Source of the DNA: Squalus acanthias | Taxonomy: Eukaryota | DNA length: 64,000 nucleotides | Assembly: GCA_030390025.1 (NCBI GenBank) | Contig: CM059432.1 | Coordinates: 2,294,001-2,358,000, forward strand | Direction: 5' to 3' | Shown: positions 1-64,000 of the stretch, piece by piece | Layout of the letters: the number at the start of each line of letters is the position of its first letter | Numbering within the stretch: the first letter of the stretch is position 1 | Position numbers and translations under genes: made by a program | The notes under the pieces: generated by a model | Seen by the model: the letters and a program-made list of their open reading frames with translations, nothing else | What the model was told of the DNA's origin: nothing | Databases searched by the model: none

Positions 1-98
1 AGTTGTAATATTTAGAAAGTTGTAATATTTTGAAAAGCTTTAATATTTAGAAAGTTGTAATATTTAGAAAGTGGTAATATTTTGAAAAGTTGTAATAT

Positions 99-370
99 CC
101 CTGAGCCCAGCACTTCACTTGAGTGCCGGACTCTTTTGCCGGCACTCCGATCCCTGGTGGCCCAGCAGGGCCCCGGGTCGCGCTGCGCTAGGCCCCTCCC
201 CTTTAAGAAGGGGAGGAAGGCCTGCAGTACTACGGCGCAACGTGCCGCAACGGGTGGCGCTGTGACATTCACTCGCAGCGCCCCAAGAGGGAGGCGGGGC
301 GCTTCCAGTAGCACCCCGCTTCCCTCTTGGGGCACTACCAATGAATTTCGGCCGCAGGGGTGCCAATTTT
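99..370. mobile_element. Internal fragment of GC-rich Harbinger MITE
   Basis: Similar to the interior of the MITEs at 29052 and 57399 (CCCCTTTAAGAAGGGGAGGAAGGCCTGCA); no TIRs left. Confidence 0.8.
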
Positions 371-577
371 TGAAAAAGTTGTAATATTTTGAAAAGTTGT
401 AATATTTAGAAAGTTGTCATATTTTGAAAAGTTTAATATTTAGAAAGTTGTAATATTTTGAAAGTTGTAATATTTTGAAACGTTTTAATAAGAACATAAG
501 AAATAGGAGCAGGATTAGGCCATTCGGCCCTTCGAGCCTGCTCCGCCATTCAATGAGATCATGGCTGATCTTCTACC

Positions 578-3500
578 TCAACTCCATTCACAGGCCCTAT
601 CGCCATATCCCTTGATGCCTTTACTAGTCAGAAATCTATCGACTTCTGTTTTGAATATACCCAATGACTGAGCTTCCACAGCCCTCTGGGGTAGAGAATT
701 CCAAAGATTCACCACCCTCTGTGTGAAGAAATTTCTTCTCATCTCAGTCCTGAATGGCCTACCCTTTATCTTGAGGCTGTGGCCCCTGGTTCTAGACTCC
801 CCAGCCAAGGGAAACATTCTCCCAGCATCCATCCTATCAAGCCCTGTAATAATTTTGTATGCTTCAATGAGATCCCCTCTCATTCTTCTGAATTCAAGAG
901 AATACAGGCCTAGTTTACTCAATCTCTTCTCATACGACAGTCCCGCCATCCCAGGAATCAATCTCGTGAACCTTCGTTGCACTCCCTCTATGGCAAGTAT
1001 ATCCTTCCTTAGGTAAGGAGACCAAAATTGTACACAGTACTCCAGGTGTGGTCTCACCAAGGCCCTATATAATTGGAGTAAGACTTCTTTACTCCTGTAC
1101 TCCAATCCTCTTGTAATGAAGGCCAGCAGACCATTTGCCTTCCTGATGGCTTGCTGCACCTACACATTCAGTTTCAGTGACTCATGTACAATGACACCCA
1201 GGACCCTTTGAGCATCTGCATGCCCCAATCTTTCACCATTTAGGAAATACTCTGCCTTTCTGTTTTTTCTACCAAAGTGGATAACTTCACATTTATCCAC
1301 ATTATATTCCATCTGCCATGTTCTCGCCCACTCACTGAGCCTGTCGAGATCCCCTTGAAGCCTCTTCACATCCTCTTCGCAACTGATACTGCCACCTAGC
1401 TTTGTATCATCAGCAAATTTGGAAATGTTACATTTAGTCCCCTCATCCAAATCATTGATATAGATTGTGAATAGCTGGGGCCCAAGCACCGATCCTTGCG
1501 GTACCCCACTAGTCACAGCCTGCCATCCTGAAAAAGACCCGTTTATCCCTATTCTTTGTTTTCTGTCTGTTAACCAATTCTCAATCCATGCTAGTATATT
1601 ACCCCCAATTCCATGTGCCCTAATTTTGTTCACCAACCTCTTGTGTGGGACCTTATCGAAGGCCTTCTGAAAATCCAGATACACCACATCTACCGGTTCC
1701 CCTTTGTCTACTCCACCAGTTACATCCTCAAAGAACTCCAATAGGTTTGTCAAACAGGATTTCCCTTTCATAAATCCATGTTGACTCTGCCCAATCTTAC
1801 TATTAGTTTCTAAGTGACCAGTTATTGCATCCTTTATAATAGATTCCAGCATTTTCCCAACTGCTGATGTGAGGCTAACAGGTCTGTAGTTCCCCGTTTT
1901 CTCTCTCCCTCCTTTCTTAAATAGCAGGGTTACATTTGCTATCCTCCAATCTGCAGGAACCGTTCCAGAATCTATAGAATTTTGGAAGATGACAACCAAT
2001 GCGTCCACTATTCCAATGGCCACCTCTTTCAAAACTCTAGGATGTAGGTCATCCGGTCCTTGGGATTTATCGACTTTTAGTCCCATTAATTTTGCTAGTA
2101 CTGTTTGTTTACTAATAATAATTTCTTTAAGTTCCTCATTCTCACCACACCCTTGGTTTTCTCGTATTTCTGGGAGGTTTTTTGTGTCTTCCTCCGTGAA
2201 GACAGAAACAAAGTATTTATTTAATTTCTCTGCCATTTCCTCATTGCCCATTATAAATTCTCCCGTCTCTGACTGTAAAGGACCTACATTTACCTTCACC
2301 CGTCTTTTCCTTTTCACATATCTATAGAAACTTTTACAATCCGTTTTTATATTTTTCGCTAGATTGTGCTCATATTCCATTTTCCCTTTCTTTATCAATT
2401 TCTTGGTCCCCCTTTGCTGATTTCTAAAAAGATCCCAATCCTCAGGCTGACTGCTTTTTCTGGCAACTTTATAAGCTTCCTCCTTTGACTTAATACTAGC
2501 TTTAATTTCTTTAGTTAGTTTCCTTTTGGATTTTTATGCCCTAGAGGAATATATGTTTGATGCAAATTATGCATTATTTCCTTGAATGTTAGCCATTGTA
2601 TGTCCACCTTCATACCTTTTAGTGTAGTCTCCCAATCTACCATGGCCAACTTGTCCCTCATACCCTTGTAGTTTCCTCTGTTTAGATTGAAGACCTTAGT
2701 TTCAGATTGGACTACATCACTCTCAAAGTTAATGTAAAATTCAATCATATTATGGTCACTTGTCCCTAAAAGCCCCTTTACCACAAGATTATTGATTAGC
2801 CCTTTCTCATTACACAGTACCAGATCCAGAATAGCCTGTTCCCTGGTTGGTTCCTGCACATACTGATCCATGAAACCATCTCGCATGCATTCCAAGAATT
2901 CGTCCTCCACACCATTAGTGGTAATTTGATTTGCCCAGTCAATATGTAGATTAAAGTCCCCCATGATTACCGTATTGCCCTTGTTACATGCACTTCTAAT
3001 CTCTTGATTGATACTGTGCCCTACATTACCACTACTGTTTGGTGGCCTATACACAACTCCCACCAATGTTTTCCGCCCTTTGCTGTTTCTTAGCTCCACC
3101 CAAACTGATTCCAGTTCTACAGCACAATCTTCCAGTAGTGCCCCGCTTCCCTCATGGGGCGCAACCACTCAATTTCCGGCGCGGGGGCGCTAATTTTTAT
3201 GGGGCGCTAAAAGTAGCGCCCCGGCGAAGTTAGCGCCCCAAAGGGGGCGCGACTCAATTTTTCCCCCTTTATCTCTACCGTACCAATCTCATCCCTTATT
3301 AACAGCGCCACGCCACCTCCTTTTCCTTTTTATCTGTCCTTCCTAAATGTTGAGTACCCTGGAACATTCAGTTCCCAGCTTTGGTTACCCTGCAACCATG
3401 TCTCTATAATGGCAATTACATCACACCCATTTACTTCTATTAGTGCCATTAATTCATCCACCTTGTTGCGAATGCTACATGCATTTAGATAAAGTGCCTT

Positions 3501-3635
3501 CAACTTTGCCTGTTTAATATTGTTCTGCACTTTGACCCTCTTTCCTGTTGGCCTTTCTTTCTGCCCCCTACTAGTTTTGCTGACTACTTTTCTAACTTGC
3601 ACTTCCAGCTTTGTTTCTCTCTGTTCTGGGCCCAC
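578..3635 (-). pseudogene. CR1 ORF2 (APE endonuclease + reverse transcriptase), disrupted
   Basis: Motifs VYRPP, GDFN, SDH, PQGSVLGP, FADD and RPHLEYCVQFWSP. Broken by stops or frameshifts and a MITE fragment at 3130-3267. Confidence 0.9.
3130..3267. mobile_element. One-ended Harbinger MITE fragment nested in CR1 ORF2
   Basis: Ends in TIR ...GACTCAATTTTTCCCCC matching the MITE ends at 17405 and 29052; the other end is missing. Confidence 0.8.
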
Positions 3636-3661
3636 ACTTAGGTTCCCAGCCCCCTAACAAA

Positions 3662-4611
3662 CTAGTTTAAATCCTTCCCAACAGCACTAGCAAACCCCCC
3701 TGCGAGGATGTTGGTCCCGTTTCTGCCGAGGTGTAACCCGTCCAGCTTGTACAGGTCCCACCTTCTCCAGAATTGGTCCCAGTGCCTCAGGAATTTAAAT
3801 CCCTCGCTCCTACACCATCTCTCCAGCCACGCATTCATCTGGTCTATTCTCCTATTTCTGCTCTTGCTATCACGTGGCACTGGGAGTAATCCTGAGATTA
3901 CTATCTTTGAGGTCCTGCTTTTTAATTTATTTCCTAGCTCCCTATATTCTGCTTGCAGGACCTCATCCCTCTTTCTACCTATGTCGTTGGTACCGATATG
4001 GACCACGAACTTTGGCTGTTCACCCTCCCCCTTCAGAATGTCCTGCAGCCGCTCAGTGACATCCTTGACCCTGGCACCAGGGAGGCAACATACCATCCTG
4101 GAGTCACGTCTGTGGCCACAGAAACGTCTATCTGTTCCCCTTACGATAGAATCCCCTATCACTATTGTTCTCCCACTCTTTTTCCTCCCCTCCTGTGCAG
4201 CTGAGCCACTCATAGGGCCACGGACTTGGCTCTTGCTGCATTCCCCTGAGAAACCATCTCCCCCAGCAGTATCCAAAACGGAAAATCTGTTGGAGAGGGA
4301 GATGGACCCGAGGACTCCTGCACTACCTTCCTAGTTCTATTACTCTGTCTGGCGGTCACCCATTCCCTGTCTGCCTGTGCACTCTTTACCTGCGGTGTGC
4401 CCACCTCGTTAAACGTGCTATCCATGAAGATCTCAGCCTCGCGGATGCTCCACAGTGACTCCAGCCGCAGCTCCAGCTCCGAAACGCGGATTTCGAGTAG
4501 CTGCAGCTGGAGACACTTCCTTCACACATGTTTGCCCTGGCTACCGAAAGTGTCCCTGACTTCCCACATAGCACAGGAGGAGCACTCCATGCTGCCGAGC
4601 TGCCCTGCCAT
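3662..4611 (-). pseudogene. CR1 ORF1 (Zn-finger N-terminus + SGNH esterase-like domain), frameshifted
   Basis: ATG at 4611 reads MAGQLGSMECSSCAMWEV; VIGDSIVR, HIGTND and DGLHL motifs; frame change near 4300. Confidence 0.85.
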
Positions 4612-5080
4612 GTCCTACCCTTAATTTACTCCCTTTACTTCCTTTAAATTAAAGAATATTAAATACACAAGGGACCTTACTTCACTTTAAACACTACTTT
4701 AGAAAGTTGTAATATTTAGAACATTGTTATATTTTGAAAAGTTGTAATACTTTGAAAAGTTGTAACATTTAGAAAGTTGTAATATTTTCAAAAGTTGTAA
4801 TATTTAGAAAGTTGTAATATTTTGAAAAGTTGTAATATTTTGAAAAGTTGTAATATTTAGAAAGTTGTAATATTTTGAAAAGATGTAATATTTAGAAAGT
4901 TGTAATATTTTGAAAAGTTGTAATATTTAGAAAGTTGTAATATTTTGAAAAGTTGTAATACTTAGAAAGTTGTAATATTTAGAAAGTTGTAATATTTAGA
5001 AAGTTGTAATACTTTGAAAAGTTGTAATATTTAGAAAGTTGTAATATTTAGAAAGTTGTAATATTTTGAAAGTTGTAATA

Positions 5081-5512
5081 TAATGGGGCGCAAAGCAACT
5101 AGCACCCAGGCACGGTGCTGCCAATGCCTCCCGTGAAATTCAACGGAAGGTTAGCGGCGGCGGTAACAGTTAGTGCCCCACGGGGCTGTGCCACCAGCGA
5201 TGATCTTCGGTAGCACCCCCTGACTTACCGGCCTCCTTGAAGCCCCCCCTGCAGCACTTCTCTTGAGTGCTCGGCTCTTTCGCCGGCACTCCGATCCCTG
5301 GTGGCCCAGCAGGGCCCCGGGTCGCGCTGCGCTAGGCCCCTCCCCTTTAAGAAGGGGAGGAAGGCCTGCAGTACCGCGGCGCGACGTGCCGCAACGCGTG
5401 GCGCTGCGGCACATACCGCCGCAATATTCACTCGCAGTGCCCCAAGAGGTAGGCGGGGCACTTCCAGTAGGGGCACTACCGATGAATTTTGGCCGCGGGG
5501 GTGCTACTTTTT
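5081..5512. mobile_element. Truncated Harbinger MITE
   Basis: Matches the MITE interior and subterminal TAATGGGGCG; both TIRs lost. Confidence 0.8.
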
Positions 5513-6062
5513 TGGAAAAGTTGTAATACTTTGAAAAGTTGTAATAGTTAGAAAGTTGTAATATTTAGAAAGTTGTAATATTTTGAAAGTGGTAATATTT
5601 TGAAAGTGGTAATATTTTGAAAGTTGTAATATTTAGAAAAGTTGTAATATTTATAAATTTGTAATATTTAGAAAGTTGTAATATTTTGAAAGTTGTAATA
5701 TTTAGAAAAGTTGTAATATTTATAAGTTGTAATATTTTGAAAAGTTGTAATATTAAAAAGTTGTAATATTTAGAAAGTTGTAATATTTTAAAAAGTTGTA
5801 ATATTTAGAAAGTTGTAATATTTTGAAAAGTTGTAATATTTAGAAAGTTGTAATATTTAGAATGTTGTAATACTTTGAAAAGTTTTAATATTTAGAAAGT
5901 TGTAATATTTAGAAAAGTTGTATTATTTAGAAAGTTGTAATATTTTGAAAAGTTTTGATATTTAGAAAATTGTAATATTTTGAAAAGTTGTTATATTTAG
6001 AAAGTAGTAATATTTTGAAAAGTTGTAATATTTAGAAAGTTGTAATATTCTGAAAAGCTATA

Positions 6063-6940
6063 GGGGGAAAAATTCAGTTGGCTTGCGCCTCCCGTTAGCG
6101 CCTTAAGAGGGCGCTAATGGGGCGCAAAGCAACTAGTGCCCGTGTGCGGAGATGTTTGCGCCGCTCACGAAATTAACGAGACATTTTGCGGCGGCGCTAA
6201 ACACTACCACCACGATCTCCTGCGCCGGCAGATTGTGACGTTAGTCAAGTGCGCAATGCCCCGGTAGCGCCCCGGACCGGCTATTGAGTGGCGCCCCCAG
6301 CCTTATCACCTGCCGCTAGCAACGACAGGTTGAGGGGAGCGTTTTGCAGTCAGGAAGGGACTGGGGGAGTGCTATTTAAAGGCGACCGCTTCCTGCCTTT
6401 TTTTGTTGGTGACATTTTTGCACCACACATTCTGAGAGAGAGAGAGAGAGACTTCTGGAGAGATTCAATGCTGTGTGAAGGAGTTTTGGGTACTGAGCAG
6501 CACTTTGCAGGTTCATTTTGATTTGCCCTTCATTGTATCGATTTAGAAGAGACTGAGCTCTTTCCCTGGTTCTCTCTATTGTTCTTTCCAGCAGATTTGA
6601 TGCACAGGTCTCTCCAGGCCGAGATTCAAGGCTGCAATGAGCAGGATGTGGATGGAGAGCAAGATCAACCCTCCCCTTTAAGAACTGGCCGGCGCCATTG
6701 AGTCTGTGTTCAATTGCTGACTGACATCACATGAGCTTCGCCAGCGCTCTGAGGTAGCGCCTCGCTCCTCGGCCTTTGCGCCTTAAGACAGGTGTGAAGC
6801 ACCTGATTTAGCGCTCCAATCACCTCCAGGGGTGATAAAAGCCAAGTTTGCAGTCGGAGGCGATAATTAGCGCCAGGCGCTAATCTTTGCGCCCGGCCGA
6901 TAATTGCGCCCCAAATGGGGCGAAACTGAATTTTTCCCCC
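6063..6940 (+). mobile_element. Non-autonomous Harbinger internal-deletion derivative (~0.88 kb)
   Basis: TIR GGGGGAAAAATTCAGTT ... AACTGAATTTTTCCCCC; flanks ATA/TTA; both ends homologous to the autonomous elements. Confidence 0.9.
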
Positions 6941-7277
6941 TTAATATTTAGAAAGTGGTAATATTTAGAAAGTTGTAATAATTTGAATAGTTGTAATATT
7001 TAGAACGTTGTAATATTTAAGAAAGTTGTAATATTTTGAAAAATTGTAATATTTAGAAAGTTGTAATATTTAAGAAAGTTGTAATATTTTGAAAAATTGT
7101 AATATTTAGAAAGTTGTAATATTTAAGAAAGTTGTAATATTTTGAAAAATTGTAATATTTAGAAAGTTGTAATATTTAAGAAAGTTGTAATATTTTGAAA
7201 AATTGTAATATTTAGAAAGTTGTAATATTTAGGAAAGTTGTAATATTTTGAAAGTAGTAATATTTTGAAAAGTTGTA

Positions 7278-7540
7278 GGCCTAAAAATTCAGTTGCTTTG
7301 CACCTCCCGTTAGTGCTAATGGGGTGAAAAGCAACGAGCACCCAGGCACGGTGCCGCCAACGCCTCCCGCGAAATTCAACGGAGGTTAGCGGCGGCGGTA
7401 ACTGCTAGCGCCCCACGGCGCTGTGCCACCGGCGATGATTCACTCGCAGCACCTCAAGAGTGAGCCGGGGCACTTCCAGTAGCACCCCACTTCCCTCTTG
7501 GGGCACTACCAATGAATTTCGGCCGCAGGGGTGCAAATGT
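7278..7540. mobile_element. Harbinger MITE with degenerate left TIR, internally deleted and right-truncated
   Basis: GGCCTAAAAATTCAGTTG follows AAAGTTGTA; interior matches the 5081 fragment. Confidence 0.75.
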
Positions 7541-7678
7541 TTTGAAAGTTGCAATATTTTGAAAAATTGTAATATTTTGAAAAGTTGTAATATTTAGAAG
7601 GTTGTAATATTTAGAAAATTGTAATATATTGAAAAGTTGTAATAGTTAGAAAGTTGTAATATTTTGAAAATAGTATTA

Positions 7679-8103
7679 CAGGAAACTTTCGTTTATCCGG
7701 CACCCAAATATCCGGAATTCTCGCTTAACCGGCAAAAATCATCCTCCGAAAACTCCTCTCAAATAACCGGCAATGTTGCCGAGTCGCAGTCGAGTCTTCG
7801 CGAACGCCGAGTGCTCCGAAAAATCCTCTCAAATAACCGGCAATGTTGCCGATCCCGAGTCCGAGTCAGAGTCCGAGAACGCCGATTTAGTCAGTAGGGG
7901 TACTTTTCAAAAGTGCCACTACTCGGCCTCCTGGCGCTGTCGCAAGTCCGAAACATTGCAGTAGCAGGAGTAGATTCTCCTGTGCTGCTTGGAGTCTCTT
8001 TGTTAAAAATAGCCTCGGTAGATATAACTCTCTGTTATCCGGTACTTTCGATAAACCGGCACCACGCCGGTCCCGTCGATGCCGGATAAACGAAAGTTTC
8101 CTG
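7679..8103. mobile_element. Tc1/mariner (pogo/Tigger-like) MITE, 425 bp
   Basis: Perfect 24-bp TIR CAGGAAACTTTCGTTTATCCGGCA, TA on both sides, subterminal TATCCGG/AACCGG repeats. Confidence 0.9.
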
Positions 8104-8941
8104 TATTTAGAAAATTGTAATATTTTGAAAAGTTGTAATAGTTAGCAAGTTTTAATATTTTGAAAAGTTGTAATATATTTAAAGTGGTAAGATTTAGAAA
8201 GTTGTAATATTTTGAAAAGTTGTAATATTTAGAAAGTTGTAATATTTAGAAAGTTGTAATAATTTGAAAGTTGAAATTTTGAAAGTGGTAAAATTTAGAA
8301 AAGTAGTAATTTTTAGAGAATTGTAATATTTGGAAAGTTTTAAATTGTGAAAAGTTGAAATTTTTAGAAAGTTGTAATATTTAGAAAGTCATATTTTGAA
8401 AAGTTGTAATTTTTAGAAAGTTGTAATATTTAGAAAGTTGTAATATTTAGCAAGTTGCAATATTTTGAAAAGTTGTAATATTTTGAAAATGTCATATTTT
8501 GAAAGTTGCAATATTTTGAAAGTGGTAATATTTAGAAATGTTGTAATATTTAGAAAGTTGTGATATTTTAAGAATGTCATATTTTGAAAAGTTGTAATAT
8601 TTTGAAAGTTGTAATATTTAAAAAGATTTAATATTTAGAAAGTTGTAATATTTTGCAAGTTGTAATATTTTGAAAAGTTGTAATATTTTGAAAGTTGTAA
8701 TATTTAAAAAGATTTAATATTTAGAAAGTTGTAATATTTTGCAAGTGGTAATATTTTGAAAAGTTGTAATATTTTGAAAGTTGTAATATTTAGAAATTCG
8801 TAATGTTTTGAAAAGTTGTAATATTTTGAAAGTTGTAATATTTAGAAATTTGTAATGTTTTGAAAAGTTGTAATATTTTGAAAGTTGTAATATTTAGAAA
8901 TTTGTAATATTTTGAAAAGTTTTAATATTTTGAAAGTAGTA

Positions 8942-9834
8942 GGGGGAGAAATTCAGTATCGACCCATTTGGAGCGCAATTATCGGCCGGGCGCAAAGATT
9001 AGCGCCTGGCGCTAATTATCACCACCGACTGCAAACTTGACTTTTATCGCCCCTGGAGGTGATTGGAGCGCTAAATCAGGCGCTTCACACCTGTCTCAAG
9101 GCGCAAAGGCCGAGGAGCGAGGCGCTACCTCAGAGCGCTGGCGAAGCTCATGTTATGTCAGTCAGTAATGGAACACACACACAATGGCACGGGCCAGTTC
9201 TTAAAGGGGATGGTTAATCTTGCTTTCCATCCACATCCTGCTCATTGCAGCCTTGAATCTCGGCCTGGAGAGACCTGCACATCAAATCTGCTGGAAAGAA
9301 CAATGGAGAGTACCAGGCAAAGAGCTCAGAGTGCAGCCCCCACAGTCTCTTCTAAATCGATACAAGGAATGGCAAATCAAAATGAACCTGCAAAGTGCTG
9401 CTCAGTACCCAAACCTCCTTCACACAATGTTGAATCTCTCCAGAAGTCTCTCTCTTTCTCTCTCAGAATGCGTAGTTCAAAAATGGCACCAACAATAAAC
9501 GGCAGGAAGCGGTCAACTTTAAATAGCGCTCCCCCTTTCCCTTCATGACTGGAGAACGCTCCCCTCAACCTGTCGTTGCTAGCGTCAGGCGGTAAGGCAG
9601 GGGGCGCCACTCAATATCCGCTCCGGGGCGATACCGGGGCGTGGTGCACTCGACTGACGTCACGATCTGCCGGCGCAGGAGATCGTGGCGGTAGTGTTTA
9701 GCGCCACTGCAAAATGTCTAGTTAATTTTGCGAGCGGCGCAAACTTCGCCGCGCCTGGGCGCTAGATGCTTTGCGCCCCATTAGCGCCCTCTTAAGGCGC
9801 TAACGGGAGGCGCAACCAACTGAATTTTTCCCCC
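8942..9834 (-). mobile_element. Non-autonomous Harbinger derivative (~0.89 kb)
   Basis: TIRs GGGGGAGAAATTCAG / CTGAATTTTTCCCCC; TSD GTA; retains the first codons of the Myb gene (MESTRQRAQ). Confidence 0.92.
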
Positions 9835-10603
9835 GTAATATTTAGAAAGTGGTAATATTTTGAAAAGTGGTAACATTTAGAAAGTTGTAATATTTTGCAA
9901 GTGGCAATATTTTGAAAAGTTGCAATATTTAGAAAGTTGTAATATTTTGAAAGTTGCAATATTTTGAAAATTTGTAATATTTAGCAAGTTGCAATATTTT
10001 GAAAAGTTGTAATATTTTGAAAGTTGTAATATTTTGAAAGTTGGAATATTTTGGAAATGTGTAATATTTAGCAAGTTGCAATATTTTGAAAAGTTGTAAT
10101 ATTTTGAAAGTTGTAATATTTAGAAATTTGTAATATTTTGACAGTTGCAATATTTTGAACATTTGTAATATTTAGCAAGTTGCAATATTTTGAAAAGTTT
10201 TAATATTTTGAAAGTAGTAATATTTAGAAAGTGGTAATATTTTGAAAAGTGGTAACATTTAGAAAGTTGTAATATTTTGCAAGTGGCAATATTTTGAAAA
10301 GTTGCAATATTTAGAAAGTTGTAATATTTAGCAAGTTGCAATATTTTGAAAAGTTGTAATATTTTGAAAATGTCATATTTTGGAAGTTGTAATATTTTGA
10401 AAGTGGTAATATTTAGAAATGTTGTAATATTTAGAAAGTTGTAATATTTAGAAAGTTGTAATTTTTAGAAATCGGTAATATATTGAAAAGTTGTAATATT
10501 TTGAAAGTAGTAATATTTTGAAAAGTTGTAATATTTTGAAAGTGGTAATATATTGAAAAGTTGTAACATTTAGAAATGTTGTAATATTTTGAAAAGTTGT
10601 AAT

Positions 10604-11692
10604 AAAAACACAGCATCAGTTTCCACATGTACGCTGATGACACCCAGCTCTACCTCACTACTTCTTCTCTCGACCCCTCCACGGTGTCTAAGTTGTCAGA
10701 CTGCTTGTCCGACATACAGTTCTGGATGAGCAAAAATTTTCTCCAATTAAATATTGGGAAAACCGAAGCCATTTTTTTGGTCCCCGCCACAAACTCTGTT
10801 CCCTAGCCACATAGAAACATAAAAACATAGAAGATAGGAGCAGGAGTAGGCCATTCGGCCCCTTGAGCCTGCTCCGCCATTCAATGCGATCATGGCTGAT
10901 CATCCAAATTCAGTACCCTGTCCCTGCTTTCTCCCCATATCCCTTGGTCCCTTTAGCCTTAAGAAATATATCTAACTCCTTCTTGAATATATTTAATGAA
11001 TTGGCCTCAACTGCCTTCTGTGGTAGAGAATTCCACAGGTTCACCACTCTCTGTGTGAAGAAGTTCCTCCTCATCTCAGTCCTAAATGGCTTACCCCTTA
11101 TCCTTAGACTGTGACCTCTGGTTCTGGACTCCCCCACCATCGGGAACATCCTTCCTGCATCCACTGACTCCATCCCTCTCCCTAACATCTGTCTGAGGCT
11201 GAACCACACTGTTCGCAACCAAGTCCCATTCGCCCATCTCCCCTGTGCTCGCTGACCTACATTGGCTCCCGGTTAAGCAGCGCCTCGATTTCAAAATTCT
11301 CATCCTTGTTTTCAAATCCCTCCATGACCTCGCCCCTTCCTATCTCTGTAACCTCCTCCAGCCCCACAACCCCCCGAGATATCTGCGCTCCTCTAATTCT
11401 GCCCTCTTGAGCATCCCTGATTATAATCGCTCCACCATTGGTGGCCGTGCCTTCTGTTGCCTGGGCCCTAAGCTCTGGAATTCCCTGCCGAAACCTGTCC
11501 ACCTCGCTACCTCTCTTTCCTCCTTTAAGACGCTCCTTAAAACCTACCTCTTTGACCAGGCTTTTGATCACCTGCCATAATTTATCCTTATGTGGATCGG
11601 TGTCAAATTTTTTGTCTTAAAATACTCCTGTGCAGCACCTTGGGACGTTTTACTACGTTAAAGGCGCTATATAAATACAAGTTGTTGTTGTT
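10604..11692 (+). mobile_element. 5'-truncated L2-clade LINE with nested CR1 and an internal deletion
   Basis: YADDTQLY and LHWLPVKQRLDFKIL motifs; tail AAAGGCGCTATATAAATACAA(GTT)n; ~250 bp missing at 11220 relative to the 17889 copy. Confidence 0.88.
10811..11160 (-). mobile_element. CR1 3' fragment nested in L2
   Basis: (ATAGAAAC) tail, RRNFFTQRVVNLWNSLP; CCAC on both sides. Confidence 0.9.
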
Positions 11693-12861
11693 ATTTAGAA
11701 AGTTGTAATATTTAGAAAGTTGTAATATTTTGAAAGTAGTAATATTTTGAAAGTGCTAATATTTTGAAAATGGTAATATTTAGAAAGTTGAAATACTTTG
11801 AAAAGCTGTAATATTTAGAATGTTGTAATATTTAGAATGTTGTAATATTTTGAAAAGTTGTAATATTTAGAAAGTTGAAATATTTTGAAAAGCTGTAATA
11901 TTTAGAATGTTGTAATATTTAGAATGTTGTAATATTTTGAAAAGTTGTAATATTTAGAAAGTTGTAATATTTTGAAAAGTTGTAATATTTTGAAAGTGCT
12001 AATATTTTGAAAGTGGTAATATTTAGAAAGTTGTAATATTTTGAAAAGTTGTAATATTTTGCAAGTGGTAATATTTTGAAAGTTGTAATATTTAGAAAGT
12101 TGTAATATTTAGAAAAATTGTAATATTTAGAAAGTTGTAATATTTAGAAAGTTGTAATATTTTGAAAGTTGTAATATTTAGAACTTTGTAATATTTTGAA
12201 AAGTTTTAACATTTAGAAAGTGGTAAGATTTAGAAAGTTGTAATACTTTGAAAAGTTTTAATATTTAGAAAGTTGTAATATTTTCAAAGTTGTAATATTT
12301 AGAATGTTGTAATATTTAGAATGTTGTAATATTTTGAAAAGTTGTAATATTTAGAAAGTTGTAATATTTTGAACAGTGGTAAGATTTAGAAAGTTGTAAT
12401 ATTTTGAAAAGTTGTAATATTTTGAAAGTTGTAACATTTAGAAAGTGGTAAGATTTAGAAAGTTGTAATACTTTGAAAAGTTTTAATATTTAGAAAGTTG
12501 TAATATTTTCAAGTGGTAATATTTTGAAAAGTTGTAATATTTGGAAAGTTGTAATATTTTGAAAGTGGTAAGATGTCGAAAGTTGATATATTTTGAAAAG
12601 TAATAGTTTGAAAAGTTTTAATATTTAGAAAGTTGTAATATTTTGCAAAGTGCTAACATTTAGAAAGGGGTAATATCTTGAAAGTTGTAGGGGTAAAAAT
12701 TCAGTTGGTTGCGCCTCCCATTAGCGCCTTAAATGGGCGCTAATGGGGCGTTAAGGCGCTAACGCCCGGGCGCAGCGCTGTTTGCGCCGCTCGAGAACTT
12801 AACTTGAGATTGTGCGGCGGCGCTAAAACTTACCGCTGCGACCACCTGCGCGCGCAGATTG

Positions 12862-13006
12862 TGACGTCAGTCCGTGGTGCAACGCCCTTGGGGCGCCCCG
12901 GAGCGGAAATTGAGTGGCGCCCCCTGCCTTACCGCCTGGCGCTTCCAACGACCGGAAGACTGGAACGTTATCAATCGGTCTGGGGCTGGGGGGGGCGCTA
13001 TTTAAA
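12862..13006 (+). promoter_or_regulatory. Putative transposase promoter (CRE TGACGTCA + TATTTAAA)
   Basis: TGACGTCA at 12862-12869 and TATTTAAA at 12999-13006; both motifs recur in the divergent relatives. Confidence 0.4.
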
Positions 13007-13201
13007 GGGGGCCTCTTCCTGTCTTTTTCTGTGGTCGACATTTATGCACCACTCGTTCTGAGAGAGAGAGAGAGATTCGGAGAGAGAGAGAGAGAGACTT
13101 CTACATTGACTCAACGCTTTGTGAGGTAGTTTTGCCTAGTTCATCCTAACTTTGCTGCTACTTTCGTTGCTGTACCTCATTACTTTTCTGGCAAAGAGAA
13201 G

Positions 13202-14362
13202 ATGGGGGCTGCAATGATTGGGGGCGTCGTCCTGCTCCAGCTCAATCGGAGCAGAGTGAGACGCAGACAGAGAGTGGCAATGATGGCCAGACGGAGGAGG
13301 CCCATCAGGCGCATGTACAGGAGAGCTTACCCTCCCAGGGTATATCGTGAACAGCTCTCCTACATCCACATGTCCGAGGAGCTGTGTTTGCGAAGGCTGC
13401 GATTCAGCAAGGAGGTGGTCACTGAGCTCTGCCACCTGCTGCAGCCAGATCTGCAGCCTCAGCTGAGGTCCAGGACGTCTCTGTCGGTGGCAGTGAAGGT
13501 CACAGTGGCCTTGAACTTCTACGCCACTGGCTCATTCCAAGCTGCTGTTGGGGACCTCGCCAATATCTCCCAGTTTGCGGTGCATCGCTGCATCCGGCAG
13601 GTCACCAATGCCCTCTTCACAAGGAGACGAGACTTCATCTCCTTCCCTATGACCCCAGACAAGCAGCATGACCGTGCTATGGGCTTTGCGAGGGTAGCGG
13701 GCTTCCCCATGGTGCAGGGCGCCATTGACTGCACGCATGTGGCTTTGCGTGCTCCGCGAGAGAATGCAGAGGAGTTCCGGAACAGAAAGGGGTTCCATTC
13801 CTTGAATGTGCAGTTGGTCTGTGACCACAGACAGGTGATTCTCGCTGTCAATGCCCACTATCCGGGCAGCTGCCACGATGCTTTCATCCTGTGCCAGAGT
13901 ACTGTGGCAGAAATTTTCGAGGCACCGCATCAGCCAGTTGGTTGGCTTCTGGGGGACAAGGGGTACGCATTGAGCACCTGGCTGATGACACCGCTCCGTG
14001 CGCCAAACACCCCTGCTGAGCTGCGGTACCAGGAAAGCCAACAAGCAACGAGGAACATTATTGAGCGCACAATCGGCGTGCTCAAACAACGATTCCGCTG
14101 TCTGGACCATTCCGGAGGAGCCCTGCAGTACTCGCCTGAGCAAGTTTCCAAATTCGTAGTGGTGTGCTGCATGTTGCACAACATGGCAATCCTCAGGACG
14201 CAGCCAATGCCACCAGGCCTTGCAGCACCACAAGAGGAGGAGGAGGAAGAGGAGGAACAGGCCGAGGACGATGATCAGCAGCAGCACCAAGGCAGGAGGG
14301 CGGCCCACAATGGTCAAACTGCAAGGGCCGTCCGTCAACGACTAATAGCAAGCCGCTTCTAG
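13202..14362 (+). CDS. Harbinger DDE transposase (HARBI1-like family), 386 aa
   Basis: [46 protein letters not shown] and CCMLHN motifs; open frame. Confidence 0.95.
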   Translation: MGAAMIGGVVLLQLNRSRVRRRQRVAMMARRRRPIRRMYRRAYPPRVYREQLSYIHMSEELCLRRLRFSKEVVTELCHLLQPDLQPQLRSRTSLSVAVKVTVALNFYATGSFQAAVGDLANISQFAVHRCIRQVTNALFTRRRDFISFPMTPDKQHDRAMGFARVAGFPMVQGAIDCTHVALRAPRENAEEFRNRKGFHSLNVQLVCDHRQVILAVNAHYPGSCHDAFILCQSTVAEIFEAPHQPVGWLLGDKGYALSTWLMTPLRAPNTPAELRYQESQQATRNIIERTIGVLKQRFRCLDHSGGALQYSPEQVSKFVVVCCMLHNMAILRTQPMPPGLAAPQEEEEEEEEQAEDDDQQQHQGRRAAHNGQTARAVRQRLIASRF

Positions 14363-14656
14363 GGCCCCTGCCAGTGCTACAAACACGAATCAACCCAGCA
14401 CGCAACCCCTAAGCCGGCCAAGGCACCAATAATTCCAACCACCAGCCATGTATATTTTGAATACAGAAACTTATTTATTGTACAAACTCTGTGTGTGTCA
14501 ATTCCTCATGACAAACTCATAGAAATAAACACAAAAAAACAGTCAATAACATAACTGGTTCTCACAACCTGGAGATAATGTCCAAAACACTAAACAAAAG
14601 TTGGGCCATGAACCTCGGCCTTTAATAAAAAAATGACCAGCATTTTGGCACACCTC

Positions 14657-16567
14657 CTACTTTTTGCCCTTCGAGGGTGATCTCCTTCCCTTGCGCACTT
14701 CCCCCCTTCTAACCCTACTGCTCCTCCGTAATGGGACCTCAGTGGCTGCAGCAAGGCTGGTGGAAGGCTGCTGCTTGTCAGACCCTGACACTGCAGATGC
14801 CCCTGAAGGCCGGCCTCGACCACTTCTGGGCCTGGAGGGCCCGGCTGCAGACTGCACCAACTCTGCATGGGCGGCAGCAGTCTGTCCTACAGGCGGTGGC
14901 AAGTGCAGTGGAGAAGTGACAGTGTTGGCAGCAGGAATGCTGTCATCGTGAGAGAGGACAGCAACTCCCTGCTCGCCCGACACACTGGCACTCCCACGGG
15001 GCAGCACTTCAGCATCCGGAGCAATTTGCCGGAGAACAGATTGCTGGCCTGCTGCGGCGCGGTGACAGCCCCGGGGACATGTGCACGAACCATCGAGGAT
15101 GGCAGCAGTCAGTGCTCGCGTGGCCTCAATCTGAGTCTGCATGAGAGCAGGCTCAGATGGGTTCCTGGCAGCCAGTGACTGAATTGCAGCAGTAAGCTTT
15201 AGTGTGGCATCCGCCTGTGCTACAGCGAAGTGCTCCACACTCCTTGCCAGTGCCTCAATGCATTCGGGCACCCTTCCCACTGCACCCATGAGCTCAGTGT
15301 GCATGACCACCGCCTGGCTGTTCATTTCTGCAATCAGCCGCTCCTCCTCTGCGTCCATTGCATTAGGAGTGTCTGGCATACTCTCCCTCTGGGGAGAAGG
15401 CTCCCGTTCTTCCCTCCCCCCCCCCATGGCGTTGCTGCAGCCCGCTGGGTCCTGGAACTTCACCATCATCAGCCCCTTCCCCCCTGCTCCCCCGTTCTTC
15501 CCTCCCCCCCCCATGGCGTTGCTGCAGCCCGCTGGGTCCTGCAACTTCACCATCATCAGCTCCTTCCCCCCTGCTCCCCTCCGGGGAAGGCGTGTTCCCA
15601 GTGTGGCCATGGGCTTCCTCGGGAGAGGGTGGCACTGATGCTCCGGCTTCCTCTTCCTCCTCAGCTGCAGCATCACTCCCAGTGGCAGCTTCAGGGACCA
15701 TCTCCTCAGCTGGTGAATCACCATCTGAAAGCAGGGAGGTACAAGAGTGGCTTTAGCGTGAGGACAGGGTGGCAGTAAGGGAGGAATAAGTGCAGCGAGT
15801 TAGCAAGTTGGATTGAAAGTGTCAAAGGCTGGTATTGTGAGGGACAAGTGGAAGGACAGAGGACAAAAAGGTGATGACCTTACCATTGCTGTCCACAACG
15901 GGGTCGGCGTCTCCAGTGGCGACGGGACCGATCACCCGGCTTGCCACAATCCTGTGGACGCGCTCCTCCAGATCGCTGAGGGGTTGCAGCTGAAGCCGCC
16001 CTCCACCCGTCCGTTGCTGCTGTCTCCGATTATGAGCCAGCTTAGCCTGCAAGAAAAAGGACAGCATCTGAGTCAATATACAGCCATGGTCTTGCCTGAT
16101 GTGCCTCCCATAGGTGAATAGCCCTTACAATATGCAGCCATGGTCTTGCCTGATGTGCCTCCCATAGGTGAATAGCCCTTACTGTATGCAAAGTGTGGAA
16201 TGTGTGTGTGTGTTTGATGAAAGGGCCATAGGTGTTGGATGAGTGTTGTGCATTGGGGTTTTAAGACCCTCTGGCCATAGAGTGAGGTTGAGATGGAGGG
16301 ATGGAGAGGTATTGAGAAAAAGCCACTCACCCTGACGACCCGAGTGAGGTCGTTGAACTTTTTGCGGCACTGGACATGGGTCCTGGGCACCATGCTCCTG
16401 GAGGAGACGCTCTGAGCCACCTCCCTCCACACTCTTCTGAACTCGCGTGGCAAAGGCCTCCTGCCACTCTCTGGGAACAGCATGCATCGTCTGCGCTCCA
16501 CTGCGTCAACCAGAGCATCCAAGGCCCGCTCGGTGAAGCGATGAGCGCGTTCTCTCACCCTCTCCAT
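14657..16567 (-). pseudogene. Harbinger Myb/SANT-like DNA-binding gene, 3 exons, +1 frameshift in a C10 run
   Basis: Exons 16567-16331, 16046-15884 and 15724-14657 with GT-AG introns; RFTERALDALV...WREVA...RTHVQCRKKFNDL and RTGGG. C10 at 15416-15425 versus C9 in copy 2 (could be a sequencing error). Confidence 0.8.
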
Positions 16568-17073
16568 GCTTGGCAGCAAAATGGATTACAGGTCTCTCCA
16601 GGCTGAGATTCAAGGCTGCAATGAGCAGGGTGTGGCTGGGGAGCAAGTGGCCCCCCCCGCTTTAAGAAGTGTCCGGCGCCAGTGTGTCTGTGTTCCCGCG
16701 CTAACTGGCAGCAGCTGCGCTGCGCTCGTGCGCTGAGTTAGCGCCTCACTCCTAGGCCTTTGCGCCTTAAGAGAGGTGTGCAGCGCCTAATTTAGCGCTC
16801 CACTCACCTCCCGGGGCGGTAAAAGTGAAGTTTCCTGTCAGTGCCGATAATTAGCGCCAGGCGCTAATATTTGCGCGCGGACGATATTTGCGCCCCAAAT
16901 GGGGCGCGACCTAATTTCTACCCCGTAATATTTTAAAAGTGGTAATATTTAGAAAAGATGTAATATTTAGAAAGTTGTAATATTTTGAAAAGTGGTAAGA
17001 TTTAGAAAGTTGTAACATTTTGAAAGTGGTAATATTTTGAAACTATAATATTCTGAAAGTGGTATTATTTATA

Positions 17074-17405
17074 GGGGGGAAAATTCAGTTGGTTTGCGCC
17101 TCCCGTTACCGCCTTAAGATCTAAATGTTACAACTTTCAAAATATTACATCTTTTCAAAATATTACAACTTTCAAAATATTACAACCTCAGCAGGGCCCC
17201 GGTTCGCGCTGCGCAAGGCCCCTCCCCTTTAAGAAGGGGAGGAAGGCCTGCAATACCGCGGTGTGACGTGCAGTAGCGCCCCGCTGCCCTTTTGGGGCGC
17301 AACCACTCAATTTCCGGAGCGGGGGCGCTAATTTTCATGGGGCGCTAAAAGTAGCGGCCCGGCGAAGTTAGTGCCACAAAGGGGGCGCGACTCAATTTCC
17401 CCCCC
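17074..17405. mobile_element. Harbinger MITE carrying inverted satellite (copy A)
   Basis: TIRs GGGGGGAAAATTCAG / CTCAATTTCCCCCCC; TSD ATA; reverse-strand monomers at 17120-17186. Confidence 0.9.
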
Positions 17406-17888
17406 ATAAAGTTGTAATATTTAAAAAAGTTGTAATATTTAGAAAGTTGTAATATTTTGAAAAGTGGTAAGATTTAGAAAGATGTAATATTTTGAAAAGT
17501 TGTAATATTGAGAAAGTTGTAATATTTTGAAAAGTTTTAATATTTAGAAAGTTGTAATATTTAGAAAGTTGTAATATTTTGAACAGTGGTAAGATTTAGA
17601 AAGTTGTAATATTTTAAAAAGTTGTAATATTTTGAAAGTTGTAACATTTAGAAAGTGGTAAGATTTAGAAAGTTGTAATACTTTGAAAAGTTTTAATATT
17701 TAGAAAGTTGTAATATTTTCAAGTGGTAATATTTTGAAAAGTTGTAATATTTGGAAAGTTGTAATATTTTGAAAAGTGGTAAGATTTAGAAAGTTGTAAT
17801 ATTTTGAAAAGTTGCAATATTTTGCAAGTGGTAATATTTTGAAAAGTTGCAATATTTAGAAAGTTGTAATATTTTGAAAAGTTGTAAT

Positions 17889-18894
17889 AAAAACACAGCA
17901 TCATTTTCCACATGTACGCTGACGACAGCCAGCTTTACCTCACTACTTCTTCTCTCGACCCTTCCACGGTCTCTAAATTGTCAGACTGCTTGTCAAACAT
18001 ACAGTTCTGGATGAGCAAAAATTTTCTCCAATTAAATATTGGGAAAACCGAAGCCATTTTTCTCGGTCCCCGCCACAAACTCTGTTCCTGAGCCACTGAC
18101 TCCATCCCTCTCCCTAACATCTGTCTGAGGCGGAACCCCACTGTTCGCAACCTTGGTGTCATATTTGACCCTGAAATGAGCTTCCGACCACATATCCACA
18201 GCATAACAAAGACCGCCTACTTCCACCTCTACCATCGCCCGTCTCCGCCCTTGCCTCAGCTCATCCGCTGCTGAAACCCTCATCCATGCCTTTGTTACCT
18301 CTAGACTTGACTATTCCAACGCACTCCTGGCCGGCCTCCCACATTCCACCCTATGTAAACTTGAGGTCATCCAAAACTCGGCTGCCCGTGTCCTAACTCG
18401 CACCAAGTCCCGTTCGGCCATCACCCCTGTCCTCGCTGACCTATATTGGCTCCCGGTTAAGCAGTGCCTCGATTTCAAAATTCTCATCCTTGTTTTCAAA
18501 TCCCTCCATAGCCTCTCCCCTCCCTATCTCTGTAATCTCCTCCAGCCCCACAACTCCCCTCCACCCCCCGCCCCCCCGAGATATCTGCGCTCCTCTAATT
18601 CTGCCCTCTTGAGGATCCCTGATTATAATTGCTCAACCTTTGGTGGCCGTGCCTTCTGTTGACTGGGCCCTAAGCTCTGGAATTCCCTGCCTAAACCTCT
18701 CCGCCTCTCTACCTCTCTCTCCTCCTTTAAGACACTCCTTAAAACCTACCTCTTTGATCAAGCTTTTGGTCACCTGCCCTAATTTATCCTTATGTGGCTC
18801 GGTGTCAAATTTTTTGTCTTAAAATACTCCTGTGCAGCGCCTTGGGACGTTTTACTATGTTAAAGGCGCTATATAAATACACGTTGTTGTTGTT
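17889..18894 (+). mobile_element. L2-clade LINE 3' fragment (duplicate of 10604)
   Basis: Same 5' junction GTTGTAAT|AAAAACACAGC and same (GTT)n tail junction. Confidence 0.88.
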
Positions 18895-19310
18895 ATTTAG
18901 AAATTCGTAATATTTTGAAAGTGGTAATATTTTGAAACTATAATATTTTGAAAGTGGTAATATTTATAAAGTTGTAATATTTTGAAAAGTTGTAATATTT
19001 TGAAAGTGGTAAGATGTCGAAAGTTGATATATTTTGAAAAGTAATATTTTGAAAAGTTTTAATATTTAGAAAGTTGTAATATTTTGAAAAGTGCTAACAT
19101 TTAGAAAGGTGTAATATTTTAAAAGTGGTAATATTTAGAAAAGTTGGAATATTTAGAAAGTAGTAATATTCTGAAAGTTGTAATATTTTGAAAGTGGTAA
19201 TATTTAGAAAGTTGTAATATTTTGAAAAGTGGCAAGATTTAGAAAGTTGTAACATTTTGAAAGTGGTAATATTTTGAAACTATAATATTCTGAAAGTGGT
19301 ATTATTTATA

Positions 19311-19677
19311 GGGGGGAAAATTCAGTTGGTTTGCGCCTCCCGTTAGCGCCTTAAGATCTAAATGTTACAACTTTCAAAATATTACATCTTTTCAAAATAT
19401 TACAACTTTCTAAATGTTACAACTTTTCAAAATATTACAGCTTTCAAAATATTACAACCCCAGCAGGGCCCCGGTTCGTGCTGCGCAAGGCCCCTCCCCT
19501 TTAAGAAGGGGAGGAAGGCCTGCAATACCGCGGTGTGACGTGCAGTAGCGCCCCGCTGCCCTTTTGGGGCGCAACCACTCAATTTCCGGAGCGGGGGTGC
19601 TAATTTTTATGGGGCGCTAAAAGTAGCGGCCCGGCGAAGTTAGTGCCACAAAGGGGGCGCGACTCAATTTCCCCCCC
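19311..19677. mobile_element. Harbinger MITE carrying inverted satellite (copy B)
   Basis: Same TIRs and ATA TSD; inverted monomers at 19357-19458. Confidence 0.9.
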
Positions 19678-19952
19678 ATAAAGTTGTAATATTTAAAAAA
19701 GTTGTAATATTTAGAAAGTTGTAATATTTTGAAAAGTGGTAAGATTTAGAAAGATGTAATATTTTGAAAAGTTGTAATATTGAGAAAGTTGTAATATTTT
19801 GAAAAGTTTTAATATTTAGAAAGTTGTAATATTTAGAAAGTTGTAATATTTTGAACTGTGGTAAGATTTAGAAAGTTGTAATATTTTGCAAGTGGTAATA
19901 TTTTGAAAAGTTGCAATATTTAGAAAGTTGTAATATTTTGAAAAGTTGTAAT

Positions 19953-20595
19953 AAAAACACAGCATCATTTTCCACATGTACGCTGACGACAGCCAGCTTT
20001 ACCTCACTACTTCTTCTCTCGACTCTTCCACGGTCTCTAAATTGTCAGACTGCTTGTCAAACATACAGTTCTGGATGAGCAAAAATTTTCTCCAATTAAA
20101 TATTGGGAAAACCGAAGCCATTTTTTTCGGTCCCCGCCACAAACTCTGTTCCCTAGCCACTGACTCCATCCCTCTCCCTAACATCTGTCTGAGGCGGAAC
20201 CACACTGTTCGCAACCTTGGTGTCATATTTGACCCTGAAATGAGCTTCCGACCACATATCCACAGCATAACAAAGACCGCCTACTTCCACCTCTACCATC
20301 GCCCGTCTCCGCCCTTGCCTCAGCTCATCCGCTGCTGAAACCCTCATCCTTGCCTTTGTTACCTCTAGACTTGACTATTCCAACACACTCCTGGCCGGCC
20401 TCCCACATTCCACCCTATGTAAACTTGAGGTCATCCAAAACTCGGCTGCCCGTGTCCTAACTCGCACCAAGTCCCGTTCGGCCATCACCCCTGTGCTCGC
20501 TGACCTATATTGGCTCCCGGTTAAGCAGTGCCTCGATTTCAAAATTCTCATCCTTGTTTTCAAATCCCTCCATGGCCTCGCCCCTTCCTATCTCT
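19953..20595 (+). mobile_element. L2 fragment duplicate, 3'-truncated
   Basis: Same 5' junction; ends at CCTATCTCT. Confidence 0.85.
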
Positions 20596-21350
20596 TTAAT
20601 ATTTAGAAAGTTGTAATATTTAGAAAGTTGTAATATTTTGAAAAGTGGTAAGATTTAGAAAGTTGTAATATTTTGAAAAGTTGTAATATTTTGAAAGTTG
20701 TAACATTTAGAAAGTGGTAATATTTTGAAAAGTTTTTATATTTTGAAAGTGGTAATATTTAGAAAAGTTGTAATATTTAGAAAGTTGTAATAATTTGACA
20801 AATTGAATTTTTTAGAAAGTGGTAATATTTTGAAAAGTTGTAATATTTTGAAAGTGGTAATATTTTGAGAGTTGCAATATTTTGAAAGTGGTAATATTTA
20901 GAAAGTTTTAATATTTTGAAAGTCGTAATAAATTGAAAAATTGATTTTTTTCGAAAGTGGTAATATTTTGAAATGTTGTAATATTTTGAAAGTGGTAATA
21001 TTTTGAGAGTTTTAATATTTTGAAAGTTGTAATATATTGAAAGTGGTAATATTTTGAAAAGTTTTAATATTTAGAAAGTTGTAATATTTTGAAAAGTGCT
21101 AACATTTAGAAAGGTGTAATATTTTGAAAGTTGTAATATTTTAAAAGTGGTAATATTTAGAAAAGTTGGAATATTTAGAAAGTAGTAATATTCTGAAAGT
21201 TGTAATATTTTGAAAGTGGTAATATTTAGAAAAGATGTAATATTTAGAAAGTTGTAATATTTTGAAAAGTAGCAAGATTTAGAAAGTTGTAACATTTTGA
21301 AAGTGGTAATATATTGAAACTATAATATTCTGAAAGTGGTATTATTTATA

Positions 21351-21716
21351 GGGGGAAAATTCAGTTGGTTTGCGCCTCCCGTTAGCGCCTTAAGATCTAA
21401 ATGTTACAACTTTCAAAATATTACATCTTTTCAAAATATTACAACTTTCTAAATGTTACAACTTTTCAAAATATTACAACTTTCTAAATATTACAACCCC
21501 AGCAGGGCCCCGGTTCGCGCTGCGCAAGGCCCCTCCCCTTTAAGAAGGGGAGGAAGGCCTGCAATACCGCGGTGTGACGTGCAGTAGCGCCCCGCTGCCC
21601 ATTTGGGGCACAACCACTCAATTTCCGGAGCGGGGGTGCTAATTTTTATGGGGCGCTAAAAGTAGCGGCCCGGCGAAGTTAGTGCCACAAAGGGGGCGCG
21701 ACTCAATTTCCCCCCC
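21351..21716. mobile_element. Harbinger MITE carrying inverted satellite (copy C)
   Basis: Same TIRs and ATA TSD; inverted monomers at 21396-21497. Confidence 0.9.
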
Positions 21717-22061
21717 ATAAAGTTGTAATATTTAAAAAAGTTGTAATATTTAGAAAGTTGTAATATTTTGAAAAGTGGTAAGATTTAGAAAGTTGTAATA
21801 CTTTGAAAAGTTTTAATATTTAGAAAGTTGTAATATTTTCAAGTGGTAATATTTTGAAAAGTTGTAATATTTGGAAAGTTGTAATATTTTGAAAAGTGGT
21901 AAGATTTAGAAAGTTGTAATATTTTGAAATGTTGTAATATTTAGAAAGTTGTAATATTTTGAAAAGTTGTAATATTTTGAAAAGTTGTAATATTTTGCAA
22001 GTGGTAATATTTTGAAAAGTTGCAATATTTAGAAAGTTGTAATATTTTGAAAAGTTGTAAT

Positions 22062-22704
22062 AAAAACACAGCATCATTTTCCACATGTACGCTGACGACA
22101 GCCAGCTTTACCTCACTACTTCTTCTCTCGACCCTTCCACGGTCTCTAAATTGTCAGACTGCTTGTCAAACATACAGTTCTGGATGAGCAAAAATTTTCT
22201 CCAAATAAATATTGGGAAAACCGAAGCCATTTTTTTCGGTCCCCGCCACAAACTCCGTTCCCTAGCCACTGACTCCATCCCTCTCCCTAACATCTGTCTG
22301 AGGCGGAACCACACTGTTCGCAACCTTGGTGTCATATTTGACCCTGAAATGAGCTTCCGACCACATATCCACAGCATAACAAAGACCGCCTACTTCCACC
22401 TCTAACATCGCACGTCTCCGCCCTTGCCTCAGCTCATCCGCTGCTGAAACCCTCATCCATGCCTTTGTTACCTCTAGACTTGACTATTCCAACACACTCC
22501 TGGCCGGCCTCCCACATTCCACCCTATGTAAACTTGAGGTCATCCAAAACTCGGCTGCCCGTGTCCTAACTCGCACCAAGTCCCGTTCGGCTATCACCCC
22601 TGTGCTCGCTGACCTATATTGGCTCCCGGTTAAGCAGTGCCTCGATTTCAAAATTCTCATCCTTGTTTTCAAATCCCTCCATGGCCTCGCCCCTTCCTAT
22701 CTCT
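22062..22704 (+). mobile_element. L2 fragment duplicate, 3'-truncated
   Basis: Both junctions identical to the 19953 copy. Confidence 0.85.
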
Positions 22705-25700
22705 TTAATATTTAGAAAGTTGTAATATTTAGAAAGTTGTAATATTTTGAAAAGTGGTAAGATTTAGAAAGTTGTAATATTTTGAAAAGTTGTAATATTT
22801 TGAAAGTTGTAACATTTAGAAAGTGGTAATATTTTGAAAAGTTTTTATATTTTGAAAGTGGCAATATTTAGAAAAGTTGTAATATTTAGAAAGTTGTAAT
22901 AATTTGACAAATTGAATTTTTTAGAAAGTGGTAATATTTTGAAAAGTTGTAATATTTTGAAAGTGGTAATATTTTGAGAGTTGCAATATTTTGAAAGTGG
23001 TAATATTTAGAAAGTTTTAATATTTTGAAAGTCGTAATAAATTGAAAAATTGATTTTTTTCGAAAGTGGTAATATTTTGAAATGTTGTAATATTTTGAAA
23101 GTGGTAATATTTTGAAAAGTGGTAAGATTAAAAAAGTGGAAATATTTCGAAAGTTGTAATATTTAGAAAGTTGTAATATTTTGCAAAGTTGTAATATTTT
23201 GAATGTTGTAATATTTTGAAAGGTAATATTTTGAAAAGTTGTAATTTTTAGAAAGTTGTAATATTTTGCAATTGACAATATTGTGAAGGTAGCAATATTT
23301 AGAAAGTTGTAATATTTTGAAAGTTGCAATATTTTGAAAGTGGTAATATTTAGAAATGTTGTAATATTTAGAAAGTTGTAATATTTTAAAAATGTAATAT
23401 TTTGAAAAGTTGTAATATTCTGAAAGTTGTAATATTTAGAAAGATTTAATATTTAGAAAGTTGTAATATTTTAAAAATCTGATATTTTGAAAAGTTCTAA
23501 TATTTTGAATGTTGTAATATTTAGAAAAATTTAATATTTAGAAAGTTGTAATATTTTGCAAATATTAATATTTTGAAAGTTGTAATATTTTGAATAGTTG
23601 TAATATTTTGAAATTGGTAATATTTTGAAAAGTTGTAATATTTTGAAATTGGTAATATTTAGAAAGTTGTAATTTTTAGAAATCTGCAAAGTTTTGAAAA
23701 ATTGTAATATTTTGAAAGTAGCAATATTTTGAAAAGTTTTAATATTTTGAAAGTGGTAATATTTAGAAAGTGGTAATATTTTGAAAAGCTGTAATATTTT
23801 GAAAAGTTGTAATATTTTGAAAAGTGGTAAGATTAAGAAAGTGGTAATACTTAGAAAGTTGTAGTATTTAGAAAGCTGTACTATTTTGCAAATTTGTAAT
23901 ATTCTGAAAATGTAATATTTTTAAAAGTTGTAATATTTTGAATGTAGTAATATTTTGAAAGGTAATATCTTGAAAAGATGTAATATTTTGCAAGTGACAA
24001 TATTTTGAAAGTAGCAATATTTAGAAAGTTGTAATATTTAGCAAGATTTAATATTTAGAAAGTTGTAATATTTTTAAAATGTAATATTTTGAAAAGTTGT
24101 AATATTTTGAAAGTTGTAATATTTAGATAGATTTAATATTTAAAAAGTTGTAATATTTTGAAATTGGTAATATTTAGAAAGTAGCAATATTTTGAAAGTT
24201 GTAATATTTAGATAGATTTAATATTTAGAAAGTTGTAATATTTTAAAAGTTCTAATATTTAGACAGGTAATATTTTGAAAAGTAGTAATTTTTAGAAATT
24301 TTTAATATTTTGGGAGAGGCAATATTTTGAAAAGTTGCAATATTTTGAAAATGTCATATTTTGAAAGTGGTAATATTTAGAAAGTTGTAATATTTAGAAA
24401 GTTGTAATATTTTGAAAGTTGTAATATTTTGAAAGTTGTAATATTTAGAAAAGTTGTAATATTTTGAAAAGTTGTAATATTCAGAAAAGTTGTAATATTT
24501 TGAAAGTTGTAAGATTTAGAAAGTTACAATATTTTTAAAAGTTGTAACATTTAGAAAGTGGTAAGATTTAGAAAGTTGTAATACTTTGAAAAGTTTTAAT
24601 ATTTAGAAAGTTGTAATATTTTCAAGTGGTAATATTTTGAAAAGTTGTAATATTTGGAAAGTTGTAATATTTTGAAAAGATGTAATATTTAGAAAGTTGT
24701 AATATTTTGAAAAGTGGTAATATTTTGAAAAGTTGTAATATTTAGAAAGTTGTAATATTTTGCCAAGTTGTAATATTTAGAAAAGTTGTAATATTTTGAA
24801 AAGTTGTAATATTCAGAAAAGTTGTAATATTTTGAAAGTTGTAAGATTTAGAAAGTTACAATATTTTTAAAAGTTGTAACATTTAGAAAGTGGTAAGATT
24901 TAGAAAGTTGTAATACTTTGAAAAGTTTTAATATTTAGACAGGTAATATTTTGAAAAGTAGTAATTTTTAGAAATTTTTAATATTTTGGGAGAGGCAATA
25001 TTTTGAAAAGTTGTAATATTTTGAAAATGTCATATTTTGAAAGTGGTAATATTTAGAAAGTTGTAATATTTAGAAAGTTGTAATATTTTGAAAGTTGTAA
25101 TATTTTGAAAGTTGTAATATTTAGAAAAGTTGTAATATTTTGAAAAGTTGTAATATTCAGAAAAGTTGTAATATTTTGAAAGTTGTAAGATTTAGAAAGT
25201 TACAATATTTTTAAAAGTTGTAACATTTAGAAAGTGGTAAGATTTAGAAAGTTGTAATACTTTGAAAAGTTTTAATATTTAGAAAGTTGTAATATTTTCA
25301 AGTGGTAATATTTTGAAAAGTTGTAATATTTGGAAAGTTGTAATATTTTGAAAAGATGTAATATTTAGAAAGTTGTAATATTTTGAAAAGTGGTAATATT
25401 TTGAAAAGTTGTAATATTTAGAAAGTTGTAATATTTTGCCAAGTTGTAATATTTAGAAAATGTAATATTTTGAAAAGTTGTAATATTATAAAAGTTCTAA
25501 TATTTAGACAGATAATATTTTGAAAAGTAGTAATTTTTAGAAATTTGTAATATTTTGCAAGTGGCAATATTTTAAAAAGTTGCAATATTTAGAGAGTTGT
25601 AATATTTTGAACGTTGCAATATTTTGAAAAGTTGTAATATTTAGCAAGTTGCAATATTTTCAAAAGTTGTAATATTTTGAAAATGTCATATTTTGAAAGT

Positions 25701-26465
25701 TGCAATATTTTGAATGTGGTAATATTTAGAAATGTTGTAATATTTAGAAAGTTGTAATATTTTGAAAATGTAATATTTTGAAAAGTTGTAATATTTTAAA
25801 AGTTCTAATATTTAGACAGGTAATATTTTGAAAAGTAGTAATTTTTAGAAATTTGTAATATTTTGCAAGTGGCAATATTTTAAAAAGTTGCAATATTTAG
25901 AGAGTTGTAATATTTTGAAAGTTGCAATATTTTGAAAAGTTGTAATATTTAGCAAGTTGCAATATTTTCAAAAGTTGTAATATTTTGAAAATGTCATATT
26001 TTGAAAGTTGCAATTTTTTGAATGTGGTAATATTTAGAAATGTTGTAATATTTAGAAAGTTGTAATATTTTGAAAATGTAATATTTTGAAAAGTTGTAAT
26101 ATTTTGAAAGTGGTAATATTTAGAAAGTTGTAATTTTTAGAAATTTGTAATGTTTTGAAAAATTGTAATATTTTGAAAGTAGCAATATTTTGCAAAGTTT
26201 TAATATTTTGAAAGTGGTAATATTTAGCAAGTGGTAATGTTTTGAAAAGTTGTAATATTTAGAAAAGGTGTAATATTTTGAAAGTGGTAATATTTAGAAT
26301 GCTGTAATATTTTGAAAAGTGGTAATATTTTGAAAAGTTGTATTTTTTTTAAAAGTGGTAAGATTTAGAAAGTGGTAATATTTAGAAAGTTGTAATATTT
26401 TGAAAAGTTGTAATATTTAGAAAGTTGTAATATTTTGAAAAGTGGTAATATTTTGAAAAGTTGTA

Positions 26466-28004
26466 ATTACATAGATTACATAGAAGATAGGAGCAGGAGT
26501 AGGCCATCCGGCCCTTCGAGCCTGCTCCGCCATTTAATGAGATCATGGCTGATCCTCCAATTCAGTATCCCGTCCCCGCCTTCTCTCCGTAACCCTTAAC
26601 CCCTTTTGCCTGTAGAAATATATCTAATTCCCTCTTTAATATATTTAATGAGCTGGCGTACACTGCCCTCTGTGGCAATGAGTTCCACAGGTTCACCACC
26701 CTCTGAGTGAAGAAATTCCCCCTCATTTCTGTCCTAAATGGTTTAGCCCTTATCCTTAAATTATGTCCTCTAGTTCTGTTCTCACCCGCCAAGGGAAACA
26801 TTCCTTCTGCATCTAGTCTGTCTAGACCTGTCAGAATTTTATACACTTCTATGCGGTCCCCTCTCAATCTTCTAAACTCCAGTGTGTACATCCCTAAACT
26901 ACATAGTCTCTCCTCATAGGTCAATCCCGCCATTCCTGGTATCAGCCTGGTGAATCGCCGCTGCACCCCCTCCATGGCAAGAACATCTTTCCTCAGATGA
27001 GGCGACCAAAACTGTACACAGTACTCGAGGTGTGGTCTCACCAGTGCCCTGTACAGCTGCAGCAAGGTATCCCTGTTCCTGTATTCCAACCCTTTTGCTA
27101 TGAAGGCCAGCATACCGTTTGCCTTCTTGACCGCCTGTTGCACCTGCATGCTCGCCTTCAGTGACTGGTGTACAAGAACACCCAGGTCTCTCTGTACTTC
27201 CCCCTCTCCCAATTTATTGCCATTTAAATAATAATTTGCCCTCCCGTTCCTGCACCCAAGGTGGATAACTTCGCACTTGTCCACATTATAGTGCATCTGC
27301 CATTTATCCGCCCAATCACCCAGTCTGTCCAAATCGCTCTGGAGCTTCCTGGTCTCCTCCTCTGAGCCCACCCCCCCTCCTAGTTTAGTGTCGTCTGCAA
27401 ATTTGGAAATGCTGCATCCGACTCCCTGATCCAGGTCATTAATGTAAATTGTGAACAGCTGGGGACCCAGGACAGATCCCTGTGGTACCCCACTTGTTAC
27501 TGCCTGCCATTCAGAAAATGAGCCGTTTATTCCAACTCTCTGTTTTCTATCTGACAGCCAGTTCTCTATCCACGTCAATACTTTCCCCTTTATCCCATGA
27601 GCTTCAATTTTCCATGCTAATCTTTTATGTGGGACCTTATCGAAGGCCTTTTGGAAGTCCAGGTACACCACATCTACTGGCTCTCCCCCATCTATTTTAC
27701 CAGTTACTCCCTCAAAAAATTCCAATAGATTAGTCAAGCACGATTTACCCTTTGTAAATCCATGTTGACTCTGTCCTATCCTGTCCCCATTTGCTAAGTG
27801 CTCCGCTATTTCATCCTTAATGATGGACTCCAGCATTTTGCCCACAACTGATGTAAGGCTTACAGGTCTGTAATTACCTGCTTTTTCCCTACCCCCCTTT
27901 TTGAATAGTGGGGTAACGTTAGCTACCCTCCAATCCATGGGCACTGTTCCCGAGTCTAATGAATTCTGAAAAATCATACTTAGTGCATCCGCTATCTCTA
28001 GGGC
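26466..28004 (-). mobile_element. 5'-truncated CR1 LINE with uninterrupted RT frame (stop at 26562)
   Basis: (ATTACATAG)2 tail; YLDFQKAFD, PQGSVLGP and FADD in one open frame. Confidence 0.93.
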
Positions 28005-29051
28005 AAGTAGCAATATTTTGAAAAGTTGTATTTTTTTGAAAAGTGGTAAGATTTAGAAAGTGGTAATATTTAGAAAGTTGTAATATTTTGAAAAGTTGTA
28101 ATATTTAGAAAGTTGTAATATTTTGCCAAGTTGTAATATTTTGAAAATGTAATATTTTGAATAGTTGTAATATTTTAAAAGTTCTAATATTTAGACAGGT
28201 AATAATTTGAAAAGTAGTAATTTTTAGAAATTTGTAATATTTTGCAAGTGGCAATATTTTAAAAAGTTGCAATATTTAGAGAGTTGTAATATTTTGAAAG
28301 TTGCAATATTTTGAAAAGTTGTAATATTTAGCAAGTTGCAATATTTTCAAAAGTTGTAATATTTTGAAAATGTCATATTTTGAAAGTTGCAATATTTTGA
28401 ATGTGGTAATATTTAGAAATGTTGTAATATTTAGAAAGTTGTAATATTTTGAAAATGTAATATTTTGAAAAGTTGTAATATTTTGAAAGTGGTAATATTT
28501 AGAAAGTTGTAATTTTTAGAAATTTGTAATGTTTTGAAAAATTGTAATATTTTGAAAGTAGCAATATTTTGCAAAGTTTTAATATTTTGAAAGTGGTAAT
28601 ATTTAGCAAGTGGTAATGTTTTCAAAAGTTGTAATATTTAGAAACTTGCAATATTTTGAAAAGTTGTAATATTTTGAAAATTGGTAAGATTTAGAAAGTG
28701 GTAATATTTTTGAAAAGTAGTAATTTTTAGAAATTTGTAATATTTTGGGAGTGGCAATATTTTGAAAAGTTGTAATATTTTGAAAATGTCATATTATGAA
28801 AGTTGCAATATTTTGAAAGTGGTAATATTTAGAAAGTTGTAATATTTTGAAAGTTGTAATATTTTGAAAGTTGTAATATTTGGAAAAGTTGTAATATTTT
28901 GAAAAGTTGTAATATTCAGAAAAGTTGTAATATTTTGAAAGTTGTAATATTTTGAAAGTTGTAATATTTAGAAAAGTTGTAATATTTAGAAAGTTGTAAT
29001 ATTTTGAAAAGCGGTAAGATTTAGAAAGTTATAATATTTTGAAAAGTTGTA

Positions 29052-29790
29052 TGGGTAAAAATTGAGTCGCGCCCCATTTGGGGCGCTAACCTCGCCGGGG
29101 CGCGACTTTTAGCGCCCCGAAAAAATTAGCGGCCCCGCGCTGGAACTTCAGAGGTTGCGCCCCAAGAGGGAAGCGGGGCGCAACTGGAAGCAGCCCGCAT
29201 CCCTCTTGGGGCGCTGCGAGTGAATATCCTCGCGCTGCGGCACGTCGCGCCGCGGTATTGCAGGCCTTCCTCCCCTTCTTAAAGGGGAGGGACCCTGCGC
29301 AGCGCGAACCGGGGCCCAGCTGGGCCCCCAGGGATCGGGAGTGCCGGCAAAAGAGCCCGGCACTCAAGAGAAGTGCCGGGCTCTTGGAGCGCAGCCGGCA
29401 CTTCACGGTGGGGGGGCTTCACGGGGGCCGGGGGCAGGTGCTGGCAGGCGGCCAGCAACAAAAATGGCCGCCTGCCACCTCCGCTTTAAATATCGCCGCC
29501 CCGGCCGCACGTACGCCTCCCTGAACCCGTCGGACATAGCGTCTGGCGGTAAATCAGGGGGCGCGACTGAAGATCACGGCCGGGGCGCGAGCGGGGTGCT
29601 GCGCACGGCGATGACGTCATCGCCGGCGGCGCAGCACCACAGGGCGCTACCGGCTGCCGCCGCCGCTAACCTCCCACTAAATTTTTCGGGAGGCGTGGGC
29701 GGCGCTGCGCCCGGGCGTTAGCTGCTTTACGCCCCATTAGCGCCCTCTTAAGGCGCTAACGGGAGGCGCAAGCAGCTGAATTTTTCCCCC
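29052..29790. mobile_element. GC-rich Harbinger MITE, 739 bp
   Basis: TIRs (T)GGGTAAAAATTGAG / CTGAATTTTTCCCCC; TSD GTA; near-identical to 57399-58159 apart from a 22-bp deletion. Confidence 0.92.
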
Positions 29791-32753
29791 GTAATATTTA
29801 GAAAGTTGTAATATTTTGAAAAGTTGTAATTTTTAGAAAGTTGTAATATTTTGAAAAGTGGTAATATTTTGAAAAGTTGTAATATTTAGAAAGTTGTAAT
29901 ATTTTAAAAACCTGTAAGATTTAGAAAGTTATAATATTTTGAAAAGTTGCAATATTTAGAAAGTTGCAATATTTTGAAAAGTTGTAATATTTTGAAAATG
30001 TCATATTATGAAAGTTGCAATATTTTGAAAGTGGTAATATTTAGAAAGTTGTAATATTTTGAAAGTTGTAATATTTAGAAAGTTGTAATATTTTGAAAGT
30101 TGTAATATTTGGAAAAGTTGTAATATTTTGAAAAGTTGTAATATTCAGAAAAGTTGTAATATTTTGAAAGTTGTAATATTTTGAAAGTTGTAATATTTAG
30201 AAAAGTTGTAATATTTAGAAAGTTGTAATATTTTGAAAAGCGGTAAGATTTAGAAAGTTATAATATTTTGAAAAGTTGTAATATTTAGAAAGTTGTAATA
30301 TTTTGAAAAGTTGTAATTTTTAGAAAGTTGTAATATTTTGAAAAGTGGTAATATTTTGAAAAATTGTAATATTTAGAAAGTTGTAATATTTTAAAAACCT
30401 GTAAGATTTAGAAAGTTATAATATTTTGAAAAGTTGCAATATTTAGAAAGTTGCAATATTTTGAAAAGTTGTAATATTTTGAAAATGTCATATTATGAAA
30501 GTTGCAATATTTTGAAAGTGGTAATATTTAGAAAGTTGTAATATTTAGAAAGTTGTAATATTTTGAAAGTTGTAATATTTTGAAAAGTTGTAATATTTTG
30601 AAAAGTAATATTCAGAAAAGTTGTAATATTTTGAAAGTTGTAATATTTTGAAAGTTGTAATATTTAGAAACTTGCAATATTTTTAAAAGTTGTAATATTT
30701 TGAAAAGGTGTAATATTTTGAAAGTGGGAATATTTAGAATGCTGTAATATTTTGAAAAGTGGTAATATTTTGAAAAGTTGTATTTTTTTGAATAGTGGTA
30801 AGATTTAGAAAGTGGTAATATTTAGAAAGTTGTAATATTTTGAAAAGTTGTAATATTTAGAAAGTTGTAATATTTTGAAAAGTTGTAATATTTAGAAAGT
30901 TGTAATATTTTGAAAAGTGGTAATATTTTGAAAAGTTGTAATATTTAGAAAGTTGTAATATTTTGCCAAGTAGTAATATTTTGAAAATGTAATATTTTGA
31001 AAAGTTGTAATATTTTAAAAGTTCTAATATTTAGACAGGTAATATTTTGAAAAGTAGTAATTTTTAGAAATTTGTAATATTTTGCAAGTGGCAATATTTT
31101 AAAAAGTTGCAATATTTAGAGAGTTGTAATATTTTGAAAGTTGCAATATTTTGAAAACTGGTAATATTTAGCAAGTTGCGATATTTTCAAAAGTTGTAAT
31201 ATTTTGAAAATGTCATATTTTGAGAGTTGCAATATTTTGAATGTGGTAATATTTAGAAAAGTTGTAATATTTTGAAAATGTCATATTATGAAAGTTGCAA
31301 TATTTTGAAAGTGGTAATATTTAGAAAGTTGCAATTTTTAGAAATTTGTAATGTTTTGAAAAATTGTAATATTTTGAAAGTAGCAATATTTTGCAAAGTT
31401 TTAATATTTTGAAAGTGGTAATATTTAGCAAGTGGTAATGTTTTGAAAAGTTGTAATATTTAGAAACTTGCAATATTTTGAAAAGTTGTAATATTTTGAA
31501 AAGGTGTAATATTTTGAAAGTGGTAATATTTAGAATGCTGTAATATTTTGAAAAGTGGTAATATTTTGAAAAGTTGTATTTTTTTGAAAAGTGGTAAGAT
31601 TTAGAAAGTGGTAATATTTAGAAAGTTGTAATATTTTGAAAAGTTGTAATATTTAGAAAGTTGTAATATTTTGAAAAGTGGTAATATTTTGAAAAGTTGT
31701 AATATTTAGAAAGTTGTAATATTTTGCCAAGTTGTAATATTTTGAAAATGTAATATTTTGAAAAGTTGTAATATTTTAAAAGTTCTAATATTTAGACAGG
31801 TAATATTTTGAAAAGTAGTAATTTTTAGAAATTTGTAATATTTTGCAAGTGGCAATATTTTAAAAAGTTGCAATATTTAGAGAGTTGTAATATTTTGAAA
31901 GTTGCAATATTTTGAAAAGTTGTAATATTTAGCAAGTTGCAATATTTTCAAAAGTTGTAATATTTTGAAAATGTCATATTTTGAAAGTTGCAATTTTTTG
32001 AATGTGGTAATATTTAGAAATGTTGTAATATTTAGAAAGTTGTAATATTTTGAAAATGTCATATTTTGAAAAGTTGTAATATTTTGAAAGTGGTAATATT
32101 TAGAAAGTTGTAATTTTTAGAAATTTGTAATGTTTTGAAAAATTGTAATATTTTGAAAGTAGCAATATTTTGCAAAGTTTTAATATTTTGAAAGTGGTAA
32201 TATTTAGCAAGTGGTAATGTTTTGAAAAGTTGTAATATTTAGAAACTTGGGGGTAAAAATTCAGTTGGTTGCGCCTCCCGTTAGCGCCTTAAATGGGCGC
32301 TAATGGGGCGTTAAGGCGCTAACGCCCGGGCGCAGCGCTGTTTGCGCCGCTCGAGAACTTAACTTGAGATTGTGCGGCAGCGCTAAAACTTACCGCTGCG
32401 ACCACCTGCGCGCGCAGATTGTGACGTCAGTCCGTGGTGCAACGCCCTTGGGGCGCCCCGGAGCGGAAATTGAGTGGCGCCCCCTGCCTTACCGCCTGGC
32501 GCTTCCAACGACCGGAAGACTGGAACGTTATCAATCGGTCTGGGGCTGGGGGGGGCGCTATTTAAAGGGGGCCTCTTCCTGTCTTTTTCTGTGGTCGACA
32601 TTTATGCACCACTCGTTCTGAGAGAGAGAGATTCGGAGAGAGAGAGAGACTTCTACATTGACTCAACGCTTTGTGAGGTAGTTTTGCCTAGTTCATCCTA
32701 ACTTTGCTGCTACTTTCGTTGCTGTACCTCATTACTTTTCTGGCAAAGAGAAG

Positions 32754-33914
32754 ATGGGGGCTGCAATGATTGGGGGCGTCGTCCTGCTCCAGCTCAATCG
32801 GAGCAGAGTGAGACGCAGACAGAGAGTGGCAATGATGGCCAGACGGAGGAGGCCCATCAGGCGCATGTACAGGAGAGCTTACCCTCCCAGGGTATATCGT
32901 GAACAGCTCTCCTACATCCACATGTCCGAGGAGCTGTGTTTGCGAAGGCTGCGATTCAGCAAGGAGGTGGTCACTGAGCTCTGCCACCTGCTGCAGCCAG
33001 ATCTGCAGCCTCAGCTGAGGTCCAGGACGTCTCTGTCGGTGGCAGTGAAGGTCACAGTGGCCTTGAACTTCTACGCCACTGGCTCATTCCAAGCTGCTGT
33101 TGGGGACCTCGCCAATATCTCCCAGTTTGCGGTGCATCGCTGCATCCGGCAGGTCACCAATGCCCTCTTCACAAGGAGACGAGACTTCATCTCCTTCCCT
33201 ATGACCCCAGACAAGCAGCATGACCGTGCTATGGGCTTTGCGAGGGTAGCGGGCTTCCCCATGGTGCAGGGCGCCATTGACTGCACGCATGTGGCTTTGC
33301 GTGCTCCGCGAGAGAATGCAGAGGAGTTCCGGAACAGAAAGGGGTTCCATTCCTTGAATGTGCAGTTGGTCTGTGACCACAGACAGGTGATTCTCGCTGT
33401 CAATGCCCACTATCCGGGCAGCTGCCACGATGCTTTCATCCTGCGCCAGAGTACTGTGGCAGAAATTTTCGAGGCACCGCATCAGCCAGTCGGTTGGCTT
33501 CTGGGGGACAAGGGGTACGCATTGAGCACCTGGCTGATGACACCGCTCCGTGCGCCAAACACCCCTGCTGAGCTGCGGTACCAGGAAAGCCAACAAGCAA
33601 CGAGGAACATTATTGAGCGCACAATCGGCGTGCTCAAACAACGATTCCGCTGTCTGGACCATTCCGGAGGAGCCCTGCAGTACTCGCCTGAGCAAGTTTC
33701 CAAATTCGTAGTGGTGTGCTGCATGTTGCACAACATGGCAATCCTCAGGACGCAGCCAATGCCACCAGGCCTTGCAGCACCACAAGAGGAGGAGGAGGAA
33801 GAGGAGGAACAGGCCGAGGACGATGATCAGCAGCAGCACCAAGGCAGGAGGGCGGCCCACAATGGTCAAACTGCAAGGGCCGTCCGTCAACGACTAATAG
33901 CAAGCCGCTTCTAG
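32754..33914 (+). CDS. Harbinger DDE transposase, 386 aa
   Basis: Differs from copy 1 only at AFILRQ versus AFILCQ in the ORF track. Confidence 0.95.
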   Translation: MGAAMIGGVVLLQLNRSRVRRRQRVAMMARRRRPIRRMYRRAYPPRVYREQLSYIHMSEELCLRRLRFSKEVVTELCHLLQPDLQPQLRSRTSLSVAVKVTVALNFYATGSFQAAVGDLANISQFAVHRCIRQVTNALFTRRRDFISFPMTPDKQHDRAMGFARVAGFPMVQGAIDCTHVALRAPRENAEEFRNRKGFHSLNVQLVCDHRQVILAVNAHYPGSCHDAFILRQSTVAEIFEAPHQPVGWLLGDKGYALSTWLMTPLRAPNTPAELRYQESQQATRNIIERTIGVLKQRFRCLDHSGGALQYSPEQVSKFVVVCCMLHNMAILRTQPMPPGLAAPQEEEEEEEEQAEDDDQQQHQGRRAAHNGQTARAVRQRLIASRF

Positions 33915-34208
33915 GGCCCCTGCCAGTGCTACAAACACGAATCAACCCAGCACGCAACCCCTAAGCCGGCCAAGGCACCAATAATTCCAACCACCAGCCA
34001 TGTATATTTTGAATACAGAAACTTATTTATTGTACAAACTCTGTGTGTGTCAATTCCTCATGACAAACTCATAGAAATAAACACAAAAAAACAGTCAATA
34101 ATATAACTGGTTCTCACAACCTGGAGATAATGTCCAAAACACTAAACAAAAGTTGGGCCATGAACCTCGGCCTTTAATAAAAAAATGACCAGCATTTTGG
34201 CACACCTC

Positions 34209-36118
34209 CTACTTTTTGCCCTTCGAGGGTGATCTCCTTCCCTTGCGCACTTCCCCCCTTCTAACCCTACTGCTCCTCCGTAATGGGACCTCAGTGGCTG
34301 CAGCAAGGCTGGTGGAAGGCTGCTGCTTGTCAGACCCTGACACTGCAGATGCCCCTGAAGGCCGGCCTCGACCACTTCTGGGCCTGGAGGGCCCGGCTGC
34401 AGACTGCACCAACTCTGCATGGGCGGCAGCAGTCTGTCCTACAGGCGGTGGCAAGTGCAGTGGAGAAGTGACAGTGTTGGCAGCAGGAATGCTGTCATCG
34501 TGAGAGAGGACAGCAACTCCCTGCTCGCCCGACACACTGGCACTCCCACGGGGCAGCACTTCAGCATCCGGAGCAATTTGCCTGAGAACAGATTGCTGGC
34601 CTGCTGCGGCGCGGTGACAGCCCCGGGGACATGTGCACGAACCATCGAGGATGGCAGCAGTCAGTGCTCGCGTGGCCTCAATCTGAGTCTGCATGAGAGC
34701 AGGCTCAGATGGGTTCCTGGCAGCCAGTGACTGAATTGCAGCAGTAAGCTTTAGTGTGGCATCCGCCTGTGCTACAGCGAAGTGCTCCACACTCCTTGCC
34801 AGTGCCTCAATGCATTCGGGCACCCTTCCCACTGCACCCATGAGCTCAGTGTGCATGACCACCGCCTGGCTGTTCATTTCTGCAATCAGCCGCTCCTCCT
34901 CTGCGTCCATTGCATTAGGAGTGTCTGGCATACTCTCCCTCTGGGGAGAAGGCTCCCGTTCTTCCCTCCCCCCCCCATGGCGTTGCTGCAGCCCGCTGGG
35001 TCCTGGAACTTCACCATCATCAGCCCCTTCCCCCCTGCTCCCCCGTTCTTCCCTCCCCCCCCCATGGCGTTGCTGCAGCCCGCTGGGTCCTGGAACTTCA
35101 CCATCATCAGCCCCTTCCCCCCTGCTCCCCTCCGGGGAAGGCGTGTTCCCAGTGTGGCCATGGGCTTCCTCGGGAGAGGGTGGCACTGATGCTCCGGCTT
35201 CCTCTTCCTCCTCAGCTGCAGCATCACTCCCAGTGGCAGCTTCAGGGACCATCTCCTCAGCTGGTGAATCACCATCTGAAAGCAGGGAGGTACAAGAGTG
35301 GCTTTAGCGTGAGGACAGGGTGGCAGTAAGGGAGGAATAAGTGCAGCGAGTTAGCAAGTTGGATTGAAAGTGTCAAAGGCTGGTATTGTGAGGGACAAGT
35401 GGAAGGACAGAGGACAAAAAGGTGATGACCTTACCATTGCTGTCCACAACGGGGTCGGCGTCTCCAGTGGCGACGGGACCGATCACCCGGCTTGCCACAA
35501 TCCTGTGGACGCGCTCCTCCAGATCGCTGAGGGGTTGCAGCTGAAGCCGCCCTCCACCCGTCCGTTGCTGCTGTCTCCGATTATGAGCCAGCTTAGCCTG
35601 CAAGAAAAAGGACAGCATCTGAGTCAATATACAGCCATGGTCTTGCCTGATGTGCCTCCCATAGGTGAATAGCCCTTACAATATGCAGCCATGGTCTTGC
35701 CTGATGTGCCTCCCATAGGTGAATAGCCCTTACTGTATGCAAAGTGTGGAATGTGTGTGTGTGTTTGATGAAAGGGCCATAGGTGTTGGATGAGTGTTGT
35801 GCATTGGGGTTTTAAGACCCTCTGGCCATAGAGTGAGGTTGAGATGGAGGGATGGAGAGGTATTGAGAAAAAGCCACTCACCCTGACGACCCGAGTGAGG
35901 TCGTTGAACTTTTTGCGGCACTGGACATGGGTCCTGGGCACCATGCTCCTGGAGGAGACGCTCTGAGCCACCTCCCTCCACACTCTTCTGAACTCGCGTG
36001 GCAAAGGCCTCCTGCCACTCTCTGGGAACAGCATGCATCGTCTGCGCTCCACTGCGTCAACCAGAGCATCCAAGGCCCGCTCGGTGAAGCGATGAGCGCG
36101 TTCTCTCACCCTCTCCAT
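34209..36118 (-). CDS. Harbinger Myb/SANT-like protein, 3 exons, predicted 488 aa
   Basis: Exons 36118-35882 (237 nt), 35597-35435 (163 nt) and 35275-34209 (1067 nt); AGG|GTGAGT, TTGCAG|, G|GTAAG and TTTCAG| splice sites join in frame; basic C-terminus RRSSRVRRGEVRKGRRSPSKGKK. Confidence 0.85.
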
Positions 36119-38199
36119 TCTTGGCAGCAAAATGGATTACAGGTCTCTCCAGGCTGAGATTCAAGGCTGCAATGAGCAGGGTGTGGCTGGGGAGCAAGTG
36201 GCCCCCCCCGCTTTAAGAAGTGTCCGGCGCCAGTGTGTCTGTGTTACCGCGCTAACTGGCAGCAGCTGCGCTGCGCTCGTGCGCTGAGTTAGCGCCTCAC
36301 TCCTAGGCCTTTACGCCTTAAGAGAGGTGTGCAGCGCCTAATTTAGCGCTCCACTCACCTCCCGGGGCGGTAAAAGTGAAGTTTCCTGTCAGTGCCGATA
36401 ATTAGCGCCAGGCGCTAATATTTGCGCGCGGACGATATTTGCGCCCCAAATGGGGCGCGACCTAATTTCTACCCCTTGCAATATTTTGAAAAGTTGTAAT
36501 ATTTTGAAAAGGTGTAATATTTTGAAAGTGGTAATATTTAGAATGCTGTAATATTTTGAAAAGTGGTAATATTTTGAAAAGTTGTATTTTTTTGAAAAGT
36601 GGTAAGATTTAGAAAGTGGTAATATTTAGAAAGTTGTAATATTTTGAAAAGTTGTAATATTTAGAAAGTTGTAATATTTTGAAAAGTGGTAATATTTTGA
36701 AAAGTTGTAATATTTAGAAAGTTGTAATATTTTGCCAAGTTGTAATATTTTGAAAATGTAATATTTTGAAAAGTTGTAATATTTTAAAAGTTCTAATATT
36801 TAGACAGGTAATATTCTGAAAAGTAGTAATTTTTAGAAATTTGTAATATTTTGGGAGTGGCAATATTTTGAAAAGTTGCAATATTTAGAAAGTTGCAATA
36901 TTTTGAAAAGTTGTAATATTTTGAAAATGTCATATTATGAAAGTTGCAATATTTTGAAAGTGGTAATATTTAGAAAGTTGTAATATTTTGAAAAGCGGTA
37001 AGATTTAGAAAGTTATAATATTTTGAAAAGTTGTAATATTTAGAAAGTTGTAATATTCTGAAAAGTGGTAATATTTTGAAAAGTTGTAATATTTAGAAAG
37101 TTGTAATATTTTGAAAAGTTGCAATATTTAGAAAGTTGCAATATTTTGAAAAGTTGTAATATTTTGAAAATGTCATGTTAAAAAATTTGCAATATTTTGA
37201 AAGTGGTAATATTTAGAAAGTTGTAATATTTTGAAAGTTGTAATATTTTGAAAGTTGTAATATTTGGAAAAGTTGTAATATTTTGAAAAGTTGTAATATT
37301 CAGAAAAGTTGTAATATTTTGAAAGTTGTAATTTTTTGAAAGTTGTAATATTTAGAAAAGTTGTAATATTTAGAAAGTTGCAATATTTTGAAAAGTTGTA
37401 ATATTTTGAAAATGTCATATTATGAAAGTTGCAATATTTTGAAAGTGGTAATATTTAGAAAGTTGTAATATTTTGAAAAGTTGCAATATTTAGAATGTTG
37501 CAATATTTTGAAAAGTAATATTTTGAAAATGTCATATTTTGAAAGTGGTAATATTTATAAATGTTGTAATATTTAGAAAGTTGTAATATTTTGAAAAGTT
37601 GTAATATTTAGAAAGTTGTAATATTTTGAAAGTTGCAATATTTTGAAAGTGGTAATATTTATAAATGTTGTAATATTTAGAAAGTTGTAATATTTTGAAA
37701 AGTTGTAATATTTAGAAAGTTGTAATATTTTGAAAGTGGTAACAGTTAGAAAGTTGTAATATTTGGAAAGTTGTAATATTTTGAAAAGTGGTAAGATTTA
37801 GAAAGTTGCAATATTTTGAAAGTTGTAATATTTAGAAAAGTTGTAATATTTAGAAAGTTGTAATATTTTGAAAAGCGGTAAGATTTAGAAAGTTATAATA
37901 TTTTGAAAAGTTGTAATATTTGGAAAGTTGTAATATTTTGAAAAGTTGTAATTTTTAGAAAGTTGTAATATTTTGAAAAGTGGTAATATTTTGAAAAGTT
38001 GTAATATTTAGAAAGTTGTAATATTTTGAAAACCTGTAAGATTTAGAAAGTTATAATATTTTGAAAAGTTGTAATATTTAGAAAGTTGTAATATTTTGAA
38101 AAGTTGTAATTTTTAGAAAGTTGTAATATTTTGAAAAGTTGTAATATTTTGAAAAGTTGTAATTTTTTGAAAAGTGGTAAGATTTAGAAAGTGGTAATA

Positions 38200-38274
38200 G
38201 AAACAGAAACATAGAAGATAGGAGCAGTAGGCCATTCGGCCCCTCGAGCCTGCACTGCCATCTAATAAGATCAT
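38200..38274 (-). mobile_element. CR1 3' tail only
   Basis: GAAACATAGAAGATAGGAGCAG...GATCAT, flanked by GAAAGTGGTAATA on both sides. Confidence 0.8.
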
Positions 38275-39222
38275 GAAAGTGGTAATATTTTGAAAACTTG
38301 TAATATTTAGCAAGTTGTAATGTTTTGAAAAGTTGTAATATTTAGAAAGTTGTAATAATTAGAAAGTTGTAATATTTTGCAAAGTTGTAATATTTTGAAA
38401 ATGTAATATTTTGAAAAGTTGTAATATTTCAATAATTCTAATATTTAGACAGGTAATATTTTGAAAAGTAGTAATTTTTAGAAATTTGTAATATTTTGGG
38501 AGTGCCAATATTTTGAAAAGTTGTAATATTTTGAAAAGTTGTAATATTTAGAAAGTTGTAATATTTTGCAAAGTTGTAATATTTTGAAAATGTAATATTT
38601 TGAAAAGTTGTATTATTTTAAAAGTTCTAATATTTAGACAGGTAATATTTTGAAAAGAAGTAATATTTTGAAATGTGTAATATTTTGGGAGTGGCAATAT
38701 TTTGAAAAGTTGCAATATTTAGAAAGTTGCAATATTTTGAAAAGTTGTAATATTTTGAAAATGTCATATTTTGAAAAGTTGTAATATTTTGAAAGTGGTA
38801 ATATTTAGAAAGTTGTAATTTTTAGAAATTTGTAATGTTTTGAAAAATTGTAATATTTTGAAAGTAGCATTATTTTGCAAAGTTTTAATATTTTGAAAGT
38901 GGTAATATTTAGCAAGTGGTAATGTTTTGAAAAGTTGTAATATTTAGAAACTTGCAATATTTTGAAAAGTTGTAATATTTTGAAAAGGTGTAATATTTTG
39001 AAAGTGGTAATATTTAGAATGCTGTAATATTTTGAAAAGTGGTAAGATTTAGAAAGTGGTAATATTTAGAAAGCTGTAATATTTTGAAAAGTTGTAATAT
39101 TTAGAAAGTTGTAATATTTTGAAAAGTTGTAATATTTAGAAAGTTGCAATATTTTGAAAAGTGGTAATATTTTGAAAAGTTGTAATTTTCTGAAAAGTGG
39201 TAAGATTTAGAAAGTGGTAATA

Positions 39223-39302
39223 GAAACATAGAAACATAGAAGATAGGAGCAGGAGTACGCCATTCTGCCCCTCGGGCCTGCACCACCATTTAATGAGATC
39301 AT
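39223..39302 (-). mobile_element. CR1 3' tail only (duplicate of 38200)
   Basis: Identical junctions to the 38200 insert. Confidence 0.8.
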
Positions 39303-40274
39303 GAAAGTGGTAATATTTAGAAAAGTTTTAATATTTTGAATGTGGTAATATTTAGAAAAGTTTTAATTTTTAGCAAGTGGTAATATTTTGAAAAGTTGTA
39401 ATATTTAGAAAGTTGTAATATTTTGAAAAGTTGTAATATTTTGAAAACTTGTAATATTTAACAAGTTGTAATATTTTGAAACGTTGTAATATTTTGCAAA
39501 GTTGTAATATTTTGAAAATGTAATATTTTGAAAAGTTGTAATATTTTAAAAGTTCTAATATTTAGACATGTAATATTTTGAAAAGTAGTAATTTTTAGAA
39601 ATGTGTAATATTTTGGGAGTGGCAATATTTTGAAAAGTTGCAATATTTAGAATGTTGCAATATTTTGAAAAGTAATATTTTGAAAATGTCATATTTTGAA
39701 AGTGGTAATATTTATAAATGTTGTAATATTTAGAAAGTTGTAATATTTTGAAAAGTTGTAATATTTTGAAAACTTGTAATATTTAACAAGTTGTAATATT
39801 TTGAAACGTTGTAATATTTTGCAAAGTTGTAATATTTTGAAAATGTAATATTTTGAAAAGTTGTAATATTTTAAAAGTTCTAATATTTAGACATGTAATA
39901 TTTTGAAAAGTAGTAATTTTTAGAAATGTGTAATATTTTGGGAGTGGCAATATTTTGAAAAGTTGCAATATTTAGAATGTTGCAATATTTTGAAAAGTAA
40001 TATTTTGAAAATGTCATATTTTGAAAGTGGTAATATTTATAAATGTTGTAATATTTAGAAAGTTGTAATATTTTGAAAAGTTGTAATATTTAGAAAGTTG
40101 TAATATTTTGAAAGTTGCAATATTTTGAAAGTGGTAATATTTATAAATGTTGTAATATTTAGAAAGTTGTAATACTTTGAAAAGTTGTAATATTTAGAAA
40201 GTTGTAATATTTTGAAAGTGGTAACAGTTAGAAAGTTGTAATATTTGGAAAGTTGTAATATTTTGAAAAGTGGT

Positions 40275-43185
40275 AAGAACATAAGAACATAAGAACATAA
40301 GAAATAGGAGCAGGAGTAGGCCAATCGGCCCCTCGAGCCTGCTCCGCCATTCAATAAGATCATGGCTGATCTGATCCTAACCGCCAATCTACTATCTATC
40401 ACAGAACCATCTCCTGCATCTAACAGAATTGCACACACGAAATAGGAGCAGAATCAGGCTACACAGTCCCTGGGCCCGCTCCACTACCCACAGGGCCATG
40501 ACCGATCCGAACCTAGACTCATGTCCAAATTCCTGCCCGCTCCCCGTAACCCTTAATGCCCTTTACTTCTAGGAAACTGTCTATTTCTGTTTTAAATTTA
40601 ATTAATGTTGTAGCTTCTACAGCTTTTTGTGGCAGCATATTCCATGGACCTACCACCCTCTGAGTGAAGTAGTTCCTCCTCATCTCAGTTTTGAAAGAGC
40701 AGCCCCTTATTCTAAGACTATGTCCCCTAGTTCTCGTCTCACCCGTCATCGGGAACATCCTCCCCGCATCCACCCGATCCAACCCCTTCACAATCTTATA
40801 TGTTTCAATAAGATCGCCTCTCATTCTTCTGAACTCCAATGAGTAGAGTCCCAATCTACCCAACCTCTCCTCATATGACCACCCCCTCATCCCCGGGATT
40901 AACCGAGTGAACCTTTTTTGCACTGCTTCGAGAGCAAGGATGTCTTTCCTTAAGTAAGGACACCAAAACTGTATGCAGTATTCCAGGTGCGGTCTCACCA
41001 ATACCTTGTACAACTGAAGCAATACCTCCCTATTTTTATATTCTATCCCCCTAGCAATGAAAGCCAACATTCCATTTGCCTTCTTAATCACTTGCTGCAC
41101 CTGCATACTAACCTTTTGAGTTTCGTGCACCAGGACCCCCAGATCCCTTTGCACTTCAGTACTCTCCAGTTTCTTGCCATTAAGATAATAAATTGCTCTA
41201 GGATTTTTCCTGCCAAAGTGCATCACCTCACACTTTCCAGTGTTGTATTCCATCTGCCAAATCTCTGCCCACTTACTTAGCCTGTCTATGTCCCCTTGCA
41301 GGTTTTTTATGTCCTCCTCACTCACTACTTTCCCTCCCATCTTTGTATCATCTGCAAATTTTGATATGTTACACTTGGTCCCTTCCTCCAAATCGTTAAT
41401 ATAGATTGTGAAGAGTTGGGGACCCAGCACTGACCCCTGTGGAACACCACTAGTTACTGATTGCCAGTCTGAGAATGAACCATTTATCCCAACTCTTTGC
41501 TTTCTGTTAGATAGCCAATCCTCTATCCATGCCAGAATATTACCCCCAATCCCGTGATTTTTTACCTTAAGCAATAATCTTTTGTGTGGCACCTTGTCAA
41601 ATGCCTTTTGGAAGTCTAAATACACTACGTCCACTGGTTCCCCTTTATCCACTCTATATGTTACTTCCTCAAAGAACTCCAGCAAATTTGTCAAACATGA
41701 CTTCCCCTTCGTAAAACCATGCTGACTTTGTCCTATTAAATTATGATTATCCAAATGTCCTGTTACTGTTTCCTTAATAATGGACTCCAAAATTTTACCT
41801 ACCACAGATGTTAGGCTAACCGGTCTATAGTTACCAGCCTTCTGTCTACTGCCCTTTTTAAATAAGGGTGTTACATTAGCAGTTTTCCAGTCTGCCGGGA
41901 CCTTAGCGGAATCCAGGGAGTTTTGAAAAATTATTACCAATGCATCTACAATCCCTACCGCCACTTCCTTCAAGACTCTAGGATGTAAGCCATCAGGTCC
42001 AGGTGATTTATCCGCCTTGAGTCCCATTATTTTACCGAGTACCACTTCCTTAGTGATTTTGATCGTGTTTAGCTCCTCTCCCCCTATAGCCCCCTGTTTG
42101 TCCAGTGTTGGGATATTCTTAGTGTCCTCTACTGTAAAGACTGATACAAAATATTCATTCAGTGTTTTTGCCATCTCCATATTTCCCACCATTAATTTCC
42201 CGGTCTCATCCTCTAAGGGACCAACATTTACTTTAGCCACCCTTTTTCTTTTTATATAACTATAAAAACTCTTACTATCTGTTTTTATATTTTTTGCTAA
42301 TTTACTTTCATAATCTATCTTCCCTTTCTTAATCAATCTTTTTGTTATTTTTTGCTGCCTTTTAAAGTTTTCCCAATCCTCTGTCCTCCCACTAGATTTC
42401 GCTACCTTATATGCCCTTGTTTTTAGTCGAATACTATCCTTAATTTCTTTACTTAGCCACGGATGACTGTCCTTTCTTTTACACCCTTTTCTTTTCAGTG
42501 GAATATATTTTTTTTGGAAGTTGTAAAATAACTCCTTGAATGTACACCACTGATCATGTGTCGTCTTACCCTTTAATCTATTTTCCCAATCCACTCTACT
42601 CAATTCCGCTCGCATACCTTCATAGTCTCCTTTATTCAAGCTTAGCACGCTTGTTTGAGATCCAACCTTCTCACCCTCTAATTGAATATGGAATTCAACC
42701 ATGTTATGGTCACTCATTCCAAGGGGATCCTTTACTAGGACATTTTTAATTAATCCTGTCTCGTTACACAGGACCAGATCTAAGGTTGCTTGCCCCCTGG
42801 TCGGTTCAGTTACATACTGCTCAAGAAACCCATCCCTAATACACTCAATGAACTCATCCTCAAGGCAGCCCTGCCCCATTTGATTTGTCCAATTAATATG
42901 ATAGTTAAAATCCCCCATAATTATAGATGTTCCCTTATTACATGCCTCAACTATTTCCTGATTGATACTCCGTCCAATAGAGTTGCAACTGTTCGGAGGC
43001 CTATAGACTACGCCCACTAATGTTTTTTTCCCCTTATTATTCCTTATCTCCACCCAAACTGTTTCATTATCATGATTTTTTGACCCAATATCATTACTCT
43101 GTATTACAGTGATTCCTTCCTTTATTAACATAGCCACCCCACCTCCCCTTCCTTCCTGCCTGTCCTTCCTGATCGTTAAATAACC
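40275..43185 (-). mobile_element. 5'-truncated young CR1 LINE
   Basis: (TAAGAACA)n tail; candidate TSD TGGTAAGA at 40271-40278 and 43186-43193. Confidence 0.94.
40519..43185 (-). CDS. CR1 ORF2 (partial APE + RT), open but lacking its start
   Basis: 872-aa ORF in the track; the frame continues upstream as GYLTIRKDRQEGRGGGV to the truncation point. Confidence 0.88.
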   Translation of the reverse strand, partial: GYLTIRKDRQEGRGGGVAMLIKEGITVIQSNDIGSKNHDNETVWVEIRNNKGKKTLVGVVYRPPNSCNSIGRSINQEIVEACNKGTSIIMGDFNYHINWTNQMGQGCLEDEFIECIRDGFLEQYVTEPTRGQATLDLVLCNETGLIKNVLVKDPLGMSDHNMVEFHIQLEGEKVGSQTSVLSLNKGDYEGMRAELSRVDWENRLKGKTTHDQWCTFKELFYNFQKKYIPLKRKGCKRKDSHPWLSKEIKDSIRLKTRAYKVAKSSGRTEDWENFKRQQKITKRLIKKGKIDYESKLAKNIKTDSKSFYSYIKRKRVAKVNVGPLEDETGKLMVGNMEMAKTLNEYFVSVFTVEDTKNIPTLDKQGAIGGEELNTIKITKEVVLGKIMGLKADKSPGPDGLHPRVLKEVAVGIVDALVIIFQNSLDSAKVPADWKTANVTPLFKKGSRQKAGNYRPVSLTSVVGKILESIIKETVTGHLDNHNLIGQSQHGFTKGKSCLTNLLEFFEEVTYRVDKGEPVDVVYLDFQKAFDKVPHKRLLLKVKNHGIGGNILAWIEDWLSNRKQRVGINGSFSDWQSVTSGVPQGSVLGPQLFTIYINDLEEGTKCNISKFADDTKMGGKVVSEEDIKNLQGDIDRLSKWAEIWQMEYNTGKCEVMHFGRKNPRAIYYLNGKKLESTEVQRDLGVLVHETQKVSMQVQQVIKKANGMLAFIARGIEYKNREVLLQLYKVLVRPHLEYCIQFWCPYLRKDILALEAVQKRFTRLIPGMRGWSYEERLGRLGLYSLEFRRMRGDLIETYKIVKGLDRVDAGRMFPMTGETRTRGHSLRIRGCSFKTEMRRNYFTQRVVGPWNMLPQKAVEATTLIKFKTEIDSFLEVKGIKGYGERAGIWT

Positions 43186-43846
43186 TGGTAAGATTTAGAA
43201 AGTTGTAATATTTTGAAAAGTTGTAATATTTAGAAAGTTGTAATATTTAGAAAAGATGTAATATTTAGAAAGTTGTAATATTTTGAAAAGTGGTAAGATT
43301 TAGAAAGTTGCAATATTTTGAAAGTTGTAATATTTAGAAAAGTTGTAATATTTAGAAAGTTGTAATATTTTGAAAAGCGGTAAGATTTAGAAAGTTGCAA
43401 TATTTTGAAAGTTGTAATATTTAGAAAAGTTGTAATATTTAGAAAGTTGTAATATTTTGAAAATTGTAATATTTTGAAAAGTGGTAAGATTTAGAGGGGG
43501 GAAAATTTAGTATCGCCCCATTTGGGGCGCAATTATCGGCCGGGCGCAAAGATTAGCGCCTGGCGCTAATTATCGCTTCCGACTGCAAACTTGACTTTTA
43601 TCGCCCCTGGAGGTGATTGGAGCGCTAAATCAGGCGCTACACACCTGTCTTAAGGCGCAAAGGCCGAGGAGCGAGGCGCTACCTCAGAGCGCGGGCGCAG
43701 CACAGGTGCTGTCAGTTAGCAATGGAACACAGACACACTGGCGCCGGCCAGTTCTTAAAGGGGAGGCTTGATCTTGCTCTCCAGCTCATTGGAGCCTTGA
43801 ATCTCGGCCTGGAGAGACCTGTGCCTAAATCTTCCAGCCAAGGACT

Positions 43847-45593
43847 ATGGAGAGGGTGAGAGTACGAGCTCAGCGCTTCAGCGAGCGGGCCTTGGATGCT
43901 CTGGTTGGCGCGGTAGAGCGCAGAAGGTCTATACTCTTCCCTGAGAGTGGCAGGAGGCCTTTGCCGCACGATTACAGAAGAGTATGGAGGGAGGTGGCTC
44001 AGAGCGTCTCCTCCAGGAGCATGGTGCCCAGGACCCATACTCAATGTCGAAATAAGTTCAACGACCTCACTCGGGTCGTCAGGGTGAGTGGCTTTTTTTC
44101 AATACCTCACCATCACTCCATCTCAACCTCACTCTATGGCCAGAGGGTCTTAAAACCCCAATGCCCAACACTCATCCAACACCTATGGCCCTCTCATGAA
44201 ACACACACGTACAGTAAGGCTATTCACCTATGGGAGGCACATCAGGCAAGACCATGGCTGTATATTTACTCAGACGCCGTCCTTTTTCTTGCAGGCCAAG
44301 CTATCTCATAACAGGAGACAGCAGCAACGAATGGGTGGAGGGCGGCCTCAGCTGCAACCCCTCAGCGATCTTGAGGCGCGCGTCCACAGGATTGTGGCAA
44401 GCCGGGTGATCGGTCCCGTCGCCACTGGAGACGCCGACCCCGTTCTGGACAGTAATGGTAAGGTCATCACCTTTTTGTCCTCTCTCCTTCCACTTGTCCC
44501 TCACAACACCAGCCTTTGACACTTTCAATCCAACTTACTAAATCGCTCCAGTCCTTGCTCCCTTACTACCCCCCTGTCCTCACGCTAAAGCCACTCTTGT
44601 ACCTCCCTGCTTTCAGATGGTGATTCACCAGCTGAGGAGACGGGCCCTCAAGCTGCCAGTGGGAGTGAAGCTGCAGCCGAGGAGGAAGAGGAAGCCGGAG
44701 CATCAGTGCCACCCTCTCCCGAGGAAGCCCATGCCCACACTGGGAACACGCCTTCCCTGGAGGGGAGCAGGGGGGAAGGGTCTGATGAGGGTGAAGCTCC
44801 AGGACCCAGCGGGCTGCAGCAACGCGATGGGGGTAGGGAAGCTCGGGGGCCTTCTCCCCGGAGGGAGTGTATGCCAGCGAGTCCTGCTGCACTGGACGCA
44901 GAGGAGGAGCAGCTGATCGCTGAAATGAACACCCAGGCGGTGGACATGCACACTGAGCTCATGGGTGCAGTGGGAAGGGTGCCCGAATGCATTGAATCAC
45001 TGGCAAGGAGTGTGGAGCACTTCGCTGTAGCACAGGCTCATGCCACGCTAAAGCTTAGTGCTGCAATTCAGTCACTGGCTGCCATGAACCCATCTCAGAC
45101 TGCTCTCATGTAGACTCAGATTGAGGCCACGCAAGCACTGACTGCTGCCATCCTCGATGGTTCAGACACATTTCCCTGGGGCTCTCACCGCGCCGCAGCA
45201 GGCCAGCAATCTGTGCTCTAGCAGATTGCTCCGGATGCTGAAGTGCTGCCCCGTGGGAGTGCCAGTGTGTCGGTCGAGCAGGGAGTTGCTGTCCTCTCTC
45301 AAGATGACAGCATTCCTGCTGCCACCACTGTCACTTCTCCATTGCACTTGCCACCAGCTGTAGGACAGACTGCTGCCGCCCATGCAGAGTTGGTGCAGTC
45401 TGCAGCCGGGCCCTCCAGGCCCAGAGCTGGTCGAGGACGTCCTTCAAGGGCATCTGCAGTCTCAGGTTCTGACAATCAGCAGCCTTCCACCAGCCTTGCT
45501 GCAGCCACTGGGGTCCCATTACGGAGGAGCAGTAGGGTGGGAAGGGGGGAAGTGCGCAAGGGTAGGAGATCACCCTCGAAGGGCAAAAAGTAG
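43847..45593 (+). pseudogene. Myb/SANT-like gene of copy 3
   Basis: Exons 43847-44083, 44295-44457 and 44617-45593; exons 1 and 2 are the same size as in copy 2; in-frame TAG at 45111 and 45219. Confidence 0.85.
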
Positions 45594-45903
45594 GAGGTGT
45601 GACAAAATGTTGGTCATTTTTTTTTAAAGGCCGAGGTTCGTGGTCAAACTTTTGTTTAGTGTTTTGGACATTATCTCCAGGTTGTGAGAACCAGTTATGT
45701 TAATGACTGTGTTTTTGTGTTTCTTTCTATTAGTTTGTCATGAGGAAATGACACACACAGAGTTTGTGAAATAAATAAGTTTTTGTATTCAAAATGTACA
45801 TGTTTGGTCTTTGGAATCATTGCTGCCTTGGCCGGCTTAGGGGTTGCGGGTTGGTTTCATTCATGTTGTTCTCAATAGCAGGAGCCATTTCCTCAGCAGG
45901 GGC

Positions 45904-47064
45904 CTAGACGCGGCTTGCTATCAGCCGTTGACGGACGGCCCTTCCCGTTTCTACATTGTGGGCCTCCCTCCCGCCTTGGTGCTGCTGATGATCATCCTTC
46001 TCATCTTCCTCCTCCTCTTCCTCCTCCTCCTCTGGTGGTGCTCCAAGGCCTGGTGGCATTGGCTGGGTCCTGAGGATTGCCAGGTTATGCAGCATGCAGC
46101 ACACAACAACGAAGAGGGAGACTCACTCAGGCGAGTACTGCAGGGCTCCTCCAGAATGGTCCAAACAGCGGAACCGTTGCTTGAGCATGCCGATTGTGTG
46201 CTCAACAATGTTCTTGGTGGCGAGATGGCTCTGGTTGTACCGCAGCTCAGCAGGGGTGTTGGGCGTGCGGAGCGGTGTCATCAGCCAGGTGCTCAGTGGA
46301 TATCCCTTGTCCCCGAGAAGTCAACCACCTGGGTGATGTGGTGCCTGGAAAAGTTCAGCCACAGTAGTGTGGCGCAGGATGTATGCATCATTGCTGCTGC
46401 CAGGATAGCAGGCATTGACAGCGAGTATCAGCTGTCTGTGGTCACAGACCAACTGCACGTTTAAGGAATGGAACCCCTTTCGGTTGCGGAAATCCTCTGC
46501 ATTCTCATACGGAGCATGCAAAGCCACATGCGTGCAGTCAATGGTGCCCTGCACCATGGGGAAGCCCGCTATCCTCACAAAGCCCATAGCGCGTTCATGC
46601 TGCTTGGCCGGGGTCATGGGGAAAGAGATGAACTCTCATCTCCTTTTATAGAGGACATTTGTGACCTGACGGATGCAGCAATGGACCGCGAACTGGGAGA
46701 TATTGGCGATGTCCCCAGTAGCTGACTGAAATTAACCGGTGGCATAAAAGTTCAGAGCCACTGTGACCTTCACTGCCACCGACAGAGACGCCCTGCTCCT
46801 CAGTTGAGGCTGCAGATCTGGCTGCAGCAGGTGGCAGAGCTCAGTGACCACCTCCTTGCTGAAGCGCAGCCTTCGCAAACACTGCTCCTCAGACATATGA
46901 ATGTAGGAGAATTGTTGGCGAAATACCCTGGGAGGGTAAGGTCTCCTGTACAGAGGCCTGTTGGCGCTCCTCCGTCTGGCCATGCTTGCCACTCTCTCTC
47001 TGTGTCTCTGTGGCCTCCGATTCTGCTGTCGCAGGACGACGCCCCCAATTAGTGCAGCCCCCAC
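45904..47064 (-). pseudogene. Harbinger transposase of copy 3
   Basis: Same 1161-nt span as copy 1; GTG in place of ATG; in-frame stops near 46732, 46636, 46321 and 46123. Confidence 0.88.
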
Positions 47065-47689
47065 ATTCTCTTGGCAATCAAAGTAATGTAGGTCAAAAAC
47101 CAAAGTACCTCTTTCTCTCTCTCAAAATCTCTCTCTCTCACTCAGAACGAGTGGTGCAAAAATGTCAACCACAGAGAAAGCCAGGAAGAGGCCCCCTTTA
47201 AATTGCGCCCCCCCAGCCCCACAGCGACTGGGGAGCGTTCCAGTCTACCTGTCGTTGGTTGCGCTAGGCGGAAAGGAGGGGGGCGCCACTCAATTTCCGT
47301 TCCGGGGCACCCCAAGGGCGTTGTACGCTCGAATGACGTCAAGATCTGCGTGCGCAGGACATTGGGTCGGCATTGTTTAGCGCGCCGCAAAACGTCCGGT
47401 CAATTTCGCGAGAGGCGCAGATATCGCCGCGTCCGGGCGGGAGTTGCTTTGCGTCCCATTAGCGCCCACTTAAGGCACTAAAGGGAGGCGCAAACCAACT
47501 GAATTTTCCCCACGTAATGTTTTGAAAAGTTATAATATTTTGAAAGGTTTTAATATTTTGCAAGTGGTAATATTTAGAAAGTGGTAATATTTTGAGAAGT
47601 TGTAATATTTAGAAAGTTGTAATATTTAGAAAGTTGCAATATTTTGAAAGTGGTAATATTTTAAAAATGTAATATTTTGAAAAGTTGTA

Positions 47690-48582
47690 GGGGTAGAAAT
47701 TAGGACGCGCCCCATTTGGGGCGCAAATATCGTCTGGACGCAAATATTAGCGCCTGGCGCTAATTATCGGCACTGACAGGAAACTTCACTTTTACCGCCC
47801 CGGGAGGTGAGTGGAGCGCTAAATCAGGCGCTGCACACCTGTCTTAAGGCGCAAAGGCCAAGGAGTGAGGCGCTAACTCAGAGCGCTGATGAAGCTCATG
47901 TAATGTCAGTCAGCAATGAAACACACACACAATGGCACGGGCCAGTTCTTAAAGGGGATGGTTAATCTTGCTTTCCATCCACATCCTGTTCATTGCAGCC
48001 TTGAATCTTGGCCTGGAGAGACTTGCACATCAAATGTGCTGGAAAGAACAATGGAGAGTAACAGGCAAAGAGCTCAGAGTGCAGCTCCCACAGTCTCTGC
48101 TAAATCGATACAAGGAATGGCAAATCAAAATGAACCTGCAAAGTGCTGCTCAGTACCCAAAACTCCTTCCCACAACGTTGAATCTCTCCAGAAGTCTCTC
48201 CCTCTCTCTCTCAGAATGCGTAGTTCAAAAATGCCACCAACAATAAAAGACAGGAAGAGGCCCCCTTTAAATAGCGCCCCCCCCAGCCCCACAGCGATTG
48301 ATAGCGTTCCAGTTTTCTGGTCGTTGGATGCGCCAGGCGGTAAGGCAGGGGGCGCCACTCAATTTCCGCTCCGGGGCGCCACAAGGGCGTTGCACCATGG
48401 AATGACGTCACAATCTGCGCGCGCAGGTGGTCGCAGCGGTAAGTTTTAGCGCCGCCGCACAATCTCAAGTTAAGTTCTCGAGCGGCGCAAACATCGCTGC
48501 GCACGGGCGTTAGCGGCTTTGCGCCCCATTAGCGCCCTCTTAAGGCGCTAACGGGAGGCGCAACCAAGTGAATTTTTACCCC
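47690..48582 (-). mobile_element. Non-autonomous Harbinger with copy-1/2-type ends
   Basis: TIRs GGGGTAGAAATTAGG / AATTTTTACCCC; TSD GTA. Confidence 0.92.
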
Positions 48583-49429
48583 GTAATATTTTGAAAGTGG
48601 TAACATTTAGAAAGTTGTAATTTTTAGAAATTTGTAATATTTTGAAAATGTAATATTTTGAAAGGTAATATTTTGAAAAGTTGTAATATTTTGAAAATGT
48701 AATATTTTGAATGGTAATATTTTGAAAAGTTGCAATATTTTGAAAGTGGTAATATTTTAAAATTGTAATATTTTGAATAGTTGTAATATATTGAAAGATT
48801 TAATATTTAGAAAGTTGTAATATTTTGAAAAGTTTTACTATTATGAAAGTGGTAATATTTAGTAAGTTGTAATATTTTGAAAAGTTGTAATATTTTGAAA
48901 GTTGTAATATTTTAGAAAGTTGTAATATTTTGAAAAGTTGTAATATTTTGAAAGTTGTAATATTTAGTAAGTTGTAATATTTTGAAAATTGGTAAGATTT
49001 AGAAAGTGGTAATATTTTAAAAATGTAATATTTTGTAAAGTTGTAATATTTTGAAAGTTGTAATATTTAGAAAGATTTAATATTTTGAAACTGGTAATAT
49101 TTAGAAAGTTGTAATTTTTAAGATATGTAATGTTTTGAAAAGTTGTATTATTTTGAAAGTAGTAATATTTTGAAAAGTTTTAATATTTAGAAAGTGGTAA
49201 TATTTAGAAAGTTGTAATATTTTGCAAAGTTGTAATATTTTGAAAATGTAATATTTAGAAAGTTGTAATATTTTGAAAAGTTGTAATATTTTGAAAGTAG
49301 TAATATTTTGATAAGTTGTAATCTTTAGAAAGTTGTAATATTTTACAAGTGGCAATATTTTGAAAAGTTGCGATATTTAGAAAGTTGTAATATTTAGAAA
49401 GTTGTAATATTTTGAAAGTGGTTAGATTT

Positions 49430-49494
49430 CCTTGTCTTTTCTCTTTAGCATTCTAAATTTCTCTTCACCGGGACCCTCCCCCCACTTATTTAGT
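49430..49494 (-). other. Short non-satellite insert, possibly a CR1 ORF1/ORF2 junction remnant
   Basis: Minus strand reads ACTAAATAAGTGGGGGGAGGGTCCCGG, reminiscent of the end of CR1 ORF1. Confidence 0.3.
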
Positions 49495-49810
49495 ATATTT
49501 TGAAAGTAGTAATATTGTGAAAAGTTGTGATATTTAGAAAGTTGTAATATTTTGAAAAGTTGTAATATTTAGAAAGTTGTAATATTTTGAAAGTAGTAAT
49601 ATTTTGAAAAGTTGTAATATTTAGAAAGTTGTAATATTTTGAAAAGTTGTAATATTTTGAAAGTAGTAATATTTTGAAAAGTTGTAATATTTAGAAAGTT
49701 GTAACATTTTCAAAAAGTTACAACATTTTGAAAGCGGTAATATTTTGAAAAGTGGGATTATTTTGAAAATGTTTAATATTTTGAAAAGTTGCAACATTTT
49801 GAAAGTTGTA

Positions 49811-50705
49811 GGGGGAGAAATTCAGTATCGCCCCATTTGGGGCGCAATTATCGGCCGGGCGCAAAGATTAGCGCCTGGCACTAATTATCGCCACCGACTG
49901 CAAACTTGACTTTTATCGCCCCTGGAGGTGATTGCAGCGCTAAATCAGGCGCTTCACACCTGTCTTAAGGCGCAAAGGCCGAGGAGCGAGGCGCTACCTC
50001 AGAGCGCTGGCGAAGCTCATGTGATGTCAGTCAGCAATGGAACACACACACAATGGCACGGGCCAGTTCTTAAAGGGGATGGTTAATCTTGCTTTCCATC
50101 CACATCCTGCTCATTGCAGCCTTGAATCTCGGCCTGGAGAGACCTGCACATCAAATCTGCTGGAAAGAACAATGGAGAGTACCAGGCAAAGAGCTCAGAG
50201 TGATGCCCCCACAGTCTCTGCTAAATCGATACATGGAATGGCAAATCAAAATGAACCTGCAAAGTGCTGCTCAGTACCCAAAACTCCTTCACACAATGTT
50301 GAATTTCTCCAGAAGTCTCTCCCTCTCTCTCTCTCAGAATGCATAGTTCAAAAATGGCACAAACAATAAAAGGCAGGAAGCGGTCACCTTTAAATAGCGC
50401 TCCCCCTTTCCCTACATGACTGCAGAACGCTCCCCTCAACCTGTCGTTGCTAGCGTCAGGCGGTAAGGCAGGGGGTGCCACTCAATATCCGCTCCGGGGC
50501 GATACCGGGGCATTGCGCACTCGAGTGACGTCACGATCCGCCGGCGCAGGAGATCGTGGCGGTAGTGTTTAGCGCCGCCGCAAAATGTCTAGTTAATTTT
50601 GCGAGCGGCGCAAACTTCGCCGCGCCTGGGCGCTAGATGCTTTGCGCCCCATTAGCGCCCTCTTAAGGCGCTAACGGGAGGCGCAACCAACTGAATTTTT
50701 CCCCC
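49811..50705 (-). mobile_element. Non-autonomous Harbinger derivative (family of 8942)
   Basis: TIRs GGGGGAGAAATTCAG / CTGAATTTTTCCCCC; TSD GTA. Confidence 0.92.
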
Positions 50706-51898
50706 GTAATATTTAAAATGGTGTAATATTTTTACAGTCGTAATATTTTGAAAGTTGTAATATTTTGAAAAGTTGTAATATTTAGAAAGTTGTGATATTT
50801 ATTTTGAAAGGTGTAAGAATGCCACCTTAAACTGGTGGGAGAATCAAGGGCCGGAATTTTCTGGGGTGGTTGCGGATGCGATCAGAGGTGGGTCGGGTTG
50901 GAAAATTGATATTTTTGGGAACGCCTCCACGTGCCTTTCCCTCGGGCGCTTTTGCTGGTGCGGCAGCGACCTGACCAGCAGAGGCCGGCAACCTAATTCA
51001 AATCATTATAATCTTGTTTACAGACACTTAAGAGCCTTTCTCCCCCCTACATTTCAAATTTACCTGCATGGCCACAGGAACCACGCTGCTCGGGAACCAC
51101 GTCTGTCAACCTGAGGCAGGAGTTCAGTGGCCATTGCTCCAGCTGATCAGTTGACAGCTTCAAATGTACTCTAAAAGCTCCCACCTGACAGATGATCACT
51201 TTCCTCAGGCAGAAGCTGTTTCTCACTGCATTCCCAGCACAGATTCTGCAGGCTGCAAGTCTATCCAGTGTCACCTCATTGGAAGAATCTCTCTCACCAT
51301 TGACAGATTGCTTCTGTCATCTCTACTTCACCTGCCATCTATTCCAGCAACATGGGTGCCCTTTATACTGTCTCACCTTGGTCCTCAGAATCCCACCATA
51401 ATCAGCCCCAACACCAGCAGCACCAGGCACACCAGCAGCACCAACAACACCAACCTTCTCCGCAACCATCTGATGCTGCACAGGACAGAGAGCATCAACA
51501 CCTGAGCACATTGCTGCCCGCGAGGCCAGGGATGGCCTCACCATGGCCAGATTTACTTCACTTGACACTGTACACCCTGGCTGCTACATGATGCGCCAGG
51601 TTGGCACCACCCCACACCAACACCATAAAGCATCCCTACAATGCCCAAGCCATTCCTTTCACACTCACCACCATTGTGGGGGGTACCGTTATGTCTCACC
51701 ATTTACTGTAACTCACTCAGTCTCTTCCAAAGGTGCACACAAATCTGTCCAAGATGGGAAAGTGGTGAAAATAAAGATTTTTATGTTTGACAGCACATTA
51801 ACGGAAACTTTACATAAACATTGGATAAAACACCCAAGTGGCTACCCTTGTGAACCTACCTGTGTGTCATCTTCTCTTCCGTGTGCTTCTACCAGGTG

Positions 51899-52890
51899 CT
51901 AGCCCTGTGGCTTCAGCAGAGGTAGAGGCAGCCTGCTCACTTCCCTGCAGCCAAAGAGTTGGAGAGCACCTTGCTGCACATTAGTGGGGCCAGGGGGACC
52001 CACGTCTACGCTGACATCCCTCCTAGAGAGGAGGTCTATGAGCCTCTGCCATCTACTCTCTGTACATAGCCATCTATTCTCCATAGAGACCATGTGCTCC
52101 TTTGAGTGGCGCATTAGCTGCTCCATGCAGGTGGCCATCCTATCCATGGAGGAGCCTACAGTCGCCATCGCTTGCGACACGGTGGTGCTCATGTTGGAGA
52201 TGGACTCCTCCATTCTCTGAACATTTGCAGACATCGCGCTTGCAAAACCTGTCAGAGCCCCCTGCACTTCTTCCTGCACCTCCAGGATCACCCTCTTTCT
52301 GGATGGCCCCCGAGGCTCAGCGTCTGCATGCACTCGCGACGGCGTGGACTCTCCACTGCTGTCCCTGTCTCCACCATCTGCTCTTGCTCACTTGTGACTT
52401 GTGACACACCAGGTAACAACACTACTCTATCTCGCGTGGCACCCATCGAGGTGTGCGTCTCTGCGCTGGTGCTGGGTGTGCTTATGTCTGGTGACAGTGT
52501 GCCCTCAGAGGCTGGAGGCTCCTCTGAGGAGTCGTCTTCCTCCTGGACAGTGGTGGGGGGGGGGGCCTCTTGATGGACCTGTGGGAGAGTAAAGAGATGA
52601 GTTAGATATGTCATATGAAGAATGGGGACAGATATCATTATGCACATGATGACCATTCAGTGGCTGCTGACATCAGTCCCCATATGAGTGACTGATGTAT
52701 GCCATGTAGCTGTATGATATGTAATTCTGTCACCAGGTTGCTGAGATGTCCCCCTCTCTCTGTCTCCCACCTCCAGCTGCTCCGCATCTCCAGATATTTC
52801 TAAAGCAACCTCCTCTGCTGTTGTAATGTTTGCAAATGATGGAGGGCCACCGCCGGTTCTCCCCCTCTCTCTTATTTGGGCTCTTTTTTC
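51899..52890 (-). pseudogene. Remnant exons 2-3 of a Harbinger Myb-partner gene
   Basis: TTGCAG|EKRAQIRERGRTGGGPPSFANITTAEEVALEI (52890-52734, phase 1), then an acceptor before 52578; same layout as the intact gene. Confidence 0.65.
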
Positions 52891-53135
52891 CTGCAAGGAG
52901 GGAAAGAAGAGAAGGTTGAGTGAGAGTGATGGAATGAGTGTAAGGAATGGATGGGTTAGATCTTTAGAGGGTGACTGTGATGGAGTGTGGTGCCAAAGCC
53001 AAGTGGCCTCCTTGTGTGCTGTTAGTTGTTATGAGCAATGGGACATCTGCGCCCAATCCGCACAGGTGTTGGTTCCACTGCTAATTCAATGGGGCCCGTT
53101 TTTTAGGCATCCCAGGTGGAAATCTCTGGATGCAC

Positions 53136-53723
53136 GGCAGCCAGTTTGCGCACAGCAAGCTCCCACAAACAGCAATGTGATAATGACCAGATAATCTGTT
53201 TTAGTGATGTTGATTGAGGCCCAGGACACCGGGAGAACTCTCCCGCTCTTCTTCGAAATAGTGCCATGGGATCTTTTACATCCACCTGAGAGAGCAGACG
53301 GGGCCTCGGTTTAACATCTCATCCCAAAAGACGGCACCTCCGACAGTGCGGTGCTCCCTCAGTACTGCCCCTCCGACAGTGCGGCGCTCCCTCAGACAGT
53401 GCGGCGCTCCCTCAGTACTGCCCCTCCGACAGTGCGGCGCTCCCTCAGTACTGCCCTTCCGACAGTGCGGCGTTCCCTCAGTACTGCCCCTCCGACAGTG
53501 CGGCACTCCCTCAGTACTGCTCCTCCGACAGTGCGGCGCTCCCTCAGTACTGCCCCTCCGACAGTGCGGCGCTCCCTCAGTACTGCCCCTCCGACAGTGC
53601 AGCACTCTCTCAGCACTGCACTGGGAGTGTCAGCCTAGATTTTTCTGCTCAAGTCTCTGATGTGGGATTTGAACCCACAACCTTCTGACTCAGAGGCGAG
53701 TGTGCTGCCCACTGAGCCACAGC
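53136..53723 (-). mobile_element. tRNA-head SINE with Deu-domain-like core (DeuSINE/SacSINE1-like), internal repeat expansion
   Basis: A/B-box-like head GGCTCAGTGG...GGTTCAAATCC; core GGAGGTGCCGTCTTT...GATGAGATGTTAAACCGAGGCCCCG. The family name is from recall. Confidence 0.75.
53340..53600. repeat. 33-bp minisatellite CCGACAGTGCGGCGCTCCCTCAGTACTGCCCCT, ~8 units
   Basis: Direct tandem units; 11-aa periodic ORFs. Confidence 0.9.
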
Positions 53724-53871
53724 AAAAGATCGGCCCCAATGAAGATGGTTAGAACATGGAATTCACTGCCAGAGTTTGACACCAAATCTGCGAATTCTTT
53801 TGAAAGAGAATTATCCGATTGATTGAGAAAGAGAAATATTAAAAGGTATAGGGGGCGAGCTGGAGAGTGGG

Positions 53872-54170
53872 AAAAAGTGTAACATCCCCACCGACACCTG
53901 GGAATCCCTGGCCCAAGACCGCACAAAGTGGAGGAGAAGCATCCGGGAAGGCGCCGAACACCTCGAGTCTCTTCGCCGGGAGCAAGCAGAAGCCAAGCGG
54001 AAGGAGCGCACGTCAACCCAAGCACCCCACCCACCCGCCCCTTCAACCACCGTCTGCCCCACCTGTGACAGAGACTGTAGGTCCCGCATTGGACTCATCA
54101 GTCACCTGAGAACTCATTGTTAGTGTGGAAGCAAGTCATCCTCGGTTCCGAGGGACTGCCTAAGAAGAAG
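53872..54170 (+). mobile_element. RTE-clade LINE 3' end
   Basis: Translates to TWESLAQDRTKWRRSI...CPTCDRDCRSRIGLISHLRTH*, with an (AAG)n tail. Confidence 0.8.
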
Positions 54171-54499
54171 CAGAGGGAGTAGAGAAGGTGACTGGTGGAA
54201 CAAACCATCGCTGGTGCATTGTTGAGAGGCTGTTCCTGAGATTCTGTGGCAGATAATCAAGGTTCCAATGTACATTCATCGGCTGATTGCCTATTGGCTT
54301 ACAGCAAATCCCTAATCATTTAAATGTAATTAACACAGATCCACCAAATATCACTCCCACACATTTTGGTTTAAAAGTGAAACCTTTTAAAAAAAAAAAT
54401 ACGACACTCTTGAAAGTTGCCAGGGCTCCAGCTGGGTTTGGGAACTGTCAGTCTTGCTGATTGTAAACGCAGAATTCCACCGCTCAGTCGAGGCACAGC

Positions 54500-54668
54500 T
54501 GCTCATTATCACATTGCTGTTTGTGGGAGCTTGCTGTGCTCAAATTGGCTGCCGCGTTTCCCACATTACAACAGTGACCACATTTCAAAAAGTACTTCAT
54601 TGGTTGTAAAGCGCATTGGGACGTCCCGGGGTCGTGACAGGCGCGATAGAAATGCAAGTCTTTCTTAT
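54500..54668 (+). mobile_element. SINE 3' part
   Basis: Matches the 3' half of the SINE at 56788. Confidence 0.75.
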
Positions 54669-55109
54669 TTTGTTAAACGGCGTTGGTCTCTGCGTTCATT
54701 AAGCGTAAACGCTAAGCTTGCAGCATCTATCATTTAAGCTGCATTTGCTCTCAAAACTTTGCATGTTTTGTGTGTGTCGGTTGCTCATTTTTTGCTAAAA
54801 CATAGGATCCTACAAATTAATTTCCCGCCTCGCTGATGACTCCACAGCTTGTGTACGCTTCCATTCTGAAAAGGAAAGTTGTCCTGCATTCTTTTTCTCC
54901 TCATTATTTCCACCCAATACTTCCTCCCCAGTTTTTAGGAATACCTCTTGCTGTGGAAGATCAAGGAGCTGGCGAGTTTAGTTTCGTTGCAGTCGTATTA
55001 AGCTCAAGTGACACAGCAACATGTTGGCAATATGACGAGAGCAGCCAAACTCTTTGATGTGGAAATACCGTAACATTTTGTAAAAAATAATTAATAAGAG
55101 ATATGTTAA

Positions 55110-55670
55110 AGAAAGACTTGCATTTCTACAGCGCCTTTCACCACCTCAGGGCATCCCAAAGCGCTTTACAGCCAATGAAGTACTTTTTGAAGTGTAGTCA
55201 CTGCTGTAATGTAGAAAACGCGGCAGCCAATTTGTGCACAGCAAGCTCCCACAAACAGTAAGAAAGAAAGACTTGCATTTCTATAGCGCCTTTCACGACC
55301 ACCGGACGTCCCAAAGCGCTTTACAGCCAATGAAGTACTTTTGAAGTGGAGTCACTGTTGTAATGTGGTGAGATAATGACCAGATAATCTGTTTTAGTGA
55401 TGCTGGTTGAGGGATAGATATTGGCCCAGGACACCGGGGAGAACTCTTCTTCAAAATAGTGGCCATGGGACCTCTTATATCCACCTGAGAGAGCAGACGG
55501 GGCCTCGGTTTAACATCTCATCCGAAAGACGGCACCTCCGACAGTGCAGCACTCCCTCAGTACTGGCACTGGGAGTGTCAGTGCACTCAAGTCTCTGAGT
55601 GGGACTATGAGCCCACAACCTTCTGACCCAGAGGTGAGAGAGAGTGCTACCCACTGAGCCACGGCTGACA
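55110..55670 (-). mobile_element. SINE (55262-55670) plus adjacent extra 3' fragment
   Basis: Head, core and AAAGGCGCTATAGAAATGCAAGTC tail. Confidence 0.8.
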
Positions 55671-55774
55671 CTGTTATTTAACAATAAATTATTGTTAGGT
55701 ATCGTAAGTTCCAAGACTAGAATATTCCATGAGAATGTTGATGCTAAGACAATGCAGGCGGATTAGGGTAGCGT

Positions 55775-56119
55775 GTTTGATGTGGACAGGAAGGACCTAT
55801 TTCCCTTAGCAGAGAGGTCAGTAACCAGGGGCCATAGATTTAAAGTAATTGGTGGAAGAATTAGAGGGGAGTTGAGGAGAACTTTTTTCACCCAGAGGGT
55901 GATGGGGGTCTGGAACTCACTGCCTGAAAGGGTGGCAGAGGCAGAAACCCTCATCACATTTAAAAAGTACTTGGATATGCACTTGAAGTGCCGTAACCTA
56001 CAGGGCTACGGACCAAGAGCTGGAGAGTGGGATTAGGCTGGATAGCTCTTTGTCGGCCGGCGCAGACACGATGGGCCGAGTGGCCTCCTTCCGTGCTGTA
56101 AACTTCTGTGATTCTATGA
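55775..56119 (+). mobile_element. CR1 3' fragment
   Basis: TRGHRFKV...FFTQRVMGVWNSLP; ATTCTATG tail. Confidence 0.85.
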
Positions 56120-56787
56120 AGGCAATGTGCAGTGGATTGTGTCGTACTAATTAAATTGTATTTCCTACTCCAGTCCACTGTAAGCCGCTTCAAAGTGAGT
56201 TTACGTTGCCCCATTGACTACCAAGTGCACATCCCATGTGTACGCAATCTGATTACATGTAAATGATGCACAGGGTTTCATTTTCATGTACAGCGCATAG
56301 TCTGCTCGGTGCCGAAAATAATGGGGAGGCTGCAGAAAATTGGATTTCAAAACGCGTCCTTAATTGAGTGCTCCCTGCAAAGGAAGAAGCACCTGCAGAC
56401 TGGGCCTCCTTCCCCACAGGGACAGTGCGCACCTGGATGTAGATTACTGTGAAAATTCAATGTCTGCAGGGAGAAGCTCGAAGCCAGTCTAAGCCCATTA
56501 GGCCTTCTGGCGGTAGACGATAATGGACTATGGAATAAGGAGGAATTCTCCCTCGCTGAGCAGAGGGTCCCCTAGAGATTGGCGAAGCAAATAGAAGGTC
56601 CGAATGCTAATGGGGCCTGTCCATGTGGGAATTTGGAATACAGATAACAGTTAGAAAAGGAGAGGTTGCACTTCAGAAAAATACAGATGCCCGACAAAGC
56701 AAAGATGGTGCTAAGATGCAATGAGCTCGGGTTTAGAAACTCGGGAGCGCCAAATGGAGGAGCCCCAGGGTAAGGAGCCTGGGGTAT

Positions 56788-57255
56788 GTCAGCCGTGACT
56801 CAGTGGGCAGCATTCTCACCTCTGAGTCAGAAGATTGTGGGTTCAAGTCCCGCTCCAGAGACTTAAGTATAAAATCTCGGCTGACACTCCCAGTGCCAGT
56901 GCTGAGGGAGTGCTGCACTGTCGGAGGTGCCGTCTTTCGGATGAGACGTTAAACCGAGGCCCCGTCTGCTCTCTCAGGTGGACGTAAAAGATCCCATGGC
57001 ACTATTTCGAAGAAGAGCAGGGGAGTTCTCCCCGGTGTCCTGGGGCCAATATTTATCCCTCAATCAACATCACTAAAAACAGATGATCTGGTCATTATCA
57101 CATTGCTGTTTGTGGGAGCTTGCTGTGTGTAAATTGGCTGCTGTGTTTCCCACATTACAACAGTGACTACACTTCAAAAAGTACTTCATTGGCTGTGAAG
57201 CATTTCGGGACGTCCGGTGGTTGTGAAAGGCGCTATAGAAATGCATGTCCTTTTT
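56788..57255 (+). mobile_element. Full-length tRNA/Deu-like SINE
   Basis: Head, core and L2-like tail present. Confidence 0.82.
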
Positions 57256-57257
57256 GT

Positions 57258-58393
57258 TAGGGTCGCCAACCCTGGTGGGATTGCCCTGGAGACTCCAGGA
57301 ATTGAAGATGAATGTCCTGGGAACTACTTCCCACAAACTGGGAGAAAGATTATTGGGGCATTAAAAGACATTTTTTTTTCATTTACTTTGAACACTTAGG
57401 GGTAAAAATTGAGTCGCGCCCCATTTGGGGCGCTAACCTCGCCGGGGCGCGACTTTTAGCGCCCCGAAAAAATTAGCGGCCCCGCGCCGGAACTTCAGTG
57501 GTTGCGCCCCAAGAGGGAAGCGGGGCGCCACTGGAAGCACCCCGCATCCCTCTTGGGGCGCTGCGAGTGAATATCCTGGCGCTACGTGCCGCAGCGCCAC
57601 GCGCTGCGGCACGTCGCGCCGCGGTATTGCAGGCCTTCCTCCCCTTCTTAAAGGGGAGGGACCCTGCGCAGCGCGAACCGGGGCCCAGCTGGGCCCCCAG
57701 GGATCGGGAGTGCCGGCAAAAGAGCCCGGCACTCAAGAGAAGTGCCGGGCTCTTGGAGCGCAGCCGGCACTTCACGGTGGGGGGGCTTCACGGGGGCCGG
57801 GGGCAGGTGCTGGCAGGCGGCCAGCAACAAAAATGGCCGCCTGCCACCTCCCCTTTAAATATCGCCGCCCCGGCCGCACGTACGCCTCCCTGAACCCGTC
57901 GGACATAGCGTCTGGCGGTAAATCAGGGGGCGCGACTGAAGATCACGGCCGGGGCGCGAGCGGGGCGCTGCGCACAGCGATGACGTCATCGCCGGCGGCG
58001 CAGCGCCACAGGGCGCTACCGGCTGCCGCCGCCGCTAACCTCCCACTAAATTTTTCGGGAGGCGTGGGCGGCGCTGCGCCCGGGCGTTAGCTGCTTTACG
58101 CCCCATTAGCGCCCTCTTAAGGCGCTAACGGGAGGTGCAAGCAGCTGAATTTTTCCCCCTTAGTTATAATAATATAGGATGGCGGAGGGGGTGGGGGGGG
58201 AGGCTGTTTGATTGACAGTCAAGATTCATCCAATCGGGTGACGAAGAGTCTCTTGGCTTTCCGATTGGCCGCGGGAAGGCGGGGCGCCGCATGGATGGGC
58301 GTGTCGGGCGACCAATGGCGAAAGGATGTTTGGAGGCGGACGGGTCCTCTGACGATGCCTCCAGGAACACAACCAACCACAGTTGGCAAGCCC
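57258..58393. mobile_element. Possible old hAT-like MITE split by the Harbinger MITE
   Basis: TAGGGTCGCCAAC ... GTTGGCAAGCCC imperfect inverted ends; no TSD confirmed. Confidence 0.35.
57399..58159. mobile_element. GC-rich Harbinger MITE, 761 bp, outside the satellite
   Basis: TIRs GGGGTAAAAATTGAG / CTGAATTTTTCCCCC; TSD TTA. Confidence 0.93.
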
Positions 58394-58606
58394 GTGGGGA
58401 GGTCCGAGGATTCCCCGGATATTGGCCCCTCGGAACTCGTTACCATTAACGTCACATCCTCAACATGAATAGAGTCGTTTTCTGCACTGAGGGAGCGCAG
58501 GGCTCCGGCTGTGGGCAAGTGAGGATCTCAATTGTTTGTTGAAATTTGATTTGTGACTTTTTTCCTGCACTTTACAACAACAACTTGCGTTTAAACATCG
58601 CCTTCA

Positions 58607-59535
58607 GAATCATCATGGAATCATGGAATGATACAGCACAGGAGGAGGCCATTCGGCCCAGCGTGCCTCTGCCGGCTCTTTAAGAACATAAGAAATAGGA
58701 GCAGGCGTCGGCCATTCGGCCCCTCGAGCCTGCTCTGCCGTTCAATGAGATCATGGCTGATCTTCGACCTCAACTCCACTTTCCTGCCCGATCTCCATAT
58801 CCCTTGATTCCCTTAATATTCAAAAATCTATCGATATCTGTCTTGAATATACTCAACGACTGAGCCTCCACAGCCCTCTGGGGCAGAGAATTCCAAAGTT
58901 TTATCACCCTCTGAGTGAAGAAATTTCTCCTCATCTCAGTCTTAAATGGCCGGCCCCTTATTCTGAGACTGTGACCCCTGGTTCTAGACTCCCCAGCCAG
59001 GGGAAACATCCTCCCTGCATCTACCCCGTCAAGCCCTGTAAGAATTTTGTATGTTTCAATGAGATTGTATGTTTGAAAGAGCTCTCGAATTAGTCCCACT
59101 CCCCCTGCTCTTTCCCCACAGTCCTGCAATTTTTTCCCTTCAAGTATTTATCCAATTCCCTTTTGAAAGTTACTATTGAATCTGCTTCCACCGCCCTTTC
59201 AGGCAGCGCGTTCCAGATCACCACAACTCGCTGCGTAATAAAAATTCTCCTCATCTTCCCCCTGTATTTTTTCCCAATTACCTTCAATCTGTGTCCTCTG
59301 GTTACCGACCCTCCTGCCAGTGGAAACAGTTTCTCCTTATTTACTCTATCGAAACCCTTCATGATATTGAACACCTCTATTAAATCTCCTCTGCTCTAAG
59401 GAGAACAATCCCAGCTTCTCTCAGTCTCTCCACGCAACTGAAGTTCCTCATCCCTGGTATCATTCTGGTAAATCTCCTCTGTACCCGCCCGAAAGCCTTG
59501 ACATTCTTCCTAAAGTCTGGTGCCCAGAACTGGAA
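58607..59535 (-). mobile_element. CR1 3' fragment with a second CR1 3' fragment (58681-59066) nested
   Basis: Two distinct tails and two C-terminal ORF2 segments. Confidence 0.82.
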
Positions 59536-59696
59536 TGTTGCCACGTGGGTCTGTATATGAGGGAATGAGTAAGTAAATAAGGAGATATGCAATGAAAAGC
59601 AAAGGACACCAGCTTCCAAATTTAGCCATTGATCTCCTAACCTCAAAGGTCCTGTGCTCATAAGAACCCATGGGCCACAGCTTTGGGACCCTCTCA

Positions 59697-60680
59697 GCAA
59701 CAACAGCAACAACAACTTGCATTTATATAGCGCCTTTAACATCGTAAAACGTCCCAAGGCGCTTCACAGAGCGATTATCAGACAAAATTTGACACCGAGA
59801 CACATAAGGAGATATTAGGACAGGAGGTAGGTTTGAAGGAGCGTCTTAAAGGAGGAGAGAGAGGTAGAGAGGCGGAGAGGTTTAGGGAGGGAATTCCAGA
59901 GCTTAAAAAAAAAGAAAGACTTGCATTTCTACAGCGTCTTTCACGACCCCGGATGTCTCAAAGCGCTTTACAGCCAATGAAGTAACTGTTGTAATGTGGG
60001 AAACACGGCAGCCAATTTGCGTACAGCAAGCTCCCACAAACAGTGATAATGACCAGACAATCTGTTCTTGTTAATTGAGTGATAAATATTGGCCAGGACA
60101 CCAGAGTGAACTTCCCTGCTCTTCTTCGAAATAGTGCCATGGGATCTTTTATGTCCACCTGAGGGAGCAGACGGGGCCTCAATTTAACGTCTCATCTGAA
60201 AGACAGCACCTCCGACAGTGCGGCACTCCCTCAGTACTGCACTGGAGTGTCAGCCTAGATTTCTGTGCTCAAGTCTCTGGAGTGGGACTTGAACCCACGA
60301 CCTTCTGACTCAGAGGCGAGAGTGCTGCCCACTGAGCCACGGTTGACACTCATGGGTCAGTTGTGGGCTCAGGCAGCTGAAGGCATGGCCACCAATGGTG
60401 GAGCGATTAAAATCAGGGATGCACAAGAGGCCAGAATTTGAGAAGCGCAGAGATCCCGGGGGGGTTGTGGGGCTGGAGGAGATTACAGAGATAGGATGGG
60501 GGCGAGGGCCACGGAGGGATTTGAAAACAAGGATGAGAATTTTAAAATCGAGGCGTTGCTTAACCGGGAGCCAATGTAGGTCAGCGAGCACAGGGGGTGA
60601 TGGGCGAACAGGACTTGGCGCGAGTTAGTGCGACACGGGGCAGGAGAGTTTTGGATGAGCTGAAGTTTATGCAGGTTGGA
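59697..60680 (-). mobile_element. L2 3' fragment interrupted by a SINE (59905-60348)
   Basis: (CAA)n tail and LHWLPVKQRLDFKIL; SINE head and core in the middle. Confidence 0.82.
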
Positions 60681-60689
60681 AGGTGCCTG

Positions 60690-61200
60690 CCTCCTGTTAT
60701 CTGCAGCCTTCTCTTGCAAGCTGAAAACAACGTTCGTAAGAAAGAGGATTGTGAGATGAGTTGTAACAGAAGTACCCAAAAACACCAGCCACTCTAGGTA
60801 AGTGTGTGAGCGTGCTGCTGTAAAGAACCTTGTTCTGGCTTAGTGAATGCTGCTTGACACTTGACCTTATGTAATGGCTAAAACGAGCAGTGCTGTGATT
60901 GGGCGACATGGCACAGTGAGACAGTAGACAATGAACATGCCTGCGCGTTTACAAAGATCGGCAGTTGCCAAAGCGCTTTGCATTCTCTCTCTCTCTCTCT
61001 CTCCGCGATGCTGGCCCGAGTTGACAGTGTGCATCGATAAAGATAACTTGGCAAGAAAACCGGTTAAGATGTTGTCACACTGAGTCAATTTTTTCTCCCT
61101 CAATTGCTCCCAGGTTCGGGCAGTTGGTGAGACGGGGCCGACGGCTCCATCCACACTTGCTCGGTCTGTGCTCTTTATTGCTGCGTGATCCTCTCTTCCA
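60690..61200 (-). pseudogene. Possible very decayed Harbinger Myb-partner remnant
   Basis: SPTARTWEQLREK and LQEKAADNRRQ resemble the exon 1 end and exon 2 start of the intact gene. Confidence 0.3.
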
Positions 61201-61424
61201 AACAGAAAAGACAGACCTGCATTTATATAGCGCCTTTCACAACCTCAGGACGTCCCAAGGCGCTTCACAGCCAATGAAGTACGTTTTGAAGTGTCGTAAG
61301 TGCTGCTGTTAAGTGCATGTTTAATTATTGTCAATAATAATTATCATATGCTTAATAAATCTGTGAATGTCTACCTGTGATGCTGTAATAACCCTATTAT
61401 TTTGAGGAGCAACTTATAAGGAAC

Positions 61425-62003
61425 ACTTTATAAATCACTGGTTAGGCCTCAGCTGGAGTATTGTGGACAATTCTGGGCCCCACACTTCAGGAAAGATGTA
61501 AAAGGCCTTAGAAAGGGTACAGAGGAGGTTTACCGGGATGTTACCAGGGATGAGGGACTTCAGTTATGAGGAGAAGTGGGAAAAGTTTGGACTGTTCTCC
61601 CTGGAACAGAGAAGGTTAAGAAGTGACCCAATAGAGGTTTTCAAGATGAGAGGGTTTGATAGAGTAAATAGGAAAAAAAAATTCCCCCTGGCGAGGGTGG
61701 GTCAATAACCAGAGGTCACAGATTCAAAATCTTTGGGAAAAGATCTCGAGGGGAGATGAGGAGAAATGTTTTCACTCGGAGAGTTGTGGGGACCGGGAAC
61801 GCTCGACCTGAAAAGGTGGTGGAAGCTGATCCCATCAATAATTTTAAAAGGGAGTTGGACGGGTTCTTGAGGATGAGGAACTCACAGGGTTACCGACAGA
61901 AAGTGGGGATGTGGGACTGAGCACATCTGCTCTTTCAAAGAGCCAGCACAGGCAACGACGGGCCGAATGGCCTCCTTCTGTGCTGTGTGATTCTATGATT
62001 CTG
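61425..62003 (+). mobile_element. Old CR1 3' fragment
   Basis: [12 protein letters not shown] coding; GATTCTATGATTCT tail. Confidence 0.8.
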
Positions 62004-62322
62004 TGAAGTAAGAACACCCGTCCTCTAACGCTGGCTATGCTGTGCAGAGATCGCCCCCTAGTTGTGGACATACTAAGACGTAAGGAATGACCGTTTGGGC
62101 AAGATACTGGAAGCTTTCAAGTGAATCCGTTGGGTGCAATATCATGGCTACCAGAATCTGTTCACATCAGACAGTTGCCCACAAGGAAGAGTCACATATC
62201 TGGCAGGGAACCTCATTCACTGGGGGAACTTGTCGGAAATTCAGACCTACGCTGTGCATGATCTTCTGACCATTAATTGTCCAGATATCGTGCAGTGTAT
62301 ACCTAAATCCGCAATATACAAA

Positions 62323-62510
62323 GAATATACAGCACAGGAAGAGGGCATTCGGCCCAACTGGTCTGTGCCGGTGTTTATGCTCCACACGAGCCTCCTCCCA
62401 CCCCTCTTCATCGCACCCCATCAACATATCCTTCTATTCCTTTCTCCCTCATGTGTTTATCCAGCTTCCCCTTAAATGCATCTGTGCTATTCGCCTCAAC
62501 CACTCCCTGT
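62323..62510 (-). mobile_element. CR1 3' end fragment
   Basis: LPQGVVEANSTDAFKGKLDKHM plus 3' stem-loop region. Confidence 0.7.
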
Positions 62511-62709
62511 GGTAGGAACAATTGAGATAGTACTGAACTAATCCAAGCAGACCTGTAGGCTTCTTTTTGCATGGTGTTGGGGGCGGGGGGTCCTAATTCG
62601 TATAACTTATGGTGTTCTTCCCAATTAGAAAGTCCAATGCTCCAATACCATTTTCTAAATTGTAAAATCATTTTGAGGAGGTCACAGTGGTTCTGGTGGA
62701 GTTCATTAC

Positions 62710-63241
62710 CGAAAGAAGGATATACTTGCCATAGAGGGAGTGCAATGAAGCTTCACCAGACAGTTCCTGGGATGAGGGGATTGTCCTATGAGGAGAGATT
62801 GAGTAGACTAGGCCTATATTCTCTAGAGTTCAGAAGAATGAGAGGTGATCTCATTGAAACATACAAAATTATTACAGGGCTTGTCAGGGTAGATGCAGGG
62901 AGGATGTTTCCCTTGGCTGGGGAGTCTAGAACCAGGGGTCACAGTCTCAGAATAAGGAGTCGGCTATTTAGGACTGAGATGAGGAGAAATTTCTTCACTC
63001 AGAGGGTGGTGAATCTTTGGAATTCTCTACCCCAGAGGGCTGTGGAGGCTCAGTCGTTGAGTATATTCAAGACAGAGATCGATAGATTTTTGATATTAAG
63101 GGAATCAAGGGATATGGGGATAGTGCAGGAAAGTGGAGTTGAGGTCGAAGATCAGCCATGATCTCATTGAATGACGGAGCAGACTCGAAGGGCCGAATGG
63201 CTGACTCCTGCTCCTATTTCTTATGTTCTTATGTTCTTATG
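62710..63241 (+). mobile_element. CR1 3' fragment
   Basis: LYSLEFRRMRGDLIETYKI; (TTCTTATG)n tail. Confidence 0.88.
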
Positions 63242-63451
63242 AACAGGAGGGTCAATTGACAAGGGGAAAGAAAATAGGGCATGGCGTCTAACGGGCAGCT
63301 GCCAGTTTATCCCCACCACCAAAAGTCCCCACAAAGTCCCAACAATTACCTCTAATTCTGTTGCTAAATTTGGTGTTGAGCTTAGTTGAGGCTGGGCAGT
63401 CGGTCAAAGACTGAAAGGCCAGTCGAGAACAAGACAGGGAGTTGACGTTTG

Positions 63452-64000
63452 TTGGGTAGGGGTATTAAGGGTTACGGAACCAAGGCGGGTAGATGGAGTT
63501 AAGATACAGATCAGCCATGATCTCATTGAATGGCGGAACAGGCTCGAGGGGCTGAATGGCCTCCTCCTGTTCCTATGTTCCTACAGAATTGAAAAGTAGG
63601 GAAGTTATGCTAAACCTGTATCGAACCTTGGTTAGACCATACTTCGAGTACTGCGTACAGTTCTGGTCGCCATATTATAAAAAGGATATAGAGGCACTGG
63701 AGAGGGTGCAGAGAAGATTTACAAGGATGATACCAGAAATGTGAGGGTATACATATCAGGAAAGGATGAACAGGCTGGGACTCTTTTCTCTTGAAAAAAG
63801 AAGGCTGAGGGGTGACCTAATAGAGGTCTTTAAAATTATGAAAGGTTTTGATAGAGTGGATACAGAGAGAGTGTTTCCACTTGTGGGGAAGAGCATAACT
63901 AGAGGCCATCAATATAAGATAGTCACCAAAAAATCCAATAGGGAATTCAGAAGAAACTTCTTTACCCAGAGAGTGGTGAGAATGTGGAACTCGCTACCAC
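63452..64000 (+). mobile_element. Two adjacent CR1 fragments (3' end 63452-63582; ORF2 C-terminal piece to window end)
   Basis: CCTATGTTCCTA tail; LYRTLVRPYFEYCVQFWSP. Confidence 0.8.

What the first reader, a model, noticed from the sequence alone, without database searches (positions are those of the whole stretch)
6063..50705. Satellite-homing Harbinger system: insertions lock onto one register of the monomer with a non-canonical GTA TSD
Seen: reconstructed targets are AAAGTT-GTA-ATATTT (12690, 29052, 47690, 49811), AAAGTA-GTA-ATATTT (8942) and AAAGCT-ATA/TTA-ATATTT (6063), plus half-sites AAAGTT-GTA (7278) and GTA-ATGTTT (after 47513). That is 8 of 10 scorable events in one phase of a 17-18-mer, from several subfamilies and in both orientations. 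Exceptions are TTG (32250) and ATA (17074 family). The canonical TAA lies one base away in each monomer and is never used, while the same MITE outside the array uses GAACAC-TTA-GTTATA. Established (from recall): PIF/Harbinger usually duplicates TWA, and zebrafish Harbinger3_DR prefers a 15-bp AAACAC-CWG-GTCTTT site. Inference: the monomer is a symmetric AAA-N9-TTT target, so the array acts as a tandem landing pad or sink for a two-gene transposon and its parasites.
Basis: partly seen in the sequence, partly recalled or inferred. Interest (0 to 1): 0.85.

Follow-up and report, generated by a model that had tools for sequence, protein, structure and literature searches.

The report
Harbinger insertions phase-locked in a satellite
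A 17-18-bp tandem repeat found at one place in a shark-like genome has been hit about ten separate times by one family of cut-and-paste jumping genes, nearly always at the same base of the repeat unit, because that unit resembles the 15-bp landing motif the family prefers everywhere else.

Summary
The 17/18-bp satellite carries 10 independent insertions of one PIF/Harbinger family: two 99.5%-identical two-gene copies, one decayed copy and MITEs. Eight sit in one register (AAAGTT-GTA-ATATTT), in both orientations (P about 5e-9 against uniform phase). They were not amplified with the array, because flanks are no more alike than random satellite pairs. Exceptions, each counted once: E5a/b/c and E2/g99/g5082.

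The cause is ordinary. One hundred copies from another chromosome give a palindromic logo, TWARANWC-WWW-GWNTYTWA. This is the 15-bp preference published for zebrafish Harbinger3_DR, with a different centre. A matrix built from those sites puts 54-72% of the array's predicted insertions in the GTA register. It ranks the two exceptional registers (AGA, TTG) among the next best.

GTA is a rare duplication for the family (about 0.5% of ends), so the flanks set the cut position.

"Homing" and "sink" are overstated. The satellite is one 24-kb locus. Only 8 of 51,498 family ends lie in it.

The array is still about 24-fold enriched, and motif density predicts only 2.6-4.4-fold. That excess is unexplained.

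The parts
1..50810 (+). 17/18-bp satellite array (unit AAAGTTGTAATATTTWG, sometimes with an extra A), all in one orientation. It holds 19,353 bp of satellite in the window and continues about 5 kb upstream to C8:2,289,026.
6063..6940 (+). E1, 878-bp Harbinger MITE. Flanked by AAAGCT-ATA ... TTA-ATATTT, in the GTA register.
7278..7539 (+). E2, truncated E11-type MITE. Its left end is in the GTA register. Its right end was lost at an internal TAATTTTTT microhomology, the same junction as in 99-367 and 5082-5514.
8942..9834 (-). E3, 893-bp MITE with GTA/GTA.
12690..16924 (+). E4, 4,235-bp autonomous Harbinger with GTA/GTA and short terminal inverted repeats GGGGTARAAATT.
13130..14362 (+). E4 transposase open frame (385 aa from the first ATG). 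It matches DDE_Tnp_4 over the full profile.
   Evidence: (E = 5.5e-37)
16073..16585 (-). E4 Myb/SANT-like protein exon (Myb_DNA-bind_5).
   Evidence: (E = 5.8e-9)
17074..17405 (+). E5a, composite MITE with ATA/ATA in the AGA register and an internal stretch of reversed satellite. Copies E5b (19311-19677) and E5c (21350-21716) arose by segmental duplication.
29052..29790 (-). E6, 739-bp MITE of the E11 subfamily with GTA/GTA.
32250..36475 (+). E7, 4,226-bp autonomous copy, 99.5% identical to E4. It has TTG/TTG in a variant monomer AAAC-TTG-CAATATTT, two bases upstream of the usual register.
43496..47513 (-). E8, 4,018-bp decayed autonomous copy with a fragmented transposase frame, about 85% identical to E4. 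Its left junction follows AGA and its right junction is GTA-ATGTTT.
47690..48582 (-). E9, 893-bp older MITE with GTA/GTA.
49811..50705 (-). E10, 895-bp MITE with GTA/GTA.
57399..58159 (-). E11, 761-bp MITE outside the array with TTA/TTA in GAACAC-TTA-GTTATA.

Best explanation
A young, abundant PIF/Harbinger family (DDE_Tnp_4 transposase plus a Myb-like protein, with Tourist-like MITEs) chooses targets by a roughly 15-19-bp palindromic motif, TWARANWC-[3-bp duplication]-GWNTYTWA.

The strongest positions are A at -4 and T at +4, 10 bp apart. The staggered cuts fall at a fixed distance between the two half-sites, whatever the three central bases are.

The satellite monomer AAAGTT-GTA-ATATTT offers one moderately good copy of this motif every 17-18 bp. 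Independent insertions, spread over a long time, therefore land in the same register and duplicate GTA.

What is shown: the family assignment, the independence of the events, the logo, and its prediction of the registers. What is inferred: the protein-DNA mechanism, that is a symmetric transposase complex reading two half-sites on one face of the helix.
For: 1. Family. The E4 open frames match DDE_Tnp_4 (E = 5.5e-37, full profile) and Myb_DNA-bind_5 (E = 5.8e-9). The nearest proteins are shark and ray 'HARBI1' entries at 54-66% identity. The MITEs share both ends with E4.

2. Independence.
- E4 and E7 are 99.5% identical, but their flanks are 0.79 and 0.80 alike.
- E3 and E10 are 96.5% identical, with flanks 0.82 and 0.71 alike.
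- Random in-phase satellite pairs give 0.82 +/- 0.075 (n = 394).
- E3 and E10 each have a closer relative among the 77 fetched chromosome-C1 copies (97.1% and 97.9%) than each other.
- E4 and E7 have different duplications.

3. Logo. I fetched 100 copies from C1. Of these, 80 had both ends and 52 had a perfect 3-bp duplication. Counts: A(-4) 48 of 52, T(+4) 46 of 52, C(-1) 36 of 52, G(+1) 35 of 52, centre W-rich.

4. Prediction. A symmetrised matrix from those 52 sites, summed over about 1,118 real monomers, gives GTA 53.5%, AGA/TGA 31%, TTG 4.2% and TAA 1.6%. Rebuilt from the 40 sites that remain after removing 12 lying in one host repeat, it gives GTA 72%, AGA 15.5% and TTG 4%. The observed 8/1/1 is compatible (P = 0.08 at 0.535).

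5. Flanks dominate.
- GTA precedes only about 0.5% of family ends. That is 176 W-anchored matches among 51,498 ends, scaled by about 0.63 for the anchor.
- None of the 52 duplications is GTA or TAC.
- By eye, the listed GTA sites elsewhere again show T-W-A-R-A at -8 to -4.

6. Of 20 E4-type loci fetched, 10 were complete. Nine of these have perfect 3-bp duplications (TTT, TTT, TAA, TTA, ATA x3, AAA, TAA), and all 10 sites score 3.4-14.6.

7. Published background. Harbinger3_DR integrates into palindromic AAACACCWGGTCTTT (PMC3016246 passage). Vertebrate PIF/Harbinger elements have a 15-bp extended preference (PMC2836001 passage).
Against: - The satellite sites are only mediocre matches. They score 1.3-6.6, against a leave-one-out median of 7.2 for genomic sites.
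- Motif density predicts only 2.6-fold enrichment (mean 2^score) or up to 4.4-fold (share of sites scoring 1 or more) over local non-satellite DNA. About 24-fold is observed: 8 ends against 0.338 expected. The motif explains the register but not the whole excess.
- On the consensus dimer the AGA register scores as high as GTA (3.37 against 2.99), yet it was used once or twice.
- The matrix rests on 52 (or 40) old sites of one MITE subfamily from the first 32.5 Mb of one chromosome.
- E8's two junctions disagree.
Confidence: 0.85

Rival explanations
1. The GTA copies descend from one or a few insertions that were amplified together with the array by unequal exchange or segmental duplication.
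For: This does happen here. E5a/b/c are 88-98.6% identical, and their flanks align with them. E2, g99 and g5082 share one truncation junction.
Against: - For every pair of E1, E3, E4, E6, E7, E9 and E10, the flanks (0.63-0.89) are no more alike than random in-phase satellite pairs (0.82 +/- 0.075).
- The elements belong to different subfamilies and lie in both orientations.
- E3 and E10 each have closer relatives among the 77 fetched C1 copies than each other.
- E4 and E7 have different duplications.
Confidence: 0.03
2. The array is a true hot spot beyond its motif content. Phased, reiterated sub-optimal sites would capture the Myb-transposase complex by avidity, or the local chromatin or AT-rich, bendable DNA would favour integration. 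This adds to the best explanation and does not replace it.
For: - Observed enrichment is about 24-fold genome-wide (P = 3e-9). Against 38 kb of local non-satellite flank, 8 of 9 ends lie in the satellite (P = 0.003). The matrix predicts only 2.6-4.4-fold.
- Insertions span ages from about 85% to 99.5% identity, so the targeting recurred.
- Insertion flanks genome-wide are slightly AT-richer than background (0.43 against 0.48).
- An earlier scan note reports a second satellite in this genome hit repeatedly at one position (e1-7790025). I did not check it.
Against: - The matrix is crude, and the map from score to insertion rate is unknown.
- The window was chosen because it looked unusual.
- The 5 kb of array upstream of the window carries no family end.
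Confidence: 0.3
3. The excess reflects local hopping from resident copies, or passive accumulation in a transposon-rich, low-recombination region.
For: The array also holds LINE/SINE-like and Tc1-like insertions. Two autonomous copies lie 20 kb apart.
Against: - E4 and E7 are as similar to copies on other chromosomes (99.5-99.7%) as to each other (99.5%).
- E3 and E10 are closer to C1 copies than to each other.
- The adjacent 38 kb of non-satellite DNA holds 1 matching end against 8 in 24.4 kb of satellite.
Confidence: 0.1
4. A dedicated satellite-homing lineage, whose proteins have evolved to recognise this monomer.
For: There are eight in-register events from several subfamilies.
Against: - Only 8 of 51,498 ends lie in the array, and the satellite is single-locus.
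- The same near-identical autonomous element inserts elsewhere into better-scoring, non-satellite sites.
- The monomer is a below-median match to the family motif.
Confidence: 0.02

Closest known systems
Harbinger3_DR of zebrafish (reconstructed; Sinzelle et al. 2008, seen only as cited in passages of PMC3016246 and PMC2836001; the paper itself is not held)
   Same: It is a two-gene vertebrate Harbinger with a 3-bp duplication. Its 15-bp palindromic target AAACAC-CWG-GTCTTT has flanks (A-A-A-N-N-C / G-N-N-T-T-T) that coincide with the logo found here, A-R-A-N-W-C / G-W-N-T-Y-T.
   Different: - The central triplet here is W-rich and loosely constrained (TAT, ATA, TTA, AAA, TTT and others), not CWG.
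- The family here is natural and very young, with many near-identical copies.
- The transposase here is 54-66% identical to its nearest listed relatives, which are shark and ray proteins. It was not compared with the zebrafish protein.
PIF / Ping-Pong / mPing of plants
   Same: Same superfamily. It also has an extended palindromic target preference around a 3-bp duplication and Tourist-like MITE derivatives (PMC2836001 passage).
   Different: The plant preference is 9 bp and centred on TTA/TAA. Here it is 15-19 bp, and TWA is not required (4 of 52).
Site-specific elements of tandem repeats (R1/R2 in rDNA; Pokey piggyBac in 28S rDNA; names recalled, not from a call)
   Same: Repeated insertion at one fixed position of a tandemly repeated unit.
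   Different: In those families most or all copies reside in the repeat. Here 8 of 51,498 ends do. The register follows from a general motif, not from dedicated recognition.
   Same: A 54-bp satellite interrupted at one monomer position by three Harbinger insertions. The follow-up attributed this to the known target motif.
   Different: It concerns a different satellite with fewer events. I did not examine that locus.

Membership tests
PIF/Harbinger superfamily | DDE transposase of the DDE_Tnp_4 / Plant_tran type | tested here: met
   PF13359, E = 5.5e-37, profile 1-158 of 158; PF04827, E = 2.1e-11. The frame is open in both E4 and E7.
PIF/Harbinger superfamily | Second, separate gene for a Myb/SANT-like DNA-binding protein | tested here: met
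   PF13873 Myb_DNA-bind_5, E = 5.8e-9, on the opposite strand (16073-16585). The full exon structure was not resolved.
PIF/Harbinger superfamily | 3-bp target-site duplication | tested here: met
   52 of 80 two-ended MITE copies and 9 of 10 complete autonomous copies have perfect 3-bp duplications. In the array so do E3, E4, E5, E6, E7, E9 and E10.
PIF/Harbinger superfamily | Short terminal inverted repeats | tested here: met
   The ends GGGGNANAAATTNAG match over about 12-16 bp in E4, E10 and E11. This is shorter than the 25-50 bp quoted as usual in PMC9179366.
PIF/Harbinger superfamily | Extended palindromic target preference (15 bp in vertebrates) | tested here: met
   Logo from 52 sites, robust to removing 12 sites that lie in one host repeat.
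PIF/Harbinger superfamily | TWA (TTA/TAA) as the duplicated triplet | tested here: not met
   4 of 52 duplications are TTA or TAA. TAT and ATA dominate at 26 of 52. This is a usual but not defining feature; Harbinger3_DR uses CWG.
Tourist-like MITEs of this element | Non-coding derivatives that share both termini with the autonomous element | tested here: met
   E1, E3, E9 and E10 align to about 370-440 bp at each end of E4 and E7 at 76-91% identity.
Site-specific (homing) repeat-targeting elements | The bulk of family copies reside in the target repeat | tested here: not met
   8 of 51,498 matching ends lie in the array. The satellite occurs at one locus.

The most novel reading that the evidence does not exclude
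The array is more than a passive string of motif copies. About 1,100 phased, sub-optimal half-site pairs may capture the Myb-transposase complex cooperatively. That would give roughly 5-9 times more insertions than motif content predicts. Short satellites that resemble a transposon's target would then be general integration traps in this genome. A second satellite noted by the scan behaves alike.
Probability: 0.2. Interest if true: 0.6.

Novelty: new member of a known kind. Interest (0 to 1): 0.35.

Why it matters
It is a clean natural experiment on how a vertebrate Harbinger picks its target. A tandem array presents the same imperfect motif more than a thousand times, and the register of ten independent hits can be read directly. 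It shows that the flanking half-sites, chiefly A at -4 and T at +4, fix where the cuts fall, and the duplicated triplet does not. It also gives a target logo for a very young, probably still mobile Harbinger family in a cartilaginous-fish-like genome. One survey could not detect Harbinger in its only cartilaginous fish, the elephant shark (PMC9179366 passages). For annotation the lesson is practical: phase-locked insertions in a satellite need no homing mechanism. The unexplained excess over motif density is the only part that could lead to something new.

Tried and rejected
- A phase histogram by pattern (exact GTAATATTT, then 0-18 bases, then the terminal repeat) found only 6 sites genome-wide and only E7 in the window. 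The monomer before each other insertion happens to carry a variant. It was useless as a histogram, but it led to the finding that the satellite is single-locus.
- Co-amplification was tested by flank identity and rejected.
- Local hopping was tested by asking whether array copies are each other's nearest relatives. They are not.
- Broad AT-richness of insertion flanks is real but small (0.43 against 0.48), too small to explain the excess.
- I looked by eye for a resemblance between the monomer and the element's subterminal sequence, as a possible Myb-binding decoy. I saw nothing convincing and ran no test.
The autonomous-copy sample is therefore the 20 loci. Of these, 10 are complete, 7 have the left end only, and 3 have no recognisable left end.
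- Sinzelle et al. 2008 (PMC2290759) is not held.
- Literature searches for Harbinger or DNA-transposon insertion at a fixed satellite-monomer position listed nothing directly on the point, judging by titles and abstract openings only. One search matched 87 papers and the other 101, with 15 listed from each.
- The search of earlier findings 'near' returned nothing.


Full report
**Setting.** The window is C8:2,294,001-2,358,000 of a 3.7-Gb eukaryotic assembly. Positions 1-50,810 hold a 17/18-bp satellite (unit AAAGTTGTAATATTTWG), all in one orientation and broken by many insertions. The exact 15-bp core occurs 534 times forward and 16 times reverse in the whole genome. The reversed-pattern controls give 16 and 21. 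Of the forward matches, 394 are in the window and 124 are in the 5 kb just upstream. The satellite is therefore a single locus of about 24.4 kb of repeat.

**The elements.** A terminal motif GGGGNANAAATTNAGT marks a family of insertions.
- E4 (12690-16924) and E7 (32250-36475) are 99.5% identical over about 4.2 kb.
- E4 encodes an open DDE_Tnp_4 transposase (E = 5.5e-37) and, on the other strand, a Myb_DNA-bind_5 protein (E = 5.8e-9).
- E7 differs by one residue in each protein and is also open.
- E8 (43496-47513) is an older copy, about 85% identical, with a fragmented transposase.
- E1, E3, E9 and E10 (about 890 bp) and E6 and E11 (about 750 bp) are MITEs that share both ends with the autonomous element.
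- The nearest proteins are 'putative nuclease HARBI1' entries of sharks and rays at 54-66% identity.

**Checking the observation.** All quoted junctions are present.
- GTA/GTA between AAAGTT (AAAGTA in E3) and ATATTT flanks E3, E4, E6, E9 and E10.
- E1 sits in the same register of a variant monomer (ATA/TTA).
- E2 keeps only its left junction (GTA).
- E8 keeps GTA on the right but follows AGA on the left.
- E7 duplicated TTG two bases upstream, in a variant monomer AAAC-TTG-CAATATTT.
- E5 duplicated ATA in the inter-monomer (AGA) register.

That is 8 of 10 independent events in one of about 17.5 registers (P = 4.6e-9), or 6 of 8 if only fully intact events are counted (P = 8.8e-7). Both orientations occur in the shared register. 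Insertions of other element types in the same array sit at other monomer positions.

**Independent events or amplification?** Amplification does occur. E5a/b/c are segmental copies. E2, g99 and g5082 share one truncation junction at an internal TAATTTTTT microhomology. I counted each group once.

For the rest, 150-bp flanks of every pair are 0.63-0.89 identical. That is no better than 394 random in-phase satellite pairs (0.82 +/- 0.075). The elements themselves reach 96.5% (E3/E10) and 99.5% (E4/E7). E3 and E10 each have a closer relative among the 77 fetched copies on chromosome C1 (97.1% and 97.9%) than each other. E4 and E7 are as close to copies on other chromosomes (99.5-99.7%) as to each other, and they carry different duplications. 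Identities to the family range from about 85-87% (E8, E9) to 99.5% (E4, E7), so the array was hit repeatedly over a long time.

**What the family does elsewhere.** The exact 20-nt end of the E3/E10 type occurs 10,442 times. The degenerate end occurs 51,498 times, against 147 for the control.

I fetched the first 100 places on C1. Of these, 80 had a recognisable right end and 52 a perfect 3-bp duplication. The duplicated triplets were varied and W-rich:
- TAT 17, ATA 9;
- AAA, TTA and TTT 3 each;
- 12 other triplets once or twice each (14 sites);
- TTA plus TAA only 4 of 52;
- GTA or TAC 0 of 52.

The flanks give a palindromic logo:
- left side: T(-8), W(-7), A(-6), R(-5), A(-4) in 48 of 52, N, W, C(-1) in 36 of 52;
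- right side: G(+1) in 35 of 52, W, N, T(+4) in 46 of 52, Y, T, W, A.

The flanks match the published zebrafish Harbinger3_DR target AAACAC-CWG-GTCTTT (passage in PMC3016246). They also fit the statement that vertebrate PIF/Harbinger elements have a 15-bp extended preference (passage in PMC2836001).

**Does the logo explain the register?**
- On the consensus 35-bp dimer, a symmetrised matrix from the 52 sites makes five registers positive: AGA 3.37, GTA 2.99 and 1.02, TTA 1.30 and TTG 1.12. All other registers, including TAA, are negative.
- Summed as 2^score over about 1,118 real monomers, the GTA register holds 53.5% of the predicted weight. AGA/TGA holds 31%, TTG 4.2% and TAA 1.6%.
- 19 of the 100 left flanks lie in one host repeat (CATAGAGT-type). 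I therefore rebuilt the matrix from the 40 sites outside it: GTA 72%, AGA 15.5%, TTG 4%.
- The observed 8/1/1 fits (P = 0.08 under 0.535).

All three registers used are among the best predicted, and the unused TAA register is predicted to be poor.

**GTA itself is disfavoured.** It precedes only about 0.5% of family ends. That is 176 W-anchored matches, scaled by the roughly 63% of sites with W at -8, out of 51,498. Three of the 176 are in this array. By eye, the GTA sites listed elsewhere again carry T-W-A-R-A at -8 to -4. The flanks, not the triplet, set the cut position.

Of the 20 near-identical autonomous-copy loci fetched from other chromosomes, 10 were complete. Nine of these have perfect 3-bp duplications (TTT, TTT, TAA, TTA, ATA x3, AAA, TAA), and all 10 sites score 3.4-14.6. 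E4 and E7 score 3.9 and 4.6.

**Landing pad, sink or homing?**
- Eight matching ends lie in 24.4 kb of satellite, where 0.338 are expected from the genome mean of 13.9 per Mb. That is about 24-fold (Poisson P = 3e-9).
- Against 38 kb of adjacent non-satellite DNA, 8 of 9 ends are in the satellite (P = 0.003). The array is a real local hot spot.
- It holds only 8 of 51,498 ends, so it is not a meaningful sink, and the family is not specialised for it.
- Motif content predicts only 2.6-fold enrichment (mean 2^score; the bootstrap interval for the background mean is 0.53-0.94 against 1.87 for the satellite). Counting sites that score 1 or more gives up to 4.4-fold.
- The remaining 5-9-fold is unexplained. 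Local hopping is not supported. The AT-richness of insertion flanks is small (0.43 against 0.48).

**Comparison and novelty.** By every defining feature tested, the element is a member of PIF/Harbinger. Those features are the transposase, the Myb-like gene, the 3-bp duplication, short terminal repeats and the extended palindromic target. TWA is not kept, but TWA is not universal in the superfamily.

The behaviour resembles site-specific elements of tandem repeats only superficially, and the membership test for such elements fails. I did not examine that locus.

Two literature searches for a fixed-register DNA-transposon insertion in a satellite showed nothing directly on the point among the 15 papers each listed, by titles and abstract openings only. 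That is weak evidence of absence.

**Verdict.** This is a well-documented, mechanistically ordinary instance of a known property. It has one open quantitative residue, the excess over motif density.

Noticed in passing
window 12690-16924 and 32250-36475; loci L104-L123: The autonomous element is very young and abundant. All 40 scored matches to E4's 1,233-nt transposase gene are about 100% identical. They lie on 14 contigs, out of 1,865 first-look candidates. The complete copies fetched are 99.5-99.7% identical to E4, and both genes are open in E4 and E7. The family has probably been mobile recently. One survey did not detect Harbinger in the elephant shark (PMC9179366 passages). Earlier scan note e1-7807214 says much the same.
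   Followed up: partly
window 17074-17405, 19311-19677, 21350-21716: E5 is a composite: 46 bp of one element end, then 59-94 bp of satellite in reversed orientation, then part of an E11-type MITE. The whole is bracketed by an ATA duplication. It looks like two neighbouring element ends that moved together with the satellite between them and re-inserted inverted. It was then copied three times, along with a neighbouring 643-1,087-bp insertion that begins AAAACACAGCATCA.
   Followed up: partly
loci L008, L025, L026, L039, L047, L052, L074, L084, L091, L098 and others: 19 of 100 genomic MITE copies sit in a host repeat made of CATAGAGT-like octamers, in both orientations and at the same ATA. This is the best-scoring target seen (14.6), so it is a second repeated sequence that acts as a recurrent target.
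   Followed up: partly
L114, L115, L116 (C10:133.89-133.93 Mb): Three autonomous copies about 17 kb apart have identical flanks (ATAGAGTC-ATA-GAGTCATA). This is either a tandem segmental duplication carrying the element or three hits in copies of the octamer repeat.
   Followed up: no
window 7671-8103: A 433-bp MITE of another kind, with ends CAGGAAACTTTCGTTTATCCGG and an apparent TA duplication (Tc1/mariner-like by recall). It is inserted at a different monomer position.
   Followed up: no
window 481-4697, 26468-28011, 40272-43192: Three insertions share a start like (TAAGAACA)n-TAAGAAATAGGAGCAGGAGTAGGCC. They are presumably one retroelement family and entered the array at three different monomer positions.
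   Followed up: no
window 99-367, 5082-5514, 7278-7539: Three MITE fragments end at the same internal point. There the element's TAATTTTTT meets the satellite's TAATATTTT, which suggests a microhomology-mediated deletion later copied with the array.
   Followed up: partly
window 15403-15579 and 34955-35130; 16074-16190 and 35625-35741: E4 and E7 contain an 87-bp and a 54-bp tandem duplication inside or next to the long minus-strand open frame (14657-15799), which has no Pfam match.
   Followed up: no
window 53331-53619: A GC-rich 33-bp tandem repeat of about 7 copies (CCCTCCGACAGTGCGGCGCTCCCTCAGTACTGC) lies outside the array.
   Followed up: no

Follow-up and report, generated by a model that had tools for sequence, protein, structure and literature searches.

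The composite element that occurs three times in a satellite array of Squalus acanthias is, as judged by its sequence, a non-autonomous Harbinger MITE that has lost part of its interior and carries reverse-complement satellite filler where the deletion was closed. It was probably formed only once, by repair of a break in place; two passive duplications of the tandem unit that holds it followed, and it is likely without function. The window analyzed is the whole stretch of 64,000 nucleotides around the three copies (contig CM059432.1 of assembly GCA_030390025.1, positions 2,294,001 to 2,358,000).

Each of the three copies in the window comprises a left arm of 45–46 bp, 67–102 bp of inverted 17-bp satellite and a right arm of 219 bp. 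Copy 1 (17074..17405, plus strand, 332 bp) lies between ATA duplications at 17071-17073 and 17406-17408; copy 2 (19311..19677, plus strand, 367 bp) and copy 3 (21351..21716, plus strand, 366 bp) have the same ATA site and flanks. The terminal inverted repeats (TIRs) start with GGGGG(G)AAAATT and GGGGGGGAAATT; in copies 1 and 2 the two ends agree at 12 of their first 14 bases, and over the left 46 bp identity with the ends of autonomous elements and MITEs is 87–96%, as expected of a shared TIR. The TIRs, called intact in the original prediction, are near consensus, and the ATA target site duplication given there was found on both sides in all three copies. In copy 1 the left arm (17074..17119, plus strand, 46 bp) holds the TIR and the first subterminal motifs and is followed by the filler (17120..17186, minus strand, 67 bp, about four monomers), by a retained portion of the MITE interior (17187..17270, plus strand, 84 bp), which shows 90–92% identity with the MITEs at 57399-58159, 5082-5514 and 99-373, and by a right end (17271..17405, plus strand, 135 bp) that lies beyond a second deletion and shares 92% identity with the end of the MITE at 3133-3267. 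The fillers of copies 2 and 3 (19357-19458 and 21396-21497, 102 bp each) contain about six monomers and include a 35-bp dimer that is missing from copy 1. The predicted filler coordinates and the estimate of some 4–6 monomers proved correct, and a monomer number that varies between element ends is a feature of satellite-carrying MITEs; the letters given for the right junction need amendment, since copy 1 reads CTCAGC and not CCCAGC.

A full-length relative of the parent MITE (57399..58159, minus strand, 761 bp, with a TTA duplication as read on the plus strand), located outside the array, served as the reference for sizing the deletions. Relative to this element 421 bp are absent at the filler, which gives the deletion-plus-filler structure known from Ds2, and a further 76 bp are absent from the right arm. 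The interior is replaced only in part: 264–265 bp of MITE sequence are kept, and satellite does stand where the 421 bp are missing. Hairpin loops contain three of the four breakpoints as against 16–17% of positions (binomial about 0.015, in a test picked after the fact). The parent MITE forms a 12-bp hairpin in whose loop the left arm of copy 1 stops, and the right break falls in a loop only in the parent variant of 99-373, which fits the loose-end consensus described below, not in the 57399 copy. The left arm of the composite holds just 1–2 subterminal motifs versus 3–7 in most relatives, and for this reason transposase is predicted to act poorly on the element.

All three copies are embedded in a tandem unit of 2.0–2.3 kb composed of satellite, MITE, satellite and a LINE fragment. 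This fragment, which is taken to be of L2 type, spans 17890..18893 in unit 1 (plus strand, 1004 bp including the 3′ tail), 19954..20594 in unit 2 (plus strand, 641 bp, cut on its 3′ side) and 22063..22703 in unit 3 (plus strand, truncated as in unit 2), and units 2 and 3 stay homologous as far as 21006/23115. A Pfam search of the unit-2 fragment returned a weak RVT_1 match below the cut-off (E 6e-4); a LINE at 10605 carries an internal insertion and its identities were taken from local alignment. Divergence between copies is similar for the element (1.4–2.1%), the LINE (1.1–2.2%) and the satellite flanks (0.4–4.7%), indicating that the element and its surroundings diverged together.

A paralogous empty site occurs at 18909..19028 (plus strand), with a single ATA at 18966-18968. 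The joined flanks of the composite differ from it, at 18929, by 6/80 mismatches (12 at the next-best place) and, over the longer comparison, by 13/120 (against 23), which argues for a single insertion, apparently before the triplication. The empty site was also considered as a precise excision of one copy; this was rejected, as it is free of the private flank changes common to all three. The ATA register was used by none of the eight other insertions in the array, five of which are in minus orientation. The original prediction had named the sharing of one ATA site as the outcome that speaks against mobility, and within the window this is what was found, with three of three copies at one site between the same flanks.

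Satellite orientation is almost uniform across the window: a 12-mer of the monomer, allowing at most one mismatch, gave 843 matches (827 forward, 16 reverse), and all 16 reverse matches sit inside the three composite fillers. The view that these are the only inverted satellite in the window did not hold, as a micro-inversion of about 25 bp, without any MITE, lies at 49704-49728, and it is counted here as support for repair in place. The filler is the reverse complement of the flanking satellite, as a snap-back product should be. It contains a rare GATGT monomer (9/821 parsed) that also occurs, within 130 bp, in both flanks. The best match to the copy-3 filler (3/102 mismatches) is located about 1 kb away inside the tandem unit. 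No exact template was found in the window, and random monomer strings reached three or fewer mismatches in 2/300 and 18/300 trials, so that a local origin of the filler is weakly supported. Comparison of both filler junctions with the parent MITE revealed no clear microhomology; at the left junction AGA is followed by TCT, a palindrome of 3 nt that was evaluated as a snap-back primer and set aside because its chance expectation is too high.

The TATA-like box TTCTTAAAG had been placed on the minus strand at 17227-17235; it is present there, within the retained interior and 40 bp from the filler. In the window 14 of its 15 occurrences are inside Harbinger elements or fragments, and from the sequence it is an inherited family motif and a putative promoter. 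The predicted fold-back on the flanking array also follows, as a geometric consequence of the inverted filler. The folding energy is -139 kcal/mol (z -12.5), compared with -55 kcal/mol when the filler is turned round and -55 to -61 kcal/mol for plain array on that strand; as any inverted copy folds, this energy is no evidence of function. Rfam gave no matches at the gathering score between 16900 and 22100.

Public contigs from four runs were inspected, with 32 pieces listed and 44,812 further ones; such contigs drop variants and their depth does not equal copy number. The parent MITE is highly abundant in them and heavily deleted, and many other internal-deletion joints of it are listed, several with filler letters. 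At breakpoints 19356, 19459 and 19543 the commonest loose ends are the continuation of the parent MITE in four of four runs. The left junction of the composite is bridged by one of eight listed pieces in run X1 and one of eight in run X3, both from the same sample, at depths of 16.7 (14.4–23 and one of 105 for the other listed pieces of X1) and 6.99 (8–17.3 in X3), and these pieces agree exactly with copy 1 in start point and in three differing letters. None of the listed pieces extends across the right junction or covers the element in full, and no amplified junction family appears among them; the parts that lacked cover, namely the right junction and the second deletion, were given no evidential weight. 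In run X6, which bears another organism label, the junction is bridged by none of eight listed pieces, and this proves no absence; runs X6–X15, with other organism labels, share 15–28% of words.

A candidate partner is close at hand. An autonomous Harbinger at 12690..16924 (plus strand), 149 bp to the left of copy 1, encodes a DDE_Tnp_4 transposase on the plus strand (PF13359, E 5e-37) and a Myb/SANT gene on the minus strand (PF13873, E 9e-10), the pair of genes expected of an autonomous member, and is likely the source of transposase. It is not present in the matching flanks of copies 2 and 3. Near-identical autonomous elements, 0.26% apart, have unlike duplications (GTA and TTG), which places transposase activity later than the triplication. 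As both TIRs are near consensus, the composite may still be mobile, with low probability. For mPing, mobilization depends on internal as well as terminal sequence, in the available part of that report (PMC9921582).

The series of events favored here begins with the entry of a MITE of about 760 bp into ATA of a variant satellite monomer, which the duplication and the matching empty site show. The MITE would then have broken, likely in hairpin loops formed by its highly self-complementary sequence, with the loss of the 421 bp and, separately, of the 76 bp seen as deletions. One end of the break probably folded back, or changed template to nearby satellite, copied about 100 nt and was rejoined, which would yield the reversed orientation of the filler without any transposition. 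Finally, array turnover tripled the element, its flanks and the neighboring LINE fragment, as the three units attest. The original interpretation is retained in part: the uptake of satellite is best read as filling during repair, whereas mobility of the composite, with transport of satellite and of landing sites, finds no support, given that in the window three of three copies share one ATA site and were co-duplicated with satellite and L2 fragment. Reverse-complement inserts do arise by snap-back repair (PMC5068794, PMC5728401). In the available text of the first of these sources, templated inserts of polymerase theta are mostly <25 bp and snap-back is the minor class; a filler of 102 bp is accordingly long for this pathway (PMC5068794).

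The composite may instead have been born at another site of the array, from a minus-oriented parent that took up filler in array direction, and have made one later jump to the ATA site in plus orientation, with a single locus today. This is unlikely, and some features fit it: with five of eight other array insertions in minus orientation, direct filler would read inverted on the element, templating in trans from the flank is the commoner class in the accessible sections of one study (PMC5068794), TIRs and duplication are intact, and an exact local template is lacking. It demands, however, that an element whose left arm measures 46 bp made one more jump, the GATGT monomer is common to the filler and both present flanks, and flanks about 7% different from the empty site suggest long residence. 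Less probable again is a mobile subfamily that disperses satellite monomers, and with them fresh sites for Harbinger to land in; the same low expectation applies to a transposition-competent MITE with several copies of the target preferred by its family, each jump of which would seed satellite and a landing pad in a self-reinforcing loop; read-through from its putative promoter would also give a satellite hairpin RNA of roughly 90 bp. The filler does hold monomers of the kind struck at GTA by insertions in the array, the near-identical autonomous elements point to transposase active after the triplication, and there is precedent for MITEs as bearers and spreaders of tandem repeats, as far as the available text of these reports goes (PMC3879986, PMC4079207, PMC12628747). 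Against this, none of the three copies is at a second site, the one listed bridging piece per run comes from one sample, has ordinary depth and is of copy-1 type, and the summed depth in X1 is 581 at 19371, satellite contigs included, versus 10^5 to 2x10^6 over the arms. Dispersed copies with independent duplications, as expected of a MITE family, were not found: one site is present in the window, and the listed contig pieces add no second one, which is a weak negative beyond the window.

Two further readings are more doubtful still. A chimera of two neighboring insertions, with the satellite between them inverted by rearrangement or alternative transposition, is very improbable; of the elements in the window, MITEs of 880–895 bp come nearest to the left arm (93–96%) and the 740–760 bp type to the right part, but 46 bp are too little for subfamily assignment, the two flanks together make up an uninterrupted empty site that has one ATA, and the ATA register is unlike that of the other array insertions. 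It is hardly credible that faulty assembly of the array produced the threefold repeat or even the junction. This would agree with the presence of only the copy-1-type junction among the listed public pieces and with the lack among them of any piece across the right junction or the entire element, but the left junction does occur in public contigs, 5–7 substitutions as well as private indels separate the copies, and the LINE truncation common to units 2 and 3 is a derived state.

As found, the composite, probably formed by repair in place, is an ordinary deletion derivative with filler DNA and matters little in itself. The locus illustrates the decay of a hairpin-rich MITE in a satellite array through deletion, filler and passive duplication, and the order of these events. 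Its inverted repeat is a candidate fragile site or a candidate source of satellite double-stranded RNA. Should siblings exist elsewhere, a target-carrying transposon would tie satellite spread to transposon homing; even so, a mobile composite would be a variant and no new class, because MITEs that take up tandem repeats and spread them have already been described. The literature on Harbinger satellite targeting and on MITEs with captured repeats, covered in part, yielded no Harbinger carrying its own target satellite, which is no proof of absence.

The comparisons that follow refer to the available portions of the cited reports. Maize Ds2 and Ds-l4 are deletion derivatives with filler DNA in place of the interior (PMC3260210), and PIF/Harbinger elements of Medicago show abortive gap repair, with tandem repeats and inversions within derivatives (PMC2213677). 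The composite resembles both in keeping its two ends, losing interior and carrying unrelated genomic filler at the joint (PMC3260210, PMC2213677). In contrast to these, its filler is the surrounding satellite, reversed and only 67–102 bp long, and many Ds2 elements are mobile and dispersed whereas the composite is seen at one site (PMC3260210). The deletion with a reverse-complement insert that gives an inverted repeat is like the products of snap-back SD-MMEJ and polymerase theta; in contrast to these, the insert exceeds the usual length of <25 bp, and neither a primer repeat nor an exact template was found in the window; a longer template switch is equally likely (PMC5728401, PMC5068794). 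Repeat-carrying MITEs include DTC84 of Donax (PMC3879986), Tetris of Drosophila virilis (PMC4079207) and miDNA4 and Xstir of Xenopus, with capture of a pre-existing repeat proposed for miDNA4 (PMC12628747). In common with them the composite has a short array of varying number (4 versus 6 monomers) between MITE ends, but they are dispersed high-copy families and it consists of three passive duplicates at one site (PMC3879986, PMC4079207, PMC12628747). With Harbinger3_DR of zebrafish the system shares a two-gene autonomous partner, a 3-bp duplication and a long palindromic target, and loose ends at the left TIR finish in AAAACAC-TA(A/T) in the public runs, which resembles AAACACCWGGTCTTT (PMC3016246, PMC2836001). 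The composite site matches the palindromic target at 5/8 outer A/T positions versus 6–8 at the usual register, and the central triplet is, unlike that of Harbinger3_DR, A+T-rich (TTA, GTA, ATA) (PMC3016246, PMC2836001).

An array of a 17–18 bp satellite, rich in A+T, fills the leading 51 kb of the window; its monomers add up to about 19.4 kb, and Harbinger elements as well as LINE pieces, CR1-type and other, break it up. Two-ended Harbinger elements number 12 in the window, comprising three of autonomous size (12690–16924, 32250–36475, and 43496–47513), six MITEs of 739–895 bp and three copies of a composite in which a MITE carries inverted satellite. In the element at 12690–16924 a transposase (DDE_Tnp_4, E 5e-37) is encoded along with a Myb/SANT protein (E 9e-10); the element differs by 0.26% from that at 32250–36475, and the unlike target duplications (GTA and TTG, respectively) and open transposase frames of the pair mark a recently active family. 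The third element lies between AGA (left) and GTA (right), without a duplication, and is perhaps a recombinant or bordered by a flank deletion. Erosion of MITEs by the array occurs in direct orientation too: the fragments at 99–373, 5082–5514, and 7278–7535 lack one end or both and abut forward satellite directly. Two CR1-like 3′ end stubs of 57–60 bp (38217–38273 and 39242–39301) lie within satellite about 1 kb apart.

Each composite copy (copy 1, 17074–17405; copy 2, 19311–19677; copy 3, 21351–21716) is built of a left arm of 45–46 bp, inverted satellite, 84 bp of MITE interior and a right end of 135 bp, with ATA on both sides. The inverted filler measures 67, 102, and 102 bp, respectively, and occupies the predicted positions (17120–17186, 19357–19458, and 21396–21497). 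Replacement of the MITE interior by satellite, as originally proposed, is partial: relative to the 761-bp element at 57399–58159, the composite has lost 421 bp where the insert lies and another 76 bp at a second point, while the 84 bp of interior are kept. By the tests applied, the composite is a non-autonomous Harbinger derivative. Among 843 matches to a monomer 12-mer in the window, 16 are reversed, all within the three inserts. These are not the only inverted satellite, as had been thought, since a k-mer scan detects a fourth, MITE-free stretch of about 25 bp at 49704–49728. This micro-inversion (to about 49730) forms a short hairpin with the adjoining monomer and involves no transposon. 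At 3133–3267, a 135-bp MITE right end within a CR1-type element starts at approximately the same base as the second deletion of the composite, and the two junctions have a short motif in common.

The three composites and their flanks align at 97% column identity and have private flank variants in common. They are spaced 2237 and 2040 bp apart, each within a tandem unit in which satellite, the element, more satellite and a LINE fragment follow one another (LINE fragments at 17890–18893, 19954–20594, and 22063–22703). Pairwise differences among units are 1.4–2.1% for the elements, 1.1–2.2% for the LINE fragments and 0.4–4.7% for the flanks; the longer filler is common to units 2 and 3, as is a LINE truncation (641 vs. 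1004 bp). A further LINE fragment (10605–11691), whose 5′ junction to satellite is identical to that of 17890, is the product of an older duplication, and its middle is replaced by a piece resembling a CR1 3′ end. When joined, the composite flanks match the sequence from 18929 with 6 mismatches in 80 (12 at the next best place); this sequence is a paralogous empty site with one ATA, which implies a single insertion event. The flanks differ from it by about 7%, more than the copies differ among themselves. All three copies in the window thus occupy the single ATA site, the outcome named in the original prediction as counting against mobility.

The autonomous Harbinger at 12690 sits in the left flank of copy 1 and lacks a counterpart in the homologous flanks of the other two copies; together with its near-identity to 32250 at another duplication, this indicates that transposase was likely active after the triplication. 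No composite is found at a new site in the window despite this probable later activity, three copies giving little power.

Of 21 public runs listed, the best contained 39% of 39 sequence words. Contigs of four of them (X1 and X3 from one sample, X5, and X6; at most three samples) were compared with 19290–19700, eight pieces being listed per run and 44,812 further pieces lying beyond the listing; contigs drop variants, their depth is no copy number, and X1 and X3 may not be independent of the assembly. The parent MITE family is very abundant (summed contig depth over the arms 10^5 to 2 × 10^6); at 19371 the summed depth in X1 is 581, plain satellite contigs included. At 19356, 19459, and 19543, the commonest loose ends carry on into parent MITE sequence in each of the four runs, an independent confirmation of these breakpoints. 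Other internal deletions account for most of the 15 joints listed (of 45), and several of these include filler letters; in one contig of X6, a run under another organism label, an independent deletion with five filler letters begins at 19356, exactly where the left arm breaks within its hairpin loop. Among the listed pieces, the left junction is bridged by a single one of 105 bp in X1 (depth 16.7) and a single one of 104 bp in X3 (depth 6.99), and by none of the eight each for X5 and X6. Both pieces carry three other letters and start at 19316, 30 bases ahead of a private change of copy 1 at 19346. Over their span there are exactly three differences between copies 1 and 2 and none between copies 2 and 3; the simplest reading is therefore that the pieces come from copy 1. 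An opposite-strand joint at 19290 in X3 (6.62) and X5 (21.5) suggests the same ATA flank in two samples. Nothing among the pieces listed for the four runs indicates an amplified composite and, with one site and common flanks in the window, the proposal that the composite moves and carries satellite to other loci is not borne out.

The premise that the filler offers landing sites is sound in principle, as it holds monomers of the preferred kind. Among Harbinger insertions in the array (6063–50705), seven of nine independent sites share the monomer register AAAGTT GTA ATATTT, a clean GTA duplication being present at five of them, and the monomer fits the family's palindromic A-rich/T-rich target. 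The ATA site of the composite lies outside this register (outer A/T pattern 5/8 positions). Loose ends of the runs at the left TIR end in AAAACAC-TA(A/T) (agreement about 0.4), resembling the zebrafish Harbinger3_DR target (PMC3016246). The composite ends are near consensus; the left arm keeps one or two subterminal GCGCC-type motifs (author-chosen set), against 3–7 within the first 160 bp in eight of nine relatives and two in the other. Mobility of mPing is governed by internal and terminal sequences alike (PMC9921582). Of the 15 occurrences of TTCTTAAAG in the window, 14 lie in Harbinger elements or fragments; in two Harbingers of autonomous size the motif precedes the start of Myb by about 95–100 bp. 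It may be a core-promoter motif, inherited by the composite and not special to it. A minus-strand read-through transcript would, from geometry alone, form a long hairpin (predicted energy -139 kcal/mol, as against -55 once the filler is reversed in orientation).

The composite is real and most likely a one-off scar, passively amplified; that it represents a mobile, self-seeding form is very improbable. The parent MITE (about 760 bp) is strongly self-complementary (folding z -21). The left break falls within the loop of a 12-bp hairpin. The right one coincides with the midpoint of an imperfect palindrome of 9 bp, present in the variant at 99–373 and absent from that at 57399, and the second deletion has one end in a loop and the other in the stem of a 20-bp hairpin. 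Three of four breakpoints thus fall in loops, which make up 16–17% of positions (binomial probability about 0.015, rising to 0.05 if loops are taken more loosely as 25%; the test was picked post hoc). When a broken end folds back onto the strand it belongs to, flanking DNA is copied as a reverse complement (PMC5068794 and PMC5728401); a broken MITE end could have folded back in this way and copied flanking satellite reversed, so that the inversion needs no transposition. It is unlikely that the filler was gained in array direction at another array site and brought to the ATA site by one later jump, an order of events with which the minus orientation of five of eight other array insertions agrees. 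No exact template of the filler occurs in the window. The best match to the copy 3 filler has 3/102 mismatches (at 20610 and 22719, both inside the tandem unit) and that to copy 2 five, whereas copy 1 is matched at many places with 4/67; random monomer strings match as well in 2/300 and 18/300 trials. A GATGT monomer head, found in 9 of 821 parsed monomers, four of them in flanks of the copies (two independent places), also occurs in the filler. A local template is modestly suggested by these similarities. Polymerase theta in particular is disfavored, as its inserts are mostly <25 bp (PMC5068794) and the filler junctions have no clear microhomology.

Unlike the satellite-carrying MITEs DTC84, Tetris, and miDNA4, the composite shows no dispersal in the window or among the contig pieces listed. 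It looks like a templated repair insertion, and its workings parallel those of filler derivatives of the Ds2 type (PMC3260210) and of rearranged Harbinger derivatives in Medicago (PMC2213677).
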